In this document: positions 1-64,000 of the stretch, piece after piece
Numbering within the stretch: position 1 is the first letter of the stretch
Layout of the letters: every line of letters begins with the position of its first letter
Origin: an uncultured archaeon
Lineage (GTDB): Archaea > Aenigmatarchaeota > Aenigmatarchaeia > QMZP01 > JACQNV01
Length of the DNA: 64,000 bases
Assembly (NCBI GenBank): GCA_964476045.1
Contig: CAYYYJ010000001.1
Span: 50,733 to 114,732 of the forward strand
Reading direction: 5' to 3'
The notes under the pieces: generated by a model
The model's database searches: none
What the model saw: only the letters and a program-made list of their open reading frames with translations
Told to the model about the DNA's origin: nothing
Program-made: the position numbers and the translations under genes

Positions 1-1210
1 CAGCCAATCGCATATCCGCGAATACTTTGAAATCCCTTGTTTTCCTGATTTCATCAAAAATTGTGTAGTCTGGCCTGACTAACAAAAGTATCTCGGCTGT
101 TTTTTCCCAGTCGCCATCTAAAGGCGCATACTGGGTGACCTCTTTTCCGACCTGAAGGTCTCTTGGCTGCTCGAATGTCTTGACTATTTTGCTTTTGGAG
201 ACGAGCATGTCAGCAACTGAAGCTGCGAAAGTTGACTTGCCAGATCCCGGAGGGCCTGCTATAAGGACGCCGACAGACTGGTCTGCTAACATTTGTTCCA
301 ATTTTTGATGTAACTTATAGTCTGCGAGATTTACCTTTGCGATTGGACGCACGGCTGTGACTTCTACAGCATCTGAGAATGGCGGACGGGCTATAGAAAT
401 TCTAAAGTTCCCAAGCTGTATTATCAAAGATCCGTAAGAACTCATTTCTATAAACGCGTCTTTCTGTGTCCTTGCTTTAAGAGCTATCTGGTCTGTGAGA
501 GCGCGCATTTCCTGTTCTGTCATTGGCTCTTCTCTCAATTTTACCAATTTCATTGCCCCTGGCTTCCCTTTTTTTGCCATCGGGACAACGTCTTCCTTTA
601 GATGGACAGATTGTGTGTCTTCTGTGAAAAAATCTTCTAGCCTTAGTTTCTCTTCTCTTAGGGGGACTGGACTATATTCAACTGAGATGCCCTCGACCTC
701 TGCTATAAGGGCTTGCACGTAATCAGAAGTCATCAAGACTGCTTTCTCTTTTGCAGCTGTATCCCTTATCAAAGCGTCTATCCTGCCTTTTTTGGCTAAC
801 TGGATCTCTTCCATTGTCGGACGCCTGCCTGTGAAAACAATTGTTATGCCCTTTTCTTTTCCAAGTTCTCTTATCCTTTTTATTTCCTGGAGTCCTTCGA
901 AACCGATGTCGCGGCTTCGGCTGGCCTGGGCTTGTAGCTCATCGAGAACCATCACAGGGATCACTATTCTAGTGTCTTTGAACTTCCCTTCTTTGAGAAG
1001 CTTTGATATTTTTCCCTGTATCAAAATAGAAGTATCTGGAACTATTGATCTTGGCTTTTTATCATCTTTCCCCAGACTTTCCTCGACTATCTTTTCTATC
1101 TCTTTCATCTCTTTTTTCAATTTTTGCTGGTCTTCTTTTTTAGAAGCATCGCTTTCGTTTATTTTTATTTTACTTTCTTCTACTGTTTCAGTAGTATTTT
1201 CATTTTTCAT
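1..1210 (-). CDS. PIN-domain ATPase (PilT/PhoH-like archaeal type), 5' end complete, C-terminus runs off window start
   Basis: Reverse-strand translation starts MKNENTTE at 1210; contains PIN-like segment IVPDTSILIQG and Walker A GPPGSGKST; not in ORF track because it is truncated by the window edge. Confidence 0.6.
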   Translation of the reverse strand, partial: MKNENTTETVEESKIKINESDASKKEDQQKLKKEMKEIEKIVEESLGKDDKKPRSIVPDTSILIQGKISKLLKEGKFKDTRIVIPVMVLDELQAQASRSRDIGFEGLQEIKRIRELGKEKGITIVFTGRRPTMEEIQLAKKGRIDALIRDTAAKEKAVLMTSDYVQALIAEVEGISVEYSPVPLREEKLRLEDFFTEDTQSVHLKEDVVPMAKKGKPGAMKLVKLREEPMTEQEMRALTDQIALKARTQKDAFIEMSSYGSLIIQLGNFRISIARPPFSDAVEVTAVRPIAKVNLADYKLHQKLEQMLADQSVGVLIAGPPGSGKSTFAASVADMLVSKSKIVKTFEQPRDLQVGKEVTQYAPLDGDWEKTAEILLLVRPDYTIFDEIRKTRDFKVFADMRLA

Positions 1211-1383
1211 ATTTTTCGTTCCTTTTTTAAAATATAGAGTCTTATTACAGTAAACGAACAGAAGTAGACTGCAGTTCTAATCTGATAACCTTTACTTGAG
1301 CTAACTTGTAGCTTATTATCGATTCTATTTGCGTAGATATAGTAATAACGGATATATAAAGATTGGCTAAAAATATAACAGTG

Positions 1384-1704
1384 TTATTCAGGCAGGTGTT
1401 TTCTCCTATGGGCATCAACAACATCAGATGGGTCCAAAGAACCTATTCTTTCGTATTGTTCACGTAATCCTAGATCAGCAGCTGCATTTTCTAATTCAAA
1501 ACTGTCCAATCTTCCGTTTCTGTCTGAATCGTAGGACCTTAAAATTATCTCAGCTCTCCTTTTAGTGATGCTATTTGTGTTTATGTAGCAGACAGAACCA
1601 AGCATAGCCAAACCTATACCAAGAACAGCAGCGTAAGACCTGTAATTAGTTCGCCTATCTCGCGTAGAAAGGCCTGCCAAAGCATTTGGGTTTACCATAC
1701 ACAA
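1384..1704 (-). CDS. small membrane protein with a canonical EF-hand Ca-binding loop
   Basis: Hydrophobic segment AAVLGIGLAMLGSVCYI followed by DSDRNGRLDSFE (DxDxNGxxDxxE 12-residue EF-hand loop). Confidence 0.45.
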   Translation of the reverse strand: MCMVNPNALAGLSTRDRRTNYRSYAAVLGIGLAMLGSVCYINTNSITKRRAEIILRSYDSDRNGRLDSFELENAAADLGLREQYERIGSLDPSDVVDAHRRKHLPE

Positions 1705-1784
1705 TAAGAAAGCCGGAATTTATAAAGGTTTGTTTTAACCACTTTGAAGAAATTAATTAATGCTTGAATATAACAGTGTTATAT

Positions 1785-2546
1785 CTACTTCTCCACCAGC
1801 TGAAAACTAGCCTCCCCGCCTGACTTGCTGATCTCACCCGTGATGCTCTCTGCCTCAGCTGTCATTTTGCTTTTTAGCTCTTTGTAATTCTTCCCTGTCC
1901 CTACAAGCATGTAATTGGGAGCGGATATGTACTTTACCTCGTAACCTTTAACAGCCGAAAGTGTCTTCTTTATCACCTCGACGCCATTTTCTTTGTAAGA
2001 AATTAATTTCAAAGCCACTCTAAGTTCATGAATTTTCTGGGAAGCGTTTTTCTCGATGAAAACTAGTATTTCTGACTTCCATTTTTCAGGCAGTTCCCTT
2101 TTCCTGAAAATCTCCTGGTTTTCCTCAGCCATTTTAAAGGCTTTTGTCAGCGAACCAAACTCGTTTTGCAAAGTATAGCCTACTTCTGCATAAGCTTGGT
2201 CTAGCGTTTTATTCAAATTCTTTGCTATGAGCTCTAAAACTTTTTCAGATTTCTTTTCCCTCTTAAATTCGTTTAATTTCCTGTCGCCTTCTTCCTTGCT
2301 GAGCCTTTTTGCAGAGAGTATAATTGTATTTGTCCTTCTGTCAACATCCATTACTTTACAAACTATGTATTGCCCTTCTTTCAAGAACTCGCGGATGTCA
2401 CGAACCCACCTTTTGGCTACTTCAGATGCGTGGATGAGCCCGATTGTTTTGTATTCTATAACATCGCAGGAAGCAGAATGCTGGTCGATTTTCGTGACTC
2501 TGCAAATAACCAGATCATGCCTTTTCGGATAATTTCCATCGCTCAT
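1785..2546 (-). CDS. eif2a: translation initiation factor 2 alpha subunit (aIF2-alpha)
   Basis: N-terminal S1 domain (PKRHDLVICRVTKI...GLIHASEV...YIVCKVMDVD) and characteristic aIF2alpha helical/C-terminal domain; sits in the conserved L44e-S27e-aIF2alpha archaeal operon. Confidence 0.9.
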   Translation of the reverse strand: MSDGNYPKRHDLVICRVTKIDQHSASCDVIEYKTIGLIHASEVAKRWVRDIREFLKEGQYIVCKVMDVDRRTNTIILSAKRLSKEEGDRKLNEFKREKKSEKVLELIAKNLNKTLDQAYAEVGYTLQNEFGSLTKAFKMAEENQEIFRKRELPEKWKSEILVFIEKNASQKIHELRVALKLISYKENGVEVIKKTLSAVKGYEVKYISAPNYMLVGTGKNYKELKSKMTAEAESITGEISKSGGEASFQLVEK

Positions 2547-2595
2547 AAGTATGATTTAGAATATGCTTCTTAGTGTGAATGCCTTGATCAGTCTA

Positions 2596-2763
2596 CTAAG
2601 AAACTTTGGCAGATATAATTTCAGCTTTGATATTAGCTTTCGCTGCCCTCGGTTCTGCCAGAACTTCATTGCAAACCAAGCATTTAACAAGAGTGGATGG
2701 CCTACTAAAAATTACCTGTTCGTTCTTGCACTTGCATTTTACTTTTAGGAATTCGTTCGCCAT
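2596..2763 (-). CDS. rps27e: 30S ribosomal protein S27e
   Basis: C4 zinc-ribbon FLKVKCKCKNEQVIFSRPSTLVKCLVCNEVLAEP typical of S27e; start moved to internal MANEF of the 2596..2799 ORF to fit the S27e length. Confidence 0.85.
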   Translation of the reverse strand: MANEFLKVKCKCKNEQVIFSRPSTLVKCLVCNEVLAEPRAAKANIKAEIISAKVS

Positions 2764-2832
2764 CTTAAAACCTCCAGCGGGTTTTAAGGAATCCAGCAAC
2801 CACTGGAAACCTTCTTCTATTTTCTAAAAATC

Positions 2833-3117
2833 TTATTGCAATTCGTATTTCTTTGCTCTAAATCCTTTTCTAAGATGCTGTTTCTTGCAGACACTGCAAA
2901 GATAACTGAGATTCAATTTCTTTGTTGGCTTGCCCTCGCCTTTTGGGTTAGGCCTTGGAAAACCGCCATAACCAGCCATCTTTCTTTCGAACCTTCTTTG
3001 CGACTGGGACTCTGGACGCTTGCTGCTTCTAGCCCTTTTCTTGACTATCTTTACTGTGTGCTCTGTATGCTTCCTGCACTTAGGGCAATAGGTCCTTACT
3101 AGTTTTGGCGCTTTCAT
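2833..3117 (-). CDS. rpl44e: 50S ribosomal protein L44e (eL42)
   Basis: [22 protein letters not shown] ... SVCKK zinc-binding L44e signature, 94 aa. Confidence 0.9.
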
Positions 3118-3153
3118 AATCTGCTTATTCTATTCCCAGATTTAGAATATTAG

Positions 3154-3165
3154 GTTTAAATAAGT
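3154..3165 (-). promoter_or_regulatory. candidate TATA box (TTATTTAAA on minus strand) upstream of the L44e-S27e-aIF2alpha operon
   Basis: AT-rich TATA-like element about 45 nt upstream of the L44e start codon on the coding strand. Confidence 0.3.
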
Positions 3166-3170
3166 CTCTG

Positions 3171-3686
3171 CTACGCTTTAACTGGTTGAGTGCCCTCTAT
3201 CCTCTCAGAAATACCCTTCTTTACTAAAAGTTCAGCTATCGGTTTTGGGACAGTAGCCATATCCCCTGACTTGAACGGCCCATACTTCTTCATATTAGTG
3301 CCAACAAATTCTTCTACATCCTGGAAAAATACCAAAAATTCCTCCTTCTCTTTTATGTCCATCTGCTTCTCAACTTTTTGGCGGAAGGATTTGATGACAT
3401 TCACTAAACTGTTAAAAAGTTCCTGTTCTTCGAGAGTCAGATTATCCAGAGTAACATTAGCCTTCACTGCGTTTATTGCCGAGTTGATTATTTTCTTCTC
3501 CCTGAGGTCTATAATATCCTGCAGCCTTCTTCGCGCAGACTCCAATTTCCATTCCTCCTCTGCAACTTTTGCTTTCTTATCCAGATAATTCAAAGCTTCG
3601 ACAAAAAAATCTTCTGGAATAGCGGTTAGTCTCCCTGTCGCTTTTTCCTCGTCTAAAATTTTTCTGATAGATTCGTAAGTTAGCAT
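3171..3686 (-). CDS. putative GINS subunit (Gins51/Gins15-like)
   Basis: Helical N-terminus MLTYESIRKILDEEKATGRLTAIPEDFFVEALNYL resembles GINS A-domain openings; about 170 aa; located in the same operon as the primase gene, as gins15 is in several archaea. Confidence 0.45.
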   Translation of the reverse strand: MLTYESIRKILDEEKATGRLTAIPEDFFVEALNYLDKKAKVAEEEWKLESARRRLQDIIDLREKKIINSAINAVKANVTLDNLTLEEQELFNSLVNVIKSFRQKVEKQMDIKEKEEFLVFFQDVEEFVGTNMKKYGPFKSGDMATVPKPIAELLVKKGISERIEGTQPVKA

Positions 3687-3694
3687 ATTTTAGA

Positions 3695-4537
3695 TCACCT
3701 TAAACTGAGTAAACTATCTGGTGGGTCACTCAGACCTCTTGATGAAGCTCTCATTACTTGAGATAAAGTTAGTTGACTATCCAGTCTAAATCCGCGAGCA
3801 CTGGTTAAGACCTTCCCCATCTCCCTATCAAATTCTCTAGAACCAGGCTCGTATACTCTAGGGATACAAATTACTCTTTCCTCTGACGAGTCCACAAGAC
3901 CTTTTTTCCGTTGTACCGTCACTTTAATTAATCTACTGTCTATTCCAAAATCCATTTCCCTAGACTCATATGGATGTATTTCGTCTTGAACTGGTTCTAC
4001 GACTATCAATGATGTTGAGCAATACTGATTCGGAACTTTTCCTTTTAGGGGTGTTCGAATAAGAACTTCTACACGTCTCTTTGTTCCGCGTTCTTTTAGA
4101 ATACCGTTATAAGAAAGATCTAGATAAGTTTCCTTCCCCCCATCAGGCCGTTTAGGAGAAATCATATATCTTAAACTGAACTCTTGGCCCAACTTATCAG
4201 TAAAATCTTTTGAGACCACGCTAGTTGGATTTGTATGAGGATTGCCATCCAAATAGGATAAAAAGGCATTCAGAACAAGACCGGAATTGAGTTTTATCCC
4301 CTCTACTCCATGAGGAGCATAAATGCTATTTTCGGCGACAATAACCCCATTCACATTAGATTTTCCAAATCTTTTTCTTATTTCATCGCCATTATCTTTT
4401 CTATGCAATGTTACGTAAACAAGACCACAAGATAACGTATGCTCCCTAAAGAACAAGCGTCTTCCTTCTGAAACAAACTCAACATCCAGATTTCTCTCAG
4501 ATTTGGCTGAATAATCAATAGTTGGACGTAATGCCAT
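3695..4537 (-). CDS. hypothetical protein (no recognisable domain), between primase and GINS-like genes
   Basis: 280-aa ORF with Arg/Gly/Pro/Ser-rich composition unlike its Lys-rich neighbours; tightly packed in the priS-X-gins operon. Confidence 0.5.
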   Translation of the reverse strand: MALRPTIDYSAKSERNLDVEFVSEGRRLFFREHTLSCGLVYVTLHRKDNGDEIRKRFGKSNVNGVIVAENSIYAPHGVEGIKLNSGLVLNAFLSYLDGNPHTNPTSVVSKDFTDKLGQEFSLRYMISPKRPDGGKETYLDLSYNGILKERGTKRRVEVLIRTPLKGKVPNQYCSTSLIVVEPVQDEIHPYESREMDFGIDSRLIKVTVQRKKGLVDSSEERVICIPRVYEPGSREFDREMGKVLTSARGFRLDSQLTLSQVMRASSRGLSDPPDSLLSLR

Positions 4538-4573
4538 ATTCTTCCTGCTATTGATGTAGAAATAACCTTTAAA

Positions 4574-5923
4574 TTATAAACTTCCTCCAGAATTCCAGCT
4601 CTCTATCCTTTCAAATTTCTTTTTGCCTGGTTTTCTGGCCAATCTGGGGGCCTTGGGCTTGTATGAACTCATTATCTTTACAGGATAGTTAATTGGGTTT
4701 TTCAGAAGTATTTTCGGCTGGCCGCAGATTCTGTCAGGCTTGCAGACAGTATCATACCAGCCAACAGATTTCTCTGATGGACAGTTAGGCGGTGGAAGCG
4801 TTTTATCTTTATTCAAATGCCATCTCAGCTGGCTCCTGATATAGGATTCTGGGAGCGGGGGAGAATTTTTCTGGTTCCATTCATTTATGTATTTCTCTAC
4901 ATCTTGCTCTGTCCATTTGGCTGCTTTCAGGAAGTTTATCAGGATAAAGACCCCTCTTTTCCTTCCGTCAGCAACCCCAGCTGAGATGTTCTTTATGCAC
5001 GGAGGGAAGATATCCTGCTTTATCGAGGATGTGATCTCAACTCTCCTGCTCTCCTTTATTTTCTCTGACTTTTCTGTTTTATTATAAAAATCTAATGTCT
5101 CTCCGATAAGGAGGTCTAACTCGCCTTCTTCTCCTGTATCCAAAAACCCTACAGTAGCATCGATTTTTTCTGGCACAGCATCCTCTTGCCTGAACTCCTC
5201 TAAGTCCTCTAGATTAACAGGAAGTGAAACCCAAAATTTTTTCATGTTCAGTGAATACGGCAGCCTGAAAAGATGCCTTGCAGACAACAAGATAGGATCA
5301 ATATCTACAATTTCAAAAGGATTTACCCCATCGCGTGTCATTATTTTTCCGAGAGGCTTTGAAGCCTGCTGTGCTAGTTCCTCAGGACTGTATTTCTTCA
5401 GCAAGGCTTTTTCTAAATCATCTTTAACCCTGGTTTTGAGGAAAGAAGCAACCTTTCTCGCAAGATCTGGGAACTGGTTTACAGTGGATTTATAATCTAT
5501 TTTCTTGGGTAGAGATTTCCAACTCAGACCTAAATGGAATCCAGTTCCCCCTGTAAATTTTATTGAGAGATTATGGACGCCAAATTTTTTCAGCTCTTTA
5601 GCTATTACCAAAGCTGCAATCTTTCCGTGATCGAACAGATCGCAATCCAAATCAAGAACAATATCCCATCCAACTCTGAGATCATTATAATTCCCTTCTT
5701 TTATAGAAGATGGGTTTGACCAGTGCTCTAAAGATCCGTGAAGCTCTATCACGCCAGATTTTGCCATTGTTGTTATATCTGTGGGAAATATGAGCGTGCC
5801 CGGCCTTTTGCTGAAAGCGCCTGTTTCATAAACTCCTGCAACCTCCCTGTTTGCAGAGACCTTGAGAAGCGCCTGCTGGATGTCTGGCCTGGAATAATAA
5901 TCAAGAACCTGCTGCCTGTCCAT
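4574..5923 (-). CDS. priS: DNA primase catalytic subunit PriS fused to a PriL C-terminal-like Fe-S domain
   Basis: AEP catalytic motif GWDIVLDLDCD and FTGGTGFH; C-terminal extension with FPPC plus three further Cys (NCPS, VCKP, ICGQ) resembling the PriL-CTD 4Fe-4S domain; 449 aa versus about 330-350 for a stand-alone PriS. Confidence 0.75.
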   Translation of the reverse strand: MDRQQVLDYYSRPDIQQALLKVSANREVAGVYETGAFSKRPGTLIFPTDITTMAKSGVIELHGSLEHWSNPSSIKEGNYNDLRVGWDIVLDLDCDLFDHGKIAALVIAKELKKFGVHNLSIKFTGGTGFHLGLSWKSLPKKIDYKSTVNQFPDLARKVASFLKTRVKDDLEKALLKKYSPEELAQQASKPLGKIMTRDGVNPFEIVDIDPILLSARHLFRLPYSLNMKKFWVSLPVNLEDLEEFRQEDAVPEKIDATVGFLDTGEEGELDLLIGETLDFYNKTEKSEKIKESRRVEITSSIKQDIFPPCIKNISAGVADGRKRGVFILINFLKAAKWTEQDVEKYINEWNQKNSPPLPESYIRSQLRWHLNKDKTLPPPNCPSEKSVGWYDTVCKPDRICGQPKILLKNPINYPVKIMSSYKPKAPRLARKPGKKKFERIESWNSGGSL

Positions 5924-6045
5924 ATGTTCTCATTTACTCTTAGATTTATAAACAAGAATAAGTTATTGGATCACGTGAGTGTTTCGGCTTCCAGAAAACT
6001 GTTCTTTTTCAATGCACTTTGTTTTTCCTACACAAACTTTCATAA

Positions 6046-8544
6046 TTAGCTATACTTCTCAATTATCTTTAAGCTTCTTTCCAATTCATCTATCGATTCG
6101 AGCATGCTCTCTTTTAGGAGCAATGGCAACTTCTTATTTTTCCCTAGGAACGCTTTACATTTTTTCAAAAATCCTTCTTCAACATAAACAGACGGGAACA
6201 GGTTGTCAAAGAAGTCCTCTGCATATTTCCTGTTCTTCTTTTCGAAAATCTCCAATATTTCTTTGAAAAAAGAATCGGAAAATTTCCTGAGGCCTTCTTT
6301 CTGCTTCCTGGAAAAGAACCTTGACATCCCAGTTCTCAGATAATCCAAAGAATATCCTTCACCTTTCACAAAAAGGTTCCAGTGCTCCTTCTTCTTTTCC
6401 GCTTTTGCAACTTTAGCTGCAAAAGCCTCTTTCTGGCCTTTATCGCTGCTATCTTTTTTTAACTCATTCTCTATCAGTAAATCTGTTTTAGGGTGACCGA
6501 AAACAGCAAGCCTATTTATGGACGCCCATCTCTGCTCTTGGTTAAATGGGAAATCTTTTATTTTCAACTTATTCTCTAAAAGTTCCACTACACGTTCGGG
6601 ATTTTTGCAGCCTCCTATACAAGAAGAAAGCAGATTAAACCAAACGTCTTTTAGCTCCCTGTCCATATTTTTTTGTATATTCTCTAGTGCAAAGCTGTAG
6701 ATTTTTTCGCAGTAAGTGAAGTAGTCTTCATCCTTCAAATAAGAGCCCAGTATCCCAGAAGCTCTGTTGAAAAGGGATTCGAGGATAAAGAGATTTTTTT
6801 CTTCAGGCGCTTTTTCTATAACAAGCTGTAAATATTTTTTCGGATCAAGAAAGGCATCCCTGACGCTCTGCCAAAGCGAACCATAGACCATCTGCCTTGA
6901 AAGGTCGTCCTGTATTTTCTGTATATTTTTTAGGGCATAGTTGACAGAACCTTCGTTGAGCCTTTCCTTCACATAATCATGGTCATTGTAATTCAATAAT
7001 ACAATATCAGGCTTCTCAGTTTTAGGGTCAACTTCTGTTAATACTCCTTTGTACTCGACAGAAAGCTCCTTTTGAACCCTTCCGTCTTTCAGAAAAGCTA
7101 TCTGACACCTATGCTCCCTAAGAAGGTTGTTTTTTAGCGAAGGATTTTGGACTATCCCAAGAGACTCCACTCGATTCCCTTCTGTCCTTATCATATATTC
7201 TATTGTATTCACTCCCGTAGTCTCAAGCCACATCTTTGCCCAGTTATCAAGGGATTTGCCACTCGATTTTTCCATGCACCCAAGAAAATCTTTGAGTGAT
7301 GTATTTGACCACTGGTATTTTTTGAAGTAAATCGAAAGCCCTTTTTTGAAAGCCTCCTCGCCAATAAAAAACATCAGTTGTTTGAGCACAGCAGCGCCTT
7401 TAGAATAGCTGATCCCATCGAAATTGCTGAAAGCCACATCAGTATCAGGCGCGTCAGCTGCTATTGGATGGGTTGTGACCCATTGATCTTCCACATACGC
7501 CCATGCCTTCCTCGCATAAAAGCTCTGCCATCCTTCTTTAAACTCTGTTGCTTGAACCAAGCCCAGGTAAGACAAGAAATCTGCAAAGCTCTCGTTCAAC
7601 CAGAGATCGTCCCACCATTTCATTGTCACAAGGTCGCCAAACCACATGTGCACCATCTCATGCAAAACAACATCGGCGAGAGTCGAACGCTCTGTCCTTC
7701 TTGGCTCATATCTGAACAGAAACCTTTCAGTGAACGTCACAGCGCCTACGTTCTCCATCGCACCGTGGTTGAACTCCGGAACAAATATTTGGTCGTACTT
7801 CTCAAAAGGGTATGGGAAATCAAAAAACTTCTGGTAAAATTCAAGGCCTTGCTTCGTGAAAGTGAACATGTCCTTATCTCTCAGGTATTTCTTCATTGAT
7901 TGCCTGCAAAATAGTCTGAGAGGTATTTTGCCTGATTTGTTCTGGACAGAGTGGAATTCTCCAACACTTAAGTGAAATAGATAAGTACTGAATCTAGGAG
8001 TTTGCTTGAAAAAAGTTGTTTTAAAATCGTTTTTATTCTCTACTTTTTCTTCCAGTGTGTTGGAAATCAAAGTCCATTCTTTTGGGGCCGTGACAGTCAA
8101 TTTGTATGTGGCTTTGATATCCGGCTGGTCAAAGCATGGGAACAGCCTGTGCGCATCGTAAGGCTCAAATTGCGTGTAGATATATTCTCTCTTGTCTTCA
8201 GGGTCTGTGAAATGGTGGAACCCTGTGCCTGTTTTATCGTATTCGTTTTCGTACTCAACTTCAATTTTGTTTTCTCCCTTTTTCAGCTGAGATTTATTTA
8301 TGATTAACGCAAAGCCTTCCTGTTTAAAATCAGATTTTTTATTGTTTACCCTCAGTATTTTGACATTTCCAATAAAATCTATTTTCAAATCGTCTTTAAT
8401 ATTTTTCAAAATAAAGTTGAGCTCGCATTTGCCTGAATAGGCCTTGCTGTTCTTTTTCAGGGAGACCTGTATTTTATAACTGACATCGCTTATCGCGGAT
8501 GTCCTTTTTTCTGCAAACTTTCTTGTCAGGATGTCTTCTGCCAT
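6046..8544 (-). CDS. pepN: aminopeptidase N (M1 family gluzincin)
   Basis: HEMVHMWFGDLVT (HExxH) followed by WLNESFA glutamate motif; 832 aa. Confidence 0.9.
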   Translation of the reverse strand: MAEDILTRKFAEKRTSAISDVSYKIQVSLKKNSKAYSGKCELNFILKNIKDDLKIDFIGNVKILRVNNKKSDFKQEGFALIINKSQLKKGENKIEVEYENEYDKTGTGFHHFTDPEDKREYIYTQFEPYDAHRLFPCFDQPDIKATYKLTVTAPKEWTLISNTLEEKVENKNDFKTTFFKQTPRFSTYLFHLSVGEFHSVQNKSGKIPLRLFCRQSMKKYLRDKDMFTFTKQGLEFYQKFFDFPYPFEKYDQIFVPEFNHGAMENVGAVTFTERFLFRYEPRRTERSTLADVVLHEMVHMWFGDLVTMKWWDDLWLNESFADFLSYLGLVQATEFKEGWQSFYARKAWAYVEDQWVTTHPIAADAPDTDVAFSNFDGISYSKGAAVLKQLMFFIGEEAFKKGLSIYFKKYQWSNTSLKDFLGCMEKSSGKSLDNWAKMWLETTGVNTIEYMIRTEGNRVESLGIVQNPSLKNNLLREHRCQIAFLKDGRVQKELSVEYKGVLTEVDPKTEKPDIVLLNYNDHDYVKERLNEGSVNYALKNIQKIQDDLSRQMVYGSLWQSVRDAFLDPKKYLQLVIEKAPEEKNLFILESLFNRASGILGSYLKDEDYFTYCEKIYSFALENIQKNMDRELKDVWFNLLSSCIGGCKNPERVVELLENKLKIKDFPFNQEQRWASINRLAVFGHPKTDLLIENELKKDSSDKGQKEAFAAKVAKAEKKKEHWNLFVKGEGYSLDYLRTGMSRFFSRKQKEGLRKFSDSFFKEILEIFEKKNRKYAEDFFDNLFPSVYVEEGFLKKCKAFLGKNKKLPLLLKESMLESIDELERSLKIIEKYS

Positions 8545-8551
8545 ATTTACT

Positions 8552-8887
8552 CTAGACCAGCTCGTGCTCCCAGATATTAAGGTTGAGCCTGTGGTTGTTA
8601 GAAATGAAGCCTTTGGTCAGCGGGGTCGAGATATAATCAACAGTAGTTTTTACAAAAATCTTTTTTCTTGCTAAAAAGTTTATCATGCCTAGCGTGTCCC
8701 TGTCAGAGAAAACATGTATCTGGCCGTGTTTTTTTATTATTTTATCTGTTTTTGTTTTTTTATCGAAAACCAAATCGAACTTTATGCCACAACAGTCATC
8801 GGCTTTCTTCAGCCTCAGCCCATAGCCTTTCCTATCAGCGAGCAACTGGGTCACCACGTGCACAGCCTTTTGAGTGAGGTCTATCAT
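8552..8887 (-). CDS. HesB/IscA-like protein (degenerate, lacks the C-terminal Cys pair)
   Basis: MIDLTQKAVHVVTQLL...GYGLRLKKADDCCGIKFDLVFD matches the IscA N-terminal fold and first Cys; no C-terminal CxC. Confidence 0.5.
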   Translation of the reverse strand: MIDLTQKAVHVVTQLLADRKGYGLRLKKADDCCGIKFDLVFDKKTKTDKIIKKHGQIHVFSDRDTLGMINFLARKKIFVKTTVDYISTPLTKGFISNNHRLNLNIWEHELV

Positions 8888-8891
8888 AATA

Positions 8892-9440
8892 TTACTTCTC
8901 CAACTGGTCTAGTATTCCTACAATTTCGTCGAATTTGCTGAACCTGATAACATTGCTTCCCTTGACATTCCTGTTCCAAGGCCTGTCTTTGAGCAGAAGT
9001 ATTTTGTTTCCGTCTAGGCTCTGATGCAAATTCGGATTATCTTCTATATAAATGTCATAATCGAGTTCATGCTTATTCGAATGTATAATAAAATTATTGT
9101 GAGGCACTGTATTTTTCAAAATCCATTTATTCAGGACTTCTGGAACAGCTGTTGCAGTTACTATATCGACAGTATAATCCTGTTTTAATTCCGCGAGAAC
9201 AGATTTTACACTGGAATCAGTAAACTGGACATTCTCCCAGTTTTCTAGCCAGAGGTTATGTACAAGGTCTATGCAAGATTTTGTATCAAGTCCGAGCTCT
9301 CGCGCTTTCCCTTCAAATCCCCATCCTGTTATATCTTCAACTGAAAACTGTGTTCCAAATTTCGCGGAGATATGATCACAGAATATGGAATGTATATCTG
9401 CAATCGTCCCGTCAACATCGACGAGTATCTTTTGCCCCAT
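8892..9440 (-). CDS. HAD-superfamily 5'(3')-deoxyribonucleotidase-like hydrolase
   Basis: N-terminal HAD motif I ILVDVDGTIAD; size and layout like the NT5C family. Confidence 0.55.
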   Translation of the reverse strand: MGQKILVDVDGTIADIHSIFCDHISAKFGTQFSVEDITGWGFEGKARELGLDTKSCIDLVHNLWLENWENVQFTDSSVKSVLAELKQDYTVDIVTATAVPEVLNKWILKNTVPHNNFIIHSNKHELDYDIYIEDNPNLHQSLDGNKILLLKDRPWNRNVKGSNVIRFSKFDEIVGILDQLEK

Positions 9441-9524
9441 AGTTATTTTTTCTTTTCAGGATATAAATTAGCAAAGTGACGTACTCCAAATGAAAAGATA
9501 TTTAAGCATACTTTAAACTAGTAT

Positions 9525-10064
9525 TTGGATATGGCAACCGAAAGCTCGAGACTAGTTTTATTGGGCCAGAAAGATGGCATAAGGGAGCTTGTAGATCGAA
9601 GTCCTCCATACAGGCTACCAAGAGGCGCTGCTTCACTACGCGAAGTATTAGAAAGAAAAGATAGGCCTTATATGTCAGGGAGGCTTCTACTGGTAACAGA
9701 CGATTTTTACGGAAAATCAAGCCGTTTTTGGTACGAGCATCCAGCAGGGTTAATCGAAAGTGGTGTTATAGCTGATAGTGACACAGAGACTCACCGAGAT
9801 ATTCGAAATCCTTTTGATTATGTTCAAGCATTGTTGCTGAAGGCTGAAATAGAAGCTGATATAGAAATTAGAAATGAGGGAAAAGATGTCGTAGGTGTAT
9901 ATCTCTTGAGAAGCAATCCAAAAGACAAACTAACAATAGGTCTTGGTAGAATTATCAGGCCTCAACCCTCAGAAGGCCCGCCAGTTGGTATTGGCTATGT
10001 TCATTTAGAAAGGCCGGCTCCTGTAAAAGCAGGGGGAACACAAGGCGGTTGGGATCTGGATTGA
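9525..10064 (+). CDS. hypothetical protein (orphan ORF in a 660-bp gap)
   Basis: 179-aa ORF with Arg/Gly/Pro-rich composition; only sizeable ORF in the gap between two minus-strand housekeeping genes. Confidence 0.4.
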   Translation: MDMATESSRLVLLGQKDGIRELVDRSPPYRLPRGAASLREVLERKDRPYMSGRLLLVTDDFYGKSSRFWYEHPAGLIESGVIADSDTETHRDIRNPFDYVQALLLKAEIEADIEIRNEGKDVVGVYLLRSNPKDKLTIGLGRIIRPQPSEGPPVGIGYVHLERPAPVKAGGTQGGWDLD

Positions 10065-10104
10065 TTTATAATTTCGTTGTATTTTCTTCTTTAAAAAAAG
10101 GCTA

Positions 10105-10854
10105 TCACTCATCAGACAACGGCGCGAGAATAAAATTTAAATTCACTTTGTCTATTTCCTTGAAAGAAAGCCTGAGCGGATAATCATTCCCAAACTCTAT
10201 AGTCACCTGCTTTGAGATCTTGCATGCCTTTGCCATTTTCTTTAGGTATTCAAGCTGATATCTTGACTTAAGGTTTTCTTTGATATCAAGGCTTAGTAGA
10301 CCTTGCTCACCTTTCTGCATAGTCAATTCCCATAGCGAGGTGTCGCTTTTTGATGAGATTTTAAAGTTATTTGGATCAGCCTCGAAAATAGCAGAGTCGC
10401 CTATTATATTGGCATCCTCTATACTGTCTTCCAGAACAGAAGATTCCAGGTCTATCTTTCCAGGGAAAGCCAGCTGTTCTATAGGAGGCTTATCCCTCTT
10501 AATATCTAAAATAGGGATTTCAAATTTCCTTTTCCCAGACCCCTCTACAAGCATTTCCAACTTATTTTTCGGCATGCTCAAAGTTATTTTCTCGTTTGCT
10601 TTGACTCTCTTAAGTATACTAACTAGATTAGGCAAGTTCAGTCCTATCTTCACCTCTGTATCAACTTTATACTCCTCAAAAGCGGCGGACAATAATCTAA
10701 AATCAACAACAGCGACCATGTTCCTGTCAGGCGAGAGCAAGCTCATCCCGTTAGCATCGAAAGTGAAAACAGCCTCGTCTATGATCTCTGAAATTATTCC
10801 TATAGAATTTTTGAGGACGTCAGCATTGGCAAGTATAACTTTCATAAGAAACAC
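10105..10854 (-). CDS. pcn: DNA polymerase sliding clamp PCNA
   Basis: 249 aa; N-terminus MFLMKVILANADVLKNSIGIISEIIDEAVFTFDANGMSLLSPDRNMVAVVDF typical of archaeal PCNA. Confidence 0.9.
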   Translation of the reverse strand: MFLMKVILANADVLKNSIGIISEIIDEAVFTFDANGMSLLSPDRNMVAVVDFRLLSAAFEEYKVDTEVKIGLNLPNLVSILKRVKANEKITLSMPKNKLEMLVEGSGKRKFEIPILDIKRDKPPIEQLAFPGKIDLESSVLEDSIEDANIIGDSAIFEADPNNFKISSKSDTSLWELTMQKGEQGLLSLDIKENLKSRYQLEYLKKMAKACKISKQVTIEFGNDYPLRLSFKEIDKVNLNFILAPLSDE

Positions 10855-10857
10855 TAA

Positions 10858-11199
10858 TTACTTTATGGACTGAAGCTTTTTAAAAACATCGAGATCCAAT
10901 TTATCCATATTTTGCAAAACTTCTCCCCGAATTTCTATTCCATGCTGAGCTATATCTCCAGAGATAGGCAAATTCCCTTCAGCAGGCATGACTCGCCCTA
11001 TTATTCTAACCAATTTCTGCGGACTAGTATTGATTGGCATCTCAAAAGTAGCTTTTAGTTTTCCTGTACCGTCGTCTAGGATTATAGACTGATCTTGCAC
11101 TTCCAGCACAGTTCCGATAACCCGGATTCTTATATCAGAGTCTTTGATTTCAGAGATTTTCTTCTCGGTTGAGGGATATTTTTTAAATTCTTGTGGCAT
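10858..11199 (-). CDS. single OB-fold nucleic-acid-binding protein (RPA/SSB-like)
   Basis: IRVIGTVLEV...IILDDGTGKLKATF pattern of tRNA_anti-like OB folds; immediately downstream of PCNA. Confidence 0.45.
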   Translation of the reverse strand: MPQEFKKYPSTEKKISEIKDSDIRIRVIGTVLEVQDQSIILDDGTGKLKATFEMPINTSPQKLVRIIGRVMPAEGNLPISGDIAQHGIEIRGEVLQNMDKLDLDVFKKLQSIK

Positions 11200-11515
11200 A
11201 AGAATTCTTGATTTTTATAACGTAGATTATTGTTGTGATTAGGATTATTATAGGGATGTAGAAATCTATTGCAGCTGATATTACAAAAGCCAGAATAAAG
11301 CCTAACCCAAGACCAACTAACGCCAACATTGGATAATCGTTTATTTCCTTGGAAGGCAAAAGATCGTCAAGGATCACGAGAAAACCGTAGATGAGAACAA
11401 CAACTTTTATAATAAGCGATGACTGTAGGATAAAAAAGCCTGCGAAGAGGCTACCTGAAAGAAATCCCTTGAATAGGGCATCCTTATTGACAAGGGGTTT
11501 ATCAGACAAATACAT
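11183..11515 (-). CDS. small integral membrane protein
   Basis: 110 aa, three predicted hydrophobic helices. Confidence 0.4.
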   Translation of the reverse strand: MYLSDKPLVNKDALFKGFLSGSLFAGFFILQSSLIIKVVVLIYGFLVILDDLLPSKEINDYPMLALVGLGLGFILAFVISAAIDFYIPIIILITTIIYVIKIKNSYATRI

Positions 11516-11650
11516 AAGATCACGTTACCATACACACTAGGATTAGAACTGACTGGTATAAATGCTAAGCTGACTCGTATAAGATTTGCAGGAAAGGCAA
11601 ATACACGACTTTATCGGTTTTTCTGGTTGCGAATAACTGTTAAAATTAAT

Positions 11651-11956
11651 TTAGCCTATAACCTCTGGTATCACGCTCTGAATCCCTTTCAAAAACAGGA
11701 AGAACCCGACTAGCACCGGTATCATGTAGTGGATATAAATCCCGCCAGAAGACAGCAGTATTATTATCGCAGCTAAGATGTCTACTATACCGCCGAAAAG
11801 TGATTTCTCGTGTGGAGCGATGCTTATCAGGAATTTTATAATCAATATTATTGATAAGAAAACGCCTATCCCTGACAGTGCTGTTATTTTTCCGATAGAT
11901 AGGAAAACTATAATCGCGCTTATTATGTCGATAATACCGAGAAGAACTATAAACAT
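11651..11956 (-). CDS. small integral membrane protein
   Basis: 101 aa, almost entirely hydrophobic helices. Confidence 0.4.
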   Translation of the reverse strand: MFIVLLGIIDIISAIIVFLSIGKITALSGIGVFLSIILIIKFLISIAPHEKSLFGGIVDILAAIIILLSSGGIYIHYMIPVLVGFFLFLKGIQSVIPEVIG

Positions 11957-11985
11957 ATTTCTTTTAATTAAACCTTTTCCGCAGG

Positions 11986-12228
11986 CTATTCTATTAGTTT
12001 TGAGTGCAAAGCTGTCTCATAGATCCCATAAGCATACACAACAGCTTCAAACGATCTTACAAAATCCGATCTTTTGTAAAAGTGTTTGCAGTCACTGATG
12101 TAAGCTTTGATGTTCTCTATTGCCCACATACCCTTATCGTCAATAAGTTTTATATCCTTTGTTCTTTCCTCTATTTTTCCCAGCCATTTCTCTGTTTCTG
12201 ATTTTAGAATATTTTCTGCTGCGTTCAT
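11986..12228 (-). CDS. hypothetical small cytosolic protein
   Basis: 80-aa ORF in the same-strand gene run; no motif recognised. Confidence 0.3.
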   Translation of the reverse strand: MNAAENILKSETEKWLGKIEERTKDIKLIDDKGMWAIENIKAYISDCKHFYKRSDFVRSFEAVVYAYGIYETALHSKLIE

Positions 12229-12229
12229 A

Positions 12230-12523
12230 TCACTCTATAAGGATCGGCAGGATAGTTGAAATTGAGATAACAAACATCAGGAAGCCTACAGGGATTGAGA
12301 TGTAAACTGGCGTTGTTACCTGGAAAACTGCAAGCAAAAGTATTGCTCCAGTCCCCCCTTGTATTATTGCCCGAATTTTTTTCTGTGAAGCAAAATAAGC
12401 TGTGACTATAAGTATTGCTACCCCAAAGGTCCCTGCGAGCCAGGAGGCTAAGGCAATTTTTACACTGATTAGAACTAGCAGAGCCGACACAAATTCCACA
12501 AAACCTTTGATTAAATTAAACAT
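12230..12523 (-). CDS. small integral membrane protein
   Basis: 97 aa, three hydrophobic helices. Confidence 0.4.
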   Translation of the reverse strand: MFNLIKGFVEFVSALLVLISVKIALASWLAGTFGVAILIVTAYFASQKKIRAIIQGGTGAILLLAVFQVTTPVYISIPVGFLMFVISISTILPILIE

Positions 12524-12534
12524 AATTCCTTTAA

Positions 12535-13623
12535 CTATATCTCCCTTTCAATTAAATAATCTGCAAACGCCTTTAGTTTATTTTTTGCTTCCGATTCTTT
12601 TAAAGCACTGTTGACTTCTTTCCAAGAACCCTTCACTATTTCCTTTGCTCTCACCTTACAATATTCTATTGCCTTGTATTTCCTGAGTATTTCCAAAGCT
12701 TCTGCTATCTTCTTGTGATCTTTTGTATGGCTGTTTAAAATTGAAATCAGTTTTCCCCTGTCTTGCTTGTTTGCTTTTTTTAAAGTTTGTATGACAATCA
12801 AAGTTCTTTTCCCCTCTGTTATATCATCTCCGTATCCTTTCTTCTCCTGGAACTCTTTTCCATTTGCACTGAGGATGTCGTCCTGTATCTGGAAAGCTAT
12901 ACCGATAGATTCTGCAAATTTTCCCATTATTTTTTCTAATTCTTCAGAACCGCCTGAGAGTATCACAGCCAACCTTGCTGAGAGCCTTGCCAAAGTCCCT
13001 GTCTTGTATGCGCACATCTGGAGATATTGGTCTTCAGACACATCATCTGCATTTGCTTTCCCATTGTGCCAAACAATATCCATTCCCTGGCCACAGCTAA
13101 TGTTGATCATTTCCTGGGCATAGGCTTCCCAAGCTCTTACAAGAAGTTTTTCTGAAAACATCTTTTTATTTTTCATTAAAGATAAAAGCGGCAAAAAGTA
13201 TATGAAATTTCCTGCATTTATTCCCACATCAACTCCATATTTAACGTGAACACAAGGCTCCCCTCTCCGCATTTCAGACCTGTCCTCGACGTCATCGACT
13301 ATGAGAGACCCATTATGCACGAGCTCAGAAATCACAACAAAGTCCTTTAGTTTTCCCTTATCCCCGCCGACAGCTTCTGCAATAAGAAGAAGCAACGCAG
13401 GCCTCCATCTTTTGCCTCCCCTTTTCAAGAGATCCCAGACAGGGTCGACAAGAGATCTCTGTATAGCCTCCAGATCGTATGCGTAATTAGGCTTCCCAAA
13501 AATCCACTCCAGTTTCTCTTTATCCAACTTTTCCGGCAAATACTTCTTGATCACTTCATCTATTGTTTTTTTGTTTTGTTCAAGGTGTTTGATGATATCT
13601 TGGTTCATAACAAGAATTGTCAA
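12535..13623 (-). CDS. idsA: geranylgeranyl diphosphate synthase (trans-polyprenyl synthetase)
   Basis: First Asp-rich motif LIVDDVEDRSEMRRG and second FQIQDDILS. Confidence 0.85.
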   Translation of the reverse strand: MTILVMNQDIIKHLEQNKKTIDEVIKKYLPEKLDKEKLEWIFGKPNYAYDLEAIQRSLVDPVWDLLKRGGKRWRPALLLLIAEAVGGDKGKLKDFVVISELVHNGSLIVDDVEDRSEMRRGEPCVHVKYGVDVGINAGNFIYFLPLLSLMKNKKMFSEKLLVRAWEAYAQEMINISCGQGMDIVWHNGKANADDVSEDQYLQMCAYKTGTLARLSARLAVILSGGSEELEKIMGKFAESIGIAFQIQDDILSANGKEFQEKKGYGDDITEGKRTLIVIQTLKKANKQDRGKLISILNSHTKDHKKIAEALEILRKYKAIEYCKVRAKEIVKGSWKEVNSALKESEAKNKLKAFADYLIEREI

Positions 13624-13659
13624 TAAAGCCTTAAATAATTCGTTAATGCCATATATCTT

Positions 13660-14340
13660 ATGCTAAAAATAACCACGCCTCGCCTTCCCGAAGAAAAAAA
13701 ATTTATTTTTACAGCAGGGATAGATTATTTTCAGAGCGGGCGGGATTCCATTTGGGGTGCGGAAGACAAAGACACGTTGCACCTGCTAAAGAAGACGGAG
13801 ATGCGAGGCAGGTGGCTGAACCTTGCTGCTGGAGACGGGAGATATAACCTGGCTCTATTAAAAAAAGTTGATTCGCTTACAGTGGCTGATATCGATGAGA
13901 GCGCTTTAAGCAAATTGTGGCATACAACACCGGTGGAGTATAGATCGAAGTTAGGGATTAATATTTTTGATTTAACTAAAAAATTCCCGTTTGAGAGCAG
14001 TTCCTTCGACGGGATTTTTTCTACAGGGATTCTGCATCTTTTTCCGAAGGAGATTTTCAAAAAAATATTCAAGGAGATTGACAGGATATTGAAGCCCCGT
14101 GGCAGATTAATAATGGATTTTGCCACAGATATGAAGAGGACAGGCCTCGACGGCAAATCGATAACATTCGGGGATGGGCCAAACTATACATTGGAAGAAG
14201 CTGAAGTTTTTTTAAAGGAGGTTTTCAAAGATTACAAAATCAGGGTATACAAATCTGAGGTTCCTCCGCAAAGTGTAAAAGGCAACCCTTCCTATACTTT
14301 TACCTGCAAATTTATTATTTTAGTTGCTGATAAAAAATAA
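13660..14340 (+). CDS. class I SAM-dependent methyltransferase
   Basis: Motif I WLNLAAGDGRYN; post-motif LKPRGRLIMDF. Confidence 0.7.
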   Translation: MLKITTPRLPEEKKFIFTAGIDYFQSGRDSIWGAEDKDTLHLLKKTEMRGRWLNLAAGDGRYNLALLKKVDSLTVADIDESALSKLWHTTPVEYRSKLGINIFDLTKKFPFESSSFDGIFSTGILHLFPKEIFKKIFKEIDRILKPRGRLIMDFATDMKRTGLDGKSITFGDGPNYTLEEAEVFLKEVFKDYKIRVYKSEVPPQSVKGNPSYTFTCKFIILVADKK

Positions 14341-14341
14341 T

Positions 14342-14893
14342 TTAAAGGAGCTGCCTCGTTATCTCGTAAAAAGTAATGTCCCCTTCATTGTCAACTATAG
14401 CCCAGAGCATGGTAGCCCTGATGGAGTGAGCTAACCTGACAGCCCGCGAGAGCTCTTGAAAACTGCAAGAATAATCTTCTGGGACGCAATATACAATCCA
14501 TCTTGTGTGCTCTGATGGGGCTTTTGGCCCCTTCTTAACAAGAACACCTCTTTGGTAAACGCGGAAATCGCAACCGAATTTGAAGCCTGTTTTGACAACT
14601 AAACCCCTTCCTCTGAGATCCCTGTAAACTGCGTATCTCTCGTGGAATCTTTTGTCCAATTCCGAGCAATATTCAAAAAATGCCTTAAAGCTCATCTTAG
14701 TTTTGCCTTTTTTTACAGAGAGTTTTTTCTTCTCAACTAAATAAGCAGCTTCGACCAGAGCGAGCTCGAGCCTGTCATCTATCCTTTTCCCATAGCTTCT
14801 TTGCTCTAGCTCATCAAAGCCTTTTGAGATAAATAACTTGTTTTCTAAAAGGGTCGCTTCTGGAACCTTTCTGATCTCGTTTTCGGTTGCCAT
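14342..14893 (-). CDS. endA: tRNA-splicing endonuclease (short, alpha-type)
   Basis: Catalytic C-terminal domain YAVYRDLRGRGLVVKTGFKFGCDFRVY; 183 aa. Confidence 0.85.
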   Translation of the reverse strand: MATENEIRKVPEATLLENKLFISKGFDELEQRSYGKRIDDRLELALVEAAYLVEKKKLSVKKGKTKMSFKAFFEYCSELDKRFHERYAVYRDLRGRGLVVKTGFKFGCDFRVYQRGVLVKKGPKAPSEHTRWIVYCVPEDYSCSFQELSRAVRLAHSIRATMLWAIVDNEGDITFYEITRQLL

Positions 14894-14902
14894 ATTACAC
14901 TA

Positions 14903-14913
14903 TTAAATATATA
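14903..14913 (+). promoter_or_regulatory. candidate TATA box (TTAAATATATA) for the tRNA-Asn/tRNA-Phe transcription unit
   Basis: AT-rich TATA-like element 32-42 nt upstream of the tRNA-Asn 5' end. Confidence 0.35.
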
Positions 14914-14944
14914 CTATCTAATTCTATAGATAACTTGCTTAAAA

Positions 14945-15264
14945 GCCTCGGTAGCTCAGCCATATACCCTCTTTCTTTCGAGGAAGGTTGGAAGTTGATT
15001 TGAGACCAATTGGAAAACAAATCAACTTCGTCCCTTTAAGAAAGAGCCTTATAACCCAGAAAGAAAGACGTTACAAGTGGATTATAAGTATGGAGCAACA
15101 GGTAGAGCGATCGACTGTTAATCGATAGGTCGGAGGTTCGAGTGTCTAGCCTTTCTTTAGAAAAGAAAGGCTACAGTACCCAAAGAAACTAGAATTCTTT
15201 GGCACTCGTTGAGATTCCAAAACTCAGAACCCAGAACTCAAGACTGATATTCCTCCCCGAGGCG
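14945..15264 (+). tRNA. tRNA-Asn (anticodon GTT) with two large introns at non-canonical positions (D-loop about 138 nt; T-loop about 108 nt)
   Basis: Acceptor GCCTCGG pairs perfectly with CCGAGGC 313 nt downstream. D-arm: GCTC AGCC | intron | GGTAGAGC. Anticodon arm ATCGA-CTGTTAA-TCGAT is contiguous. Variable loop AGGTC. T-stem GGAGG-TTCGAGT | intron | CCTCC. Discriminator G; no encoded CCA. Confidence 0.75.
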
Positions 15265-15274
15265 CTGAAGAGTC

Positions 15275-15313
15275 GAAACTGATTTTAAAGCAATTGCATC
15301 GAAAATCAGTTTC
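15275..15313 (+). repeat. perfect 12-bp inverted repeat hairpin in the tRNA-Asn/tRNA-Phe spacer
   Basis: GAAACTGATTTT ... AAAATCAGTTTC with a 15-nt loop, between the two tRNA genes. Confidence 0.5.
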
Positions 15314-15323
15314 CGTCTTTCAT

Positions 15324-15475
15324 GGGGGTGTAGCTCAGCACCCTTTTCCTAAAAGCGTGCACGGAAAAGGATGAGCATTGGGAGAGCACACGGCTGAAGA
15401 CGCACCTTTCTTTAAAGAAAGCTGCACCAAAGAATAGACACCGTGGTGTCGGGTGTTCGATCCACCCCACCCCCA
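15324..15475 (+). tRNA. tRNA-Phe (anticodon GAA) with two introns (D-loop about 37 nt; canonical 37/38 about 39 nt)
   Basis: Acceptor GGGGGTG/CACCCCC, discriminator A. D-arm: GCTC AGC | intron | ATTGGGAGAGC. Anticodon arm CACGG-CTGAAGA | intron | CCGTG. Variable loop GTGTC. T-arm GGGTG-TTCGATC-CACCC. Confidence 0.8.
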
Positions 15476-15487
15476 CTTTTTATTTTT

Positions 15488-15775
15488 ATGAAAGAGGTTA
15501 AATCGCCTTTACCAGAAAAGCACATTTTCGTGTGCGTGAACGAACGAGATAGTTCAAAAGATCACTGCTCGAAGGTAGGCGGACTCGAGATCTTTCACAA
15601 AATAAAGGCAAATGTAATGTCGAATGGCCTCGCTTCAAGGGTCTGGGTCACCAAGACAAAATGCCTTGGCTTCTGCAATCCTGTTGGGACTACAATTGCT
15701 GTTTACCCAGAACAGAAGATTTTTACGGAAGTAGGGGTTGAGGAAGTTGATAAATTACTGGAAGATATTTTATAG
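15488..15775 (+). CDS. thioredoxin-like [2Fe-2S] ferredoxin
   Basis: Cys pattern FVCVNERDSSKDHC ... TKCLGFC typical of thioredoxin-like Fd/NuoE family; start moved to MKEVKS to avoid overlap with tRNA-Phe. Confidence 0.6.
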   Translation: MKEVKSPLPEKHIFVCVNERDSSKDHCSKVGGLEIFHKIKANVMSNGLASRVWVTKTKCLGFCNPVGTTIAVYPEQKIFTEVGVEEVDKLLEDIL

Positions 15776-15780
15776 CATTT

Positions 15781-16503
15781 ATGAAATTGATTTCTCTGAA
15801 CATCTGGGGAGGCAAGGTTTTTGGTCCACTGGCTTCTTTCTTGAAAGAACAGGCGTCAACAACAGATATTTTTTGTTTTCAGGAAGTTTTTCAAGAAGCA
15901 AATAAAGCTGTCTATGAAGGCGCGAGGCTGAACATCTTTTCTGAAATAAGCCAGATCATACCAGAGTCTAAAGGATATTTTTCTCCGTGCCAGGACAATT
16001 TCGGCTTAGGTTGTTTTGTAAAAAATAGAAAAGCTGAAGTGGAGGATGCTTTTGTTTATGGAGAGTTGAATAGTATGGTCGAGGGCAATACTAGCACTCT
16101 TCCAAGAAATATCCAAAGTATAAGGATACCGGGTCTCGACAAAAAATTTACTGTTTTTAATTACCATGGTATCTGGAGGCCAGGATCAAAAGACGATGAC
16201 GCTGATAGGATAGCAACTTCAGAAAAAATAAAAAGTATCATGAAGAAAAGTTCCGGGGAGAAAATCCTGTGCGGCGACTTTAATTTGCTGCCAGATACAA
16301 AGAGTTTAGGAATTCTCGAAGACGGGATGACGAATTTAATTAAACAATTCAATATAAAATCTACAAGAAGCACGCTCTATACAAAGGAGCACAAATTTGC
16401 AGATTACATGATTGTTTCAAAAGGCGTCAAGGTTAAGGATTACAAGGTTCCGGAAATAACAGTTTCAGACCACTTGCCGATGATATTGGAGTTTGAGTTA
16501 TGA
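15781..16503 (+). CDS. endonuclease/exonuclease/phosphatase (EEP) family protein
   Basis: N-terminal LNIWGG, internal CGDFNLLPD, C-terminal SDHLPMILEF conserved EEP motifs. Confidence 0.7.
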   Translation: MKLISLNIWGGKVFGPLASFLKEQASTTDIFCFQEVFQEANKAVYEGARLNIFSEISQIIPESKGYFSPCQDNFGLGCFVKNRKAEVEDAFVYGELNSMVEGNTSTLPRNIQSIRIPGLDKKFTVFNYHGIWRPGSKDDDADRIATSEKIKSIMKKSSGEKILCGDFNLLPDTKSLGILEDGMTNLIKQFNIKSTRSTLYTKEHKFADYMIVSKGVKVKDYKVPEITVSDHLPMILEFEL

Positions 16504-17012
16504 AAATCGTCCTGTACATGGCAACAACAGTGAATGGGTTTATAGCTAGAGAGAACGATGATACTCCGTGGGCCCAGGAAATATGGGATAGCTATTATAA
16601 GATTGCGAAAAAGTTCAACGCTCTTATTTTAGGCAGAAGGACTTACGAGATAATGAAGGATGCCAATGAGTTCGATAAGATAGGAACTCCTTTTACAATC
16701 GTGATAACAAAACAGAAAAAGAAAAATGATGCAAATTTTGTTTTTGTAAAATCGCCTAAAGAGGCTATAGATTTGTTAAACGGCAAAGGATTTGATGAAG
16801 CCTTGCTTGGGGGAGGCGGGACTACTAATTCTTCTTTTATGAAAGATAATTTAGTTGACGAATTAATTTTAGATATTGAACCCATGATTTTAAGCAGTGG
16901 AATAAAGCTGTTCGAAGGAAATAATTTCGAAGCCAAGCTTTCATTATTAAGAACAGATAAGATTTCTAAAAATGTTGTACAGTTGAGGTATAAGGTTTTG
17001 AGTAAAGTATGA
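16500..17012 (+). CDS. dihydrofolate reductase-like (RibD C-terminal domain) protein
   Basis: MKIVLYMATTVNGFIA ... ILGRRTYE ... LDIEPMILSSGIKLFEG pattern of the RibD_C/DHFR-like family. Confidence 0.7.
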   Translation: MKIVLYMATTVNGFIARENDDTPWAQEIWDSYYKIAKKFNALILGRRTYEIMKDANEFDKIGTPFTIVITKQKKKNDANFVFVKSPKEAIDLLNGKGFDEALLGGGGTTNSSFMKDNLVDELILDIEPMILSSGIKLFEGNNFEAKLSLLRTDKISKNVVQLRYKVLSKV

Positions 17013-17527
17013 AAATCGCAATCGGCTCCAAAAACCCTGTGAAAATCGCGGCAGTGAGAGACGGCCTAATCGAAGCGTTCCCTTACGCTGAATTCGTTGC
17101 AGTCGAAGCCTCGTCTGGAGTCTCAGACCAGCCTATCGGGGATGGAGAGACAACTAAAGGCGCGATTAACAGGGCACAAAATGCGTTGAAAGAATTAAAT
17201 GCGGATCTGGGAGTTGGACTCGAAGGCGGGGTTAAAGAGACAGAACACGGAATGATGGGAACTGTCTGGTGCGCGATTGTTGATAAATATGGTAAAGTAA
17301 GTTTAGGCGGAGGTTTAAATTACCACATACCTTGGGAAGTTGAGCGAATGATCAAGAATGGAATTGAATTAGGGAAAGCAATGGACATTCTGAGCAAACA
17401 AGAAAACACAAAACATAAAGAAGGCTCGATTGGGATACTTACAAAGGGTCTCATAGACAGGAAGAAGGGATATGAAAGTTTGGTGAGATTAGCTGCTGCC
17501 AAGCATGTTAGCCCAGAATTCTATTAG
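17009..17527 (+). CDS. inosine/xanthosine triphosphatase (YjjX/DUF84 family NTPase)
   Basis: MKIAIGSKNPVKIAAVRDGL ... SGVSDQPIGDGETTKGAINRA ... GVGLEGG matches the YjjX family. Confidence 0.75.
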   Translation: MKIAIGSKNPVKIAAVRDGLIEAFPYAEFVAVEASSGVSDQPIGDGETTKGAINRAQNALKELNADLGVGLEGGVKETEHGMMGTVWCAIVDKYGKVSLGGGLNYHIPWEVERMIKNGIELGKAMDILSKQENTKHKEGSIGILTKGLIDRKKGYESLVRLAAAKHVSPEFY

Positions 17528-17606
17528 CAGCTTATAAATATTGCTTATAATATATACAAGAGTCGAAGGGGGGGAACCGGAACAGGTTCGCACCGCAGGT
17601 TTCCAT

Positions 17607-17807
17607 ATGGGCACAGTTAAAACAGCCGCAGTAAAGCATCTTGCAGAAGACCTTATTAGGGAATATGGGGATAGGTTTGGGACAGATTTTGAATCAAACA
17701 AGCAGACTTTAAACGAAATCAAACCAATTAAATCCAAGAAGATAAGAAATTCTTTGGCAGGTTATATAGCTTCTAAAATGCAGCAGATCAAGAAAAGCGG
17801 GATTTAG
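17607..17807 (+). CDS. rps17e: 30S ribosomal protein S17e
   Basis: MGTVKTAAVKHLAEDLIREYGDRFGTDFESNKQTL...SKKIRNSLAGYI matches eS17; start set at the internal in-frame ATG of the 17541..17807 ORF. Confidence 0.8.
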   Translation: MGTVKTAAVKHLAEDLIREYGDRFGTDFESNKQTLNEIKPIKSKKIRNSLAGYIASKMQQIKKSGI

Positions 17808-17861
17808 ATAAAATTAATTCTGGACTCAACTTTATAGCCCAATACTTCCATAGATTATTGT

Positions 17862-19013
17862 ATGGCTCTCATAGACGTCGCTGAAAACCCTCTTGTTTTT
17901 GATGTAAATGACAGGCTGTCCAAAGTCATATCTAAGCTTCAGGAAGAGAAAAAATACGAAGCTTTTGTTTTCAATAGAAAGAATTTTATTGGTATAATTT
18001 CTGCGAAAGACATAGACAGCAAAGGGCTAACAGATCCGGAGACTGTAAAACTAGGCAGTTTAAGCAATCTTATCAGAAATGTAAAAGTGCTGGAATCAGA
18101 TACAGATTTGAAAGAGCTTGTGAACAAGTTTGTGATCAATAATTATAGGTGCGTCCCTATAGATGTTGATGGCGAGATAATGTGCATAACTAAGCTGGGT
18201 TTGCTCAAACTAATATCAACAGACAACTTCAAAGACAGGACAGCTTCTGATGTGATGTTTTTCCCTGAATGCGTGAGCCCTGAAGATCCGGTTTCTGTAG
18301 TAAAATCCTTGTTCAGGAATTGCAACGCTTACAGGATAGCTGTCTTGTCTGAGGGGAATAAGGTCGAGGGCATTGTAGACGAGCTGAATTTGCTGAAAAC
18401 ATTTGTTGAGCACAAAAAAACTTCCAGGGGAGGCAGGTCTGGGGAGAAGATCCATGAAAATAATGTCCCTATAGCTTCGCATTTGTTGATGGAGGAAAAT
18501 AATCCAGTTGTTTATCCAGACACAGAACTAAAATATGTTGTCCAGAAAATGCTGGAAAAGAATAACGATACTGTTCTAGTGAAAGAGGATGAGAAGCTTG
18601 TGGGGATTATAACTCCGAGAGAGCTTCTAAAGCTTGTTGGGTACGATATAGCTGGTATTTATGTAAATCTCTCAGGGATACAGGAGGAGGACACGTTTTT
18701 GCAGAATCTTGTTAATGCTGAAATCAGGAGCTCAATCCGAAAGCTAGCGAAGATAATCCATATCCATTACATGTCATTCAATGTGAAAAGAAGGGTGAAT
18801 CCGACAGAGGGCGCAAAGACCAGAGGCCGTGTAAGCTATAACGTGAAGGGGAAGCTTGTTTCTAACAAAGGCGCTTTTTTTGCAGACGATACATCATGGG
18901 ACCTGACTAAATCGACTCAGTCTATCCTGAAGAAGCTCGAAAGGGAAGCGATGAAGAAAGTCAGTAAAGAAAGGGATCGAAGGACTGAAGTTGTGATGGA
19001 AGAGGATGAATAA
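17862..19013 (+). CDS. CBS-domain protein (tandem CBS pairs) with basic C-terminal tail
   Basis: Repeated CBS-like segments (IGIISAKDI, RIAVLSEGNKVEGIV, LVGIITPRELL); C-terminal Lys/Arg-rich region. Confidence 0.65.
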   Translation: MALIDVAENPLVFDVNDRLSKVISKLQEEKKYEAFVFNRKNFIGIISAKDIDSKGLTDPETVKLGSLSNLIRNVKVLESDTDLKELVNKFVINNYRCVPIDVDGEIMCITKLGLLKLISTDNFKDRTASDVMFFPECVSPEDPVSVVKSLFRNCNAYRIAVLSEGNKVEGIVDELNLLKTFVEHKKTSRGGRSGEKIHENNVPIASHLLMEENNPVVYPDTELKYVVQKMLEKNNDTVLVKEDEKLVGIITPRELLKLVGYDIAGIYVNLSGIQEEDTFLQNLVNAEIRSSIRKLAKIIHIHYMSFNVKRRVNPTEGAKTRGRVSYNVKGKLVSNKGAFFADDTSWDLTKSTQSILKKLEREAMKKVSKERDRRTEVVMEEDE

Positions 19014-19018
19014 AAGAA

Positions 19019-20035
19019 CTATTCCAATTTATCCATCAGCCCATAATAGAACATTTCTTCTGCTAACCATCTAGCCGGTACCTCTGTAAGAAGTCTAAAA
19101 TGGTTTTGATTAAAGGTGTCTAATTTTCTGCCACTAGCCAATCTTTCTGCTCTCTGTATGCGATATTTCCTGATAGCATCTGCAAAAGTCGACGGCACTT
19201 CGGTCAGAACATTGATATCTAAGCTAATTGCTTCTCCTATAACTATTCTCGTTTTTTCAGTGTCTTGACCCAACCTTCTGCCAACTATCATCTCTCTCCC
19301 TGGAAGCTCGTAAACACACATTTGCCCATCGCTGTGGTCTTCTCCACTTATATCGGTTAAAGGTATTTGAGGCTGTCTATCCTTCTCAAATCTCCCAGTT
19401 GCTAAAAGTTCTTCTTGTACAGGCGACTCATAAATTATATTGTTGTTAAATATTTTAGCAGACAAGACCACTTTACCCACATTATCTCTATTTGGTTCTT
19501 GCTCAAAATACATCATGATAAGCTCTTCCCTGGTCATCGGTCTATTCGCGACGCCTATGCTGGAGACATGAACTACGACTTCACCAGTCTGTCTATCTAA
19601 TCTCGCAGTGGCTTGTATATTCTGTGGTCTAGGAGGAAATCTCTGCACATTGATCAGCAACTTAGCTTTTTTATCAGGACCAGAATCTGCTATATAATCT
19701 CCCACATATGTTACACCTTCTGTTGTTTTAACCATTATTGCGTTTTTAATCCCCCGTCTGTATTCTATACGCCTTGGTTTGCACTTTAAAGTAACACTGT
19801 CATTAGATCTAGATTCTTCATACTCAACACAAGCATTGGCCCCCAATTTATACTTGAGCTCTGCTCTTAGTTTTTCTTGAGGAGGTAGACCACCGTTAGG
19901 ATCTGCGGCGTAGCATCTTATAACTACAGGATCCTTAGGATCAATTGGGCCTAAAGAAATAATTCGGTTGCCGTGCATTCTCCTTAGATCTTCATCTGTT
20001 CCGGTTAGACATAAAAATCCTTTATATCTTGGCAT
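19019..20035 (-). CDS. hypothetical protein (no recognisable domain)
   Basis: 338-aa ORF, Arg/Gly/Pro-rich and Lys-poor compared with neighbours; convergent with the CBS gene. Confidence 0.5.
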   Translation of the reverse strand: MPRYKGFLCLTGTDEDLRRMHGNRIISLGPIDPKDPVVIRCYAADPNGGLPPQEKLRAELKYKLGANACVEYEESRSNDSVTLKCKPRRIEYRRGIKNAIMVKTTEGVTYVGDYIADSGPDKKAKLLINVQRFPPRPQNIQATARLDRQTGEVVVHVSSIGVANRPMTREELIMMYFEQEPNRDNVGKVVLSAKIFNNNIIYESPVQEELLATGRFEKDRQPQIPLTDISGEDHSDGQMCVYELPGREMIVGRRLGQDTEKTRIVIGEAISLDINVLTEVPSTFADAIRKYRIQRAERLASGRKLDTFNQNHFRLLTEVPARWLAEEMFYYGLMDKLE

Positions 20036-20082
20036 AAATAATCCTAAATGTTTTATAATTCCAAGTTTTAAAAATAGAACTA

Positions 20083-21579
20083 TTAAACTTTCTCGAGCTC
20101 AACGCCTCGTAAAAATTTCCTCAGGACTTGCGGCAGATCCTTTATCTTCACGCGGATTTGTTTCATTGAGTCCCTGTCTCTTAATGTGACATCATCTTGC
20201 TTTAGCGAGTCGTAATCTATTGTTATCCCTACCGCCACTCCGATCTCGTCTATTCTCCTGTAACGTCTTCCTATTGCGCCACCCTCATCATAAAATACAA
20301 TGAAGCCATGCTCTTCCAGAAGTTTCTGGATTTCCCTTGCTTTTTCTTGCAACCCATCTTTGTTCATCAAAGGGAAAATGCCTGCATCGAAAGGTGAAAG
20401 CAATCGCGGGAATTTTAGAACAGTCCTTTCTTTCTCTTCTGTGTAAGCAAGTTCGAGCAACGAATAAAGGTTCCTGTCCACACCTAAAGACAATTCCAAG
20501 ACATGTGGTATGAATTTTTTCCCGTTAATACTAATTTCCATCGATTGGCTGGAAACTTTCTGGTGGCCAGAGAGGTCGTGGTCCGTACGGTAGTGCACAC
20601 CGCCCACCTCCTTGAAGCCGCCTAAACTTTCCAGATCCAATTCTATGTCCCAGTGGTATTTATTGTAGAAAGCTTTCTCCTCGTCTGAGAGTTGTTTGAA
20701 CCTGAATTTTTCTTTTGGAAGCTTCAGGAGATCCAGATAAAACTGCTGGACTTTTGCAAGGTGGTAGACATAGAACTTTGGGATTTTTAATTTTTCAGCT
20801 GTTTCTTTGCAAGTCAGCTCTTCGATTTTACCGGATTTTCTATTAGCTACTGGGAATAGTCTTAGTTTGATATTCTCGACGTCTTTAAAATTAGGATGTT
20901 CATTAATCGTGTCCTGGTCAAAGAATATTTGGAGCTCTGCTTGCGTCAGCTCCCTCATCCTGATCAGCGCGTTCCTCGGCGCAATCTCATTTCTGAAAGC
21001 TTTTCCAATTACTGCAATACCTAAAGGCAGTTGCTTCCTACAAACTTCAAACATCTGCTTGAAATTTACATAGGCGCCTTGTGCTGTTTCTCCTGTAAGA
21101 TAGCCTGTTTTTTCCTGTTTGCCAACACCCAGCTTTAAAGGAAACATCATATTAAATTGGTTAACTTCTTTTATCTCGCCTTTACATTTGTCACATTTTA
21201 TTCCATGTTTTTTTATGAGTTTGAAGAGATCATCTGGAGACAGCCCCTCGAAAGCCTCTTTTAAGTGAGCTTCAACAATATGGTCAGCCCGCTCGGCGTT
21301 GCCGCATTTTCCGCATTTGGCAAGGGGGTCTGCAAAAGAAGCTAGGTGGCCTGAAGCTTTGAAAACATTTTCATGCATGATCAGGGATGGCTGGATCTCG
21401 TAATAATTTTCGTCCAGGCCCAGGAAATATTTTCTCCACAAGTTTTCCCATCGCCTTTTCAGGAATACTCCGAGATGGGCGTAATCGTAGAAGCCTGCAA
21501 GCCCTCCATAAATCGCGGAACCTTGCCAGAAGAAACCACGACGTTTTGCAATTTCGATCAGTTGGTCAGAGTTTACCAT
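20083..21579 (-). CDS. glyS: glycyl-tRNA synthetase (archaeal/eukaryotic alpha2 type)
   Basis: N-terminus LIEIAKRRGFFWQGSAIYGGLAGFYDYAHLG and class II motifs; 498 aa. Confidence 0.9.
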   Translation of the reverse strand: MVNSDQLIEIAKRRGFFWQGSAIYGGLAGFYDYAHLGVFLKRRWENLWRKYFLGLDENYYEIQPSLIMHENVFKASGHLASFADPLAKCGKCGNAERADHIVEAHLKEAFEGLSPDDLFKLIKKHGIKCDKCKGEIKEVNQFNMMFPLKLGVGKQEKTGYLTGETAQGAYVNFKQMFEVCRKQLPLGIAVIGKAFRNEIAPRNALIRMRELTQAELQIFFDQDTINEHPNFKDVENIKLRLFPVANRKSGKIEELTCKETAEKLKIPKFYVYHLAKVQQFYLDLLKLPKEKFRFKQLSDEEKAFYNKYHWDIELDLESLGGFKEVGGVHYRTDHDLSGHQKVSSQSMEISINGKKFIPHVLELSLGVDRNLYSLLELAYTEEKERTVLKFPRLLSPFDAGIFPLMNKDGLQEKAREIQKLLEEHGFIVFYDEGGAIGRRYRRIDEIGVAVGITIDYDSLKQDDVTLRDRDSMKQIRVKIKDLPQVLRKFLRGVELEKV

Positions 21580-21679
21580 CTATAGAATTAGGAAGCGGAG
21601 ATAAAAATACCACAAAAATAACATTGTTATACATTTTAACTCATATAAGCCCCGGAAATAATTATACTAAAAGATTGCT

Positions 21680-22270
21680 ATGAATTTTCTTGACAAAATA
21701 ATTTCGTCTTTTAATTCTTTCACAATGTTCAGGGAAGGGTTTACTGCTTTAAATTCTAGGGCGAGGGGGCTCAGTCTAATTGAAAACATGATTGAGAAAA
21801 GGAAAAAAATCCTCGAGGTTGGATGCGGCCTTGGATTGAATTGTGAGTATTTCAAAAAAAAAGGCTACTTTGTATATGGGATTGATAACGACAAGGAACT
21901 CGTTGAGCGGACAAGGAGATACTCTTCTGCCAATTTGCGCCCAGGCAGCGCTTTAGACATCCCTTTCCCAGATTCAACTTTCGATGTTGTAATTTACATG
22001 TTTGTTCTTCATCACATAAACCCTAAATACCACAAACAAGTTTTGAACCAAACTTCAAGAGTCCTAAAGAAAGATGGGGTCATGATCTTAATCGAGCCGA
22101 AAATAAATTCGAGAAAGGACCTTCTTTTTGACAGGATCTTTTTCTCAAAATCTTTCTATGGCTATTTTTCAGTTAACGGAAAATATGAACAGGGGATGAA
22201 GGGATCGAGCAGGTTTTTCAAAATAAAAAAGGGTGATATAAGATCATTGAAATTTGAATATAGGAAATGA
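21680..22270 (+). CDS. class I SAM-dependent methyltransferase
   Basis: ILEVGCGLGLN motif I; LKKDGVMILIEP. Confidence 0.7.
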   Translation: MNFLDKIISSFNSFTMFREGFTALNSRARGLSLIENMIEKRKKILEVGCGLGLNCEYFKKKGYFVYGIDNDKELVERTRRYSSANLRPGSALDIPFPDSTFDVVIYMFVLHHINPKYHKQVLNQTSRVLKKDGVMILIEPKINSRKDLLFDRIFFSKSFYGYFSVNGKYEQGMKGSSRFFKIKKGDIRSLKFEYRK

Positions 22271-22393
22271 CATTATTTGGAATAAAATAACCGCGAAACA
22301 GCGACTATAGAAATCAGGGATGTGCTCCACGAGGAAAAATATGCAACATTTCCTGTGATGATGCTTTAAAAACCCCTTGGATACAAATATCGT

Positions 22394-23560
22394 ATGCAAC
22401 TAGAATTAGTTTTCATTTTCCTGAGCGCCTTTGTGACAGCCATGTTCTTGGGCCTTTCTTATAGGGTAGACAGAAAACTGTCCAAGGTGGGCCTCCAAAA
22501 AATAACTGCCTATCCAAAAGTATCAGTAATAATTCCTGTGCACAATAGGGCAACTCTTATCAAAGAGGTTTTGGTTTCTGTAAAGAATTCGGTCTACAAA
22601 AATAAGGATATTATTGTTGTAAACGACTTCTCTACAGATGGGACAGGAGAAATCCTAAATGGGATAAAGGGTATCAAGGTCTTTACGAATAAAAAAAGGC
22701 TGGGAAAAGCCGCCTCCCTTAACGAAGCAGCTAAAAAATGTTCAGGCGACATTATGCTTTTTTTGGATGCAGACACAAAGATTGAAAAAGACACAATCGA
22801 AAGGCTTGTTTCTTCTTACCTGTTTTATCAAAAAAATGGTGAGAAAATTGGTTTTATTGCGCCCAGATACAAGCTTATAAACAAGCGCAGCTTTCTTGCA
22901 AAGATGGTGTATATTGAGCAAACAATCCACCAATTTTTAATAAAAATCCAGATGAGTTTTGGTTCCATCCTTTCCATCAGGGGTTGCTGCCTTCTTGTCG
23001 GCAAGGAAGCATTCTTTAAGTCTGGCGGATTCTCCAACCATATTTTAGAGGATGGCGACTTTTCTGCAAAAATGGCCAAAGCTGGCTACAAAATAAAGTA
23101 TGAGCCTAGGGCAACAGTGGATACAGAAGAACCAGAAACAGTTGAGGATTTCTTCAGGTCAAGAAAACGGTATGGGAAAGGCAGCCTTTTCTGTGTCATA
23201 GACCACACAAAACACTTCTTATTTTCTAAACAAGCCTCGCTGGCTTTTTATCCGTATTTTATCATCTCTGTGGCATTCATTGGTTTTTATTTTTCAGCTC
23301 TCTTTTCACTTAATATCGTTTATCTTTTCTCTCTTGCATCTTCCCTCGCCCTGATTGGCCTCTCCTCAACAATAGGGATGTTTCTCTGCGGGGCAACAAC
23401 AGCAAAAGACAGTTTAGAGAAAACAACAATAGTAGCGTTGTTCCTGCCTTACATTTTCTTGTACATACCTTTTGCAGGAATTGGTTACCTTATAGGGGCT
23501 TTGTCTGGGGTGAAAGATAGGTGGAGAGATCATGGGAAACTGAAGCTGAAGGAGTGGTGA
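22394..23560 (+). CDS. family 2 glycosyltransferase with C-terminal membrane domain
   Basis: VSVIIPVHNRA, VVNDFSTDGT and LFLDADT (DxD) motifs; four or more C-terminal TM helices. Confidence 0.75.
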   Translation: MQLELVFIFLSAFVTAMFLGLSYRVDRKLSKVGLQKITAYPKVSVIIPVHNRATLIKEVLVSVKNSVYKNKDIIVVNDFSTDGTGEILNGIKGIKVFTNKKRLGKAASLNEAAKKCSGDIMLFLDADTKIEKDTIERLVSSYLFYQKNGEKIGFIAPRYKLINKRSFLAKMVYIEQTIHQFLIKIQMSFGSILSIRGCCLLVGKEAFFKSGGFSNHILEDGDFSAKMAKAGYKIKYEPRATVDTEEPETVEDFFRSRKRYGKGSLFCVIDHTKHFLFSKQASLAFYPYFIISVAFIGFYFSALFSLNIVYLFSLASSLALIGLSSTIGMFLCGATTAKDSLEKTTIVALFLPYIFLYIPFAGIGYLIGALSGVKDRWRDHGKLKLKEW

Positions 23561-23657
23561 GTTAATTATCATAATACACAAAGGATCTTCTATCAGTCAT
23601 GCCCATAGTATCGCACTCATCAATATCAAGCTCTAACTCCAACATCAAACCCTATAC

Positions 23658-24272
23658 CTACCCAAGCCTGCTCGCATAGATCATCTTCACTGTTATTTTA
23701 TTTGATTTGAAAACATCTATTACCTTTGCTGCAGAATCCAGATCTACAAATAAAGTGTTTGGTCCGAGCTTAATCGATCCTGTTGTCTCCAGAAGTCCTT
23801 TGTACACGGCTTTTTTTGTCCTGTAACCATAAAGTTTCTTGCTTATAAGGACCCTTTTTGATTCTGGCACTATTTTGTCCCAGTAGAGTATAACAAATTG
23901 CTGGCCTTCTGACTTTTCCTTATATTTTGAGTATAATACTATTCCATCAGAAATTATTGAAATTTTGAGGTCTTTCCATTTTTGTAGATTATCAGTTATG
24001 CAGGAAATAATATTCTGGATTCCGGCCAGCTTCCAGTTTCTGAATGCGGCTGTTTTATAGAAATCCTCTATTATTTTTCCCACTCTTTTTTCTATACTGC
24101 CTGGATGGTAGACATTTACAAATATGTCGACATCGCTGTCTTTTCTGGCATCTCCGCGGGCAACAGAGCCGTATAGTATTATCTCTTTTACATTTCCTCT
24201 TTCCTGCTCCCCTAGTTCTGACATTAAAAAAGATGCAAACGACATTGCATAAGGCACCAAAATCCTGCTCAT
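23658..24272 (-). CDS. nucleotidyltransferase-domain protein (MNT/Pol-beta superfamily)
   Basis: LYGSVARGDARKDSDVDIFV (GS...DxD) signature. Confidence 0.65.
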   Translation of the reverse strand: MSRILVPYAMSFASFLMSELGEQERGNVKEIILYGSVARGDARKDSDVDIFVNVYHPGSIEKRVGKIIEDFYKTAAFRNWKLAGIQNIISCITDNLQKWKDLKISIISDGIVLYSKYKEKSEGQQFVILYWDKIVPESKRVLISKKLYGYRTKKAVYKGLLETTGSIKLGPNTLFVDLDSAAKVIDVFKSNKITVKMIYASRLG

Positions 24273-24766
24273 TCCACTTTGACCCCCATTTTCTCCATTT
24301 TATCTTTTAACCTGTTGAAAATTTCTAAGTACTCTTCCAAGATTTCCCTTGCCTGCTGCCTCCCATAGCACAAAATATTCCTTTTCTTTTCTATTTCTAC
24401 CATAAGTTTGGTTACCTCTGCCTTATTTCTAAATTCAAAATTTAATTTTTCAGAAGCCATGCTTTCTGAGCCAAAATCATTGTGCTTAAGCTGAAATCCC
24501 GGGCTTACTAGGTTTTTTGAGTGCAAATATATTTCGACCATGTCAACAGAAGCAGATGAGCAATGAAAGCCTATTGTTTTCTGCTTGTTTTCGATGCCTC
24601 TTGCTATAGCTGACCTTATCTCTTCAATGCTTTCTTTCAGCCCTTTAAGATGCGATTCTATCCTCATGCTGCCTTTTATAGATACTACTGTGTCTAATAA
24701 TTTTCTACAATTGTATATATAATTAGATACAATTGTATATAAACTAATGGTCGCATTGACACCCAA
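24269..24766 (-). CDS. putative HEPN-domain protein paired with the downstream nucleotidyltransferase
   Basis: All-helical 165-aa ORF overlapping the MNT gene by 4 nt; no clear Rx4-6H motif, so the assignment is by context only. Confidence 0.35.
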   Translation of the reverse strand: MGVNATISLYTIVSNYIYNCRKLLDTVVSIKGSMRIESHLKGLKESIEEIRSAIARGIENKQKTIGFHCSSASVDMVEIYLHSKNLVSPGFQLKHNDFGSESMASEKLNFEFRNKAEVTKLMVEIEKKRNILCYGRQQAREILEEYLEIFNRLKDKMEKMGVKVE

Positions 24767-24775
24767 TGAGGCCCC

Positions 24776-25927
24776 TCACATCAATTTTTTATAAATCCAC
24801 TCTAGCTTAACCGCCACGCTTTCAATTGAATGCTCTTTCACAGAACCGGGACAATTCTTGCTTAATTTTTTCCTCAGGTTTTCGTCTTTTAATAAATTCT
24901 CCGCAAGATCAGCTGCCTTTTCTGGTTTTTCCGGATCAAACAGAAATCCATTTTTCCCGTCCTTTATTGCTTCTGGTATTGCTTCTGCATTTGCGCCTAC
25001 TACAGGGAGGCCGGAAGCTAGGGATTCTAGCAAAACAATCCCTTGTGTTTCAACAGTGGACGCAGTCAAAAAAATGTCGGCAGAGGCGTAATACTCTGGG
25101 AGCTTTTCTTGCGGCATATAACCTCCTGGCATTATTATTTTATCTTGAAGACCGAGCTGTCTAACAATACTTCTTAAATTAATTAAATCAGGCCCATCAC
25201 CTAGAATAAGCAATTTAAATTTTATTTTCTTCTCGAGAATTTTCGTAATCTTAAGCAATTCATAAACCCTTTTCTCTTTCGTAACTCTGCCCACATAAAG
25301 GATAAGCTTTTCTCCGTTAGGACAGATTTTTTTCTTTAAATCAGGATTTGTTTTCTTAGGGTTGTATTTTTCTGTATCTATACCATTGCTCACAACTTGT
25401 ATATTGTCTTTGAAACCCCATTTTAACATTTTCTGCTTTGTTGTTTCAGAAGGGGCTGTAACAGCATCGCACCAACCATAATACTTTTCCATCCATTTTC
25501 TTGCTGCTCCCTCAATAAAATATTTTGTTGGCCAAAGTGAACCAAACAGAGGTATGTAATGGACGTAATCTGTTATTGGAGTATCAAATGTCCCTACAAT
25601 CGGTTTTTCTATTCTCTGCGCAAGCCTTTTTGCAACAACACCTAAAGGCGCAGGTGTTCTTGAATGTATTATATCAAGGCTCTTGCTTTTCATCACATTC
25701 CATGCATAATGATCAGGAAGCATGAACATATATTCCGGGTATGGCTTGAATGGGCGTGCCTTAAACCTGTAAACACTGTAACCATCCATTTTCTCATCGC
25801 CCTTCCCTGTTGTAAACACATTGATTTCGTGCCCTCTTTTCAAGAGAGCTTTGTTTATGTTGCACTGGGAAACAACAACCCCGTTCACCTGCGGCAAGAA
25901 GGTTTCAGTAAAGATTCCTATGTTCAT
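24776..25927 (-). CDS. family 4 glycosyltransferase (GT-B)
   Basis: C-terminal IFLTASTVETQGIVLLESLASGLPVVG (E-x7-E) motif. Confidence 0.8.
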   Translation of the reverse strand: MNIGIFTETFLPQVNGVVVSQCNINKALLKRGHEINVFTTGKGDEKMDGYSVYRFKARPFKPYPEYMFMLPDHYAWNVMKSKSLDIIHSRTPAPLGVVAKRLAQRIEKPIVGTFDTPITDYVHYIPLFGSLWPTKYFIEGAARKWMEKYYGWCDAVTAPSETTKQKMLKWGFKDNIQVVSNGIDTEKYNPKKTNPDLKKKICPNGEKLILYVGRVTKEKRVYELLKITKILEKKIKFKLLILGDGPDLINLRSIVRQLGLQDKIIMPGGYMPQEKLPEYYASADIFLTASTVETQGIVLLESLASGLPVVGANAEAIPEAIKDGKNGFLFDPEKPEKAADLAENLLKDENLRKKLSKNCPGSVKEHSIESVAVKLEWIYKKLM

Positions 25928-25992
25928 ATGACCCTTATTTTACCCAAGCATTTAATAGCTTTATACTAATATATGAATACTTCCAGGATGAT

Positions 25993-27249
25993 ATGTCTAA
26001 ATTAAAACTCACCGAAGAAGGTAAAAAATACCTGAAAGAGGGGCTACCTGAGAAAAAGCTGGCTGAGCTTCTAGAAAAAGGCTCCTTATCAATGGCAGAA
26101 GCCCAAAAGAAAATTGAAAACCTTAGCGTAGCTCTCCAATGGGGAAAGAAAAACAGGTGGGTTGATATTGAGGATGGCAAGCTTGTTCTTGTTAAAAAAC
26201 CTGTAGAAACAGTTGAAAAATATTTAGAAAAAATTGAAAAAAAAGAGCCTATTCCAGAAAACATATTAAAAATTTTATTTCAAAGAAAACTTGCAGTTGA
26301 GGAAAGGGAAAATGAAAGGAAAAAAGCAGAAGCTTTTGTTGGAAAAGAAATTGACAAACTAACCCCCGAATTAATAAAAACAGGCCTGTGGAAGGAAACA
26401 AAATTAAAGCCTTACAATGTGGAGTTTATTGGCAAGAGAATTTATTCTGGAAAAAGGCAGCCTTATAATATATTTCTGGATTCTGTCAGAAGGAAGTTAA
26501 TAGAGCTGGGCTTCATAGAGTGCAGAGGGCAGGCTATAGTCCAGGAATTCTGGAATTTCGACGCGCTCTATCAGCCTCAGGGGCATCCGGCAAGGGACTG
26601 GACAGATGTCTACACTTTAAAATATCCAAAGAAAGGTTCTCTGCCAGATCCAAAATTAGTTGAGCGGGTAAAAGAAACCCATGAAAACGGATGGAAAACA
26701 GGCTCAACTGGCTGGGGTTATGCGTGGAGCCCTGAAAAAGCAGCGCATCTCATGCCGATTGCGCACGATACAGCTGTTTCACCTAAAATTCTTGCTTCTA
26801 AAGATCTTAAAATACCTGGAAAGTACTTCCAGATTGTAAGGTGTTACAGGCCGGATATTTTGGATGCGACCCATTTGATAGAATTTAATCAGGTTGGAGG
26901 GTTTATTGTAGGAGAAGATCTGAATTTCAGGAATTTGCTTGGGGTCTTGAAAATGTTTGCCCATGAAGTTGCTGGTGCTGAGCAAGCCAAGTTCACGGCA
27001 GGATACTTCCCATTCACAGAACCTAGCTGCGAAATCTCAGCTAAACACCCAGAACTCGGATGGATAGAAATAGGCGGCGCAGGGATCTTTAGAGAAGAGT
27101 TAACAAAACCTTTAGGCGTAGATTATCCTGTAATTGCATGGGGGATTGGGATAGATAGGCTGGCCATGTTTAAATTAGGATTAAAGGACGCGAGAAGCCT
27201 GTTTACAAGCGATCTTAAGCTTTTGAGAGAACAAAAAGTATTAATTTAG
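25993..27249 (+). CDS. pheS: phenylalanyl-tRNA synthetase alpha subunit (archaeal type)
   Basis: Class II motifs FNFDALYQPQGHPARD, RCYRPD and GAGIFREELT...GIGIDRLAM. Confidence 0.9.
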   Translation: MSKLKLTEEGKKYLKEGLPEKKLAELLEKGSLSMAEAQKKIENLSVALQWGKKNRWVDIEDGKLVLVKKPVETVEKYLEKIEKKEPIPENILKILFQRKLAVEERENERKKAEAFVGKEIDKLTPELIKTGLWKETKLKPYNVEFIGKRIYSGKRQPYNIFLDSVRRKLIELGFIECRGQAIVQEFWNFDALYQPQGHPARDWTDVYTLKYPKKGSLPDPKLVERVKETHENGWKTGSTGWGYAWSPEKAAHLMPIAHDTAVSPKILASKDLKIPGKYFQIVRCYRPDILDATHLIEFNQVGGFIVGEDLNFRNLLGVLKMFAHEVAGAEQAKFTAGYFPFTEPSCEISAKHPELGWIEIGGAGIFREELTKPLGVDYPVIAWGIGIDRLAMFKLGLKDARSLFTSDLKLLREQKVLI

Positions 27250-27347
27250 TAATTATTTCTGATAAACTTACAGAAAGTTCAAAACCTTAAGACTCACTCA
27301 AGTACAGCCTTATAAACCTAAGTTTACAAGTATAAACTAAAGTAGTT

Positions 27348-27887
27348 ATGTACAAACTAAAGTTTACACGATTGCAGAATGAAATATTCAGGCTATTGTG
27401 CATAAGGTCAGGAGAAAAGAGCAGCCAGAGGCAGATAGCGAACTGCCTGAAAGTATCCCCAACCGCAGTTGGAAAGGCCATAATCCTCATGAAAAAAGAG
27501 GGGGTGATAAAGGTCCATAAAGACAAAATAATGAATTTGAACCTGATAGAACTGAACAGAGATAATACAAAAACCCTCGAAATGAAGAGGGTAGAGAATC
27601 TAAAGCTGATTTTGGAATCCGGATTGTCAGATTTACTAGAAGAAAAATTTCCGGGTTGCACAATAATACTCTTTGGAAGCTATTCGAGAGGCGAGGATAC
27701 AACAAAATCAGATATCGATATAGCTGTTATCGGATCTGAACCAAAAGAGATAGACTTATCTCATATGGAAAAAGGCCTTGGGAGAGAAATAAGAATCCAA
27801 TTCTATGCTTCTTTCAAAGATATTAATAAAGAACTAAAGGAGAATATACTAAATGGCATGGTTATTGCAGGAAGCGTTGAATTATGA
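27348..27887 (+). CDS. winged-HTH plus minimal nucleotidyltransferase (MNT antitoxin-like)
   Basis: N-terminal wHTH (QRQIANCLKVSPTAVGKAI) and ILFGSYSRGEDTTKSDIDIAV signature. Confidence 0.65.
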   Translation: MYKLKFTRLQNEIFRLLCIRSGEKSSQRQIANCLKVSPTAVGKAIILMKKEGVIKVHKDKIMNLNLIELNRDNTKTLEMKRVENLKLILESGLSDLLEEKFPGCTIILFGSYSRGEDTTKSDIDIAVIGSEPKEIDLSHMEKGLGREIRIQFYASFKDINKELKENILNGMVIAGSVEL

Positions 27888-28333
27888 AACCTCTAAGGTT
27901 TTTTAGCGAGTATATTGCTGATGGCATAGTTAAGAAGCAATCTCCAGATATTCCAAGATCAGAATCATTAGTGAAGGAAGCTGAAATCTCATATTCTGTT
28001 TTGATGGAACATGTGGAAAAACTTGGGATATCAGACAGAAATGCAAACCATATAGTTAAAAATTCGTATGACATAATAATGGAATCGGTAAGATCGAAGA
28101 TGTTACTGAATGGGTTTGGTTCTGCAGGAACAGGAGCCCATGAAGCAGAGGTTGCCTATCTGCGAGAACTGGGATTCAATCAAGCAGACATCGAATTTAC
28201 AAATCAACTTAGATATTTTAGAAACGGTATAACATACTATGGCAAATCTTTCGATGCAGAGTATGCGAAGAAAGTGGTGGAGTTTTTAAAAAGGATGTAT
28301 ACGCTTTTGAGGGAGCAAAAAATGGTGTTTTAG
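27884..28333 (+). CDS. putative HEPN-domain protein (partner of the upstream MNT)
   Basis: Start overlaps the MNT stop (ATGA); helical 149 aa with an R...YYG stretch in the usual HEPN motif position. Confidence 0.5.
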   Translation: MKPLRFFSEYIADGIVKKQSPDIPRSESLVKEAEISYSVLMEHVEKLGISDRNANHIVKNSYDIIMESVRSKMLLNGFGSAGTGAHEAEVAYLRELGFNQADIEFTNQLRYFRNGITYYGKSFDAEYAKKVVEFLKRMYTLLREQKMVF

Positions 28334-28334
28334 T

Positions 28335-28742
28335 ATGCCGAAGTCTGGAACAATAAAATCTGATCTGAAGGCGCAAATACCTGAAGAGACCAGAAGAGCA
28401 GCAAAAGAGATATCAGGATTGCCTGGTGTTTTGGCTGTCTATCTTTTTGGCAGCTATGCAAAGGGTACACAGAGGCCTTACTCTGATGTGGATTTGTGTA
28501 TTATGGCTGAAAATCTCGATGCTAAAACAGTTGGCGATATACTCATGCACTCTAGCAAAAGAATAGAAACGCACATTCTGGATGCACTACCGCTGAACAT
28601 CCAGTTCAGGGTCTTTAGCGAAGGCAAACCGCTTTTTGTAAACTCAGGAGAAAAAATATTGGAAAAAAGGCTTGCTGTCATGAGATTGTATCAGGATTTC
28701 AGGCCAAGGCTGGAAAGGTATTGGAGGAATATATTGTCATGA
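28335..28742 (+). CDS. minimal nucleotidyltransferase (MntA-like antitoxin)
   Basis: LFGSYAKGTQRPYSDVDLCI signature. Confidence 0.7.
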   Translation: MPKSGTIKSDLKAQIPEETRRAAKEISGLPGVLAVYLFGSYAKGTQRPYSDVDLCIMAENLDAKTVGDILMHSSKRIETHILDALPLNIQFRVFSEGKPLFVNSGEKILEKRLAVMRLYQDFRPRLERYWRNILS

Positions 28743-29146
28743 CAGATACAGAACGTGTTGCAGGGCTAATGGTGGATATAAAAAAATATACAACTGAGCT
28801 TGAAAGCTATAAAATAAAGTCTGTGGAAGACCTGAAGGACAGCAAGACGTTTTTTGCAAGCTCTATGGTCGCTTTCCGGCTGATAAACAGGGTCTTTGAT
28901 TTGTGCGATGATATCATAAACTCCAGAAATATGGGTGTGCCTGCCATATACAAGGACATTTTCTGGCTTCTGGAAAAAGGGAAAGTAATAGACAAATCAG
29001 CCAGAGAGAAGGTGTGGCCTGTGATGAAGTATAGAAACCTGCTGGCCCACGAATATGGAGAAATTTCAGGCGAAGACATTTTGTTTATAATAAATAATCT
29101 CGAACAAATAAAATGGTTTGTAAAAAAGTTGTCTGGAGGCTCTTAA
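28721..29146 (+). CDS. HEPN/DUF86 toxin-like protein (HepT-like)
   Basis: C-terminal YRNLLAHEY = Rx4HxY HEPN catalytic motif; overlaps the MntA-like gene. Confidence 0.7.
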   Translation: MEEYIVMTDTERVAGLMVDIKKYTTELESYKIKSVEDLKDSKTFFASSMVAFRLINRVFDLCDDIINSRNMGVPAIYKDIFWLLEKGKVIDKSAREKVWPVMKYRNLLAHEYGEISGEDILFIINNLEQIKWFVKKLSGGS

Positions 29147-29147
29147 T

Positions 29148-30854
29148 ATGCCAAAATTTGAAATAAGCAAATCTGATCTGGAGAAGCTGGTTGGAAAAAA
29201 GTTCACAGCAAAAGAATTAGAGGATGCGCTCTTGTTCGCAAAGACAGAATTGGATGGGCAAAACGGCGACACGCTCAAAGTTGATGTGAAGGATACTAAC
29301 AGGCCTGACCTATGGAGCGTAGAAGGTATTGCGCGAGAGCTCAAAGGCCACTTTAGGATAGAAGAAGGCCTCCCGAAATATAATGTGAAAAAATCTGGCC
29401 TGCAGATTTTTGTTGAAGCAGAGGAATATCACGTACATGCAGTCGGAGTTGTTGTAAAAAATTTAAAAATCGATGATAACGTGCTTTCCCAAATGATACA
29501 ACTACAGGAAAAGGTTGCAGGGACTTTTGGAAGGAACAGGAAAGCACTTTCTATTGGAGCATATGATTTGGGGAAAGTAAAGTTCCCTGTCAAATACGTT
29601 GCAAAAAAACCGCAGGATATAAGGTTCGCTCCTCTCGGTTTTAATAAGGAGATGACTGCGAAAGAGATTTTAGCAAACCACGAAAAAGGTAAACAGTACG
29701 GAGAAATCATAAAAAACGCCAAAACATATAATGTCTGGGAAGACGCTAACAAAAAAATACTTGCTTTCGAGCCAATAATTAATTCCAATGGGGCAGGGAA
29801 TGTGACTACACAAGCTAAAGACATATTTTTAGAGTGCACAGGAGATGACCTGAAACAAATTCAGATAGCAATAAATGTTGTCGCAACAGCACTAGCTGAG
29901 CGAGGCGGGCAAATAGAGTCAATCGAAGTTGTCCACAAAAATAGAAAAACAGCCAGTCCAGATTTGACTCCAAAAAAATCTCACTTGGACCCAGAATATT
30001 GCAGAAAGATTTTAGGTTTGGAGATTTCAGATACTGAAATGGTAAAATTATTGAAAGAGGCTAGGCATGATGCAAAACTAGACAAGAAAAAAATCGGCCA
30101 AGGGACGAAACCGGTCAGCGGACCGATTTCAACCATTTCTGTTGAATATCCTGCTTACAGGAATGACATAATGCACCAGCGCGACCTTGTAGAAGACGTT
30201 GCAATCAGTTTTGGTTATAATGATATAGAGCCAGAGACACCGAAAATTGCTACGATAGGGGCTTCTCACAAACTCGAAGACTTCTCAAATATTATAAGAG
30301 AAATATGCGTTGGTTTGGGTTTGCAGGAAGTCCTGACTTTTACTTTGACAAACAAAGACAATATGTTCAAAAAAATGAATCTGTCGGAAAAGGATCTTGT
30401 TGAAATAGAAAATCCAATGAGCTCGAATTGGTCTGCTTTTAGGGATAAAATAATGCCTAACTCGCTTGACTTCCTAGCTTCTAACAAAAACCAGGATTAT
30501 CCACAGGGAATTTTTGAAGTAGGCGACGTCACGCTTTTAGATCCTTCAAATAAAGATACTGGGGTGACTAATCGCAGGAAGTTTTCTGTAGTTCTCACGA
30601 ATACGCAAATAGGTTATGAAGATGCGTCTTCGCTGCTTTCAGCACTAGTGTCCAGTTTAGGCAAAAAACTGGTTTTAAAGAGAAAAGAGATCTCCTCATT
30701 CATCGCTGGAAGGGCGGCAGAGATTTTTCTGGACAACAAATCAATCGGGATAATAGGCGAGATCCATCCTCAGGTCCTAAATAATTGGAATTTGGAGAAG
30801 CCTGTTGTGGGCTTTGAGATAGATATCGAGTCTCTGCTTGAATTGATACAATAG
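29148..30854 (+). CDS. pheT: phenylalanyl-tRNA synthetase beta subunit (archaeal type)
   Basis: N-terminal B3/B4-like domain (LKVDVKDTNRPDLWSVEGIARE) and catalytic-like C-terminal domain, 568 aa. Confidence 0.9.
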   Translation: MPKFEISKSDLEKLVGKKFTAKELEDALLFAKTELDGQNGDTLKVDVKDTNRPDLWSVEGIARELKGHFRIEEGLPKYNVKKSGLQIFVEAEEYHVHAVGVVVKNLKIDDNVLSQMIQLQEKVAGTFGRNRKALSIGAYDLGKVKFPVKYVAKKPQDIRFAPLGFNKEMTAKEILANHEKGKQYGEIIKNAKTYNVWEDANKKILAFEPIINSNGAGNVTTQAKDIFLECTGDDLKQIQIAINVVATALAERGGQIESIEVVHKNRKTASPDLTPKKSHLDPEYCRKILGLEISDTEMVKLLKEARHDAKLDKKKIGQGTKPVSGPISTISVEYPAYRNDIMHQRDLVEDVAISFGYNDIEPETPKIATIGASHKLEDFSNIIREICVGLGLQEVLTFTLTNKDNMFKKMNLSEKDLVEIENPMSSNWSAFRDKIMPNSLDFLASNKNQDYPQGIFEVGDVTLLDPSNKDTGVTNRRKFSVVLTNTQIGYEDASSLLSALVSSLGKKLVLKRKEISSFIAGRAAEIFLDNKSIGIIGEIHPQVLNNWNLEKPVVGFEIDIESLLELIQ

Positions 30855-30855
30855 A

Positions 30856-32091
30856 TTACACGTTCACAGGTATTGCAATTTTTAATTTCTCGACCATATC
30901 TAATTTCTCCCAGCTAAAACTATCTCTTCCGAAATGGCCGTATTTCGCAGTTTCTGCATACACTGGTTTTCCAGGACCTATCAACTTTAGCTTTTCTATT
31001 ATCCTGCCTGGTCTCCATGGGAAAACTTCTTTGACTTTCTCTGCTATCTCATGATCGGGGATCTGTCCTGTTCCAAAAGTATCAACTCTTATAGACAACG
31101 GATCTGGCTTCCCTATAACATAAGAAACCTGTATTTCGCACCTATCGGACAGACCGGAAGCTACAATATTTTTTGCAGCCCATCTGCATGCATAGGTTGC
31201 TGACCTGTCGACTTTTGACGGATCTTTTCCTGAAAAGGCGCCACCGCCATGCCTTCCCATTCCGCCGTATGTGTCCACGATTATTTTTCTTCCAGTTACG
31301 CCACTATCGCCTACTGGACCCCCTATAACAAATCTCCCTGTCCCGTTTATATGAAATTTTGTATCTTTATCCAACATCTCGTGCGGTATAACTTTCCTTA
31401 TAATTTCATCCTCTATCCCTTGTCTAATCTCTGAGTCTGTTGCGGACTCTAGGTGCTGCGCAGCTAAGACGACATGAATCACTTTTATAGGCTTGTTGTT
31501 TTCGTAGAGAACTGTAACTTGGGATTTTGCGTCAGGCCTAAGCCATGGAAGTATGCCATTTTTCCTGCACTGATCCAATTGCATAATAAGTTTGTGGGAT
31601 AAGTCAATCGGCAACGGCATCAAAGACGTTGTCTCATTTGTTGCATATCCGAACATCAGGCCTTGGTCTCCGGCGCCTTGCAAATCAAGGTCGGCTTTAT
31701 TTACGCCTTGCGCAATATCAACTGATTGTTTTCCCAATAGAGACAATACAAAGCAATTGGGGTCAAAACCGTCTCCATCCACATAGCCGATATCTTTTAT
31801 TGTTCTTCTGACTAAGTCTTCTGGATCAAATTCCGCATTAGTGGTGATCTCTCCCAATAAAACAATGGCCCCGTGCTTTTCAATGTGTTTCGCGTTCTCA
31901 ACTCCGAATAGTTTTACCAATGGCGCATATTTTTTATTATCAAAAATGCCTGCTTTAACGCCTGTCTCAACTGCAACTCTTGAATTCACATCGCCTAACA
32001 GGGCTGCATCCACTATTGAATCTGAGACCTGATCACAGACTTTATCTGGGTGTCCAGGAGAAACAGCCTCGGAAGTAAAATATGATTTCAT
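30856..32091 (-). CDS. metK: S-adenosylmethionine synthetase, bacterial/eukaryotic MetK type
   Basis: FTSEAVSPGHPDKVCDQVSDSIVDA and GGGAFSGKDPSKVDRSATYACRWAAKNIVASGL match MetK motifs, not the archaeal MAT family. Confidence 0.85.
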   Translation of the reverse strand: MKSYFTSEAVSPGHPDKVCDQVSDSIVDAALLGDVNSRVAVETGVKAGIFDNKKYAPLVKLFGVENAKHIEKHGAIVLLGEITTNAEFDPEDLVRRTIKDIGYVDGDGFDPNCFVLSLLGKQSVDIAQGVNKADLDLQGAGDQGLMFGYATNETTSLMPLPIDLSHKLIMQLDQCRKNGILPWLRPDAKSQVTVLYENNKPIKVIHVVLAAQHLESATDSEIRQGIEDEIIRKVIPHEMLDKDTKFHINGTGRFVIGGPVGDSGVTGRKIIVDTYGGMGRHGGGAFSGKDPSKVDRSATYACRWAAKNIVASGLSDRCEIQVSYVIGKPDPLSIRVDTFGTGQIPDHEIAEKVKEVFPWRPGRIIEKLKLIGPGKPVYAETAKYGHFGRDSFSWEKLDMVEKLKIAIPVNV

Positions 32092-32185
32092 AGAAAACCA
32101 CCTTCAAAATTAATTGACATTAGATAACTTGTTTGTTGGGTAGTTTTTATTCTTTTCCCCACATTGAGATTAAACAAGTAACAAT

Positions 32186-32944
32186 CTATCTTTTGAGCCA
32201 ACTCAACATATAGACAAATCTCGCCTGGTTTCTTGGCTTTGTTCCTGTTAAAGCAGCTGCAACATTCCTGAATCCAATAGAAGCTTTTGAGCCTGGCTTA
32301 TAGGAGACTAACGGTTTTTTGGCTATCATAGCTTTTCTGAACTCTTTGTCTTCTGGTATAGTGCCTAAGATCTCCATTCCCAAAAACTCTCTAACCTCTT
32401 GAGGATGGATTTCATGCCTATCATTTCTCACCCTATTCAAGACTACACCCAAATTGGTTGTTTCTAGCTTTTCTGTAATTTTCGCGAGTTTCAGAGCATC
32501 TACCATTGCTGGCATCTCTGGGTTTGTAATTGTAATAAGCTCGTCAGCAGCTTCTATTGCTGTGACAGCTTCTTTGCCTAGCCCAGCTGCAGAATCAACT
32601 AGGACAAAATCAAACCCATCTGCTAATTTGTAGAGCACATTGACCAGCTCGCTGGCAGTTGTTTTCGAGAGCCTTGTTATAGACATGTCTGCTGGAAGGA
32701 TTTTTATCCCAGATCTGTCAGCGTAAAGAGCTTCTTTTAGCTTTGCTTCGCCTGATAACACATCCTGAAGAGTTACAGGGTAAAGAGGTATTCCCAGATG
32801 GACCCCGAGATTGGGTGTTGTCAGATTGGCATCAACAGCCACAACTTCCTTTCCTTGCTTTGCAAGGGCAGTTGCGAGGTTGCATACAAAAGTTGTTTTC
32901 CCTGCACCGCCTTTACCAGAAGCAACAGCAATAATTCTTCCCAT
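32186..32944 (-). CDS. minD: MinD/ParA-family P-loop ATPase
   Basis: Deviant Walker A VASGKGGAGKTT; 252 aa. Confidence 0.8.
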   Translation of the reverse strand: MGRIIAVASGKGGAGKTTFVCNLATALAKQGKEVVAVDANLTTPNLGVHLGIPLYPVTLQDVLSGEAKLKEALYADRSGIKILPADMSITRLSKTTASELVNVLYKLADGFDFVLVDSAAGLGKEAVTAIEAADELITITNPEMPAMVDALKLAKITEKLETTNLGVVLNRVRNDRHEIHPQEVREFLGMEILGTIPEDKEFRKAMIAKKPLVSYKPGSKASIGFRNVAAALTGTKPRNQARFVYMLSWLKR

Positions 32945-33136
32945 AAGCCTTTCTTTCTGAAAACTCTGCCCAAAGAAATCCTCAAAGGGACGAAACCGAT
33001 CTTATCCAATTGTTTAGGATCGGTTTCCAACCTTCCCTGGAAAGAAAACATGCAGTGGGTTCCAGATTCACATAATCTAACTATTTCTCCAAGCGGGTTT
33101 ATTAATGTTTGTAAATTTCTATAAAAAAATAAATAA

Positions 33137-33404
33137 CGGACCCGAAGGGATTTCCAGCTAGCCTTCTTTTTTCTAGTGCAGGTCTTTGCATCAGCAAAGA
33201 AGTGCCTTTTCTAAAGAAAAGGCTAGAATTTGAACCCTCGACCTTCAATCCAAAGTTTTCTTCCTTAGGACGGTGCTGCTCTGTCCAAAATGCTCAATTC
33301 TTTCTGGTGCAGCTCTTTCTTTTAAGGGACGAAGCTGATCTTTCAGTGATTGGTCAGGATCAACTTCCTTTCTTCCTCAGAAAGAGGTGCTGAGCTACGG
33401 GCCC
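33137..33404 (-). tRNA. tRNA-Ala-like gene with multiple introns; anticodon arm not resolved by eye (possibly a third intron or a pseudogene)
   Basis: Minus strand: acceptor GGGCCCG-TA-GCTC-AGC at the 5' end pairs with CGGGTCC plus G at the 3' end, including a G3:U70 pair (Ala identity). T-arm GAGGG-TTCAAAT | intron | CCCTT. D-loop and T-loop insertions share modules with the tRNA-Asn introns. Confidence 0.45.
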
Positions 33405-33414
33405 GTAGTGGATG

Positions 33415-33438
33415 GACACTTATCTTCAGATAAGTGTC
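33415..33438 (-). repeat. perfect 9-bp stem hairpin immediately 5' of the tRNA-Ala-like gene
   Basis: GACACTTAT cttcag ATAAGTGTC, 10 nt upstream of the tRNA 5' end on the minus strand. Confidence 0.45.
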
Positions 33439-33476
33439 GACCATACTATTTTTAACTCCTCTTTTTAAATGCTAGT

Positions 33477-34331
33477 ATGCTCAAACTTGCCAGCTTAGGC
33501 GTTCTATTTTTAATCCTCGCAGTTGGGATAAGCATAGGCTACATAACCTCAATTTCTTTGATGAGCGGAAATTCAATATTGGTTCAAAAAGATAGGATAG
33601 ATCCTCAAGAGACTGTTTTATACGAGCGTGTGAAAGAAGCCGAGGTACCAGAATCCAATACCACACCTTCTAAAGAATATGATTGTAAAAATATTTCTTG
33701 TGAAAATTCCAGCACTATTTGCCAAGACGGGGTAAAAAAAGAATGTAAAAACATATGTTCAAAGGGGAAATGCTCGGAGTGTAAACCTGACTGCACAGAA
33801 GAGGGAATTTCTCCTTCACAATCAACGAAAAATATAACTCTTGGAACACCAGGTTCTGATAAAGCCAACTGCGTTTCTAGCTGGTCTTGTACAGATTGGT
33901 CTCTTTGTTCTGGCAATACACAAAATAGAATCTGCACCGATTCAAATAACTGCGGAACTTCACAAAACAGACCATCTGAAATACAAGCATGTTCTGCTGC
34001 TTCAGGGGACAAAACTTTATCGCTATCTATTTCCACCAACAACCAAACCTTAGTCAGGGGCAACGAAGTTATTATAACCTCTAAAGTATCTGATGGGGGA
34101 AAACAGATTGAGAATTCCGGAGTAGAAATCACGCTAACCTATGCAAGCGGTACAGAGCACATAGCATCGGGATTTACAGATTCTTCTGGAACATTCATAT
34201 GGACAAAATTAATTGGAGGGAACTCGAAAGCCGGAACATTCAAAATCCAGGCGAAAGCCAATAAGACAGGTTACTTGGGTGCGTCGAGCACCATATCATT
34301 CGAGGTTATAGCTAAACCAACTAGCAGTTAA
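33477..34331 (+). CDS. secreted/membrane-anchored Cys-rich protein with C-terminal Ig-like (Big/PKD-like) domain
   Basis: N-terminal hydrophobic anchor; about 20 Cys in CxxC-rich repeats (CKNISCENSSTICQDGVKKECKNICSKGKCSECKPDC); C-terminal beta-rich segment reminiscent of bacterial Ig-like domains. Confidence 0.5.
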   Translation: MLKLASLGVLFLILAVGISIGYITSISLMSGNSILVQKDRIDPQETVLYERVKEAEVPESNTTPSKEYDCKNISCENSSTICQDGVKKECKNICSKGKCSECKPDCTEEGISPSQSTKNITLGTPGSDKANCVSSWSCTDWSLCSGNTQNRICTDSNNCGTSQNRPSEIQACSAASGDKTLSLSISTNNQTLVRGNEVIITSKVSDGGKQIENSGVEITLTYASGTEHIASGFTDSSGTFIWTKLIGGNSKAGTFKIQAKANKTGYLGASSTISFEVIAKPTSS

Positions 34332-34405
34332 TTTCTTAGCTATTCGAATAGTTGTAATATTTAAACTATAAAATCAAGTACCCAAAAAAAGAAAACATTT
34401 ACTCT

Positions 34406-34732
34406 ATGAAGATAAATCCAAAGATGCTGGAAAAGGCAATGAAGCAGATGGGGATCAAGTCAGAGGAAATTCTAGCTGAAGAAGTCATAATAAAAACTGG
34501 CGACAAGGAGCTGGTCATACTAAACCCCCAAGTAACCAAAGTAAATATGGGCGGCCAGGAATCCCTGCAAATAACAGGCGAAATAACAGAGCGCTCAAAA
34601 TCCAAATTCTCGGACGAGGATTTGAAAATAATAATGGAACAAACAGGCGTAACAAAAGAACAGGCTGCGAAAGCGCTGGAAGAGGCAGGTGACATCGCGG
34701 AGGCTATTTTGAAACTGAAAGGCGTCACTTAG
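34406..34732 (+). CDS. nac: nascent polypeptide-associated complex alpha subunit
   Basis: NAC domain (VIIKTGDKELVILNPQVTKVNMGGQESLQITGE) and C-terminal UBA (TKEQAAKALEEAGDIAEAIL). Confidence 0.85.
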   Translation: MKINPKMLEKAMKQMGIKSEEILAEEVIIKTGDKELVILNPQVTKVNMGGQESLQITGEITERSKSKFSDEDLKIIMEQTGVTKEQAAKALEEAGDIAEAILKLKGVT

Positions 34733-34745
34733 CCTTAATCCGAAT

Positions 34746-34949
34746 TTGTTGATTAGATCAGTATGCCGAAAATACGAATTGCCGGAGGGATACCCGAAAT
34801 GCCCTTATTGTCAGGATGAACTCGAGGTGATAGAAATTTTATCTGCATTCTTGGAAAATCACGTAATATACCTCTGCCCTAATTGCAAGAAATTGCTTGG
34901 CATAGAGCAGGCCAAAAAGCAAGAACCGGTTGAAAAGACACTATCCTGA
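34746..34949 (+). CDS. small zinc-ribbon protein
   Basis: CPYC ... CPNC pair in a 67-aa ORF. Confidence 0.35.
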   Translation: MLIRSVCRKYELPEGYPKCPYCQDELEVIEILSAFLENHVIYLCPNCKKLLGIEQAKKQEPVEKTLS

Positions 34950-35000
34950 TAAACCAGGATCTAGGTAAATATTTATATTGAAACGAATCAATAAGCAGGA

Positions 35001-36023
35001 ATGGCATATATCTATATTTTAGTATTCCTGGCTGCCTTTGTGACAGCCTTGGTTTTCTATAAATCAATTTCAAAATTCTTGTTCAGAGTGGGGATAAGAG
35101 CTATTGACCAGCAGAAATCGGATAAGCCGCTGATACCCACATCTGCAGGGATAATTGTTTTAATTGGCACTTTGGCTGGAATTTTTTTGTTTATAGGGGT
35201 GGACACGTTCATACTGCAAACAAGCGTTAATCTTTCCTATATTCTTGCTGCAGCCTTCTCTATTTTTATAATAACTTTCATCGGCTTCTTCGACGACATG
35301 AATGTTTCGCCTATTCTGAAAAAGGATAAGGGTTTGGCTGATTACAGGATAGGGCTAAAACAGTGGCAGAAACCGCTCTTAGTCCTGCCTGCTGCAATAC
35401 CTTTGATGGCTGTAAGGGCAGGGGTTACGGAGATGGCGTTGCCTATAATAGGCGCCGTGAATTTCGGCATACTTTATCCTCTTGTTCTCATACCACTCGC
35501 AGTTGTGTTTGTTACCAATGCAACAAACATGTTAGCTGGAATGAATGGGTTGGAAGCCGGCCTGGGCTTTGTAGCAACCTTGTCGATAGGGCTTTACGCA
35601 TTTTTTGTCGGAAGGCCTGAAGCTGCAATAATAGCCTTGTCAGCAGCTGGTGCCCTTGGCGCGATATTGCTTTTCAACTGGTATCCTGCAAAGATTTTGC
35701 CGGGAGACACATTAACATATTTAATAGGGGCTTCGATAATAACCTCTGTGGTTATAGGGAACATAGAAAAATTCGGGATAATAATCTTCTCTCCGTGGAT
35801 AATCGAATTCTTCTTGAAACTGAGATCTAAATTAAATGCCAGAAGTCTAGGGGAACTTCAGAAAGACGGGACCCTGAGATCATCTTATAAAAAGGTCTAC
35901 TCTCTAACTCATGTGTTCATGAGAACAGGAAAAGCAAAGGAACGGAAAATAGCAGTTTCATTGATTTTGTTGGAGATATTAATCTGTTTGGTTGGGTTCT
36001 TCGTTGTGATAAATTATCCTTGA
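35001..36023 (+). CDS. aglH: UDP-GlcNAc:dolichyl-phosphate GlcNAc-1-phosphotransferase (MraY/WecA family; AglH-like)
   Basis: Polytopic membrane protein with GFFDDMN (Asp-rich) and NATNMLAGMNGLEAGLG motifs of the polyprenyl-phosphate sugar-1-P transferase family. Confidence 0.7.
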   Translation: MAYIYILVFLAAFVTALVFYKSISKFLFRVGIRAIDQQKSDKPLIPTSAGIIVLIGTLAGIFLFIGVDTFILQTSVNLSYILAAAFSIFIITFIGFFDDMNVSPILKKDKGLADYRIGLKQWQKPLLVLPAAIPLMAVRAGVTEMALPIIGAVNFGILYPLVLIPLAVVFVTNATNMLAGMNGLEAGLGFVATLSIGLYAFFVGRPEAAIIALSAAGALGAILLFNWYPAKILPGDTLTYLIGASIITSVVIGNIEKFGIIIFSPWIIEFFLKLRSKLNARSLGELQKDGTLRSSYKKVYSLTHVFMRTGKAKERKIAVSLILLEILICLVGFFVVINYP

Positions 36024-36508
36024 TTAGGATTTCTCCTCTCAAGTTCAGTTATTATGGATTTCAAATCACCTGATATCAGAATTAAATTATCGCTTGGAAT
36101 AAGCCCTAAAGATTTGTACCAGGCCAAAGGAAACTTGTGGTTGTTATATGTCACACAATCATAACGAGTAACATTGTATTTATCCAATGCCTTTTTGAAT
36201 AAAGTTTTTGATAATTCAGTTCCAATACCTTTTTTTTGAAAACTAGGGTCCACAAATATTTCACCATCAACTAAATGATTTCCATCCCACCAAGGTTTTA
36301 TGCCAGCAACAAACCCACCAGCAATTTTGCCATTATACTCAGCAACAAAAAACAAGTCCGACTGTTTAGTCAGCCAATAGGCTAGTAATTTTTTTGCAGC
36401 TTCCTTGGTCCAAATCTCATCAATATCGACTTTTGTGTATGCTTTCACATAAATTTCTGAAAGTGTGTCGAGATCAGATTTTTTTGCCTTCCTAATATTT
36501 ATGAGCAT
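36014..36508 (-). CDS. GNAT family N-acetyltransferase
   Basis: Motif A FQKKGIGTEL. Confidence 0.75.
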   Translation of the reverse strand: MLINIRKAKKSDLDTLSEIYVKAYTKVDIDEIWTKEAAKKLLAYWLTKQSDLFFVAEYNGKIAGGFVAGIKPWWDGNHLVDGEIFVDPSFQKKGIGTELSKTLFKKALDKYNVTRYDCVTYNNHKFPLAWYKSLGLIPSDNLILISGDLKSIITELERRNPNQG

Positions 36509-36515
36509 ATGATCT

Positions 36516-36728
36516 TTATTCGCCCTTCAAATCCTTTGCCAGATAAAGCAAAACTAAGATAATAGTAAATACAAAAACGAGGAAGCCGCCATAGATTGCA
36601 ATGACAGACAGGCCGGGACTGAGAGCTGATATTCCCAATCCAGCAGCGAACATGAGTGCGCCTAATAAAATCGCCTTGAAACAAAACCCTTCATACTTCT
36701 TGAATTTGTTTTCATCTAGAGATGCCAT
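36516..36728 (-). CDS. small two-TM membrane protein
   Basis: 70 aa with two hydrophobic helices. Confidence 0.35.
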   Translation of the reverse strand: MASLDENKFKKYEGFCFKAILLGALMFAAGLGISALSPGLSVIAIYGGFLVFVFTIILVLLYLAKDLKGE

Positions 36729-36729
36729 A

Positions 36730-38790
36730 TTATGCTACCAAGTTGCTGACTTTAAAGATCTTGACCTCAGAGTTGTCAAAGACTAGCTTGAAGTTGTTTA
36801 AACCGACCCCATTGAAGAAGAACATCCTTGTAAATACGCTATCCCTTATTGACGGTTCCATGAATATTACGCTTGAAAAGTTTGGGTCAACCCATAGAAG
36901 TCCGTCAACAAATTCTGTATTAGTGGAATTTGCAGCGAAGTTAAGCAATTGGCCCTGGCCATTTTGGAACACTAGCATATTTTTAACTACAGCACTTCTC
37001 CCGTTCTGTGTTACAATGGGGATTAGACGTCCGTCTTTGTTTGAGATTACAATACTGCCGCCTGCATATACCAGTTCATTATTCTGCTGTTTTTCTAAAT
37101 TAAATGTTGCATAATTCTTGCCCTGGCCTGTGCCGAAGAAACTAAGCCAATAATATTTTCCGATGAGATCCGAGCTCGCGATTATATAAAAATCTGAGAC
37201 TGGCTTGCATGCATCTGGCGGAACAATATCCCCGAATGCTGCTCTGACTCGGCTGCATTGGGCAGGTGTGAGTTCCTTATATTTTTTCAGGATATCGAGG
37301 GCTTCAGTCTCGCTGGAAGTCACAAACATCTTGCCTGCATCCTTTATCCTTATGTTATGATTGTAGGGTATGCAATCGGCTGGAGAGCAATGCGCACCAT
37401 CCGCCTGAACTTTCAAACCAGTATATCCCGTGATGATGTGGCCTGGATCCCACCAGGTTGTTACTAAAGAATCTTTATCTGCATTTGTTTTTAGCCAGTC
37501 AAGTGCACTATACCAGTTCTGGCTTATCTGCAAACCGCTGTTTTGGTAGCCTGTGAGGATTGCATCTGAAACGAAAAACAATGAAATCAGGACAATCACA
37601 CCGTACAAGAAAACCTGGTAAGCAATCTGCTGCCTTTTTCTCATAAATGCAATGAGATTTGCCATCACGTAACCTGCTGCAACTGCCGTAGCGATCGAGA
37701 AGAGCAAAGAGAACCTAACGCCCCTTAATATCAAAATATAGCTAATTATCCACCAAGACAATAAGAAAACTTCCACAAAATTGGTTTTTATTTTCTTTTT
37801 TAACTTGTATAATATTATTGCAGGGACACCCAACAAAGAGAAAAGCATGGGGCCGATGCCAACTCTACCGGCTATCGATAAGAAACCTTCTTTTGTCAAA
37901 ATATTTACTGGCTGCAGTTCTGCAACAGAAACATTGACTATAAGCCCTTCGCCGAAAACAAACCCTAGGCTAACCAACATAGAAGCCAGCGGATTGCTCA
38001 ATCCGAAAACTTCCCCGAGGACGCTCGAAACAGCCAAGATTATAACAAGCGGTTTAACTATGTTTTTGAATTCTGGTTTTAGTTCTGCAAAACTCGGCAT
38101 TTTTCTGCTGTGGGCAGTATTTTCTATGAACCTGAAAATTAAAAAGCCTGGAATAAATAGAGTGAAAAGTATGAGCGGGAACCAGCCCCCATTCCAGCTA
38201 AACGCGAAGAAGAGGTTTGCGATTATAGAGAACGCATAATTAGGGACAGTGGGTTTTTTGAGAGTTCTTATTATCAGATAAATTGTTGTGAAAAACAGGA
38301 AGTTGACAGGGGCGTCGGAATCTGCGTAACCCCCCATCGAAACGCCTATGAGGGTTGGGGTCAGAACTGCGAACAGCGCCACCAGGAGACCGGCCCATTT
38401 ATTTTTGATGAGCCTGCCCAAGAGGAATGCAGGGATTATCGCTAGAATGACCATCAGTATCGGAGCGAATTTTACTACATCAGTTAAACTGTAATTCCCA
38501 AATAAGCCGGAGAGTTTGTAGAATACGGCCATTGTGTATGGCCATCCCTGACGAACATCATTTGGCCTTCCAGGAGGATAATAACTGAGTGTGTCCCATT
38601 TCAAAGGCTGGAAATCATTGTTTACAATCTCCTGTGTATGCCTAAAAAACCACCAAGGATCATAATCTAGAACAGTAGGCGAACTCAGCGTACCTGCCCG
38701 CACAAAATAAGCCAGATAGGCGATGAAGATTAGGCCTAAAATTACTGCGACCCTTTCGATCTGCTTTTTATCTTTACTCATCTTAAACAT
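36730..38790 (-). CDS. aglB: archaeal oligosaccharyltransferase AglB (STT3 family)
   Basis: 13 or more TM helices N-terminally, then catalytic WWDPGH (WWDYG-type motif) in TTWWDPGHIITGY; 686 aa. Confidence 0.85.
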   Translation of the reverse strand: MFKMSKDKKQIERVAVILGLIFIAYLAYFVRAGTLSSPTVLDYDPWWFFRHTQEIVNNDFQPLKWDTLSYYPPGRPNDVRQGWPYTMAVFYKLSGLFGNYSLTDVVKFAPILMVILAIIPAFLLGRLIKNKWAGLLVALFAVLTPTLIGVSMGGYADSDAPVNFLFFTTIYLIIRTLKKPTVPNYAFSIIANLFFAFSWNGGWFPLILFTLFIPGFLIFRFIENTAHSRKMPSFAELKPEFKNIVKPLVIILAVSSVLGEVFGLSNPLASMLVSLGFVFGEGLIVNVSVAELQPVNILTKEGFLSIAGRVGIGPMLFSLLGVPAIILYKLKKKIKTNFVEVFLLSWWIISYILILRGVRFSLLFSIATAVAAGYVMANLIAFMRKRQQIAYQVFLYGVIVLISLFFVSDAILTGYQNSGLQISQNWYSALDWLKTNADKDSLVTTWWDPGHIITGYTGLKVQADGAHCSPADCIPYNHNIRIKDAGKMFVTSSETEALDILKKYKELTPAQCSRVRAAFGDIVPPDACKPVSDFYIIASSDLIGKYYWLSFFGTGQGKNYATFNLEKQQNNELVYAGGSIVISNKDGRLIPIVTQNGRSAVVKNMLVFQNGQGQLLNFAANSTNTEFVDGLLWVDPNFSSVIFMEPSIRDSVFTRMFFFNGVGLNNFKLVFDNSEVKIFKVSNLVA

Positions 38791-38914
38791 AATAGTCTAA
38801 TAAGAACCGCGGTTTAATAAATACAGGTTTCAAGTAAATAAGAATTAGTGCCGTTTATAAAGATTCTCCTATATACCCTTTTCTTTTATAACCCAAAAAG
38901 AAGGAGTTACTAAC

Positions 38915-40492
38915 ATGAAACTGAAAATAGACAACTTTGTTATAGCTTTTTTGATAATTTTAATTTTAAATGTCTCTTTACATTTGTACGAATTGGGAAA
39001 ACAGATAACATGGGTCGACGAGCCAATATATGTTGTTGGCGGGGCAAAACTCCTTTTACAGAAGGGCGCGTACGATCCGCTTCTCTGGAATTTTGAGCAT
39101 CCGCCAGCAGGAAAATATCTTATAGGGTTGGCGACTTTGCTTTCTCCAGCTAATTTGAAACCCCTGATAGACTTATCTCCCAATAATTATCTGGGCCTTG
39201 GATATCCTGCAGTAGCGAAAGCCATAGACGAGTCTCTTCCATTTTCTCGTTTATCGCCGGCGCTTTTCGGAATCCTCTTATCAATAATTATCTGCCTATT
39301 TGCAAAAGACCTTTACGGAAAAAAGGCAGGATTGTTAGCTTTCCTTATTTCTACCATATCAATAGATTTGCTCACTTGGAGCAGGCTGGCTTACCTTGAC
39401 ATTTTCCTTGCATTTTTCTTTACAGTGTCATCCTATATTTTCTACAAATTAGTGGCTTTGAGCGATGACGCAACACAAAAAACAAAAAACAGGAAAATAG
39501 CCTATTCTATCTTATTAGGCGTTTTTGTTGGATTGACATTTACAGCAAAAAGCACGCAACCAATGCCCCTCATCGTATCGCTTTTTATCCTTTCACTTTT
39601 CTACAGGAAAAAGGTCTATACAAAAAATACCCTGCCGTTTATAGCGATCCCGCTAGCCATTTCGATTTTCTCGACTATAGGGAACCTCGAACTGTTTTCC
39701 AAAGCAACCTTTGATTATTTTGGCGCAACCAGCAGGCAACTTTCCTTTAACCCGGTGAATAACGCTGTTAGGGTATTTGAAAGGGTCCAACTGCCACTCC
39801 TGGGGCTTTTCTTTGTATCTGTTTACTTTTTGTGGAAAAAGAAAGCGCTTCTGAAAAATAAAATAATACTGATACCTATTTTAATTGCATTCCTTAGCTT
39901 CATATTTTCAGTGAACACCAGCCACAGATATTTCCTGCCAATGATACCATTTTTGATAATACTCAGTTCGTCTATCAACCTTGAAAACAAGAACCTGAAA
40001 TTTTTGTGTTTCATAGCCTTAATACTAGCAACGTATCCTGTAATTGAATCGTTCCCCGAATACACCCTATATACAAACACCTTAGATAAGGCAACAGGCA
40101 ACAACTACTTCTGGGAAGAAGCTGGATTTGCTGGCCTTGACGAAGCAGCGAAATATGTGTCATCGAATACATCACAAAACGGCATAATTTTCATTACACA
40201 GGATGCAATAAGGTACAGAGTGTTCAATAGACCGATTTTAGCATACGAAGGCGGCCAAACCTTGCTCTACTTGCCTGATGGGCAAGTGGGCCAAACAAGC
40301 AACATATTCTGCGATGGCCTTTCAAAATTCCGGGAAAACAATATAACAACATTAATAATACAAAATCCGATGATGCTAGACAAAAGCTATTGTGAAGGGA
40401 TACGACAATTATACAATACAGAAAAGCCAACACAAGTCATAACTAAAAACGGGATGGACGTGATAAAAATATTCTCAATAGAACGGAGTTGA
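38915..40492 (+). CDS. GT-C fold membrane glycosyltransferase (family 39/83-like, PMT/ArnT-type)
   Basis: Polytopic membrane protein with the loop-1 acidic motif VDEPIY near the N-terminus, as in PMT/ArnT-like enzymes. Confidence 0.55.
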   Translation: MKLKIDNFVIAFLIILILNVSLHLYELGKQITWVDEPIYVVGGAKLLLQKGAYDPLLWNFEHPPAGKYLIGLATLLSPANLKPLIDLSPNNYLGLGYPAVAKAIDESLPFSRLSPALFGILLSIIICLFAKDLYGKKAGLLAFLISTISIDLLTWSRLAYLDIFLAFFFTVSSYIFYKLVALSDDATQKTKNRKIAYSILLGVFVGLTFTAKSTQPMPLIVSLFILSLFYRKKVYTKNTLPFIAIPLAISIFSTIGNLELFSKATFDYFGATSRQLSFNPVNNAVRVFERVQLPLLGLFFVSVYFLWKKKALLKNKIILIPILIAFLSFIFSVNTSHRYFLPMIPFLIILSSSINLENKNLKFLCFIALILATYPVIESFPEYTLYTNTLDKATGNNYFWEEAGFAGLDEAAKYVSSNTSQNGIIFITQDAIRYRVFNRPILAYEGGQTLLYLPDGQVGQTSNIFCDGLSKFRENNITTLIIQNPMMLDKSYCEGIRQLYNTEKPTQVITKNGMDVIKIFSIERS

Positions 40493-40508
40493 GTTCTTTA
40501 AACAATTT

Positions 40509-41024
40509 ATGGGATTGATTTCAGGCTTTAGGAGAAGGGGGATAATAAACCTGCTTAAGAAATACGTCAAGCAGGGAGATTATGTTTTAGATTTAGGTTC
40601 TGGGAAAGGCACAATACTAAAATCGCTTGGAGTAAAAGGTGTTGGTGTAGATAAGTTCATAAAGCCTCAGGATACCGATAAAATAAAATTCCTGCAATCT
40701 GACATAACAGCCAAACTCCCCCTCAAAGAAAACACTTTTGACGTCTGCATAATGTCCGCTGTTTTGGAGCACCTTACAGATGCAAAAGTTTTGGAAGAGG
40801 CTAGGCGTGTGCTGAAGCCGAAAGGGAAACTTATTATTCTTACACCAAAACCTTCTGCAGATATACTTCTGTTGGTCATGTGGAAATTGGGTTTGCTCGA
40901 CGAGTTTGAACATTATGTGTATTATACATCGAGAGGTCTAGAGACCATTGCAAAAAATTATGGTTTCAGGGTCCTGGAAAACAGGTCTTTCGGAGTAGTC
41001 AATTTATGCGTCTGCCATAAGTAA
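40509..41024 (+). CDS. class I SAM-dependent methyltransferase
   Basis: VLDLGSGKGT motif I; LKPKGKLIILTP. Confidence 0.7.
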   Translation: MGLISGFRRRGIINLLKKYVKQGDYVLDLGSGKGTILKSLGVKGVGVDKFIKPQDTDKIKFLQSDITAKLPLKENTFDVCIMSAVLEHLTDAKVLEEARRVLKPKGKLIILTPKPSADILLLVMWKLGLLDEFEHYVYYTSRGLETIAKNYGFRVLENRSFGVVNLCVCHK

Positions 41025-41044
41025 AGGTCCAAAAGCATTTTCCT

Positions 41045-42823
41045 ATGATCAATGCGATAAAAAACGAATTAAAGCAAAAACAGTTTAGGGCATTCATAAT
41101 AATCCTGATTGCAGTAACAGCCTTATTCTGGGCAACAAGAACCCATGTGCTAAGCTATGATGAGTACAGGGACCTTTACCTGTCAAAAGCTTTGCTTAAT
41201 GGGGAATATAGCTACTATGGCGATGCATATTACAAACATCCTCCCCTATACATGATCCTGCTGTCTGTCTCGTCCAGAGTTTTCGGTTACGGCGAAGATG
41301 CAGGTTATGTTTTGTCAATAGTTTTCGGCATACTCACAGCTGTTTTAACATATCTTTTTGTCTCAAAATTCGTGGATAAAAAGCTTGCAATACCATCTTG
41401 CTTTATCCTTATACTCAACCCATGGTTTTCAAAATTTGCTAGAGACCTGAGATTTGAAATAGCAACAATGTTTTTCCTATTCCTGACAGTTTACTTTTTC
41501 TATAGCTATATAGAAAACAAAAGAAAAAGGTCGCTTGCCCTAACTGGAGTCTCTTTAGGGCTGGGTTTGCTTACCAAGACATTTGTGTTCCTGATAATCC
41601 CGTCTCTTGCGATATTTTTGCTGTGGCTGGTTTACAAGAAAAAAATGCCTTTCCCAGAAGCTGCTAAATCTTTCATTTCTATAATAATTGTAGCGGGACT
41701 GATCTACTCGCCTTGGCTGATCTATACCCAAATCAATGGGGGCCCTTCCCAGTTTATTGCCCAAAGCGAAGAGTTCACAGGGCAAGTGAGATGGAACCCC
41801 GATTACGTGTCGCCGCCAATTTACTTTTATTTGGCAGAGCTTCAAAATCTCCTTACAATACCGATCTTAATATTATCTGTAATAGGGCTTCTGCTTGTAA
41901 ATAAAAAGGGCCATATGTTCTATCTTATATCAGCTTGGATAATTTTCCACATAGCTTTCGTATCCATAATGGGCTACAAAGAAACCAGGTTCATAATGTA
42001 TCTGGTGCCCATATTTTCAATAGCAGCTGCTGTTGGAGCGAAAAAAATACTTGGAAAACTCAATTTGAATAAAACAGTTTTACTTTATCTGCTTGTTATA
42101 ATCCTAATGATTCCAGGCATAGCTTTGGCGGAAAACCCTGTATGGAAAGAATACCCAACGCCAAAAGACTGGGATTTGTGGGGCCATCTTAAACAAAATA
42201 TCGATAGGAATGAATATGTTTTAGCCGATGACTATGGGATGGTTGAACTCTATTCGAACCCATCTGATGTTGTAATCGGCGACTGGCAGGCAGATGCTGG
42301 AAGGTATCTAACATACGATTCAAAATACGTGCTGCTAGAACCTAAAGTGGCTTATGTAAATGATGTGGATAAACAGGCAATCTTTTCAAAAGTAAAAGAT
42401 TTCTATTACGGCGGGCCTGACAGGAAAATAAACCTAACACTTTACAAGGTGGACACGCAAAAACTGGCTTCAATGCTTTATGGGAACAGCTCAATACAAA
42501 TTAAAGGGAAGCTCACTAACACAATGAATGCCAATCCTATAAACAAGGGGAAAATCCTCGTAGCAACCACAGTTGGCCAGATTATAAACATCTTCTACAC
42601 AAAACCGAATGGAGAATTCGCATTGTATCTGCCAGCGGCAGGGCAGTATTTAGTTAACCCAAAGGCTTTCGGATACGAAGAGAAGACGCTGATTCTCCAG
42701 ACTGATGGAAGCCAGGCGCTAATCTGCGCAAATCCAAACAACTGCTTCCAGAAAAGCAGTGTGGACATCAGCCTCGAATTTAAAGGATTCTTTAACCATG
42801 GATACAAGGATGCGAGATTCTAG
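41045..42823 (+). CDS. GT-C fold membrane glycosyltransferase with C-terminal carboxypeptidase-regulatory-like beta domain
   Basis: N-terminal 10 or more TM helices (YYKHPPLYMILL loop); C-terminal KILVATTVGQIINIFYTKPNGEFALYLPAAGQYLV resembles CarboxypepD_reg-like domains. Confidence 0.5.
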   Translation: MINAIKNELKQKQFRAFIIILIAVTALFWATRTHVLSYDEYRDLYLSKALLNGEYSYYGDAYYKHPPLYMILLSVSSRVFGYGEDAGYVLSIVFGILTAVLTYLFVSKFVDKKLAIPSCFILILNPWFSKFARDLRFEIATMFFLFLTVYFFYSYIENKRKRSLALTGVSLGLGLLTKTFVFLIIPSLAIFLLWLVYKKKMPFPEAAKSFISIIIVAGLIYSPWLIYTQINGGPSQFIAQSEEFTGQVRWNPDYVSPPIYFYLAELQNLLTIPILILSVIGLLLVNKKGHMFYLISAWIIFHIAFVSIMGYKETRFIMYLVPIFSIAAAVGAKKILGKLNLNKTVLLYLLVIILMIPGIALAENPVWKEYPTPKDWDLWGHLKQNIDRNEYVLADDYGMVELYSNPSDVVIGDWQADAGRYLTYDSKYVLLEPKVAYVNDVDKQAIFSKVKDFYYGGPDRKINLTLYKVDTQKLASMLYGNSSIQIKGKLTNTMNANPINKGKILVATTVGQIINIFYTKPNGEFALYLPAAGQYLVNPKAFGYEEKTLILQTDGSQALICANPNNCFQKSSVDISLEFKGFFNHGYKDARF

Positions 42824-42824
42824 T

Positions 42825-44012
42825 TCATGAACTGATTTTCTCTTCAATTAACCTCTCATAAACCTCAATATACTTATTCGCAAGATTCTTCCACAAATAT
42901 TTTTCAACTTCTTTTTTCTGCGATTCTATCATCGTCGCCCTCACGCTCTTGTCTGAAAGGGCAATATTTATTTTTTCTGCGAGATCTTTTGGGTCGCCTG
43001 GATTTGCAAGCAAACCAGAGCCATTCTTTACTATTTCAGGTATCCCGCCCACATTTGTAGAAACAAGGGGCGTCCCGGAAACAAAGCAGTCCAGCAATGC
43101 AACAGGAAAAGGCTCGTATAGGCTTGGCAGGACGTACACATCTGATGCTCTTATATAACTCTGTATTTTTGTATGTTCTATTTTTCCGGCAAACTTCACC
43201 CTGTTTTCCAGGTTAAATTTTTTCGCTATTGATCTCAACTGCGGTTCAAATGGCCCGTTTCCGGCTATAGAGAGCTTCACATCGTTGTCAACATAGCTAA
43301 GGGCTTCAATCAAATATTGCAGCCCTTTCCATGGGACTAATCTGCACGCAGCTGTAATTGTGCGATTTCCTCCAAAACCTTTCTTAAAATCCTCAACATC
43401 ATTTTGATTGACAAGGTTGTCAATCCCGTTATTTAGCAACACCAACTGATCTTTCTTTATCCTTGTTATATCCTCAAGCCATTTCATCTGGTATTCGCTA
43501 TTAGGAGCAATTAGCCCATATCTCTTTCCTATATGCCTTTGCAAGCTTTCAAAGAAGTTTATTCTAAAAGAATTTTTCTTAAAGAGTTTTTCCGGGCTTT
43601 CGTGGCCCCATTTTATGTGCGAAACATATTCCCATGCAAGGTCGCCGCCAAACTGGCAAATGCTGGGCAAATTGAACTTCCTGTTTACCAAGGCCCCTGC
43701 CAAACCTGAGATATTCATGTCACGCGAGTGTAAAACCGAAATTTTATATTTTCTTACTATCTGCGTGCCCAAAAGGCCCATTAAAAGTATTTTCCTTAGA
43801 ACAGAAATCGGGGATTTAAAACCGCTAATATGGCTTGTCCTGTGGACGTAAACATCTTCATCTATTTGCAATGCAGAGGAGCCTTTATATCCTTGTGTAA
43901 GGACATGGACTTCGATCCCTTTTTTAACAAGGTTTTTCGAGAGCTGGGGCACACTGGACGCAGGGCCTCCTAATAGGGGAGGATAATTAGCTGAGACTAT
44001 CAAAATTTTCAT
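42825..44012 (-). CDS. family 4 glycosyltransferase (GT-B)
   Basis: YEPFPVALLDCFVSGTPLVSTNVGGIPE (E-x7-E). Confidence 0.8.
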   Translation of the reverse strand: MKILIVSANYPPLLGGPASSVPQLSKNLVKKGIEVHVLTQGYKGSSALQIDEDVYVHRTSHISGFKSPISVLRKILLMGLLGTQIVRKYKISVLHSRDMNISGLAGALVNRKFNLPSICQFGGDLAWEYVSHIKWGHESPEKLFKKNSFRINFFESLQRHIGKRYGLIAPNSEYQMKWLEDITRIKKDQLVLLNNGIDNLVNQNDVEDFKKGFGGNRTITAACRLVPWKGLQYLIEALSYVDNDVKLSIAGNGPFEPQLRSIAKKFNLENRVKFAGKIEHTKIQSYIRASDVYVLPSLYEPFPVALLDCFVSGTPLVSTNVGGIPEIVKNGSGLLANPGDPKDLAEKINIALSDKSVRATMIESQKKEVEKYLWKNLANKYIEVYERLIEEKISS

Positions 44013-44050
44013 GTTATTTATTTAAGGCATTCATATATTAGACTATTCCT

Positions 44051-45436
44051 ATGTCATTGAACAAACCTGATTATATTGAACAATCTAGAAGGATTTTCGA
44101 TTTCCTTATTTCAATTAAAAAAGACGAATTCTGGAAAGAGCTGGTGGATTTGGATAGCAATCAAAATTATGGCCAAACAATGATAGATGACCTCGGGGAT
44201 ACCATGCCTTTCATGGCTTTCTTCGGTAAAACATCAGGGAAAAAATATCTAGCTGAAGCTGACACAATATCAAAATCCTCTATATTAAAATTCCGGAAAA
44301 ATGGGCTGTTCATAACAACAAACAAAACAGCGCTGAAGTCGCTTTCGTTCTTTGACTCAAACAAAATGTCAGACCTTATACTCGGGATAAATTTGCTTTA
44401 CATGCTGACGAAAGACGAGTTCTATCTCAATGCTTCTAAAGCTTTCTTTGACTCCATGGGTAAGCGCATGATTTCTAAAAAAGGGTTTGTGAACTTCATG
44501 TACATAAACGGGATTAAATTAAAATTCACATCAGGCAGTTTCTCAGGCCTTTACATGGAGGAGCTTTGCAGCTTGTACGAATTCACAAAAGAGAAGAAGT
44601 ATCTGGAGCAGGCTGATAATATTGCAAAATATTGGATAAATTCAGATCACTTCAAAAAAAATAACTTATTCTCTTTTGGGCTGGACCATAATTTTGTAAC
44701 CGGCAAATTCATGAGAAAACTGTTTAAGAAAACAATAGGCTGCGATATAGACAGCGTGATGACAAGCAAAGCTAATACAAATCTTCTTTTCGGGTTATGC
44801 GAATTATATAAACTGACAAAAGATCTTGAAGTTAGAAAATCAATTTTACTATGGAAAACTGCTTTAGTAAAAAAACTCAGATCAGATAAAGGATATTTTT
44901 ACTCACTTCTTGCAGAAAAGGAGAAGAAATACATCTCGCTAGCATATGACCATGCTGTAATAGATGTTTTTCTGGAAATTTACAGAGTCACTGGAGATAA
45001 AGAGAGCCTAGAGCTAGCCAAATCTACAGCAGACAGCTGGATCTCATTACAGGGTAAATCTGGATTGGTTCCTGAGACAATTGAGGGGGAGCAAACCTCA
45101 TTTGTGAAAGAACACAAAGATCTAAGTCACAATGTTTCGCGATTGGACTCTCAGACAGATTTTTCTGTAGTCCTGATGAAGCTTTACGAATTAACTCAGG
45201 ACAAAAAATATATTGTTTCAGCTGACAAAATACTCCGCGGAATAATGGATTATCACAGATACAAAAAAGGGTTTGTAGATATCCTGGACCTGTCTACACT
45301 AAAGCCTCTATCAGGCATCATAGAAGCCAAGTTTTTATTTTTACTGACAAAAACTTTCCTTTTGAGAGCTTATATCTCGACTGGGGGAAAGGTTTATAAA
45401 ACCGATCTAGTAAGAAGTCTTGTGAGGGACAGGTGA
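44051..45436 (+). CDS. hypothetical protein in glycosylation island (possibly helical-repeat/toroid fold)
   Basis: 461-aa soluble ORF with repeated aromatic-rich helical segments; no catalytic motif recognised. Confidence 0.4.
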   Translation: MSLNKPDYIEQSRRIFDFLISIKKDEFWKELVDLDSNQNYGQTMIDDLGDTMPFMAFFGKTSGKKYLAEADTISKSSILKFRKNGLFITTNKTALKSLSFFDSNKMSDLILGINLLYMLTKDEFYLNASKAFFDSMGKRMISKKGFVNFMYINGIKLKFTSGSFSGLYMEELCSLYEFTKEKKYLEQADNIAKYWINSDHFKKNNLFSFGLDHNFVTGKFMRKLFKKTIGCDIDSVMTSKANTNLLFGLCELYKLTKDLEVRKSILLWKTALVKKLRSDKGYFYSLLAEKEKKYISLAYDHAVIDVFLEIYRVTGDKESLELAKSTADSWISLQGKSGLVPETIEGEQTSFVKEHKDLSHNVSRLDSQTDFSVVLMKLYELTQDKKYIVSADKILRGIMDYHRYKKGFVDILDLSTLKPLSGIIEAKFLFLLTKTFLLRAYISTGGKVYKTDLVRSLVRDR

Positions 45437-45445
45437 GCGGATTAC

Positions 45446-46747
45446 TTGTATTTTATGGATGTCTATCATTGTATCAAAACCAGGCGAAGTATAAGAAAAT
45501 ACAAAAATAAAAAAATACCAGAAAACCTTCTAAAAGAAGTTCTCCAGGTAGCTACTTGTGCACCATCTTCTTGCAACCAGCAGATGTACTATTTTATCAA
45601 CGTGGAGGATGAAAAGATAAGAGAGCGGTTAGAGAAGGAGGCTGGCTTTTGGCTGAACAAAAGAATTCCGCATGCAGTATTTGTGATAGCTGACAAAAGG
45701 TTCGGCTCAGAGCTGTTTGCAAATATACAGAGCGCTGCAGCTGGAATAGAAAATATTCTTTTATATGCACATTCAATTGGCTTAGGCGGCTTGTGGATGT
45801 GCGGAGTAGGAGACCGCGGCGTGATTAAAAAAATACTAAACGTCTCTGATAAATATCATTTGGTCGGCTGCATAGGCCTAGGATATCCTGATGAAATACC
45901 TCTAACACCAACTAAAAGGCAAATACAGGAGATATACTTCAAGAATAGCTTCGCAGAACCGAATTCTAGAAAATCCGATCCAGACTATTGGGACTACAGC
46001 CAGATAAATGGCCTGGCTGAGCGCGCTATATTTGCTCATTCTCCTGATGTCGGGTACAAACACCTCTTTAAAATACAATTCCAGAATGAGCTTGAATACA
46101 TATCCAAGCGCCTCGGAAAAGAGAATTTGAGTGTTTACGAGATATCGGGGACTTATTTGTTTGAACTGGCTTTAAGAAATCCAGATAAAAAATTTTACAG
46201 CATTTCCCAGTCAGATCGTGTAGCTGAGTGGTTGGCTCTGAGAGCCAAGTTCTTGGGCCTGGAAAATGTGACCTGCCTAAAAGGCGCCCTGAATCAGATA
46301 AAAAACAGGTCGTTTGATTCTGTCCTTCTTCTCGAGCTTGTCAATAGGATACCGGAGAAGGAGAGGATGAATATACTTAACTCTAGTAAAAATCTCATTA
46401 AATCAGACGGGAAGATAATCCTCTCTATGCTAAACAAAATCTCGCTGTATGGATTTCTTTTCAGGAAAGGGGTAAGCAGGAGATTTGGCCCGGAGATATC
46501 GACTAGCCATCTAGAAATTAAAAAACTTCTGGACAGGTCTAACCTGAAAATAAGGCAGAGGGTCGGCTTCAATCTCATCCCATCCGCTAAAATATTTTTC
46601 AAGATAGGCGTCCCAGGCAAATATACTTTTTTGAACACCTGCTTCAGGAGATTTGCAAAAACAAACATGTTGGAAAATTCAATAAGCTACAGTTTCCTAA
46701 AAAACTTCAGTTCATCAAACATCTACGTAGTGCAAAAATATGGATAA
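45446..46747 (+). CDS. nitroreductase-domain protein fused to a methyltransferase-like C-terminal domain
   Basis: N-terminus YHCIKTRRSIRKYKNKKIPENLLKEVLQVATCAPSSCNQQ (nitroreductase fold) plus C-terminal Rossmann-like segment (SFDSVLLLELVNRIP...IKSDGKIILSM). Confidence 0.55.
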   Translation: MYFMDVYHCIKTRRSIRKYKNKKIPENLLKEVLQVATCAPSSCNQQMYYFINVEDEKIRERLEKEAGFWLNKRIPHAVFVIADKRFGSELFANIQSAAAGIENILLYAHSIGLGGLWMCGVGDRGVIKKILNVSDKYHLVGCIGLGYPDEIPLTPTKRQIQEIYFKNSFAEPNSRKSDPDYWDYSQINGLAERAIFAHSPDVGYKHLFKIQFQNELEYISKRLGKENLSVYEISGTYLFELALRNPDKKFYSISQSDRVAEWLALRAKFLGLENVTCLKGALNQIKNRSFDSVLLLELVNRIPEKERMNILNSSKNLIKSDGKIILSMLNKISLYGFLFRKGVSRRFGPEISTSHLEIKKLLDRSNLKIRQRVGFNLIPSAKIFFKIGVPGKYTFLNTCFRRFAKTNMLENSISYSFLKNFSSSNIYVVQKYG

Positions 46748-47732
46748 GCTAAAGATAGGCATAATGGGGACAGGCAAAAGAGCAGAGAACTTTATTAAAA
46801 TATATTCAAGATTGCCCGATGTCCAGATCTCCGGTATCTTTGGCAGATCAGAAAATAGGGTGAGGGAGATTTCCAAAAAGTATGGGATAGAAGGTTCTAC
46901 ACAGATTCACAAATTTTTCTCTTTGCGTTCAGACAGTGTTTGTATAGCAACACTGCCAGAATTTCATCCAGAATATTCTATAAAGTCGCTTCGAAAAGGT
47001 TTAAATGTACTATGCGAAAAACCAATAGCTTTAGGCCTTTCAAGTGCCAAGAATGTGTTGGATGCCGCCAAAAAGTCAAAAAAAGTTTTTATGGTCGGTT
47101 TTACGCATAGATACCTGGAAAAATTCGTCAAAGCAAAAGAACTTGTTTCTTCGGGGAAATTAGGCAAAATAAAATCCATTTGGTTCAAAGATGGGACCTA
47201 TTATCCTGACAGAAAATGGATGCTCGATGATAAAACAAGCGGCGGAGTAACACTCGAATTTTCAATAAATAAGATAGATCTTATGAGATGGATTGTGGAA
47301 TCTGAAGCCCAATCTGTCTACTGCCAAACAATAAGAGATATATACACTCCAGAAGGGGATCATACAGATATAGGCATAATCAAATTTGAAAATGGGAGCA
47401 TCGGGCAATTTGGAAGTTCTCTCTCGCTGGCAATGCCTAATTATTCTGATTTTGGCATAATCGGTTCTGAAAAATCGTTGGTAATAATGAATGGGAGAAT
47501 TTTCTCCCAAGACCATTATACAAAGCCAACAAAAATTAAAATACTGTCATCCCAACTCCCAAAAATAAGCACAAGTAAAAATAACGCCCTGGAAAACCAG
47601 TTAAAAGCTTTTGTTCTGGCAGCTAAAGGCGAAAACATCGATATGCCTACAATTTATGACTGTTATAAGGCTCTGGAAATATCTGTAGCATGCTTGAAAT
47701 CGGCAAGGCAAAATAAAGTGATAAACGTCTAA
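46740..47732 (+). CDS. Gfo/Idh/MocA-family NAD(P)-dependent sugar oxidoreductase
   Basis: IGIMGTGKRAENF Rossmann motif; CEKPIAL consensus. Confidence 0.75.
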   Translation: MDKLKIGIMGTGKRAENFIKIYSRLPDVQISGIFGRSENRVREISKKYGIEGSTQIHKFFSLRSDSVCIATLPEFHPEYSIKSLRKGLNVLCEKPIALGLSSAKNVLDAAKKSKKVFMVGFTHRYLEKFVKAKELVSSGKLGKIKSIWFKDGTYYPDRKWMLDDKTSGGVTLEFSINKIDLMRWIVESEAQSVYCQTIRDIYTPEGDHTDIGIIKFENGSIGQFGSSLSLAMPNYSDFGIIGSEKSLVIMNGRIFSQDHYTKPTKIKILSSQLPKISTSKNNALENQLKAFVLAAKGENIDMPTIYDCYKALEISVACLKSARQNKVINV

Positions 47733-49201
47733 TTCTCTTTCTTCTTGGCGAACCTTTTTCCGAAGGGCGTTATGCTAATTACATAAGATACGTCATATCT
47801 GGTTAGAACTTTGAGGCCAAACAGAAGTCCAAAATAAATAAATGTTACAGCTATCATAGAAATGAACAAATAAGGATAAGGCGATAGGGGCAAGAAAGCG
47901 AATAGGCCAAAAATAAAAGACGCGCATAATATCTTCAAGGTCATTTTTATAGGGAACTTTATGTCAACTAGTTTTATGCCTTTATAGAAAAGCAATGAAT
48001 ATCCGATACCAATCGCTGTTATATATGATATGGCAGCTCCGCTTGGCCCATAAGTTGGTATAAGCAAAAAGCTTAGTATAGCTAATATGCAAAAGACCAG
48101 AATTTCTGTTTTCATAAAAAGCCTGAATTTACTTTTACTTACAAGAACAGGCGTGACAAGCTTGTAAAATATCAGGAATATGAGGCCAAGATTGAGTATA
48201 GTTAGTATTCCGCTGGCAGCTATGAACTCTGGACCATACACAAGCTTGACAAATTTCTCCATTAGAAAAGGGGTGGAGATTATTATTGGTATGATCAGGA
48301 CGAATGTGTACTTCAAAACACTGTTGAATCCTGACTGAACCCCTTTTTTATTTTTTGTGTTTGTGTATTGGACTAATGTTGGTATCGAGGCTTCTGGTAT
48401 TGAAGTGGCCATTGTGTTAATGACGAAAAGTATACCAACTGCAAGGCTATAGAAACCAACAGCAGCTATACCGAATAAAAATGTGAAATACGTCAACATG
48501 AAAATCGAGGTTTTTTCAGTTGCTGTAGAAAATATTTTTGAAATTCCGTAAGGTGTGCTGATCGAAAGCAATTTTCTATAACCTACTCCAGAATCAAGCT
48601 TTTTAATATTTCTGTAATTTCTGAAGTAAAGATATAACAAAAGAATTAATGTAAAAAAAGTGGCAATAGTATAAGAGAAAATAGCTCCTATTACCCCGAG
48701 AAGCGTAATTAGCGGTATCACTAAAACGACCTGAAATATTTTGGTGGAAAAATACTCAACAGCAAAAACATAAAGCTTTTTTGATGAGTAGAAAAGCATC
48801 GCTATATTAAATGAAATAACTCCGACTAAAATAAACGGTAAACTGATTAAAATTAGATTGGTTTCAGGTATAAAAAATGATATAGGTATAACCAACGCAA
48901 TAGAAGCAAGAGAACCAAATAAACTTATTTTAATTACTTTCCAGAAAAGGTGCTTTATTTTCCCAGTTTCCCCGTTTTTTATAAACTCTGGAACAAACTT
49001 CAAAAGACCGACATTCACTGTGTTATTAAGAATGGAGATCACGAATAGCGGTATACTTATTGCATAAGAGAATATCCCATACGAATCTGGCCCCAACATC
49101 CTGGTCATCAATATAGTAATAAAAAAAGCGGCTATTATTCCGACAAATCTTCCTGCAGCTAAATTTATACCGCCTCTACCTACCAGATGCGACTCGCTCA
49201 T
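47729..49201 (-). CDS. polysaccharide/oligosaccharide flippase (MOP/Wzx-like)
   Basis: 490-aa protein of about 14 TM helices typical of Wzx/MATE-like exporters in glycan clusters. Confidence 0.6.
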   Translation of the reverse strand: MSESHLVGRGGINLAAGRFVGIIAAFFITILMTRMLGPDSYGIFSYAISIPLFVISILNNTVNVGLLKFVPEFIKNGETGKIKHLFWKVIKISLFGSLASIALVIPISFFIPETNLILISLPFILVGVISFNIAMLFYSSKKLYVFAVEYFSTKIFQVVLVIPLITLLGVIGAIFSYTIATFFTLILLLYLYFRNYRNIKKLDSGVGYRKLLSISTPYGISKIFSTATEKTSIFMLTYFTFLFGIAAVGFYSLAVGILFVINTMATSIPEASIPTLVQYTNTKNKKGVQSGFNSVLKYTFVLIIPIIISTPFLMEKFVKLVYGPEFIAASGILTILNLGLIFLIFYKLVTPVLVSKSKFRLFMKTEILVFCILAILSFLLIPTYGPSGAAISYITAIGIGYSLLFYKGIKLVDIKFPIKMTLKILCASFIFGLFAFLPLSPYPYLFISMIAVTFIYFGLLFGLKVLTRYDVSYVISITPFGKRFAKKKEN

Positions 49202-49251
49202 AATATAATCTTTACCCTAGCTGAATTATATAATCTCGGAATAAGGTAGAA

Positions 49252-50796
49252 TTAAGTTTGCGGCCTTAATGCAGAAATTTTTGATGCCTGCCTTAATTTT
49301 GTATATAGAGTTCTCTCGTATCTAAACTTGAAAAAACCTGTTTGCCACCTGAATTTCTGGATTGCTGCATATATTTTTTTGGCTACATTCCTCTGCTCAC
49401 CTAAAGTATAGAATAAAAATGCAGCATTTTGGTTCAGGAAAGATAAAATCTCCTTATCCTCTATCCATGGGAGATTATCAACCGGTGCGAACCCTGTTTC
49501 ATCAAATACATCGAGATCAATCCAGTCCCTTAGCTTTTGGGGTTCCACGAACCCCATCTGTTTTGCTAGTTGATATAATTCAGCTCCTGGATAAGGCCTG
49601 TAGATAAAGGGTCCGTAAAACTTTGAGCTTTTATTTATCTTTTTCAGTTGACCCATCATCGATAATGTTTGCTGCAAATCTTCCCTTGTTTCTGTAGGGA
49701 TCCCTATTATCAGGGAAAATGCCGGCACAATATCATATTTCTTACACACCTCAGCGGCCTTTATAGTCTCTGCAGTTGTTATGCCTTTTTTAATCAGCTC
49801 CAAAATCCTATTTGAACCGCTTTCAGCACCTATGTCCACAAAACTAAATCCTGCTTTTCTTATAGTGTCCATCTGGTCAGGTTGTATGTTTCTTGCAAGA
49901 TATTCAGCTCTGCATGTACTGCCCCACTTTATGTCTATTTTTTCCTTCATTAAAAGCTCTGCTATTTTTTTAACCCTACCAATGTTAGTAAAGCAGTTTT
50001 CATCTCTAAATTCCAGATGCTCTATATTGTATGTGTCTACCAATCTCCTAATTTCACTAACGACTTTTTCAGGGCTTTTTGCCCTCCAGCTTCTATAAAC
50101 TTCTAAAGCAGGGTCTATGCAGAAAGTGCAGTGATAAGGGCACCCTCTCGAAGTTTGTAAAACAGCTGATCGGAAAACCTCATCAAAGTGGGTAGGCTTG
50201 CCCCTCAAATAATACTTATGGATATCCAGTAAATGGTATGCAGGAAAAGGCATCTGATCGAGGTTAACGAAAGGCTGTGGAGGATTTATTCTCGCGCTGC
50301 CTTTCTCATCTTTATATGTCAATCCCTTTATATTTCCAAATTCTTTTTTCTCACCTTTGTTTATTTCCAATTGTCTAGTAAGCTCTGCTGTTGTATACTC
50401 CCCTTCCCCGGTGCATACAAAATCAACTGAAGGGTCTTCACAGGTTTGTTTTGGAAAAAATTCTGGATGCGCTCCGCCGAGAAGAACAGGAACATCTGGA
50501 TTCGCGTTTTTTATAAGAGAACTTATTTCCAATGTCTGCTTAATCGTAGCTGTCATGCAGCCTATTCCTGCAAGAAGAAGCCCATTTTTTGCTTCGTGTT
50601 CTATAACTTTTTTATAGCTTTCATCACCCTCTATAACATATGTCCTTGCATCAATAATCTTGACTTTGTATCCTTTCTCCTCGAGATGAGAAGCCATACA
50701 GACAAGCGCATAAGGTGCACCAATAAATCTGTTTTTAAAAAATCCGGGATTATAAACTTCCTCTATTCTTGGATTAATCAGCAATACATCTGCCAT
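49252..50796 (-). CDS. B12-binding radical SAM enzyme
   Basis: N-terminal cobalamin-binding-like domain, then radical SAM cluster motif SRGCPYHCTFC (CxxxCxxC). Confidence 0.75.
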   Translation of the reverse strand: MADVLLINPRIEEVYNPGFFKNRFIGAPYALVCMASHLEEKGYKVKIIDARTYVIEGDESYKKVIEHEAKNGLLLAGIGCMTATIKQTLEISSLIKNANPDVPVLLGGAHPEFFPKQTCEDPSVDFVCTGEGEYTTAELTRQLEINKGEKKEFGNIKGLTYKDEKGSARINPPQPFVNLDQMPFPAYHLLDIHKYYLRGKPTHFDEVFRSAVLQTSRGCPYHCTFCIDPALEVYRSWRAKSPEKVVSEIRRLVDTYNIEHLEFRDENCFTNIGRVKKIAELLMKEKIDIKWGSTCRAEYLARNIQPDQMDTIRKAGFSFVDIGAESGSNRILELIKKGITTAETIKAAEVCKKYDIVPAFSLIIGIPTETREDLQQTLSMMGQLKKINKSSKFYGPFIYRPYPGAELYQLAKQMGFVEPQKLRDWIDLDVFDETGFAPVDNLPWIEDKEILSFLNQNAAFLFYTLGEQRNVAKKIYAAIQKFRWQTGFFKFRYERTLYTKLRQASKISALRPQT

Positions 50797-50951
50797 ATTG
50801 ATCCCTTAATCCATTTAATATATTTAAAGCTTGCCCCAGCTTACCTGCAAAACTACAGCAGGCGAAAAACGAATTGTCAGGAGACTTGACAAGGCGGGAA
50901 AAATCGCACGCAGAATTATGTTCTAAAAACAATCAGGTTTGCTTGGCAGAA

Positions 50952-52346
50952 TTATAATACCCTATAAACCTCAATAAATGCCGTCTTGCCAATTGCTTCA
51001 ATTTTCGTGTTGTTTTCCAAATAAGGCTTCATTGGTTCAACATAAAGGTAATCTATATTTTTATTTTCTCCTAGAACTTTGTTAAACTCTTCTTCTTTAT
51101 CAGGTAGCTGCAGCCACTTCCTATGCGTATAGACCCAAATCCACGCAGGCGCATTTGTTAAAACAACAGAGGTTTCATTTGTATTATCCTTTATGTAAAG
51201 GGCAGTGTCTTTCCTTACATTATTGGCATCAAAATAACTTTTTCTTGATATGAATTCGGGGAATTTGTCAATTTCCGGTACCGGAGAAATATACTGCATT
51301 ATTGCAATATAGCCTACTAATATATTGAATATAGATAAAATAACGAATAGATTCACAAGTTTTTTCCTCCCGAAATTTAGGAAATAGGCAGATAATATGG
51401 CAAACACAGGGATCACAGGAGCTAAGTATCTTATAGACAATAGCCTATAACCAGTCACCAGGAAAAAAACCAGCAAAAAGAAAAGTAAAAATTTAATAAA
51501 TTCCCTTGAACATAGATTGTCTTGAACAGTATCCATTTTTTTTCTAAAAAATAAATAAATCCCATAAACCATAAATGGCGCTAACAGGCCTGCCGCTGGC
51601 ATAAAAAGGATAAAGTAATGGAATGGAACGAAGCTGGTTGTTCCGGCATACTCAATATTTTTTCCTAATAAGATGATCTGTGGGCTTAGGATTATTCCGA
51701 AAACCGCTAGACCTAAATAAAATTTCCTTGATTTTAAAATCTGAATAAGCAGGCTTCTTTCAAATATAACTAAATACAAAATCATCGAAACAGGGATTGC
51801 AATAAAATTAAACCTAAACATTATAGAAAATCCCAAGGCCAATGAAAGCGGAACAACATTTTTTATTTTATGAGGGCCTTTATCTTTAAGTATTCCGAGG
51901 AAAAAATATATGCTAACAGTGAGAAAGAGTGTGGAAATAATTTCTGTCATTATCCTATGGGAAAAGAAAATGAACATGTAATTTGTTGCTACGAATAGTG
52001 TCGCTAAAAGAGCTTTCTCTTTACCAAAAAGCTTTTTGAACAGGAAATATGAGATTAGTACAGTCAATGCTGAAATCAATGATATGAAAAAAGCGATGAT
52101 AGGATAATTTACTCCAAAAACAGAGAAAATGCCCCCTAATATATACACGAAATATCTTGATCTTGAAGAACAGTCAATGAGATCAAATTCCCTGCCGCCG
52201 ATTTCGCAAAATTTATCCCCTCTATACACGCCTTCGCCCATGCTAAGATAGACAGCCTCGTCCCAGCTATAGGTAGGGTTGATATTAAATGTTAAAAAAT
52301 TCACCAGAACTACAAATAAAATCAGGGATATGACTGCTTTTTCCAT
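50952..52346 (-). CDS. polytopic membrane protein, GT-C/ArnT-like candidate
   Basis: 464 aa with about 12 TM helices and a C-terminal soluble domain; weak resemblance to GT-C glycosyltransferases. Confidence 0.4.
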   Translation of the reverse strand: MEKAVISLILFVVLVNFLTFNINPTYSWDEAVYLSMGEGVYRGDKFCEIGGREFDLIDCSSRSRYFVYILGGIFSVFGVNYPIIAFFISLISALTVLISYFLFKKLFGKEKALLATLFVATNYMFIFFSHRIMTEIISTLFLTVSIYFFLGILKDKGPHKIKNVVPLSLALGFSIMFRFNFIAIPVSMILYLVIFERSLLIQILKSRKFYLGLAVFGIILSPQIILLGKNIEYAGTTSFVPFHYFILFMPAAGLLAPFMVYGIYLFFRKKMDTVQDNLCSREFIKFLLFFLLVFFLVTGYRLLSIRYLAPVIPVFAILSAYFLNFGRKKLVNLFVILSIFNILVGYIAIMQYISPVPEIDKFPEFISRKSYFDANNVRKDTALYIKDNTNETSVVLTNAPAWIWVYTHRKWLQLPDKEEEFNKVLGENKNIDYLYVEPMKPYLENNTKIEAIGKTAFIEVYRVL

Positions 52347-52349
52347 AAA

Positions 52350-52910
52350 TCAGTGGGTGTTTTTCAACTTGAAAGCATAAGCATATGCAAACCAGTTCTT
52401 AAAAACAGGGATTTTTGGCACAAGTTTTATCTGCTCGTCTAAAATTTCAAAATCATTTTCCTGCAAGAATTTTTTAAACTGCGAGTAAGACCAGTACCAA
52501 AGATGCTGTCCCATTTGATAGGCATTATGCCTAGATACATTCCCGCCAAGAATTTTTAATCTGTCTGCCAGCCAGCAGGCATTCGGGGTAGTTATAACAA
52601 TATATTTGCTTTTGCCTCTTAGGTTATTTAACAATTTAACAGGATCTATAACATGTTCAATTACATCTATACAGGTTATGTAATCAAAATTACCTCTGGG
52701 CAACTCTTCTTTTTCAACGTTGCATACAAAAGCCTCTATGCCTTGTTTTGCTTTTTTAACTAACTCAGGATCTATATCGCATCCGATAACCTGACAACCT
52801 CTCCTTTCCAATATTTTAGCAAAGTTCCCATCTCCGCAACCAACATCTAAAACTTTGCCTTTATCTACCAGTTTTTCTGCTAAAACATATCTTATAGTAT
52901 CTTCACCCAT
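52350..52910 (-). CDS. class I SAM-dependent methyltransferase
   Basis: VLDVGCGDGNFA motif I. Confidence 0.7.
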   Translation of the reverse strand: MGEDTIRYVLAEKLVDKGKVLDVGCGDGNFAKILERRGCQVIGCDIDPELVKKAKQGIEAFVCNVEKEELPRGNFDYITCIDVIEHVIDPVKLLNNLRGKSKYIVITTPNACWLADRLKILGGNVSRHNAYQMGQHLWYWSYSQFKKFLQENDFEILDEQIKLVPKIPVFKNWFAYAYAFKLKNTH

Positions 52911-52922
52911 AACATGCGAACT

Positions 52923-54749
52923 CTACCCATCCAATAGCTTCTCAGGATTCTTAGGCATAGAAACTTTCTCAGAGTCTATATAAATCTTTCTCCAAATTTC
53001 AAAAACCAGCAAACTCCAGAGTTTCTGGTTCGAAACCCGTTTATCTGATATTATTTTTTTAACCAAATCCTGATTGTAAGTTCTTTTGTCAAATATTCTT
53101 TCCAGATCAGCCTCTCTCAGCCAATCTCTTTGAGGCACATTAAACCCGTGTTTTTTCCTATTTAAAGCCTCTTTAGGCAAAATATTCTTGACTGCCCTTT
53201 TGAGTAAATATTTTTGTTCCCTCAGTTTGACAGAAACCGGTATACTAAAAGAAAATTCTACGAGGTTCTGGTCAAGATACGGGCATCGTGCTTCTATAGA
53301 ATTTGCCATACACATTTTATCAACCTTCATTAGGAAATCATCTGCAAGCTTCATTTTTGCATCGAGATAAATGATCTTATTTATAAGTCCGCTTTCTTTT
53401 TTTTGCAACCAGAAATTCGGAACTTTGGTAAGATTACTCAGATTTTCTCTCCCTCCCCATTTTATTATGCTATTTCTCTCACTCTCATTAAAAACCTCGA
53501 AATTTCTAACATAAACAAGATCAGGCCTGTTGATAACTTTCATATATTCTGATGCAAGCTTCGCTTTAGAAGAAATTTTTTTAACCCCGGGAATATTCAA
53601 AACAGATCTGAATTTACTGAGGTTCTGTAAGCCAGCAAGTTTTTTATAATACCCATATCCAGCTACAAGTTCATCTCCACCGTCTCCTGTGAGAACAACA
53701 GTAACGTACTTTTTAGTTAATTTAGATATTAGAAAAGTTGGCACAATTGCGGCATCGCCAACTGGTTCATCCATATACCAAACAACTTCTGGCAGAATTT
53801 TAATAGATTCTTTTTTAGCTGTCAGTTCCTTATGGTTTGTTCCGAAATTTTCAGCTACGTATCTAGCATACTTACTCTCATCAAGATCCCTGTCTTCAAA
53901 TCCAACTGTAAATGTGTTCACCTCTCTTTTCAATTCTTTTCTTAAAATACCGACTATGGCGCTTGAATCTATCCCGCCTGATAAATAGACGCCTAGCGGG
54001 ACTTCTGACATGAGCCTTATATCCACAGATTCCTTTAACAAATCGAAAATTTTTTTAATATAATATTCATCGGGCCTTATTTCTTCTTTCAAATCCATAT
54101 CCCAGTATTTTTTTACTGTAAATTTGCCTCTTTCAAAAATACCCATGTGTCCGGGAAGCAGTTTGTAAATTCCTTTAAACATTGTTTCTGGCCCAGGAAC
54201 GTACTTGAATGCAAGATACTGGTAAAACCCATTTTCATTCACTTCTCTTTCTATTCCACTGTACTCTAGAATTGCCTTTATCTCTGAAGAAAAAATAAAC
54301 TTGTCCCCATCCAGATAATAGTAAAGAGGTTTTTTCCCTAGCCTGTCCCTTGCAAGTATGAGCCTTTTTTTCCTTGCGTCCCAAATAGCAAGCGCAAACA
54401 TTCCGCGAAGTTTCTCAACAAATTTGTCCCCATATTTTTCATATAAATGAACAATAGCTTCTGTATCTGTATTCGTATAAAACCTGTGCCCAGATTTCTC
54501 AAGATTTTCCTTCAGCTCTTTGAAATTGTAAATTTCGCCATTGAATGTAATCCATATTGTGTTGTCTTCGTTATGCACTGGTTGGTGCCCGCCCTTGATG
54601 TCTATTATGCTCAATCTCCTGTTTCCAAGAAAAATTCCTTTGTCAGAATAAACCCCGCTATCGTTCGGGCCCCTGTGTTCTATTGCCTTGTTCATCTTTT
54701 TTATTAGGTTTGAATCATCTATATTTACATAACCGTTGATCCCGCACAT
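52923..54749 (-). CDS. asnB: asparagine synthase (glutamine-hydrolysing) family amidotransferase
   Basis: N-terminal MCGI (Cys2 nucleophile) and PP-loop SGGIDSS. Confidence 0.85.
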   Translation of the reverse strand: MCGINGYVNIDDSNLIKKMNKAIEHRGPNDSGVYSDKGIFLGNRRLSIIDIKGGHQPVHNEDNTIWITFNGEIYNFKELKENLEKSGHRFYTNTDTEAIVHLYEKYGDKFVEKLRGMFALAIWDARKKRLILARDRLGKKPLYYYLDGDKFIFSSEIKAILEYSGIEREVNENGFYQYLAFKYVPGPETMFKGIYKLLPGHMGIFERGKFTVKKYWDMDLKEEIRPDEYYIKKIFDLLKESVDIRLMSEVPLGVYLSGGIDSSAIVGILRKELKREVNTFTVGFEDRDLDESKYARYVAENFGTNHKELTAKKESIKILPEVVWYMDEPVGDAAIVPTFLISKLTKKYVTVVLTGDGGDELVAGYGYYKKLAGLQNLSKFRSVLNIPGVKKISSKAKLASEYMKVINRPDLVYVRNFEVFNESERNSIIKWGGRENLSNLTKVPNFWLQKKESGLINKIIYLDAKMKLADDFLMKVDKMCMANSIEARCPYLDQNLVEFSFSIPVSVKLREQKYLLKRAVKNILPKEALNRKKHGFNVPQRDWLREADLERIFDKRTYNQDLVKKIISDKRVSNQKLWSLLVFEIWRKIYIDSEKVSMPKNPEKLLDG

Positions 54750-54761
54750 AAAACATCTTTC

Positions 54762-55883
54762 CTATCCTTTACGTTTTAAAACTTCTTTGTAAAGATCGCT
54801 ATACATCTTTGCTGCAGATTGCCAGCTAAAGCCTTTTGCAATTTCTGTGCTTTTCTTCCCAAAGGATTCTGAAGCCCGCGGATTATCCAGAAGCCAGATT
54901 ATTTTCTCAGCAAGTTTTTTTGGATCCCCTGTTTCAACCAAAAAGCCGTTCACACCCTCTTTTACAGCATCCCTGTGGCCGTCAATGTTTGTTGCGACTA
55001 CAGGCGCTCCGCATGCCATTGCCTCGAGTAAAGTCTTAGGAAGCCCTTCAGCAAAAGATGGCTGGACATAAACAGAGCATCTTCTATAATAGTCCCTGAT
55101 CTCTTTATGGGCCACATGTCTCAATGAAACATTTTTCCCCAGCCCGAGTTCCCTAACCTCTTTTTGGATATTCTGATATTCCTCGTCGCCTTCCTTTCCG
55201 CCTAGAATTACAAGTCCGGCATCAGGATACTTCTTCACAATATCTTTCATGGCCCTCACCAAAAAAACAAGGCCTTTTTTCTTTACGAACCTGCCGGCTG
55301 TGAGGATAAGAACCGCTTTAGGCCTTTTTTCTGGAGGGTTAAAATTGCTCATATCAACCCCGCTAGGTATGTAACAGACTTTGCCTTTCAGACCAAAGCT
55401 TTTTTCTATTTCTCCTACACCGCTTGATGAGACAGAGACAGCGAAATCAGAATTTTTAGCTATCCTCTTTGAAGCCCTGAAAAATTCCCAGTAAGACTTT
55501 AAGCATTTGAATACATTTTGCCTGTAGACCCTGTAAGCCAGAACAGAGTCGTGAATAGTAAAAATAACTGGTTTCTGCAGCCTCCGTGAAAGCGGCAGTA
55601 TTGGATTGTGTATATGTATTATGTCAGGTTTTTCCTTCCGTATTATCTCAGGCAGGTTCTCCAGGATCCTTTTTCCGGTTTTCAACAGGAACGGCCTCTC
55701 CGCTTTAAATTTGTATATCCTAAAACCGTTTGCCGGAAGCTCTTCGTCTTTGTTCCCGCCGCAGATCACAGCTATTTCATTCCCCAGACTTTTTTGCGCA
55801 ACTGAGAGATTGTAAATGTGCGGTTCTAATCCGCCGCCGATGTCTTTTTCCGGAAACGATGGGCATATCCTAAGTATTTTCAT
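54762..55883 (-). CDS. family 4 glycosyltransferase (GT-B)
   Basis: FAEGLPKTLLEAMACGAPVVATNIDG (E-x7-E). Confidence 0.8.
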   Translation of the reverse strand: MKILRICPSFPEKDIGGGLEPHIYNLSVAQKSLGNEIAVICGGNKDEELPANGFRIYKFKAERPFLLKTGKRILENLPEIIRKEKPDIIHIHNPILPLSRRLQKPVIFTIHDSVLAYRVYRQNVFKCLKSYWEFFRASKRIAKNSDFAVSVSSSGVGEIEKSFGLKGKVCYIPSGVDMSNFNPPEKRPKAVLILTAGRFVKKKGLVFLVRAMKDIVKKYPDAGLVILGGKEGDEEYQNIQKEVRELGLGKNVSLRHVAHKEIRDYYRRCSVYVQPSFAEGLPKTLLEAMACGAPVVATNIDGHRDAVKEGVNGFLVETGDPKKLAEKIIWLLDNPRASESFGKKSTEIAKGFSWQSAAKMYSDLYKEVLKRKG

Positions 55884-56844
55884 AAAATCGCGAAAAAGCC
55901 TGCTGATAAAATTCTATAGTAGTTTTAATCCCGTCTTCAAACCTGAAAGATGGCTGCCAACCAAGCCCATAAAGTTTTTTCGGGTCTACAGAATACCTCC
56001 AGTCATGGCCGGGCCTGTCTTTTACAAAATCTATTAGGCCATCTTTTTTCCCCAGAAGTTTCAGTATTGTCTTGGCAACATCAATATTCTTCTTTTCTGT
56101 CTTTGCAGAAATATTATAAACCTCGCCATCTTTTCCATTCCCAATCAAAAAATCCACAGCCCTCGAGTGGTCGTTTACAAATATCCACTCCCTCATGTTT
56201 TCGCCTTTCCCGTAAACGGGGATTTTTTTATTTTTCAAAGCATTTCTGATTATTGTTGGTATGAATTTTTCTGGATTCTGGTAAGGCCCAAAATTATTGC
56301 AGCTTCTGCTTATAACCGTTTTTATTCCATAGGTATTTCTATAAGAATTCACCAGGCATTCTGCGCTTGCCTTGGTAGCTGAGTAGGGGTTTTTTGGATC
56401 AACTTTGCTTTCCTCTGTAAAAGAACCTTGTTTTATGCTACCATAGACCTCATCTGTAGAGATCTGAAAAAACATTTTTCCAGAATATTTCCTGCACGCT
56501 TCCAGTAAAGTATAAACCCCGCAAATATTGCTTCCGATAAAAGGCTTGGGGTCCTTTATAGAGTTATCGACATGCGTCTCAGCAGCAAAATTAACTATTA
56601 TGTCTGAACCTTCAACCAGAGGTTCAACAGCCTTTTTCTCAGCTATGTCACCTTTGACGAATCGATATCTGCTGTCTTTTTCAACAGCCATCAGGGCATC
56701 TTTATTTGCGGCATAAGTTATTTTGTCCAAATTTGTTACTTTTATATTTTTGTATTTGCTGAGAACAAACCTGATAAAATCAGAAGCCATGAAGCCCAAA
56801 CCGCCTGTAACAAGAACAGCCTTATTTTCCATAAAATCAAACAC
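55870..56844 (-). CDS. rfbB: dTDP-glucose 4,6-dehydratase
   Basis: VTGGLGFMASDF Rossmann motif and YSATKASAE (YxxxK); 324 aa. Confidence 0.8.
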   Translation of the reverse strand: MFDFMENKAVLVTGGLGFMASDFIRFVLSKYKNIKVTNLDKITYAANKDALMAVEKDSRYRFVKGDIAEKKAVEPLVEGSDIIVNFAAETHVDNSIKDPKPFIGSNICGVYTLLEACRKYSGKMFFQISTDEVYGSIKQGSFTEESKVDPKNPYSATKASAECLVNSYRNTYGIKTVISRSCNNFGPYQNPEKFIPTIIRNALKNKKIPVYGKGENMREWIFVNDHSRAVDFLIGNGKDGEVYNISAKTEKKNIDVAKTILKLLGKKDGLIDFVKDRPGHDWRYSVDPKKLYGLGWQPSFRFEDGIKTTIEFYQQAFSRFYENT

Positions 56845-57336
56845 TTAAGGAGCAAAATCTATTTTCCCCTCTGATGCTTTTTTCAGCCTCTCAACGGTTT
56901 TCTGGGGCGCCTCTTTTATAGCTCTTGTAGAACTCGTGGTTTCGCTAAATCCGGAATCCCCTGCCCATCTAGGGACAATATGTATGTGCAGATGTTCAAC
57001 TGTCGCGCCAGATGAAGGCCCCATATTAAACCCTACATTGAATGAGTGGACATCATAAACTTTTTCTGTCAGATCCAAAAACTTTTTCATCAGCGAGAAA
57101 AAATCTTTCAGCTCCTCTTTGGTAAGATCCCTTATATCCTTTACATGCCTTTTGGGCATCACCATAAGATGGCCATAATTGTATGGGAACTCATTCGCAA
57201 TGACAAAAGATGATTCAGTTGAGTGTATCAAAAAGCCTCCCCTGTCTTCTCTGCAAAAAATGCATGCGCCGAGCTTATCCCCTGGTTTTTTGCGGTAAGC
57301 TTCCCTGAATTCTGTATGGATATAGGATTTGAACAT
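56845..57336 (-). CDS. HIT-family nucleotide hydrolase/transferase
   Basis: Histidine triad HLHIHIVPR; CIFC zinc-like N-terminal motif. Confidence 0.7.
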   Translation of the reverse strand: MFKSYIHTEFREAYRKKPGDKLGACIFCREDRGGFLIHSTESSFVIANEFPYNYGHLMVMPKRHVKDIRDLTKEELKDFFSLMKKFLDLTEKVYDVHSFNVGFNMGPSSGATVEHLHIHIVPRWAGDSGFSETTSSTRAIKEAPQKTVERLKKASEGKIDFAP

Positions 57337-57471
57337 AATCTTCTAGGTTCTGGGTATAGGTTTATATAGATTTTCCCTATTAAAATCACAAGGGCTGGTA
57401 TCCGGGGAAGTCCACGCGAACGAAGTGATCTGGATTCTTTTGGGTGCTCGGCCCTTTTTTAAAGGGCTGAT

Positions 57472-58539
57472 ATGAGAGGGTTAATACTCGCCGGAGGTCA
57501 CGGAACCAGGTTAAGGCCGCTCACTTTTACAATAGCCAAGCAGCTGCTCCCAATAGCAAACAAACCGATTTTATTTCATGTAATAGAAGACCTCAAAAAC
57601 GCTGGGATAACAGAAATAGGGATAATTGTTGGCCATACAGAAGAGCGTGTAAAAAGCATAAAAGATGCTGTTGGCGACGGCTCCGGTTTCGGTGTAAAAA
57701 TTACATACATCTTCCAGGATGCGCCGAGAGGTTTGGCTCATGCTGTTCTAATAGCAAAAGATTTTCTAGGTTCAGGCCCTTTTGTTGTATATCTGGGAGA
57801 CAATCTGATCAGAGGCGGAATTAAAAAATATGCGGATGAGTTCAAGGCAGGCGATTATGACCTTGGTGAGTTTTTCGTCCACTATAAGAACCCGGAAAAG
57901 TATGGGGTCCCTGTCTTTGATGGAGAGAAGCTTGTCGGTGTAATAGAAAAGCCAAAAACAAAACCAGACACAGACCTTGTGCAAAGCGGGGTCTATTTTT
58001 TCCGGCCTAACGTATTTGATGTCATTAAAACGCTCAAGCCTTCCCAGAGAAATGAACTGGAGATAACAGACGCGATGGATAAGATGATCAAAGGGGGCTA
58101 TAAAGTAAAGTACTGGGTAGCTGAAAACAAGTGGTGGAAAGATACAGGGACTCCCGAAGACATTCTCGAAGCCAATCAGCTGGCACTTGGAGACATTAAA
58201 AAATCGATAACAGGTTATGTAGAAAATACAGTAAAAATAGAAGGTGAGGTCATAGTTTCTGAGGGCACAAAAATACAGGGAAACACGAAAATTATAGGCC
58301 CTGCAATTATAGGCAAAAATTGCATTATCTCAAATTCCGTGATAGGTCCTTATGTCAGCATAGGCGACAACTGTGAGGTCGAAAATTCAAAATTAGAATC
58401 GTCGATATTCATGAAAAATTCTAAAATAAACTGCAGTGAAAAAATAAGCCAAAGTATAATAGGTGAAAACGCGAGAGTTTCCGATAAAAAAGGATCCTCG
58501 AGCCTAATCATCGGTGATGGATGCCAGGTTTCAATATGA
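57472..58539 (+). CDS. sugar-1-phosphate nucleotidyltransferase (glucose-1-phosphate thymidylyltransferase-like, long form with C-terminal left-handed beta-helix)
   Basis: MRGLILAGGHGTRLRPLT...KQLLPIANKPIL signature; C-terminal hexapeptide repeats. Confidence 0.75.
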   Translation: MRGLILAGGHGTRLRPLTFTIAKQLLPIANKPILFHVIEDLKNAGITEIGIIVGHTEERVKSIKDAVGDGSGFGVKITYIFQDAPRGLAHAVLIAKDFLGSGPFVVYLGDNLIRGGIKKYADEFKAGDYDLGEFFVHYKNPEKYGVPVFDGEKLVGVIEKPKTKPDTDLVQSGVYFFRPNVFDVIKTLKPSQRNELEITDAMDKMIKGGYKVKYWVAENKWWKDTGTPEDILEANQLALGDIKKSITGYVENTVKIEGEVIVSEGTKIQGNTKIIGPAIIGKNCIISNSVIGPYVSIGDNCEVENSKLESSIFMKNSKINCSEKISQSIIGENARVSDKKGSSSLIIGDGCQVSI

Positions 58540-59379
58540 CCTGGCAAGAAGCCTTATCCCTTTTTCTAACCCAATTTTCGGGGACCAGCCAAGAACTCTT
58601 TTAGCTAAGCTGTTGTCCCCGCAGGAAAACTTCCTTTTCTCATTGTATTCAGTAAACTCTAGGGCCGCTTTTTTCTTCAAAGTGTTTTCCAATTCCTTTA
58701 CAACATCAAGAGTGGTCAACGCCTTCCCGCTGCAGAGGTTGATTATGCCAGTAACATCTTTTGTGATGGAAAGAAATATGCCTTCAATTATATCATCAAC
58801 ATAAGTCCAGTCCCTTTTTTGCTTTCCGCCGCCCCAGATGCTTAGTGGTCTGCCGTTCTTCAGAGAATCAACAAACTTCGATATCATTGCCCCTCTTGCA
58901 TCTATTTTCTGCCCGGGCCCGTATACATTGAATAACCTGTTTACGACAACAGAAAATTTTTTTGAGTAGCTGAAGCAAAGTATTTCGCCTATTAGCTTGC
59001 TTGCCGAATAAGGCGAGTTTGTAAAATCCGCTGGGTAATCTTCAGTTGCCTTATTCTCTTCGTTTGAATTTTTATAAACTTCAGAAGTGCTTACAAAATG
59101 AAATCTTTTTACCTTGTTCTGCTCAGCTGCCTTAAGCAGATTCAGGGTGCCTAGAATATTAGTCTCAAAGATCTCAGATTCGCCGCCTTTAGAAACAGAA
59201 GCCAGGTGGCTTATCGCATCGCAGCCTTTTGCCTGCTCTAGGCAGCCAGAATACTTCCTGATGTCGCCTTTGAACAAAACAGCTTGGTGCCCTTCTGACT
59301 CCAGCCTTTTTGCCAGATGTGATCCTATGAAGCCTCTAGCCCCTGTTACCAAAACTTTCATACTAAATCTCAAAAGCAA
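58531..59379 (-). CDS. NAD-dependent epimerase/dehydratase family protein (dTDP-4-dehydrorhamnose reductase-like)
   Basis: MKVLVTGARGFIGSHL and YSASKLIGE (YxxxK); 282 aa. Confidence 0.7.
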   Translation of the reverse strand: MLLRFSMKVLVTGARGFIGSHLAKRLESEGHQAVLFKGDIRKYSGCLEQAKGCDAISHLASVSKGGESEIFETNILGTLNLLKAAEQNKVKRFHFVSTSEVYKNSNEENKATEDYPADFTNSPYSASKLIGEILCFSYSKKFSVVVNRLFNVYGPGQKIDARGAMISKFVDSLKNGRPLSIWGGGKQKRDWTYVDDIIEGIFLSITKDVTGIINLCSGKALTTLDVVKELENTLKKKAALEFTEYNEKRKFSCGDNSLAKRVLGWSPKIGLEKGIRLLARSY

Positions 59380-59441
59380 AACAACTTTATAAAACTATCC
59401 CAATCTGGCTTATATCCACAAACAATAATATTATTCTTGTT

Positions 59442-60386
59442 ATGCCCCCCACGGTAATAGCCCTAATACCTGTGTATAACAGCGGGAAATTCATAGAGAA
59501 AAGCCTCAATTTTGTTCTGGGACAATACTATCCTGTGAAAGAAGTGTACGTGATAGACGATGGCGGTAAAGACGACACTGTCCAAATCTCTGAGAAAATA
59601 GCGAAATCCTCCAAGAAAATAAAAGTTCATGTCCTAAAAAAACCGCATACAGGGATGAGGGGAAACATGCTCAACGATGTGATCAAAAAAATAAGGTGCG
59701 ACTTGATATGGATTGTTGAAGCAGATGCCTATCACGACAAAGATTTCCTAAAAAACATGGTTAAAGATTTTGAAGACCCTCAAGTCGGTGGAGTGATAGG
59801 AAGGGAATACCCTATGCACGTAAACACCTTTCTTGACAAGTGCCGTGTGATAGAGTTTGAATACAAGTACAAGAATTACAATCCTTATACAGCATGGGTA
59901 ATCAGGAAAAAGGCCTTGGAAAAAGCTGGCGGATTTTCTGAAAATACGTGGCTTTTTGATGACGTTCTTTTAGGCAATGATCTGAAAAAGGCTGGCTACA
60001 AAATAAAATTCCAGGCAAAGAGCAAAAGACGCCATTTCCAGAAAACCTCGATTAAGGCACTTTTGAGGCAAAGGCGCTTCTGGGGTTATGCCTACTACCT
60101 GACCCTGAAAAACAGGAAGTACATCCCAAAGTACATACCTATATGGACAGCCGGCCTTGTTGCGCTTCCAGTAGCAGCTTTTTATTATCCAACACTAACG
60201 CTGTCAGCTATTGCAGGCCTTTTAGCCCTGCTATTCCTAAATGCCGGGATAAAACTAAAAGGCCACACAAAAAATCCGGCTGCGGTAATCTCCATTGTCC
60301 TGATAAGACTTTTCAGGCAGATAATAACAACGATTTATTTCTGGCTCGGTTTATTATTAAGGGCAGCTGGAAAAAACATCCTATGA
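59442..60386 (+). CDS. family 2 glycosyltransferase with C-terminal TM helices
   Basis: IALIPVYNSGKFI, VIDDGGKDDT and VEADAY (DxD-like) motifs. Confidence 0.75.
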   Translation: MPPTVIALIPVYNSGKFIEKSLNFVLGQYYPVKEVYVIDDGGKDDTVQISEKIAKSSKKIKVHVLKKPHTGMRGNMLNDVIKKIRCDLIWIVEADAYHDKDFLKNMVKDFEDPQVGGVIGREYPMHVNTFLDKCRVIEFEYKYKNYNPYTAWVIRKKALEKAGGFSENTWLFDDVLLGNDLKKAGYKIKFQAKSKRRHFQKTSIKALLRQRRFWGYAYYLTLKNRKYIPKYIPIWTAGLVALPVAAFYYPTLTLSAIAGLLALLFLNAGIKLKGHTKNPAAVISIVLIRLFRQIITTIYFWLGLLLRAAGKNIL

Positions 60387-61090
60387 ATTATAAACAATTC
60401 TATAACGACCTTTTTGAAAGAAGAGGGGCTTATTTCCACAAATGGGTTACCCTGAAAAACAGGACTTATCTGGAGCATGCAAGGCGAATAAACAATTTTA
60501 TTGACAAGACAGGAATTGTGTTGGATTTAGGCTGCGGCGATTGTTACATAACAAACATACTCAGCAAAAAATCAGACGTTTTAGGGACTGACATTTCCCA
60601 GAAAGCTTTGAAACTGGGAAAATCGATCTACCCTAACCTGAAGCTTCTCACAGGCTCTGCAATTGCTATTCCGTTAAAAGGCAATTCAGTTGATTTTGTC
60701 ACGACTAGCAAAATAATAGAGCACCTGACTCCAGAAGATGCAGAGACCATGTTAAAGGAAATAAGACGTGTGCTTAAGCCAGGCGGAAAGCTTGTCCTAA
60801 GCACTTCAAACCCTTTGAACATCTGGGAAAAGATCCTGCACATTTATCTGAGATTCAAATCAGAGGAAGAGGAGCACCTTAAAGAATATCTCACAGAAGA
60901 TCTCAGGCAAACAGTTAACAGGCACCTTTCCGTTGAAAAAATAATTGAAAAGGCAGACCCGCCTTTTTTCAAGCACTTTCCTGGCCTCAGCGCTTTCGTG
61001 ATGTTTTCGCAAAAACTCTTCTTGAAAATTTTCCCAGTATTTACCAAATATTTTAGGAATCAGTTATATGTGGTTGCAGTGAAGAAATAA
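60383..61090 (+). CDS. class I SAM-dependent methyltransferase
   Basis: VLDLGCGDCYITN motif I, LKPGGKLVLST; start set at MNYKQF (ATGA overlap with the GT2 stop) rather than the longer overlapping ORF. Confidence 0.7.
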   Translation: MNYKQFYNDLFERRGAYFHKWVTLKNRTYLEHARRINNFIDKTGIVLDLGCGDCYITNILSKKSDVLGTDISQKALKLGKSIYPNLKLLTGSAIAIPLKGNSVDFVTTSKIIEHLTPEDAETMLKEIRRVLKPGGKLVLSTSNPLNIWEKILHIYLRFKSEEEEHLKEYLTEDLRQTVNRHLSVEKIIEKADPPFFKHFPGLSAFVMFSQKLFLKIFPVFTKYFRNQLYVVAVKK

Positions 61091-61098
61091 TGCGGAGA

Positions 61099-62316
61099 TT
61101 ACTCATTAATTAATTTTTTGTAAATTTCTATATACTTCTCAGCGTTTTTCTCCCAAGTAAATTTTTGGGTTATTTTCTCCCTGCTGTTTTTTTCTAGGAG
61201 AGATTTCATTCTTTTATCCCTTTTTATTTTCAATAGAATGTTTCCGAGGTCGTCAAAATCCTTCGATAAAATACCGTCCTTCCAGTTCCCGATTATTTCC
61301 CTAGTCCATTCCGTGTCTGATGCGACCACAATTTTACTGGCTGCCATATATTCGAAAATCTTTATCGGGGAGAACCCGAAACTCTCAGAACCCCAGGATT
61401 CTGAATAAGGCGCCAATGCAACATCTATAGACGATAGGAATGCGGGGACCTCATCGTTATTTATTTTTCCTGCGAAAGTTATTGTTTCTTCAAGCTTATT
61501 TTTGCTCACGTAATCTTTTAATTCAGAAATATATTTCCTGTATCTTTCATCTCCGCCTGCCAGAACCAGCTTTATCTCAGGGATATCCTTTTTCGATTTT
61601 TCCGCTGACTTTATAATCTGAAGTATATTCTGTCTTGGCCCAAGTTCGCCTATGACAGCAAGAATAAAGTCGTTTTTTTTAAAGCCGAATTTTGTCCTGT
61701 AATCGTTTTTAACTGAGAACCGCTCTGGATCAGCTCCATTGGGTATAGCTTCTATCTTGTTCTGATTTAAGCCGTGTTTTATTAATGAATCCTTTATGGA
61801 ATTTGAGACAGCTCCAACATAATCAGCTGACTTTACTATTTTTTTAATCCACTGTTTTTTAATTGCCTGCAAAATCGGATATAATATCTTGTCTTTCAAA
61901 AAACTCATTTTGATCTCATAAGACAGGAAATTATAGTTTATTTCTGCTACTCTAGGTATTCCTGTCAGTTTAGAGGCAAAAAAGCCGGTTATTTGTCCTG
62001 GATCACAACGATCGTGGATAACATCTATATTGTACTCCTTGCAGATTCGGACAGATTTTCTTATACTAAATAAAGAGCCGAAAAATCGGCCTGGGGGTAT
62101 AGAAGATTTTACAGATTTATGGAAAAGAATGTTTCCTATTGATTTCTCCTCAGAGATGTCAGCAAGAATATGTATTTCAACTCCTTTCTTGCTCATTGCC
62201 TTCGAGAACTCTGTGTGGTGCGTCGCTGCTCCGCCTGTTCCAGGAAGTTTAATATGAGGGCAAATGAGCAATACCTTCAATGGCTTGGCCTTAAGCGAAT
62301 TCTGGGAAATCTTCAT
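61099..62316 (-). CDS. family 4 glycosyltransferase (GT-B)
   Basis: GT4 two-domain layout with C-terminal acidic E-x7-E-like region (FGFSPIKIFEYMAASKIVVAS). Confidence 0.75.
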   Translation of the reverse strand: MKISQNSLKAKPLKVLLICPHIKLPGTGGAATHHTEFSKAMSKKGVEIHILADISEEKSIGNILFHKSVKSSIPPGRFFGSLFSIRKSVRICKEYNIDVIHDRCDPGQITGFFASKLTGIPRVAEINYNFLSYEIKMSFLKDKILYPILQAIKKQWIKKIVKSADYVGAVSNSIKDSLIKHGLNQNKIEAIPNGADPERFSVKNDYRTKFGFKKNDFILAVIGELGPRQNILQIIKSAEKSKKDIPEIKLVLAGGDERYRKYISELKDYVSKNKLEETITFAGKINNDEVPAFLSSIDVALAPYSESWGSESFGFSPIKIFEYMAASKIVVASDTEWTREIIGNWKDGILSKDFDDLGNILLKIKRDKRMKSLLEKNSREKITQKFTWEKNAEKYIEIYKKLINE

Positions 62317-62388
62317 AAGTATGTATATCCTGACTTAGTCAATAATATAGTTACGAAAAACAACTACATATAAGCTTTTGCCGCACAT

Positions 62389-63585
62389 ATGAAAATTCTC
62401 CATTTAGGGAAGTATTATTACCCGCATTCTGGTGGTGTAGAAACGTACACACAAACAATAGCAGAATCGCTTGTTAAGAAGTCTCATGATGTTGAAGTTA
62501 TAGTTAACAATAAAGAGAGGGAATCAAAGATAGACTATGTAAACAAGGTAAAGGTAATAAGACTGTCAAGGCTAACAGATCTTTTCCATGCGCCGTTTTC
62601 AAAGTTCCCTTTCGCCTACATTAAAAAAAGCGGGTTCGATATTATACATCTCCATGTTCCAAATCCCTGGCTCGAATTAAATCTTTTAGCTTATTTTTTA
62701 TTTTTTGGGAAGAAGGAGAGGTTTGTAGTGACGTACCATGCTGACGTTCCCCATTACACAGCCTTTCACAGAATAATGGATTACTTCAGGACGTGTTTTA
62801 CATATCCCCTCTTAAAGATTTATGCAGATTCAATAATACCAACAAGCGAAAACTATATAGATGGATCGTTCTTTCTTAGAAAGCTCAGAAATAAAATAAC
62901 AGTAGCCCCCATAGGGATAGATACTAAATCGTATTTTGTTGACAAAAAAAACCTTGAACAAACCAAACGAAAATATAAAATAGGCAGCGGGAAAGAAAAA
63001 ATTATATTATTCTATGGGAGATTGGTCAAGTATAAAGGAGTTGAATACCTTCTGGAGGCATTCTCAATGTTAAATAAAAAAAACGTAAGGTTATTTATTG
63101 TTGGCGATGGCGACCTCTCCGGGAAATTACGGGCCAAAGCAAAAAATCTGGGGTTAAGCAACATCGTATTTACAGGCCACGTTAACAATGCAACAATGAA
63201 TTCGTTCAGGTTTCTGGCTGATATTTTCGTGCTACCCTCAATAAATAGGGGTGAAGCCTTCGGGATCTCTATAATCGAGGCAATGTATTTCAAAAAACCA
63301 GTGGTTACCACGAACATAAAAAACAGCGGAGTCGCATATGTAAATGACGGGTTAAAAATCAATTCTCTAAATTCTCAGAGCGTTGTTGGGTCTAAAACAG
63401 GTTTAATTGTTGAACCAAAGAATTCTAAAGAGCTTTCTGATGCAATTGACTATCTGCTATCAAATACCAAGATCGCAGAAAAACTTGGGGAAAATGGATA
63501 TAATAGGGCAATTCAAAATTTCACAGAAGAGAAATTCACAGACAGGATAAATAAAATTTACGAAAGCCTGAAAAAGCAAATATGA
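62389..63585 (+). CDS. family 4 glycosyltransferase (GT-B)
   Basis: GEAFGISIIEAMYFKKPVVTTN (E-x7-E). Confidence 0.8.
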   Translation: MKILHLGKYYYPHSGGVETYTQTIAESLVKKSHDVEVIVNNKERESKIDYVNKVKVIRLSRLTDLFHAPFSKFPFAYIKKSGFDIIHLHVPNPWLELNLLAYFLFFGKKERFVVTYHADVPHYTAFHRIMDYFRTCFTYPLLKIYADSIIPTSENYIDGSFFLRKLRNKITVAPIGIDTKSYFVDKKNLEQTKRKYKIGSGKEKIILFYGRLVKYKGVEYLLEAFSMLNKKNVRLFIVGDGDLSGKLRAKAKNLGLSNIVFTGHVNNATMNSFRFLADIFVLPSINRGEAFGISIIEAMYFKKPVVTTNIKNSGVAYVNDGLKINSLNSQSVVGSKTGLIVEPKNSKELSDAIDYLLSNTKIAEKLGENGYNRAIQNFTEEKFTDRINKIYESLKKQI

Positions 63586-64000
63586 AAATACTAATCACAT
63601 CAGATCTGGGATATCCGTACATAGGTGGCGGCGAGAGCTATGTTATTAGTCTCTCGAAAGCACTAATAGGCCTAGGCCATGAAGTCCACTGGGCAACAAG
63701 CAGGATAGGCGAAACAGCTAGAACAGAGGACTACGAAGGCATAAAAATGCACAGAATGAGGATACTCTTTCCAAAAAGCTATCTTTTCCCTGGAAGGCAT
63801 ACGTTCCCTCTAACTTCTTTTATACCGCTGGTGAGGCTTTCAAAAGAATTTGATGTCCTCCAGTTCACAACATTTTTAGCCGGTGTGATTGGCGCAAAAG
63901 TCGGCAAAGTTGCGAAAAAACCGGCGATCCTGTTTTGCCATGAATTTTTTGGCAGACTCTGGAAAACAATAGGGCAAAGCAAACTCGAAAGGAATGTCTT
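63582..64000 (+). CDS. family 4 glycosyltransferase, N-terminal part (runs off window end)
   Basis: Starts MKILITSDLGYPYIGGGESYV in ATGA overlap with the previous stop; GT4 N-domain pattern; absent from ORF track because it is open at the window end. Confidence 0.55.
   Translation, partial: MKILITSDLGYPYIGGGESYVISLSKALIGLGHEVHWATSRIGETARTEDYEGIKMHRMRILFPKSYLFPGRHTFPLTSFIPLVRLSKEFDVLQFTTFLAGVIGAKVGKVAKKPAILFCHEFFGRLWKTIGQSKLERNV

Follow-up and report, generated by a model that had tools for sequence, protein, structure and literature searches.

A probable three-intron tRNA-Arg(CCU) gene in an Aenigmatarchaeote

The tRNA genes of Thermoproteales (Crenarchaeota) carry up to three bulge-helix-bulge introns, occupy non-canonical positions with them and exchange them by intron transposition (Sugahara et al. 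2007/2008, Fujishima et al. 2010, summarised in PMC4090602). Disrupted tRNA genes and broad-specificity endonucleases are also described from ARMAN/Micrarchaeota and other DPANN archaea (PMC3239211; PMC5829648). Cyanidioschyzon merolae and nucleomorphs possess multi-intron and ectopic-intron tRNA genes as well (PMC3728597; PMC4090602), and their hosts are eukaryotic, whereas the genes considered here are archaeal. The reviews consulted give at most three introns for an archaeal tRNA gene, and our literature searches returned nothing on four-intron archaeal tRNA genes or on tRNA introns of Aenigmatarchaeota.

Here we describe a locus on the minus strand of a 64-kb stretch of archaeal DNA, which as a whole is called the window. 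Comparison with orthologous loci makes it very likely that this is a three-intron gene for tRNA-Arg(CCU), and likely, with somewhat less assurance, that the gene is fully functional. The system resembles that of Thermoproteales in its intron positions, which include 29/30 and 59/60, in its relaxed hBH/HBh' motifs, and in the presence of closely similar introns in different tRNA genes and positions (near-identical in Thermoproteales). It differs in that the host belongs to the DPANN archaea (Aenigmatarchaeota) and not to TACK, and in having its own intron families A and B, a separate hairpin module nested in two introns, and one orthologue (L037) with four introns. The window positions 15/16 and 40/41 are absent from the Thermoproteales positions in PMC4090602. 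With the ARMAN and DPANN systems it shares a DPANN lineage, multiple non-canonical introns and a tRNA set that is incomplete by standard predictors, but Aenigmatarchaeota lie outside the genomes analysed in those studies (PMC3239211; PMC5829648). Several introns per gene and the transposition of introns are established features of archaeal tRNA genes; what is new here is a lineage with its own intron families.

Host, detection and gene organization

The proteins encoded in the window are archaeal and include archaeal-type PheRS alpha and beta, AglB/STT3 and MinD. The closest relatives of PheRS-beta are found in Candidatus Aenigmatarchaeota MAGs (69% identity), and the host is a DPANN archaeon of this group. 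The S-adenosylmethionine synthetase encoded at 30856-32091 on the minus strand is of the bacterial/eukaryal MetK type (PF00438, PF02772, PF02773) and not of the usual archaeal type. Its gene is syntenic in several relatives (L147, L154 and L155).

Standard tools pass over the tRNA gene. ARAGORN calls no tRNA in the 64-kb window, and Rfam has no tRNA match there at its gathering score or at E<=10. When introns are permitted, ARAGORN run on the orthologous loci makes calls that are mostly spurious. A scan for acceptor/T-arm combinations, which is a crude heuristic, finds three matches in the window where random sequence gives 1.5 per 64 kb, and is not significant alone. The exons common to five orthologous loci, the cloverleaf pairing and the compensatory changes described below nevertheless indicate that the locus is more than a chance resemblance. 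Since three tRNA genes are missed in this one window, tRNA censuses of MAGs, and inferences of completeness or auxotrophy for DPANN archaea, undercount tRNAs. A published DPANN survey had already suspected missed tRNAs (PMC5829648).

The gene proper spans 33137-33404 on the minus strand between a 284-aa ORF on one side and minD on the other; the upper coordinate of 33438 given in an earlier sequence-only reading of the locus takes in the 5' leader. The strings quoted in that reading are all present, GGGCCCG-TA-GCTC-AGC starting at 33404 and GAGGG-TTCAAAT ... CCCTT-CGGGTCC-G ending at 33137, and its figure of about 190 nt of insertions agrees with the 193 nt (100 + 15 + 78) measured in the gene. 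It also correctly counted this as the third multi-intron tRNA gene of the window, each of which (Asn, Phe and Arg) contains two or three introns. The tRNA-Asn(GTT) gene at 14945-15264 on the plus strand has introns of 139 nt in the D-loop and 108 nt in the T-loop, and the tRNA-Phe(GAA) gene at 15324-15475 on the same strand has introns of 40 nt in the D-loop and 40 nt in the anticodon loop. The features of the locus under study are as follows.

33405-33476, minus strand: 5' flank and leader, with A/T-rich TATA-like boxes and a palindrome
33390-33404, minus strand: exon 1, tRNA positions 1-15, GGGCCCGTAGCTCAG; acceptor 5' strand, D-stem 5' strand, A14-G15
33290-33389, minus strand: intron 1, 100 nt, in the D-loop at 15/16; family A backbone
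33320-33380, minus strand: hairpin module within the loop of intron 1, about 60 nt
33263-33289, minus strand: exon 2, positions 16-40, TTTGGACAGAGCAGCACCGTCCTAAGG; remainder of the D-arm, GCACC (5' strand of the anticodon stem), loop GTCCTAA (anticodon CCT), G39-G40
33248-33262, minus strand: intron 2, 15 nt, AAGAAAACTTTGGAT, at 40/41 in the 3' strand of the anticodon stem
33229-33247, minus strand: exon 3, positions 41-59, TGAAGGTCGAGGGTTCAAA; remainder of the anticodon stem, variable loop AGGTC, T-stem 5' strand, T-loop to A59
33151-33228, minus strand: intron 3, 78 nt, in the T-loop at 59/60
33137-33150, minus strand: exon 4, positions 60-73, TCCCTTCGGGTCCG; T-stem 3' strand, acceptor 3' strand with U70, G73
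33121-33136, minus strand: T-rich tract TTATTTATTTTTTTAT, immediately 3' of the discriminator

CCA is not encoded at the end of exon 4. The T-rich tract is probably an archaeal oligo-T terminator, and similar tracts lie 3' of the gene in L148 and L037. Two TATA-like boxes upstream, ATTTAAAAAG at 33470-33461 and TTAAAAATAG at 33455-33446, are both common to L148 and may serve as the promoter. Between these boxes and the 5' end of the tRNA, at 33438-33415 on the minus strand, is a perfect 10-bp palindrome, GACACTTATC TGAA GATAAGTGTC. It has no counterpart in L148 or L154 and thus marks a lineage-specific insertion of about 34 nt in the window's lineage. A 63-aa ORF with a GTG start at 33202-33393 on the plus strand lies wholly within the tRNA gene on its opposite strand and is almost certainly spurious, although automatic annotation could pick it up as a gene.

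Orthologues and splicing

Orthologues were reached through MinD homologues, which lead to the same intergenic region, and were supplemented by L003 and by a metagenome match, L037. The metagenome scan with the query GTAGCTCAGCACCNNTTT matched at least 120 stretches, nearly all of them chance matches in coding DNA, and only L037 and L118 were useful among the matches listed. The same tRNA gene is located upstream of minD in L003/L154, L148-L152 and L159, and five distinct versions of it were compared (window, L148, L154, L037 and L159). Exon 1 has the same sequence in the window, L148, L154 and L037. The orthologues contain from one to four introns, which are distributed over 15/16, 17/17a, 29/30, 37/38, 38/39, 40/41 and 59/60. 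This range within one gene provides a compact natural series for the gain, loss and replacement of archaeal tRNA introns outside Thermoproteales.

The version with four introns, L037, is on the minus strand of metagenome contig Ga0114944_1055584, has the anticodon TCT and is interrupted at 15/16, 29/30, 37/38 and 59/60; it is a side observation that deserves follow-up. L156, L157 and L158 have just the last exon (CCTCC-CGGGTCC-G), which lies some 320 nt upstream of the NUDIX gene that precedes minD, and the 4 kb examined in them contain no 5' part of the tRNA gene. Sequence like the 3' portion of the T-loop intron of the window Asn gene precedes this exon. Either the fragment was left behind by a rearrangement within the T-loop intron, or it is the 3' piece of a tRNA gene that is split.

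The window copy has no contiguous anticodon arm, as had been observed from its sequence, and reads A-GCACC-GTCCTAA-GG(AAGAAAACTTTGGAT)TGA-AGGTC. Its closest relative, L148-L152 (MinD 89% identical), has a single intron in the D-loop and a contiguous arm, G-GCACC-GTCCTAA-GGTGA-AGGTC. Deleting the 15 nt at 33262-33248 from the window copy gives GCACC-GTCCTAA-GGTGA-AGGTC, exactly as in L148-L152, and none of the alternative placements of a 15-nt gap yields the L148 arm. Because the arm is restored exactly, a third intron exists in the 3' strand of the anticodon stem at 40/41. The sequence-only reading had suggested a third intron that interrupts the anticodon loop; the intron in the anticodon arm is thereby borne out, while its position proves to be the stem and not the loop. 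Intron 2 is restricted to the window's lineage, and an independent assembly of this lineage (L147) is identical. Two other constructions of this region were rejected on the evidence of L148: a long variable arm as in Leu or Ser tRNAs, and splicing in the register GTCC:GGAT, which leaves the product 5 nt short and with no 3' strand of the stem.

Joining the four exons gives a 75-nt product, GGGCCCGTAGCTCAGTTTGGACAGAGCAGCACCGTCCTAAGGTGAAGGTCGAGGGTTCAAATCCCTTCGGGTCCG, which differs from that of L148 at five of 75 positions, four of them in the T-stem with pairing kept. Across the five spliced orthologues, 96% of the cells of the cloverleaf pair, compared with 22-58% in slid controls. Six cloverleaf pairs show compensatory changes in which both sides are altered, and three of these are in the anticodon stem. 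The product has two oddities, a G27.A43 mismatch and G32. At the level of sequence comparison, the exon/intron boundaries, the cloverleaf and the anticodon are established by this set of orthologues.

All splice motifs were read by hand, using the standard archaeal rule of a 4-bp central helix with 3-nt bulges on either side and a cut after the second bulge nucleotide (N1N2/N3, where the slash marks the cut). A strict or relaxed motif can be read at each of the three introns, which answers the manual search that the sequence-only reading had called for. Intron 3 has a full hBHBh' motif comprising the T-stem GAGGG:CCCTT, the central helix TTCA:TGGA, bulges AA/T and AA/T, and the inner helix CTAGCC:GGCTAG; its position and central helix recur in L154 and L037. 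Intron 1 has a central 4-bp helix GCTC(10-13):GAGC, bulges AG/C and AT/T, and an inner helix TCTTTCT:AGAAAGA, and since an outer helix is missing the motif is of the relaxed HBh' type. The 3' end GAGC-A-N/ recurs in D-loop introns of Arg, Phe and Asn genes (window, L154, L037, L118 and L001). This register gives the mature D-loop AGTTTGGACA, on which the window, L154 and L148 agree despite an unrelated intron in L148 that lies 2 nt further on. Intron 2 has the weakest of the three motifs, a 4-bp helix CTAA(35-38):TTGG that includes one G:U pair and a 3' bulge AT/T. Its 5' site GG/A is in the closing loop, and the motif is therefore a relaxed bulge-helix-loop, which needs an endonuclease of broad specificity. 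The same rule also fits all four introns of L037 with clean motifs, for example GCGT:ACGC with bulges CG/A and AA/G at 29/30.

A decaying copy had been raised as the alternative to a third intron. If the 15-nt insertion were unspliceable, the locus would be a pseudogene that makes no working tRNA, and AGG would be read by another tRNA. The presence of intron 2 in the window's lineage alone, and its relaxed motif, are compatible with this. Energy minimization of the whole precursor recovers the acceptor, D and T stems as well as the hairpin of the module, but not the splice helices of introns 1 and 2; the register it prefers is GUCC:GGAU, at which cutting would lose the 3' strand of the anticodon stem. 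Forcing the splice helices costs about 12 kcal/mol, a value that is indicative only, the intron 3 helix being one base off in that calculation. Decay is contradicted, however, by four intact exons that are nearly identical to those of L148 and whose T-stem differences are compensated, by the retention of the TATA-like boxes and the oligo-T tract, and by the identical sequence of the same lineage in an independent assembly. In addition, intron 2 is so placed that the cut rule of the other introns finds a 4-bp helix and a 3-nt bulge beside both of its junctions. We regard a pseudogene as improbable.

As a spliced tRNA gene, the locus would be transcribed from the upstream A/T-rich box into a precursor of about 270-310 nt that ends at the oligo-T tract. 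Every bulge-helix-bulge or relaxed motif would then be cleaved by the archaeal tRNA splicing endonuclease after the second nucleotide of each bulge. The exons would be joined by an RtcB-type ligase, and RNase P and RNase Z would trim the ends before CCA is added. The resulting 75-nt tRNA would be charged with arginine and would decode AGG. No splicing endonuclease or RtcB was found among the 20 window ORFs scanned.

Amino acid identity of the product

Excision of the introns reconstructs the anticodon stem-loop as GCACC-GTCCTAA-GGTGA. The window, L148, L154 and L159 share the anticodon CCT, and L037 has TCT. A20 and G73 are invariant in the five orthologues, the D-loop AGTTTGGACA supplying G18, G19 and A20. 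A20 in the D-loop is an arginine identity element in many systems. Anticodon CCU, A20 and G73 together identify the product as tRNA-Arg(CCU) and not tRNA-Ala. ARAGORN calls all of the spliced products tRNA-Arg, and that of the window tRNA-Arg(cct). It is permissive with such constructs, since 168 of 743 arbitrary single deletions in the middle region still yield some tRNA call, and the weight of the assignment consequently rests on the comparative evidence.

The use of AGG agrees with this assignment. AGG is the commonest Arg-box codon in the window (18.9 per 1000). Three window genes, for PheRS-beta, MetK and MinD, were compared with distant homologues that use other codons, and their AGG codons align with R (112) and K (31) as against A (6). 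AGG occurs at the conserved arginines of PheRS-beta (residues 52, 129, 131, 338, 432 and 522), and the AGG columns of MinD are R/K over 109 homologues. Because AGG aligns with R/K it means arginine, with no codon reassignment, and the tRNA is tRNA-Arg(CCU); to the extent that aligned sequences can do so, this comparison establishes the meaning of the codon.

The sequence-only reading had taken the gene for a tRNA-Ala, and the acceptor stem accounts for this. The G3:U70 wobble that it pointed out is present (33402 and 33140), and the combination of G1:C72, G2:C71 and G3:U70, which is invariant in the five tRNA-Arg(YCU) orthologues, led to the misreading as alanine. According to reviews, G3:U70 is enough for charging by AlaRS in many contexts (PMC7954030, PMC9976931). 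The locus could on these grounds be a true tRNA-Ala, or an alanine-accepting CCU tRNA with AGG reassigned to alanine. No loop with an NGC anticodon can be assembled from the window copy, however, the discriminator is G73 in all five orthologues where tRNA-Ala has A73, and the codon decoded is an arginine codon that is used at conserved arginine positions. Alanine identity is therefore extremely improbable, and the alanine label does not hold. The tRNA resembles canonical archaeal tRNA-Arg(CCU/UCU) in its YCU anticodon, A20, purine discriminator, GGGCCCGTAGCTCAG start and reading of AGG as arginine, and departs from it in the non-Watson-Crick 27:43 pair, G32 and G3:U70.

G3:U70 on the product should attract AlaRS, and its conservation on an arginine tRNA is a testable oddity that, like the four-intron L037 gene, merits follow-up as a side observation. 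The wobble is kept in L159 even though the adjacent pair 4:69 has changed there from C:G to U:A. A distant Aenigmatarchaeote tRNA-Arg(UCU), in L014, has an ordinary G3:C70 together with A73. Both observations would suit a tRNA of dual identity, mainly charged with arginine but partly mischarged by AlaRS through G3:U70, such that a low level of alanine at AGG is tolerated, edited or used. Alanine is not in excess at AGG sites (6/206) compared with AGA sites (15/171), a test by alignment that is blind to low-level ambiguity, and G73 and other features of the tRNA may act as antideterminants. We consider dual identity to be quite unlikely. A broader proposal, which we also regard as unlikely, starts from the retention of the universal alanine identity set (G1:C72, G2:C71 and G3:U70) on tRNA-Arg(YCU) in this clade of Aenigmatarchaeota. 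Either the AlaRS of the lineage would have lost or changed its reliance on G3:U70, or AGG and AGA codons would be read ambiguously, as arginine with some alanine. If the proposal is true, either option would represent a natural departure from one of the best-conserved rules of tRNA identity.

Intron families and the hairpin module

The Arg and Asn genes of the window have related D-loop introns, as the sequence-only reading had noticed, with 85 identities in 95 aligned columns, or 59% of a gapped alignment of 144 columns. The alignment score of 105.5 compares with 45.6 +/- 6.2 for shuffles (z about 9.7). The T-loop introns of the two genes open with the same TCTAGCC-TTT(T)CTTTAGAAAAG hairpin, which had been noticed as well. 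They match at 62 of 73 aligned columns, with a score of 63 against 32.7 +/- 5.6 (z about 5.4), and the homology covers the 5' part of Arg intron 3. The D-loop introns that the window and L148 carry in their orthologous Arg genes are unrelated (z 0.4).

Two intron families can be recognized. Family A, with the form CACC-pyrimidine tract ... purine tract-GCTGCACC-AGAAAGAA, supplies the 15/16 intron of the Arg gene and both introns of the window tRNA-Phe gene, those at 15/16 and 37/38 (z 8.5-10.4). No good 4-bp central helix could be fitted to the anticodon-loop intron of tRNA-Phe. Family B, with the form TATACCC ... GCCTTATAACCCA ... GGTTAC, supplies the 15/16 intron of the window Asn gene and, among the Arg genes, the 17/17a intron of L148 and L159 and the 59/60 intron of L037 (z 8.8-13). 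The similarity of the Arg and Asn D-loop introns is due mostly to a shared hairpin module of about 60 nt that is set into two different backbones. The distribution of these sequences suggests that the intron families moved between genes and positions, and that the module was inserted separately into intron loops. The motif CTGCACC in the Arg D-loop insertion was considered as the displaced UGC anticodon of a permuted gene and was rejected; it belongs to the intron core and is also present in the tRNA-Phe 37/38 intron and others.

The module consists of an outer helix GAGG:CCTT, an internal loop, a helix of 10-11 bp (GAAGTTGATC:GATCAGCTTC in Arg intron 1), a loop with (A/C)CAAT, which is ACCAAT in Arg intron 1, and a 3' GTCCCTT. 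Four pairs of the 10-bp helix covary. A covariance model locates four copies in the window, all of them within or beside tRNA genes.

33380-33320, minus strand: copy in the Arg D-loop intron
14978-15042, plus strand: copy in the Asn D-loop intron
15262-15322, plus strand: copy that forms the Asn-Phe spacer
33042-32978, minus strand: copy about 30 nt upstream of the minD start

Weaker relatives are detected by the model in L001, L003 and L118, and the module is absent from the L037 version of intron 1. Inspected by eye, it fits no C/D box, H/ACA, K-turn or bulge-helix-bulge of its own, and it behaves like a small palindromic mobile element. The model also has a weak match (18.6 bits, E 0.035) at 30098-30143 on the minus strand, which has the TTCGTCCCTT motif too; this site is inside the PheRS-beta coding region on the opposite strand and is probably due to chance. 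The Asn and Phe genes of the window are arranged head-to-tail, 59 nt apart, and the same Asn-spacer-Phe order is found in L001.

Follow-up and report, generated by a model that had tools for sequence, protein, structure and literature searches.

Gene content and extent of the island

The window analysed here is a 64-kb stretch of DNA from a small-genome archaeon of the Aenigmatarchaeota (DPANN). Between positions 35001 and 64000 the coding fraction is 97% and 25 genes lie back to back, with intergenic gaps of at most 221 bp. Pfam and NCBIfam profile searches assigned glycan-type domains to nearly all of them:

35001-36023, forward strand: AglH, polyprenyl-phosphate GlcNAc-1-phosphate transferase family (GPT/Alg7/WecA-like; PF00953, 105.8 bits, cut-off 27)
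36014-36508, reverse: GNAT acetyltransferase (PF00583, 54.6 bits)
36730-38790, reverse: AglB/STT3 oligosaccharyltransferase (PF02516, 85.7 bits)
38915-40492, forward: GT-C 1, PMT/PMT_2, ArnT/AglS-like (PF02366, 49.1 bits; PF13231, 38.2 bits)
40509-41024, forward: small class-I SAM methyltransferase (PF13489, 64.4 bits)
41045-42823, forward: GT-C 2, PMT_2 with a C-terminal beta-sandwich domain (PF13231, 71.6 bits)
42825-44012, reverse: first GT4 (GT-B; PF00534, 132.8 bits; PF13439, 46.2 bits)
44051-45436, forward: cytoplasmic (alpha/alpha)6-barrel protein, GH127/GH88/AGE-like (PF07944, 47 bits; PF07470, 35.1 bits)
45446-46747, forward: nitroreductase fused to a weak methyltransferase-like domain (PF00881, 80.1 bits; Methyltransf_31, 23 bits, under the cut-off of 27)
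46740-47732, forward: Gfo/Idh/MocA sugar oxidoreductase (PF01408, 77.9 bits; PF22725, 64.3 bits)
47729-49201, reverse: Wzx/AglR-type lipid-linked oligosaccharide flippase (PF01943, 56.3 bits; 11 hydrophobic segments)
49252-50796, reverse: B12-binding radical SAM enzyme (PF02310, 65.9 bits; PF04055, 79.3 bits)
50952-52346, reverse: GT-C 3, PMT_2 (PF13231, 62.6 bits)
52350-52910, reverse: small class-I SAM methyltransferase (PF13489, 90.6 bits)
52923-54749, reverse: AsnB-type glutamine amidotransferase (PF00733, 287 bits; TIGR01536, 520 bits, cut-off 267)
54762-55883, reverse: second GT4 (PF00534, 141.7 bits)
55870-56844, reverse: RmlB, dTDP-glucose 4,6-dehydratase (TIGR01181, 416.7 bits, cut-off 365.1)
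56845-57336, reverse: HIT-family nucleotide-sugar hydrolase/phosphorylase-like protein (PF01230, 65.5 bits)
57472-58539, forward: RmlA (long form), glucose-1-phosphate thymidylyltransferase (TIGR01208, 405.6 bits, cut-off 320.25)
58531-59379, reverse: SDR NDP-sugar epimerase or reductase (PF01370, 166 bits)
59442-60386, forward: membrane-anchored GT2 (PF00535, 84.5 bits; two C-terminal hydrophobic segments)
60380-61090, forward: class-I SAM methyltransferase (PF08241, 70.9 bits)
61099-62316, reverse: third GT4 (PF00534, 88 bits; PF13439, 73 bits)
62389-63585, forward: fourth GT4 (PF00534, 133.8 bits)
63582-64000, forward: fifth GT4, cut by the window end (PF13439, 46.1 bits; 390 aa on contig L001)

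The set thus holds AglH, AglB/STT3, three PMT_2/ArnT-like GT-C enzymes, five GT4, one GT2, a Wzx flippase, RmlA, RmlB, two further oxidoreductases, an AsnB-like amidotransferase, four class-I methyltransferases and a B12-radical-SAM enzyme. No housekeeping gene occurs among the 25 consecutive genes, while such genes form the majority in the first 35 kb of the window. The first-pass annotation had expected the island to continue, and it does: contig L001, whose 11,612 bases of overlap with the window show no difference, carries it about 4.4 kb further, to the equivalent of position 68382. This extension adds the remainder of the fifth GT4, two methyltransferases, a fourth PMT_2 GT-C and a DPMS/ArnC/GtrB-like GT2, bringing the island to at least 33 kb and about 30 genes.

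The flippase, RfbA-like, RfbB, epimerase/reductase and Gfo/Idh/MocA genes noted in the first-pass annotation were all recovered, as Wzx-type, long-form RmlA, RmlB, SDR and Gfo proteins. Its transferase counts have to be lowered. Eight GT4 had been announced, against five between 35001 and 64000 and six in the whole window; two GT2 had been announced, against one here (59442-60386), with a second upstream at 22394-23560 and a third just beyond the window end. Five methyltransferases become four class-I domains, one of them weak and fused to the nitroreductase, the fifth being the B12-binding radical SAM enzyme. The AsnB-like amidotransferase, the B12-radical-SAM enzyme, the (alpha/alpha)6 GH127/GH88-like protein, the nitroreductase-methyltransferase fusion, the HIT protein and the GNAT did not figure in that annotation.

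AglH and AglB

AglH has about nine hydrophobic segments and is 82% identical to its counterpart at the sister locus L087; its nearest solved relative is human DPAGT1 (E 1.5e-13). We propose it as the initiating enzyme. As described earlier, NATNMLAGMNGLEAG is present (aa 173-187), but the acidic motif reads DDxN (DDMN, aa 98-101), not DDxxN. The GC3 of the adjacent GNAT gene is 0.29, compared with about 0.43 in its neighbours, and L087 has a 67-aa ORF at that place and no GNAT counterpart. This gene is probably a recent insertion.

AglB carries the WWDPG variant already pointed out in the first-pass annotation, at aa 446-450 (window 37441-37455). The catalytic residues, D42xD44, D157xD159, S288-VAE291, R359 and W446-W447-D448-P449-G450-H451, do not vary among 28 homologues. 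WWDPG is no quirk of one genome, since all 120 of the 120 best homologues carry it and, across 80 related genome loci, so do 79 of the 81 AglB ORFs; the named homologues belong almost all to Candidatus Aenigmatarchaeota. The fourth position of the WWDXG motif was already known to vary (PMC11407970, PMC5131992). As judged from these alignments, WWDPG is a clade-wide signature and no special feature of the present AglB. The AF2 model (pLDDT 86) best matches PglB 6gxc (TM 0.69) and A. fulgidus AglB 7e9s (TM 0.62), and the predicted fold also corresponds to that of STT3.

GT-C enzymes and their partners

Three or four PMT/ArnT-like GT-C enzymes had been announced; PMT/PMT_2 Pfam matches confirm three inside the window (38915-40492, 41045-42823 and 50952-52346), and a fourth lies on L001. 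Hydrophobic segments number 8-9 per protein, and a DE dipeptide follows 7-13 residues past the first of them. GT-C 1 (8 segments, DE at aa 35, right after the first segment) is 69% identical to a syntenic protein in L087, and GT-C 3 has 8 segments and DE at aa 29. The model of GT-C 2 (pLDDT 72; DE at aa 39) best matches ArnT 5f15/5ezm (TM 0.56-0.62). The carboxypeptidase-regulatory-like domain previously assigned to GT-C 2 falls under the Pfam cut-off (CarboxypepD_reg, 21.4 bits against 32.3), but the modelled C-terminal domain matches duck carboxypeptidase D domain II (1qmu), which upholds the assignment. The PMT-methyltransferase-PMT layout recurs in L087, with similar layouts at loci L005 and L003, and GT-C genes adjoin AglB in nearly all close relatives.

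The best solved relative of the GT2 at 59442-60386 is 6yv7 (E 2e-8), which we take to be a Pyrobaculum membrane GT2. The partial GT2 adjoining the fourth GT-C on L001 best matches the Dol-P-Man synthase 5mlz (E 1e-18), and also ArnC and sll0501, presumably GtrB.

The B12-binding radical SAM enzyme bears its CxxxCxxC motif at aa 219-226 and scored above the cut-off of no NCBIfam equivalog. No other island gene is as strongly conserved as this one (91% identity with the sister organism). A GT-C lies within 2 kb of 13 of 19 radical SAM ORFs, compared with 128 of 572 background ORFs (p = 3.6e-5), and distant homologues in three unrelated genomes likewise sit in glycan clusters. The enzyme is a probable C-methylase or related radical modifier of a sugar or lipid carrier. 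Its recurrent linkage to GT-C genes constitutes a modest lead.

Sugar-activation and atypical genes

The SDR protein at 58531-59379 matched no NCBIfam equivalog above cut-off, and the NCBIfam equivalog search of the island found neither RmlC nor a bona fide RmlD, which counts against the reading we favour below. The AsnB-type enzyme would amidate a sugar acid; it passes the asparagine-synthase equivalog cut-off and could simply make asparagine, a second point against that reading. A third is that the nitroreductase fusion, (alpha/alpha)6, HIT, GNAT and B12-radical-SAM proteins are not classical glycan enzymes. The (alpha/alpha)6 protein lacks hydrophobic segments, is 70% identical in the sister contig L091 and has no counterpart at 80 other AglB loci; it possibly serves in sugar isomerisation or epimerisation. 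The nitroreductase fusion is 79% identical in L091, and the HIT protein shows a weak GDPGP1_N match in precomputed annotation. For the methyltransferase at 60380, the public gene call gives 235 aa beginning after the GT2, and the true start is probably the Met at 60380 rather than 60143.

Conservation in a sister organism and across the phylum

From 35 to 61 kb, the window has gene-for-gene counterparts in the same order on two sister contigs, with 61-91% amino acid identity (79% for AglB). Syntenic coherence, whose lack had been named beforehand as a possible refutation, is thus observed in both order and content. Pfam annotation and comparison with related genomes, also suggested then, returned glycan-type families that recur around AglB across the phylum: among 39 fully flanked Aenigmatarchaeota loci, GT4 was found near AglB in 34, a PMT-like GT-C other than AglB in 32, GT2 in 23, AglH in 20 and radical SAM in 13.

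A probable glycosylation island and its proposed pathway

The domains, motifs and fold of AglH and AglB, their glycan-type neighbours and the collinearity with the sister bear out the agl-like surface-glycan island of a small-genome archaeon that the first-pass annotation described. The episymbiotic or host-attached lifestyle which that annotation derived from the size of the island is speculation. The stretch is a real gene island for surface-sugar assembly and attachment, and a large yet ordinary example of the known archaeal agl-type glycosylation cluster. On the observed domain identities, motifs, folds, synteny and extension past the window, it is probably an agl-type island for lipid-linked protein glycosylation. 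We infer the substrates, the order of steps, the acceptors and the service of all genes to one glycan.

In this pathway, RmlA, RmlB, the second SDR, the Gfo-type oxidoreductase and the AsnB-type amidotransferase would produce activated, modified sugars in the cytoplasm, where the HIT protein may join them. AglH would transfer HexNAc-1-phosphate to dolichyl phosphate, and the five GT4 and the membrane GT2 would lengthen the lipid-linked oligosaccharide at the cytoplasmic face, with class-I methyltransferases decorating it. The Wzx/AglR-like protein would then flip it outward and AglB would attach the oligosaccharide to sequon Asn residues in secreted or surface proteins. In a parallel branch, the Dol-P-mannose-synthase/ArnC/GtrB-like GT2 past the window end would load single sugars onto dolichyl phosphate. 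The four ArnT/PMT_2-like GT-C enzymes would use these Dol-P-sugars at the outer face, either finishing the N-glycan, as Haloferax AglS does, or glycosylating other acceptors. The probable role of the B12-radical-SAM enzyme, whose gene is in tight linkage with GT-C genes, is to modify (methylate) one of these sugars or the carrier of that sugar. Among the products of the island there is no S-layer protein, pilin or archaellin that could serve as target, which also counts against this reading.

Alternatively, the island could be a mosaic in which two or more independent systems merely lie side by side: a conserved N-glycosylation core (35.0-42.8 kb: AglH, AglB, two GT-C, a methyltransferase) and a Wzx-dependent surface-glycoconjugate module (42.8 to at least 68.4 kb) making, for example, an O-linked glycan, a lipoglycan or a capsule-like oligosaccharide. 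We consider this possible but not probable. In the sister, the AglB core and the sugar module do not share a contig, and at the junction the GT4 is flanked by 5-6 unrelated Pfam-less genes, one of 1034 aa; this speaks against the favoured reading. The GC3 of the Gfo-to-AsnB block (46.7-54.7 kb) drops to 0.33-0.35 against about 0.43, so the island may be a mosaic of modules rather than a single pathway. The (alpha/alpha)6, nitroreductase fusion, Gfo, AsnB and HIT genes seldom or never accompany AglB at 80 other loci, and in Haloferax, too, there are two glycosylation clusters, the second of them variable (PMC3871713, PMC11407970). However, Pfam searches of the 33 kb found neither a Wzy polymerase nor a chain-length regulator, and no second initiating transferase; the sole priming enzyme seen is AglH and the sole obvious end-point AglB. 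Across the phylum, AglB often has GT4, SDR and RmlA-like genes nearby, and the sister identity is similar in both parts, giving no sign of separate recent transfer.

It is improbable that the GT-C, B12-radical-SAM and small methyltransferase genes act on lipids instead of protein glycans, making the island partly a lipid-modification system, whether by ArnT-style glycosylation of membrane lipids or by radical SAM methylation of archaeal lipids or dolichol. The best structural match of GT-C 2, ArnT, is a lipid A glycosyltransferase, and the top NCBIfam matches of the radical SAM enzyme, all below cut-off, include HpnJ and a lipid-biosynthesis B12-radical-SAM family. Moreover, B12-radical-SAM enzymes are known to modify archaeal tetraether lipids (PMC11214058; bioRxiv 10.1101/2025.10.20.683597). 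Yet the neighbours of the radical SAM gene and of its distant homologues are GT4, GT2, Wzx, NeuB and PMT_2 genes, and this holds for bacteria without archaeal lipids as well; in almost every close relative the GT-C genes adjoin AglB. Lipid biosynthesis is generally reported to be missing from DPANN archaea.

Chance gathering of abundant glycosyltransferase and methyltransferase genes, for which the further GT2, GT4 and methyltransferase genes amid housekeeping genes at 21.7-25.9 kb outside the island could be cited, is already disfavoured and very improbable, because the sister conserves gene content and order at 61-91% identity; the run of 25 genes free of housekeeping genes and the same families around AglB across the phylum also oppose it.

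Comparison with known systems

The present AglB shares its overall fold with the solved C. lari PglB (3rce/6gxc) and A. fulgidus AglB-L (3waj/7e9s). As in solved AglB/PglB/STT3, the first two external loops contain acidic motifs, SVAE stands at the position of the TIXE/SVSE motif, an Arg is conserved and WWDXG aligns with the WWDYG of STT3. In contrast, sequence identity is only 15-17%, and the protein (686 aa) is short compared with archaeal 'long' AglB. Position four of the motif is Pro, followed by an invariant His (WWDPGH), and the DK/MI motif is non-canonical (D484-x-x-K487, with R replacing K in most relatives; M/I is missing four residues further along). Its score against the archaeosortase-associated STT3 TIGR04154, 89.6, is far under the cut-off of 450.

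With the eukaryotic and actinobacterial O-mannosyltransferases (PMT, GT39), the island GT-C proteins share PMT/PMT_2 Pfam matches above cut-off and the first-loop DE dipeptide. They are much shorter (464-592 aa), Pfam found a MIR domain in none of the four, and the GT-C 2 model matches Pmt4/Pmt1-Pmt2 less well than ArnT. The resemblance to ArnT also includes the DE dipeptide after the first hydrophobic segment. In the two-step ArnC/ArnT and GtrB/GtrC systems, a GT2 makes a polyprenyl-P-sugar that a GT-C transfers outside; here too, the DPMS/ArnC/GtrB-like GT2 adjoins a PMT_2 GT-C, and, by Pfam family only, a GT2 adjoins a PMT/PMT_2 gene in L003 and L005. Unlike these systems, the island encodes four GT-C paralogues, which are associated with an oligosaccharyltransferase and one of which has an additional beta-sandwich domain; no GtrA- or ArnE/F-type small flippase was seen in it, and lipid A is an unlikely acceptor.

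The agl cluster of Haloferax volcanii (HVO_1517-HVO_1531: aglJ ... aglB ... aglM) comprises AglB, glycosyltransferases, the methyltransferase AglP, flippase-like AglR, the Dol-P-Man transferase AglS and a nucleotidyltransferase (PMC3871713). Both clusters group AglB with glycosyltransferases, a SAM methyltransferase (AglP-like), a Wzx-family flippase-like protein (AglR-like), a sugar-1-phosphate nucleotidyltransferase (AglF-like) and an outer-face transferase using a dolichyl-phosphate sugar (AglS). By gene content, they share the logic of a lipid-linked oligosaccharide and a separately delivered Dol-P-sugar (PMC3871713). The island is about twice as long, begins with a GPT-type AglH where Haloferax uses the GT2 AglJ, has four PMT_2-type GT-C genes against a single AglS, includes B12-radical-SAM, AsnB-type amidotransferase and dTDP-sugar genes, and carries WWDPG in place of the Haloferax WWDYG.

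Gene content and extent of the island

The window from position 35001 to its end had been read, in the first-pass annotation, as an agl-like surface-glycan island. This reading is supported by the gene map, by collinear contigs of a sister organism (a relative known from two contigs) and by the gene families found around AglB in related genomes. Scans with Pfam and NCBIfam resolved 25 closely packed genes on both strands of 35001-64000, with a coding share of 97% and intergenic gaps of -14 to 221 bp.

Genes of the island within the window (coordinates, strand, assignment)
35001-36023, +, AglH (Pfam PF00953)
36014-36508, -, GNAT acetyltransferase
36730-38790, -, AglB/STT3 (Pfam PF02516)
38915-40492, +, PMT-type GT-C
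40509-41024, +, small methyltransferase
41045-42823, +, PMT_2 GT-C with an additional C-terminal domain
42825-44012, -, GT4
44051-45436, +, (alpha/alpha)6 GH127/GH88-like protein
45446-46747, +, nitroreductase with a weak methyltransferase-like domain
46740-47732, +, Gfo/Idh/MocA oxidoreductase
47729-49201, -, Wzx-type flippase
49252-50796, -, B12-binding radical SAM enzyme (PF02310, PF04055)
50952-52346, -, PMT_2 GT-C
52350-52910, -, methyltransferase
52923-54749, -, AsnB-type amidotransferase
54762-55883, -, GT4
55870-56844, -, RmlB (TIGR01181)
56845-57336, -, HIT protein
57472-58539, +, long-form RmlA (TIGR01208)
58531-59379, -, SDR epimerase/reductase
59442-60386, +, membrane GT2
about 60380-61090, +, methyltransferase
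61099-62316, -, GT4
62389-63585, +, GT4
63582-end, +, GT4, cut by the window end

By this map the island is real, but its counts had been inflated. Eight GT4 enzymes were announced; 35001-64000 holds five and the whole window six. Only one of the two GT2 enzymes lies there, with another at 22394-23560 and a third just past the window end. The five methyltransferases resolve into four class-I domains, of which one is weak and part of a fusion, and one B12-radical-SAM enzyme.

The island had also been expected to go on beyond the window, and it does. Public contigs with the same proteins match the window identically over 11,612 overlapping bases and carry further glycan genes to the equivalent of position 68,382. 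They complete the fifth GT4 (390 aa) and add two methyltransferases, a fourth PMT_2 GT-C (529 aa) and the start of a GT2 gene. The nearest solved relative of this GT2 is the Pyrococcus Dol-P-mannose synthase (5mlz, E 1e-18), other near ones being ArnC and sll0501, which we take to be GtrB. The island therefore spans at least 33.4 kb and about 30 genes, a length that is a lower bound, both contigs stopping at one common point. These two independent assemblies break at the same base (L001 15994 and L002 10089, window 68382), inside the DPMS-like GT2 gene. A repeat, or a junction that varies between strains, may lie just past this base.

Base composition is uneven along the island. The genes from Gfo to AsnB (46.7-54.7 kb) have a GC3 of 0.33-0.35 versus about 0.43 elsewhere. 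A recent horizontal transfer of this block between sister lineages is not claimed, since the identity of its genes to the sister organism is not unusual (61-91%, as in the core). The GNAT gene between AglH and AglB, 36014-36508(-), has a GC3 of 0.29 versus about 0.43 in its neighbours, and where it would lie in the sister organism there is a 67-aa ORF. Because of this low GC3 and its absence from the sister organism, it is probably a recent insertion, the only such gene in the island. ARAGORN found the 64-kb window to be free of tRNA genes, hence of any that could mark an integration site.

AglH and the dTDP-sugar genes

AglH carries a Glycos_transf_4 domain (PF00953, 105.8 bits versus a cut-off of 27) and matches human DPAGT1 with an E-value of 1.5e-13. 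Its score of 62.6 bits against the archaeal MraY equivalog falls short of the cut-off of 450. Judged by these comparisons, its nearest characterised relative appears to be GPT, not MraY. Two motifs had been reported in this protein. NATNMLAGMNGLEAG is indeed present, at residues 173-187, and aligns with NAINILAGINGLEAG of DPAGT1. The acidic motif was misread as DDxxN: it is DDMN, thus DDxN, one residue less, and HMMER leaves it unaligned to the DD of DPAGT1.

RmlA and RmlB both exceed their family cut-offs (TIGR01208, 405.6 versus 320.25; TIGR01181, 416.7 versus 365.1). Pfam detected no cupin-type RmlC among the 30 island genes, and for the SDR at 58531-59379 the rmlD score is 35.5 bits, the cut-off being 224; either gene could sit elsewhere in the genome.

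AglB as a predicted oligosaccharyltransferase with a probable clade-marker motif

The STT3 domain is recognised in AglB over residues 36-411 (PF02516, 85.7 bits versus a cut-off of 24.5). Its AF2 model (pLDDT 86.3, pTM 0.84) shows a predicted multi-span N-terminal domain followed by a C-terminal globular domain, in the OST fold. The best Foldseek match to this model is PglB (6gxc, E 1e-20, TM 0.69), and further matches are AfAglB (7e9s, TM 0.62) and the yeast and human STT3 proteins (TM 0.58-0.65). An alignment of 28 AglB homologues revealed invariant D42, D44, D157, D159, S288-V-A-E291, R359 and W446-H451. The aspartates match the acidic motifs expected in the first two external loops, and S288-V-A-E291 the TIXE/SVSE-type glutamate of loop 5. 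The SVAELQ string was read in 76 of 81 AglB ORFs, taken from the loci of the best 80 of 124 relatives. Membership of the AglB/STT3/PglB oligosaccharyltransferase family is thereby supported, and the enzyme is predicted to transfer a lipid-linked glycan to the Asn of N-x-S/T. The archaeosortase-A-associated STT3 subfamily TIGR04154 is not reached (89.6 bits versus a cut-off of 450).

The WWDPG variant noticed in the first-pass annotation is present at residues 446-450, in the C-terminal domain; opposite it in the alignment, human STT3B has WWDYG. In all of the 120 best AglB homologues, down to 44% identity, proline fills the X position of WWDXG. WWDPGH was read in 79 of the 81 AglB ORFs from the loci of the best 80 of 124 relatives, a count that is partly circular because the search had used this peptide as one of its two patterns. 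The exact TWWDPGHI together with the second, looser AglB pattern gave only 130 matching stretches in 185,579 species genomes, the named ones coming almost entirely from Aenigmatarchaeota. WWDPGH thus looks like a clade marker of Aenigmatarchaeota AglB. In Euryarchaeota the fourth position is variable, as in WWDNG of Methanococcus (PMC11407970, PMC5131992). We take WWDPG for the signature of a clade, at a position that tolerates change, rather than for the mark of an altered chemistry or a quirk of this gene. Within the glycobiology literature open to text search, the string 'WWDPG' is absent save for one unrelated paper. The DK/MI motif, compared with DxxKxxx[M/I] by sequence alone, is non-canonical: the region reads D484-A-G-K487 (DMGR or DMGK in relatives), and the residue four positions after K487 is a threonine, not M/I.

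Conservation of the island in related genomes

On one contig of the sister organism, whose AglB is 79% identical, the order is NAC-AglH-AglB-PMT-methyltransferase-PMT_2. The second contig follows the order of the window with GT4, (alpha/alpha)6 protein, nitroreductase fusion, Gfo, Wzx, radical SAM, PMT_2, methyltransferase, AsnB, GT4, RmlB, HIT, RmlA, SDR, GT2 and methyltransferase. The island genes share 61-91% amino-acid identity with their sister counterparts. Gene order is thus collinear and the island shows the syntenic coherence on which the first-pass annotation had let its reading stand or fall. Relatives with 54-55% identity keep GT4, several PMT_2, methyltransferase and GT2 genes beside AglB, and one of them also has a B12-radical-SAM gene.

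Family frequencies were calculated over 39 Aenigmatarchaeota AglB loci with full 10-kb flanks, the GT-C genes being counted by iterated HMM. Near AglB we found GT4 in 34/39 loci, non-AglB PMT-like GT-C in 32/39, GT2 in 23/39, AglH in 20/39, methyltransferases in 18/39, SDR in 16/39 and B12-radical-SAM genes in 13/39. The (alpha/alpha)6 protein, the nitroreductase fusion, HIT, GNAT, Gfo and AsnB are rare or absent in these loci. For two adjacent genes at 44051-46747(+), encoding the cytoplasmic (alpha/alpha)6-barrel GH127/GH88/AGE-like protein and the nitroreductase fusion, no part in glycan synthesis is apparent. The sister organism has both, at 70-79% identity, and none of 80 other AglB loci carries either.

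The ends of the two sister contigs (L087 with the AglB core, L091 with the sugar module) do not overlap. At L091 17838-21545 / L090, the counterpart of the GT4 that abuts PMT_2 in the window is followed by five or six genes without a Pfam domain, including one for a possible surface protein of 1034 aa. No homologue of any of these junction genes was found in the window. As unrelated genes occupy the junction between AglB core and sugar module in the sister organism, a modular mosaic of these two parts is a live alternative to a single cluster. Our preferred reading, which is supported, is that of an agl-type N-glycosylation gene cluster, in which AglB keeps company with a putative initiating transferase, glycosyltransferases, sugar-nucleotide enzymes, a flippase and modifying enzymes.

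The B12-radical-SAM gene

The best-conserved gene of the island, with 91% identity to the sister organism, encodes the B12-binding radical SAM enzyme. It combines an N-terminal B12-binding domain (PF02310, 65.9 bits) with a radical SAM domain (PF04055, 79.3 bits) and has its CxxxCxxC motif as CPYHCTFC at residues 219-226, which is the architecture of class B (cobalamin-dependent) radical SAM methylases. Among the characterised NCBIfam subfamilies no equivalog cut-off was reached, the best scores being those of BchE (178.8 bits versus 481) and HpnJ (169.1 versus 578).

In the 80 AglB loci, a GT-C gene lies within 2 kb of 13/19 radical SAM ORFs of this type, versus 128/572 background ORFs (p = 3.6e-5). 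Homologues with 31-38% identity occur in glycan clusters of a MAG, a Patescibacteria genome and a KSB1 bacterium (L094, L095 and L096), two of the three having PMT_2 and Methyltransf_23 genes beside the homologue. This enrichment and these clusters argue for a putative glycan-related role of the enzyme, and its gene's repeated association with GT-C genes is a modest lead. We rejected a strict adjacent trio of radical SAM, GT-C and methyltransferase genes: a methyltransferase lies within 2 kb of just 3/19 of the radical SAM ORFs, and only the adjacency to GT-C is enriched. An action on a lipid or carrier remains a rival to the glycan-related role, since B12-radical-SAM enzymes that modify lipids exist in archaea (PMC11214058).

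A bolder proposal, which we consider unlikely, is that the radical SAM/GT-C module would produce, on a polyprenyl-phosphate carrier, a sugar methylated or otherwise modified by radical chemistry, to be attached to surface glycans outside the cell. If true, prokaryotic surface glycosylation would include a cobalamin-dependent step, and genome-reduced DPANN and CPR cells would rely for their surface coat on cobamides acquired from hosts or the surrounding community.

Host assignment and genes outside the island

The first 35 kb of the window carry archaeal housekeeping genes (aIF2-alpha, PCNA, primase large subunit, tRNA-intron endonuclease, NAC, PheRS alpha and beta). Named AglB homologues are almost all from Candidatus Aenigmatarchaeota. 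A scan with one genome per species found 124 AglB relatives; among the best 80 of these, nearly all that bear a taxon name are Aenigmatarchaeota, and the AglB of the nearest species representative is 54% identical. The description of the host as a small-genome archaeon is therefore borne out at the level of the phylum, while the episymbiotic or host-attached lifestyle drawn from it in the first-pass annotation is a speculative step. To our knowledge, Aenigmatarchaeota are a DPANN phylum without glycan biochemistry. A checked gene map of their N-glycosylation island should help with annotation and with the design of glycoproteomics on enrichments.

A small satellite glycan cluster lies outside the island at 21680-25927, with a methyltransferase (21680-22270), the GT2 with membrane spans (22394-23560) and a GT4 (24776-25927); between the last two are an NTP_transf_2 nucleotidyltransferase gene and a small gene (23658-24766). 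This pair is one of three adjacent gene pairs with the look of MNT/HEPN toxin-antitoxins, the others being at 27348-28333 and 28335-29146. Each consists of an NTP_transf_2/Polbeta nucleotidyltransferase and a small partner, only the third partner being a recognisable HepT-like RNase, and they are interleaved with PheRS and glycan genes. The lipid carrier may come from a polyprenyl synthase encoded at 12535-13623. The SAM synthetase at 30856-32091(-) is of the bacterial/eukaryotic MetK type (PF00438, PF02772, PF02773) and not of the usual archaeal type, which points to acquisition by horizontal transfer. Only about 3 kb separate its gene from the island with its many SAM-dependent enzymes. Two ORFs, at 33477-34331(+) (284 aa) and 19019-20035(-) (338 aa), have no Pfam match. 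The former is directly upstream of NAC and AglH and is without counterpart in the sister locus.

GT-C enzymes and lipid-linked sugar donors

The four GT-C proteins score above the Pfam thresholds (PF13231 with 71.6, 62.6 and 65.5 bits; PF02366 with 49.1 bits). All have 8-9 hydrophobic segments and a DE dipeptide right after the first one, at residue 35, 39, 29 or 43. None contains a MIR domain, at an E-value limit of 0.01 for the three window proteins and 0.0001 for the fourth; they are therefore not PMTs proper (GT39). As a sequence search of the GT-C at 41045 against the PDB returned nothing meaningful, we searched by fold with its predicted model. The best match is ArnT (TM 0.56-0.62), the matches to Pmt4 and Pmt1/2 being weaker. 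The all-beta C-terminal domain of this model matches carboxypeptidase D domain II (1qmu) and CnaB-type domains. The carboxypeptidase-regulatory-like domain earlier assigned to a GT-C is accepted at the fold level because of the match to 1qmu, the Pfam score being 21.4 versus a cut-off of 32.3 bits.

The DPMS/ArnC/GtrB-like GT2 adjoins the fourth GT-C, and in two more distant relatives (L003 and L005) a GT2 also adjoins a PMT/PMT_2 gene, a comparison made at the level of Pfam families only. The recurrent link of ArnT-like GT-C enzymes to AglB points to Dol-P-sugars as the donors from which much of the glycan would be assembled or completed on the outside of the cell. ArnC/ArnT and GtrB/GtrC are known two-step lipid-sugar schemes. 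The GT2 would put a single sugar on polyprenyl phosphate, the bound sugar would be flipped, and the GT-C would transfer it on the outer face to acceptors that could be the N-glycan, Ser/Thr residues or lipids. In Haloferax, AglD/AglS form such a two-step scheme, with AglR (PMC3871713). The GT-C logic of the island is likely that of ArnC/ArnT, GtrB/GtrC and Haloferax AglD/AglS. The island is thus a well-mapped DPANN case of the known agl-type cluster, and leaves the current understanding of such clusters standing.
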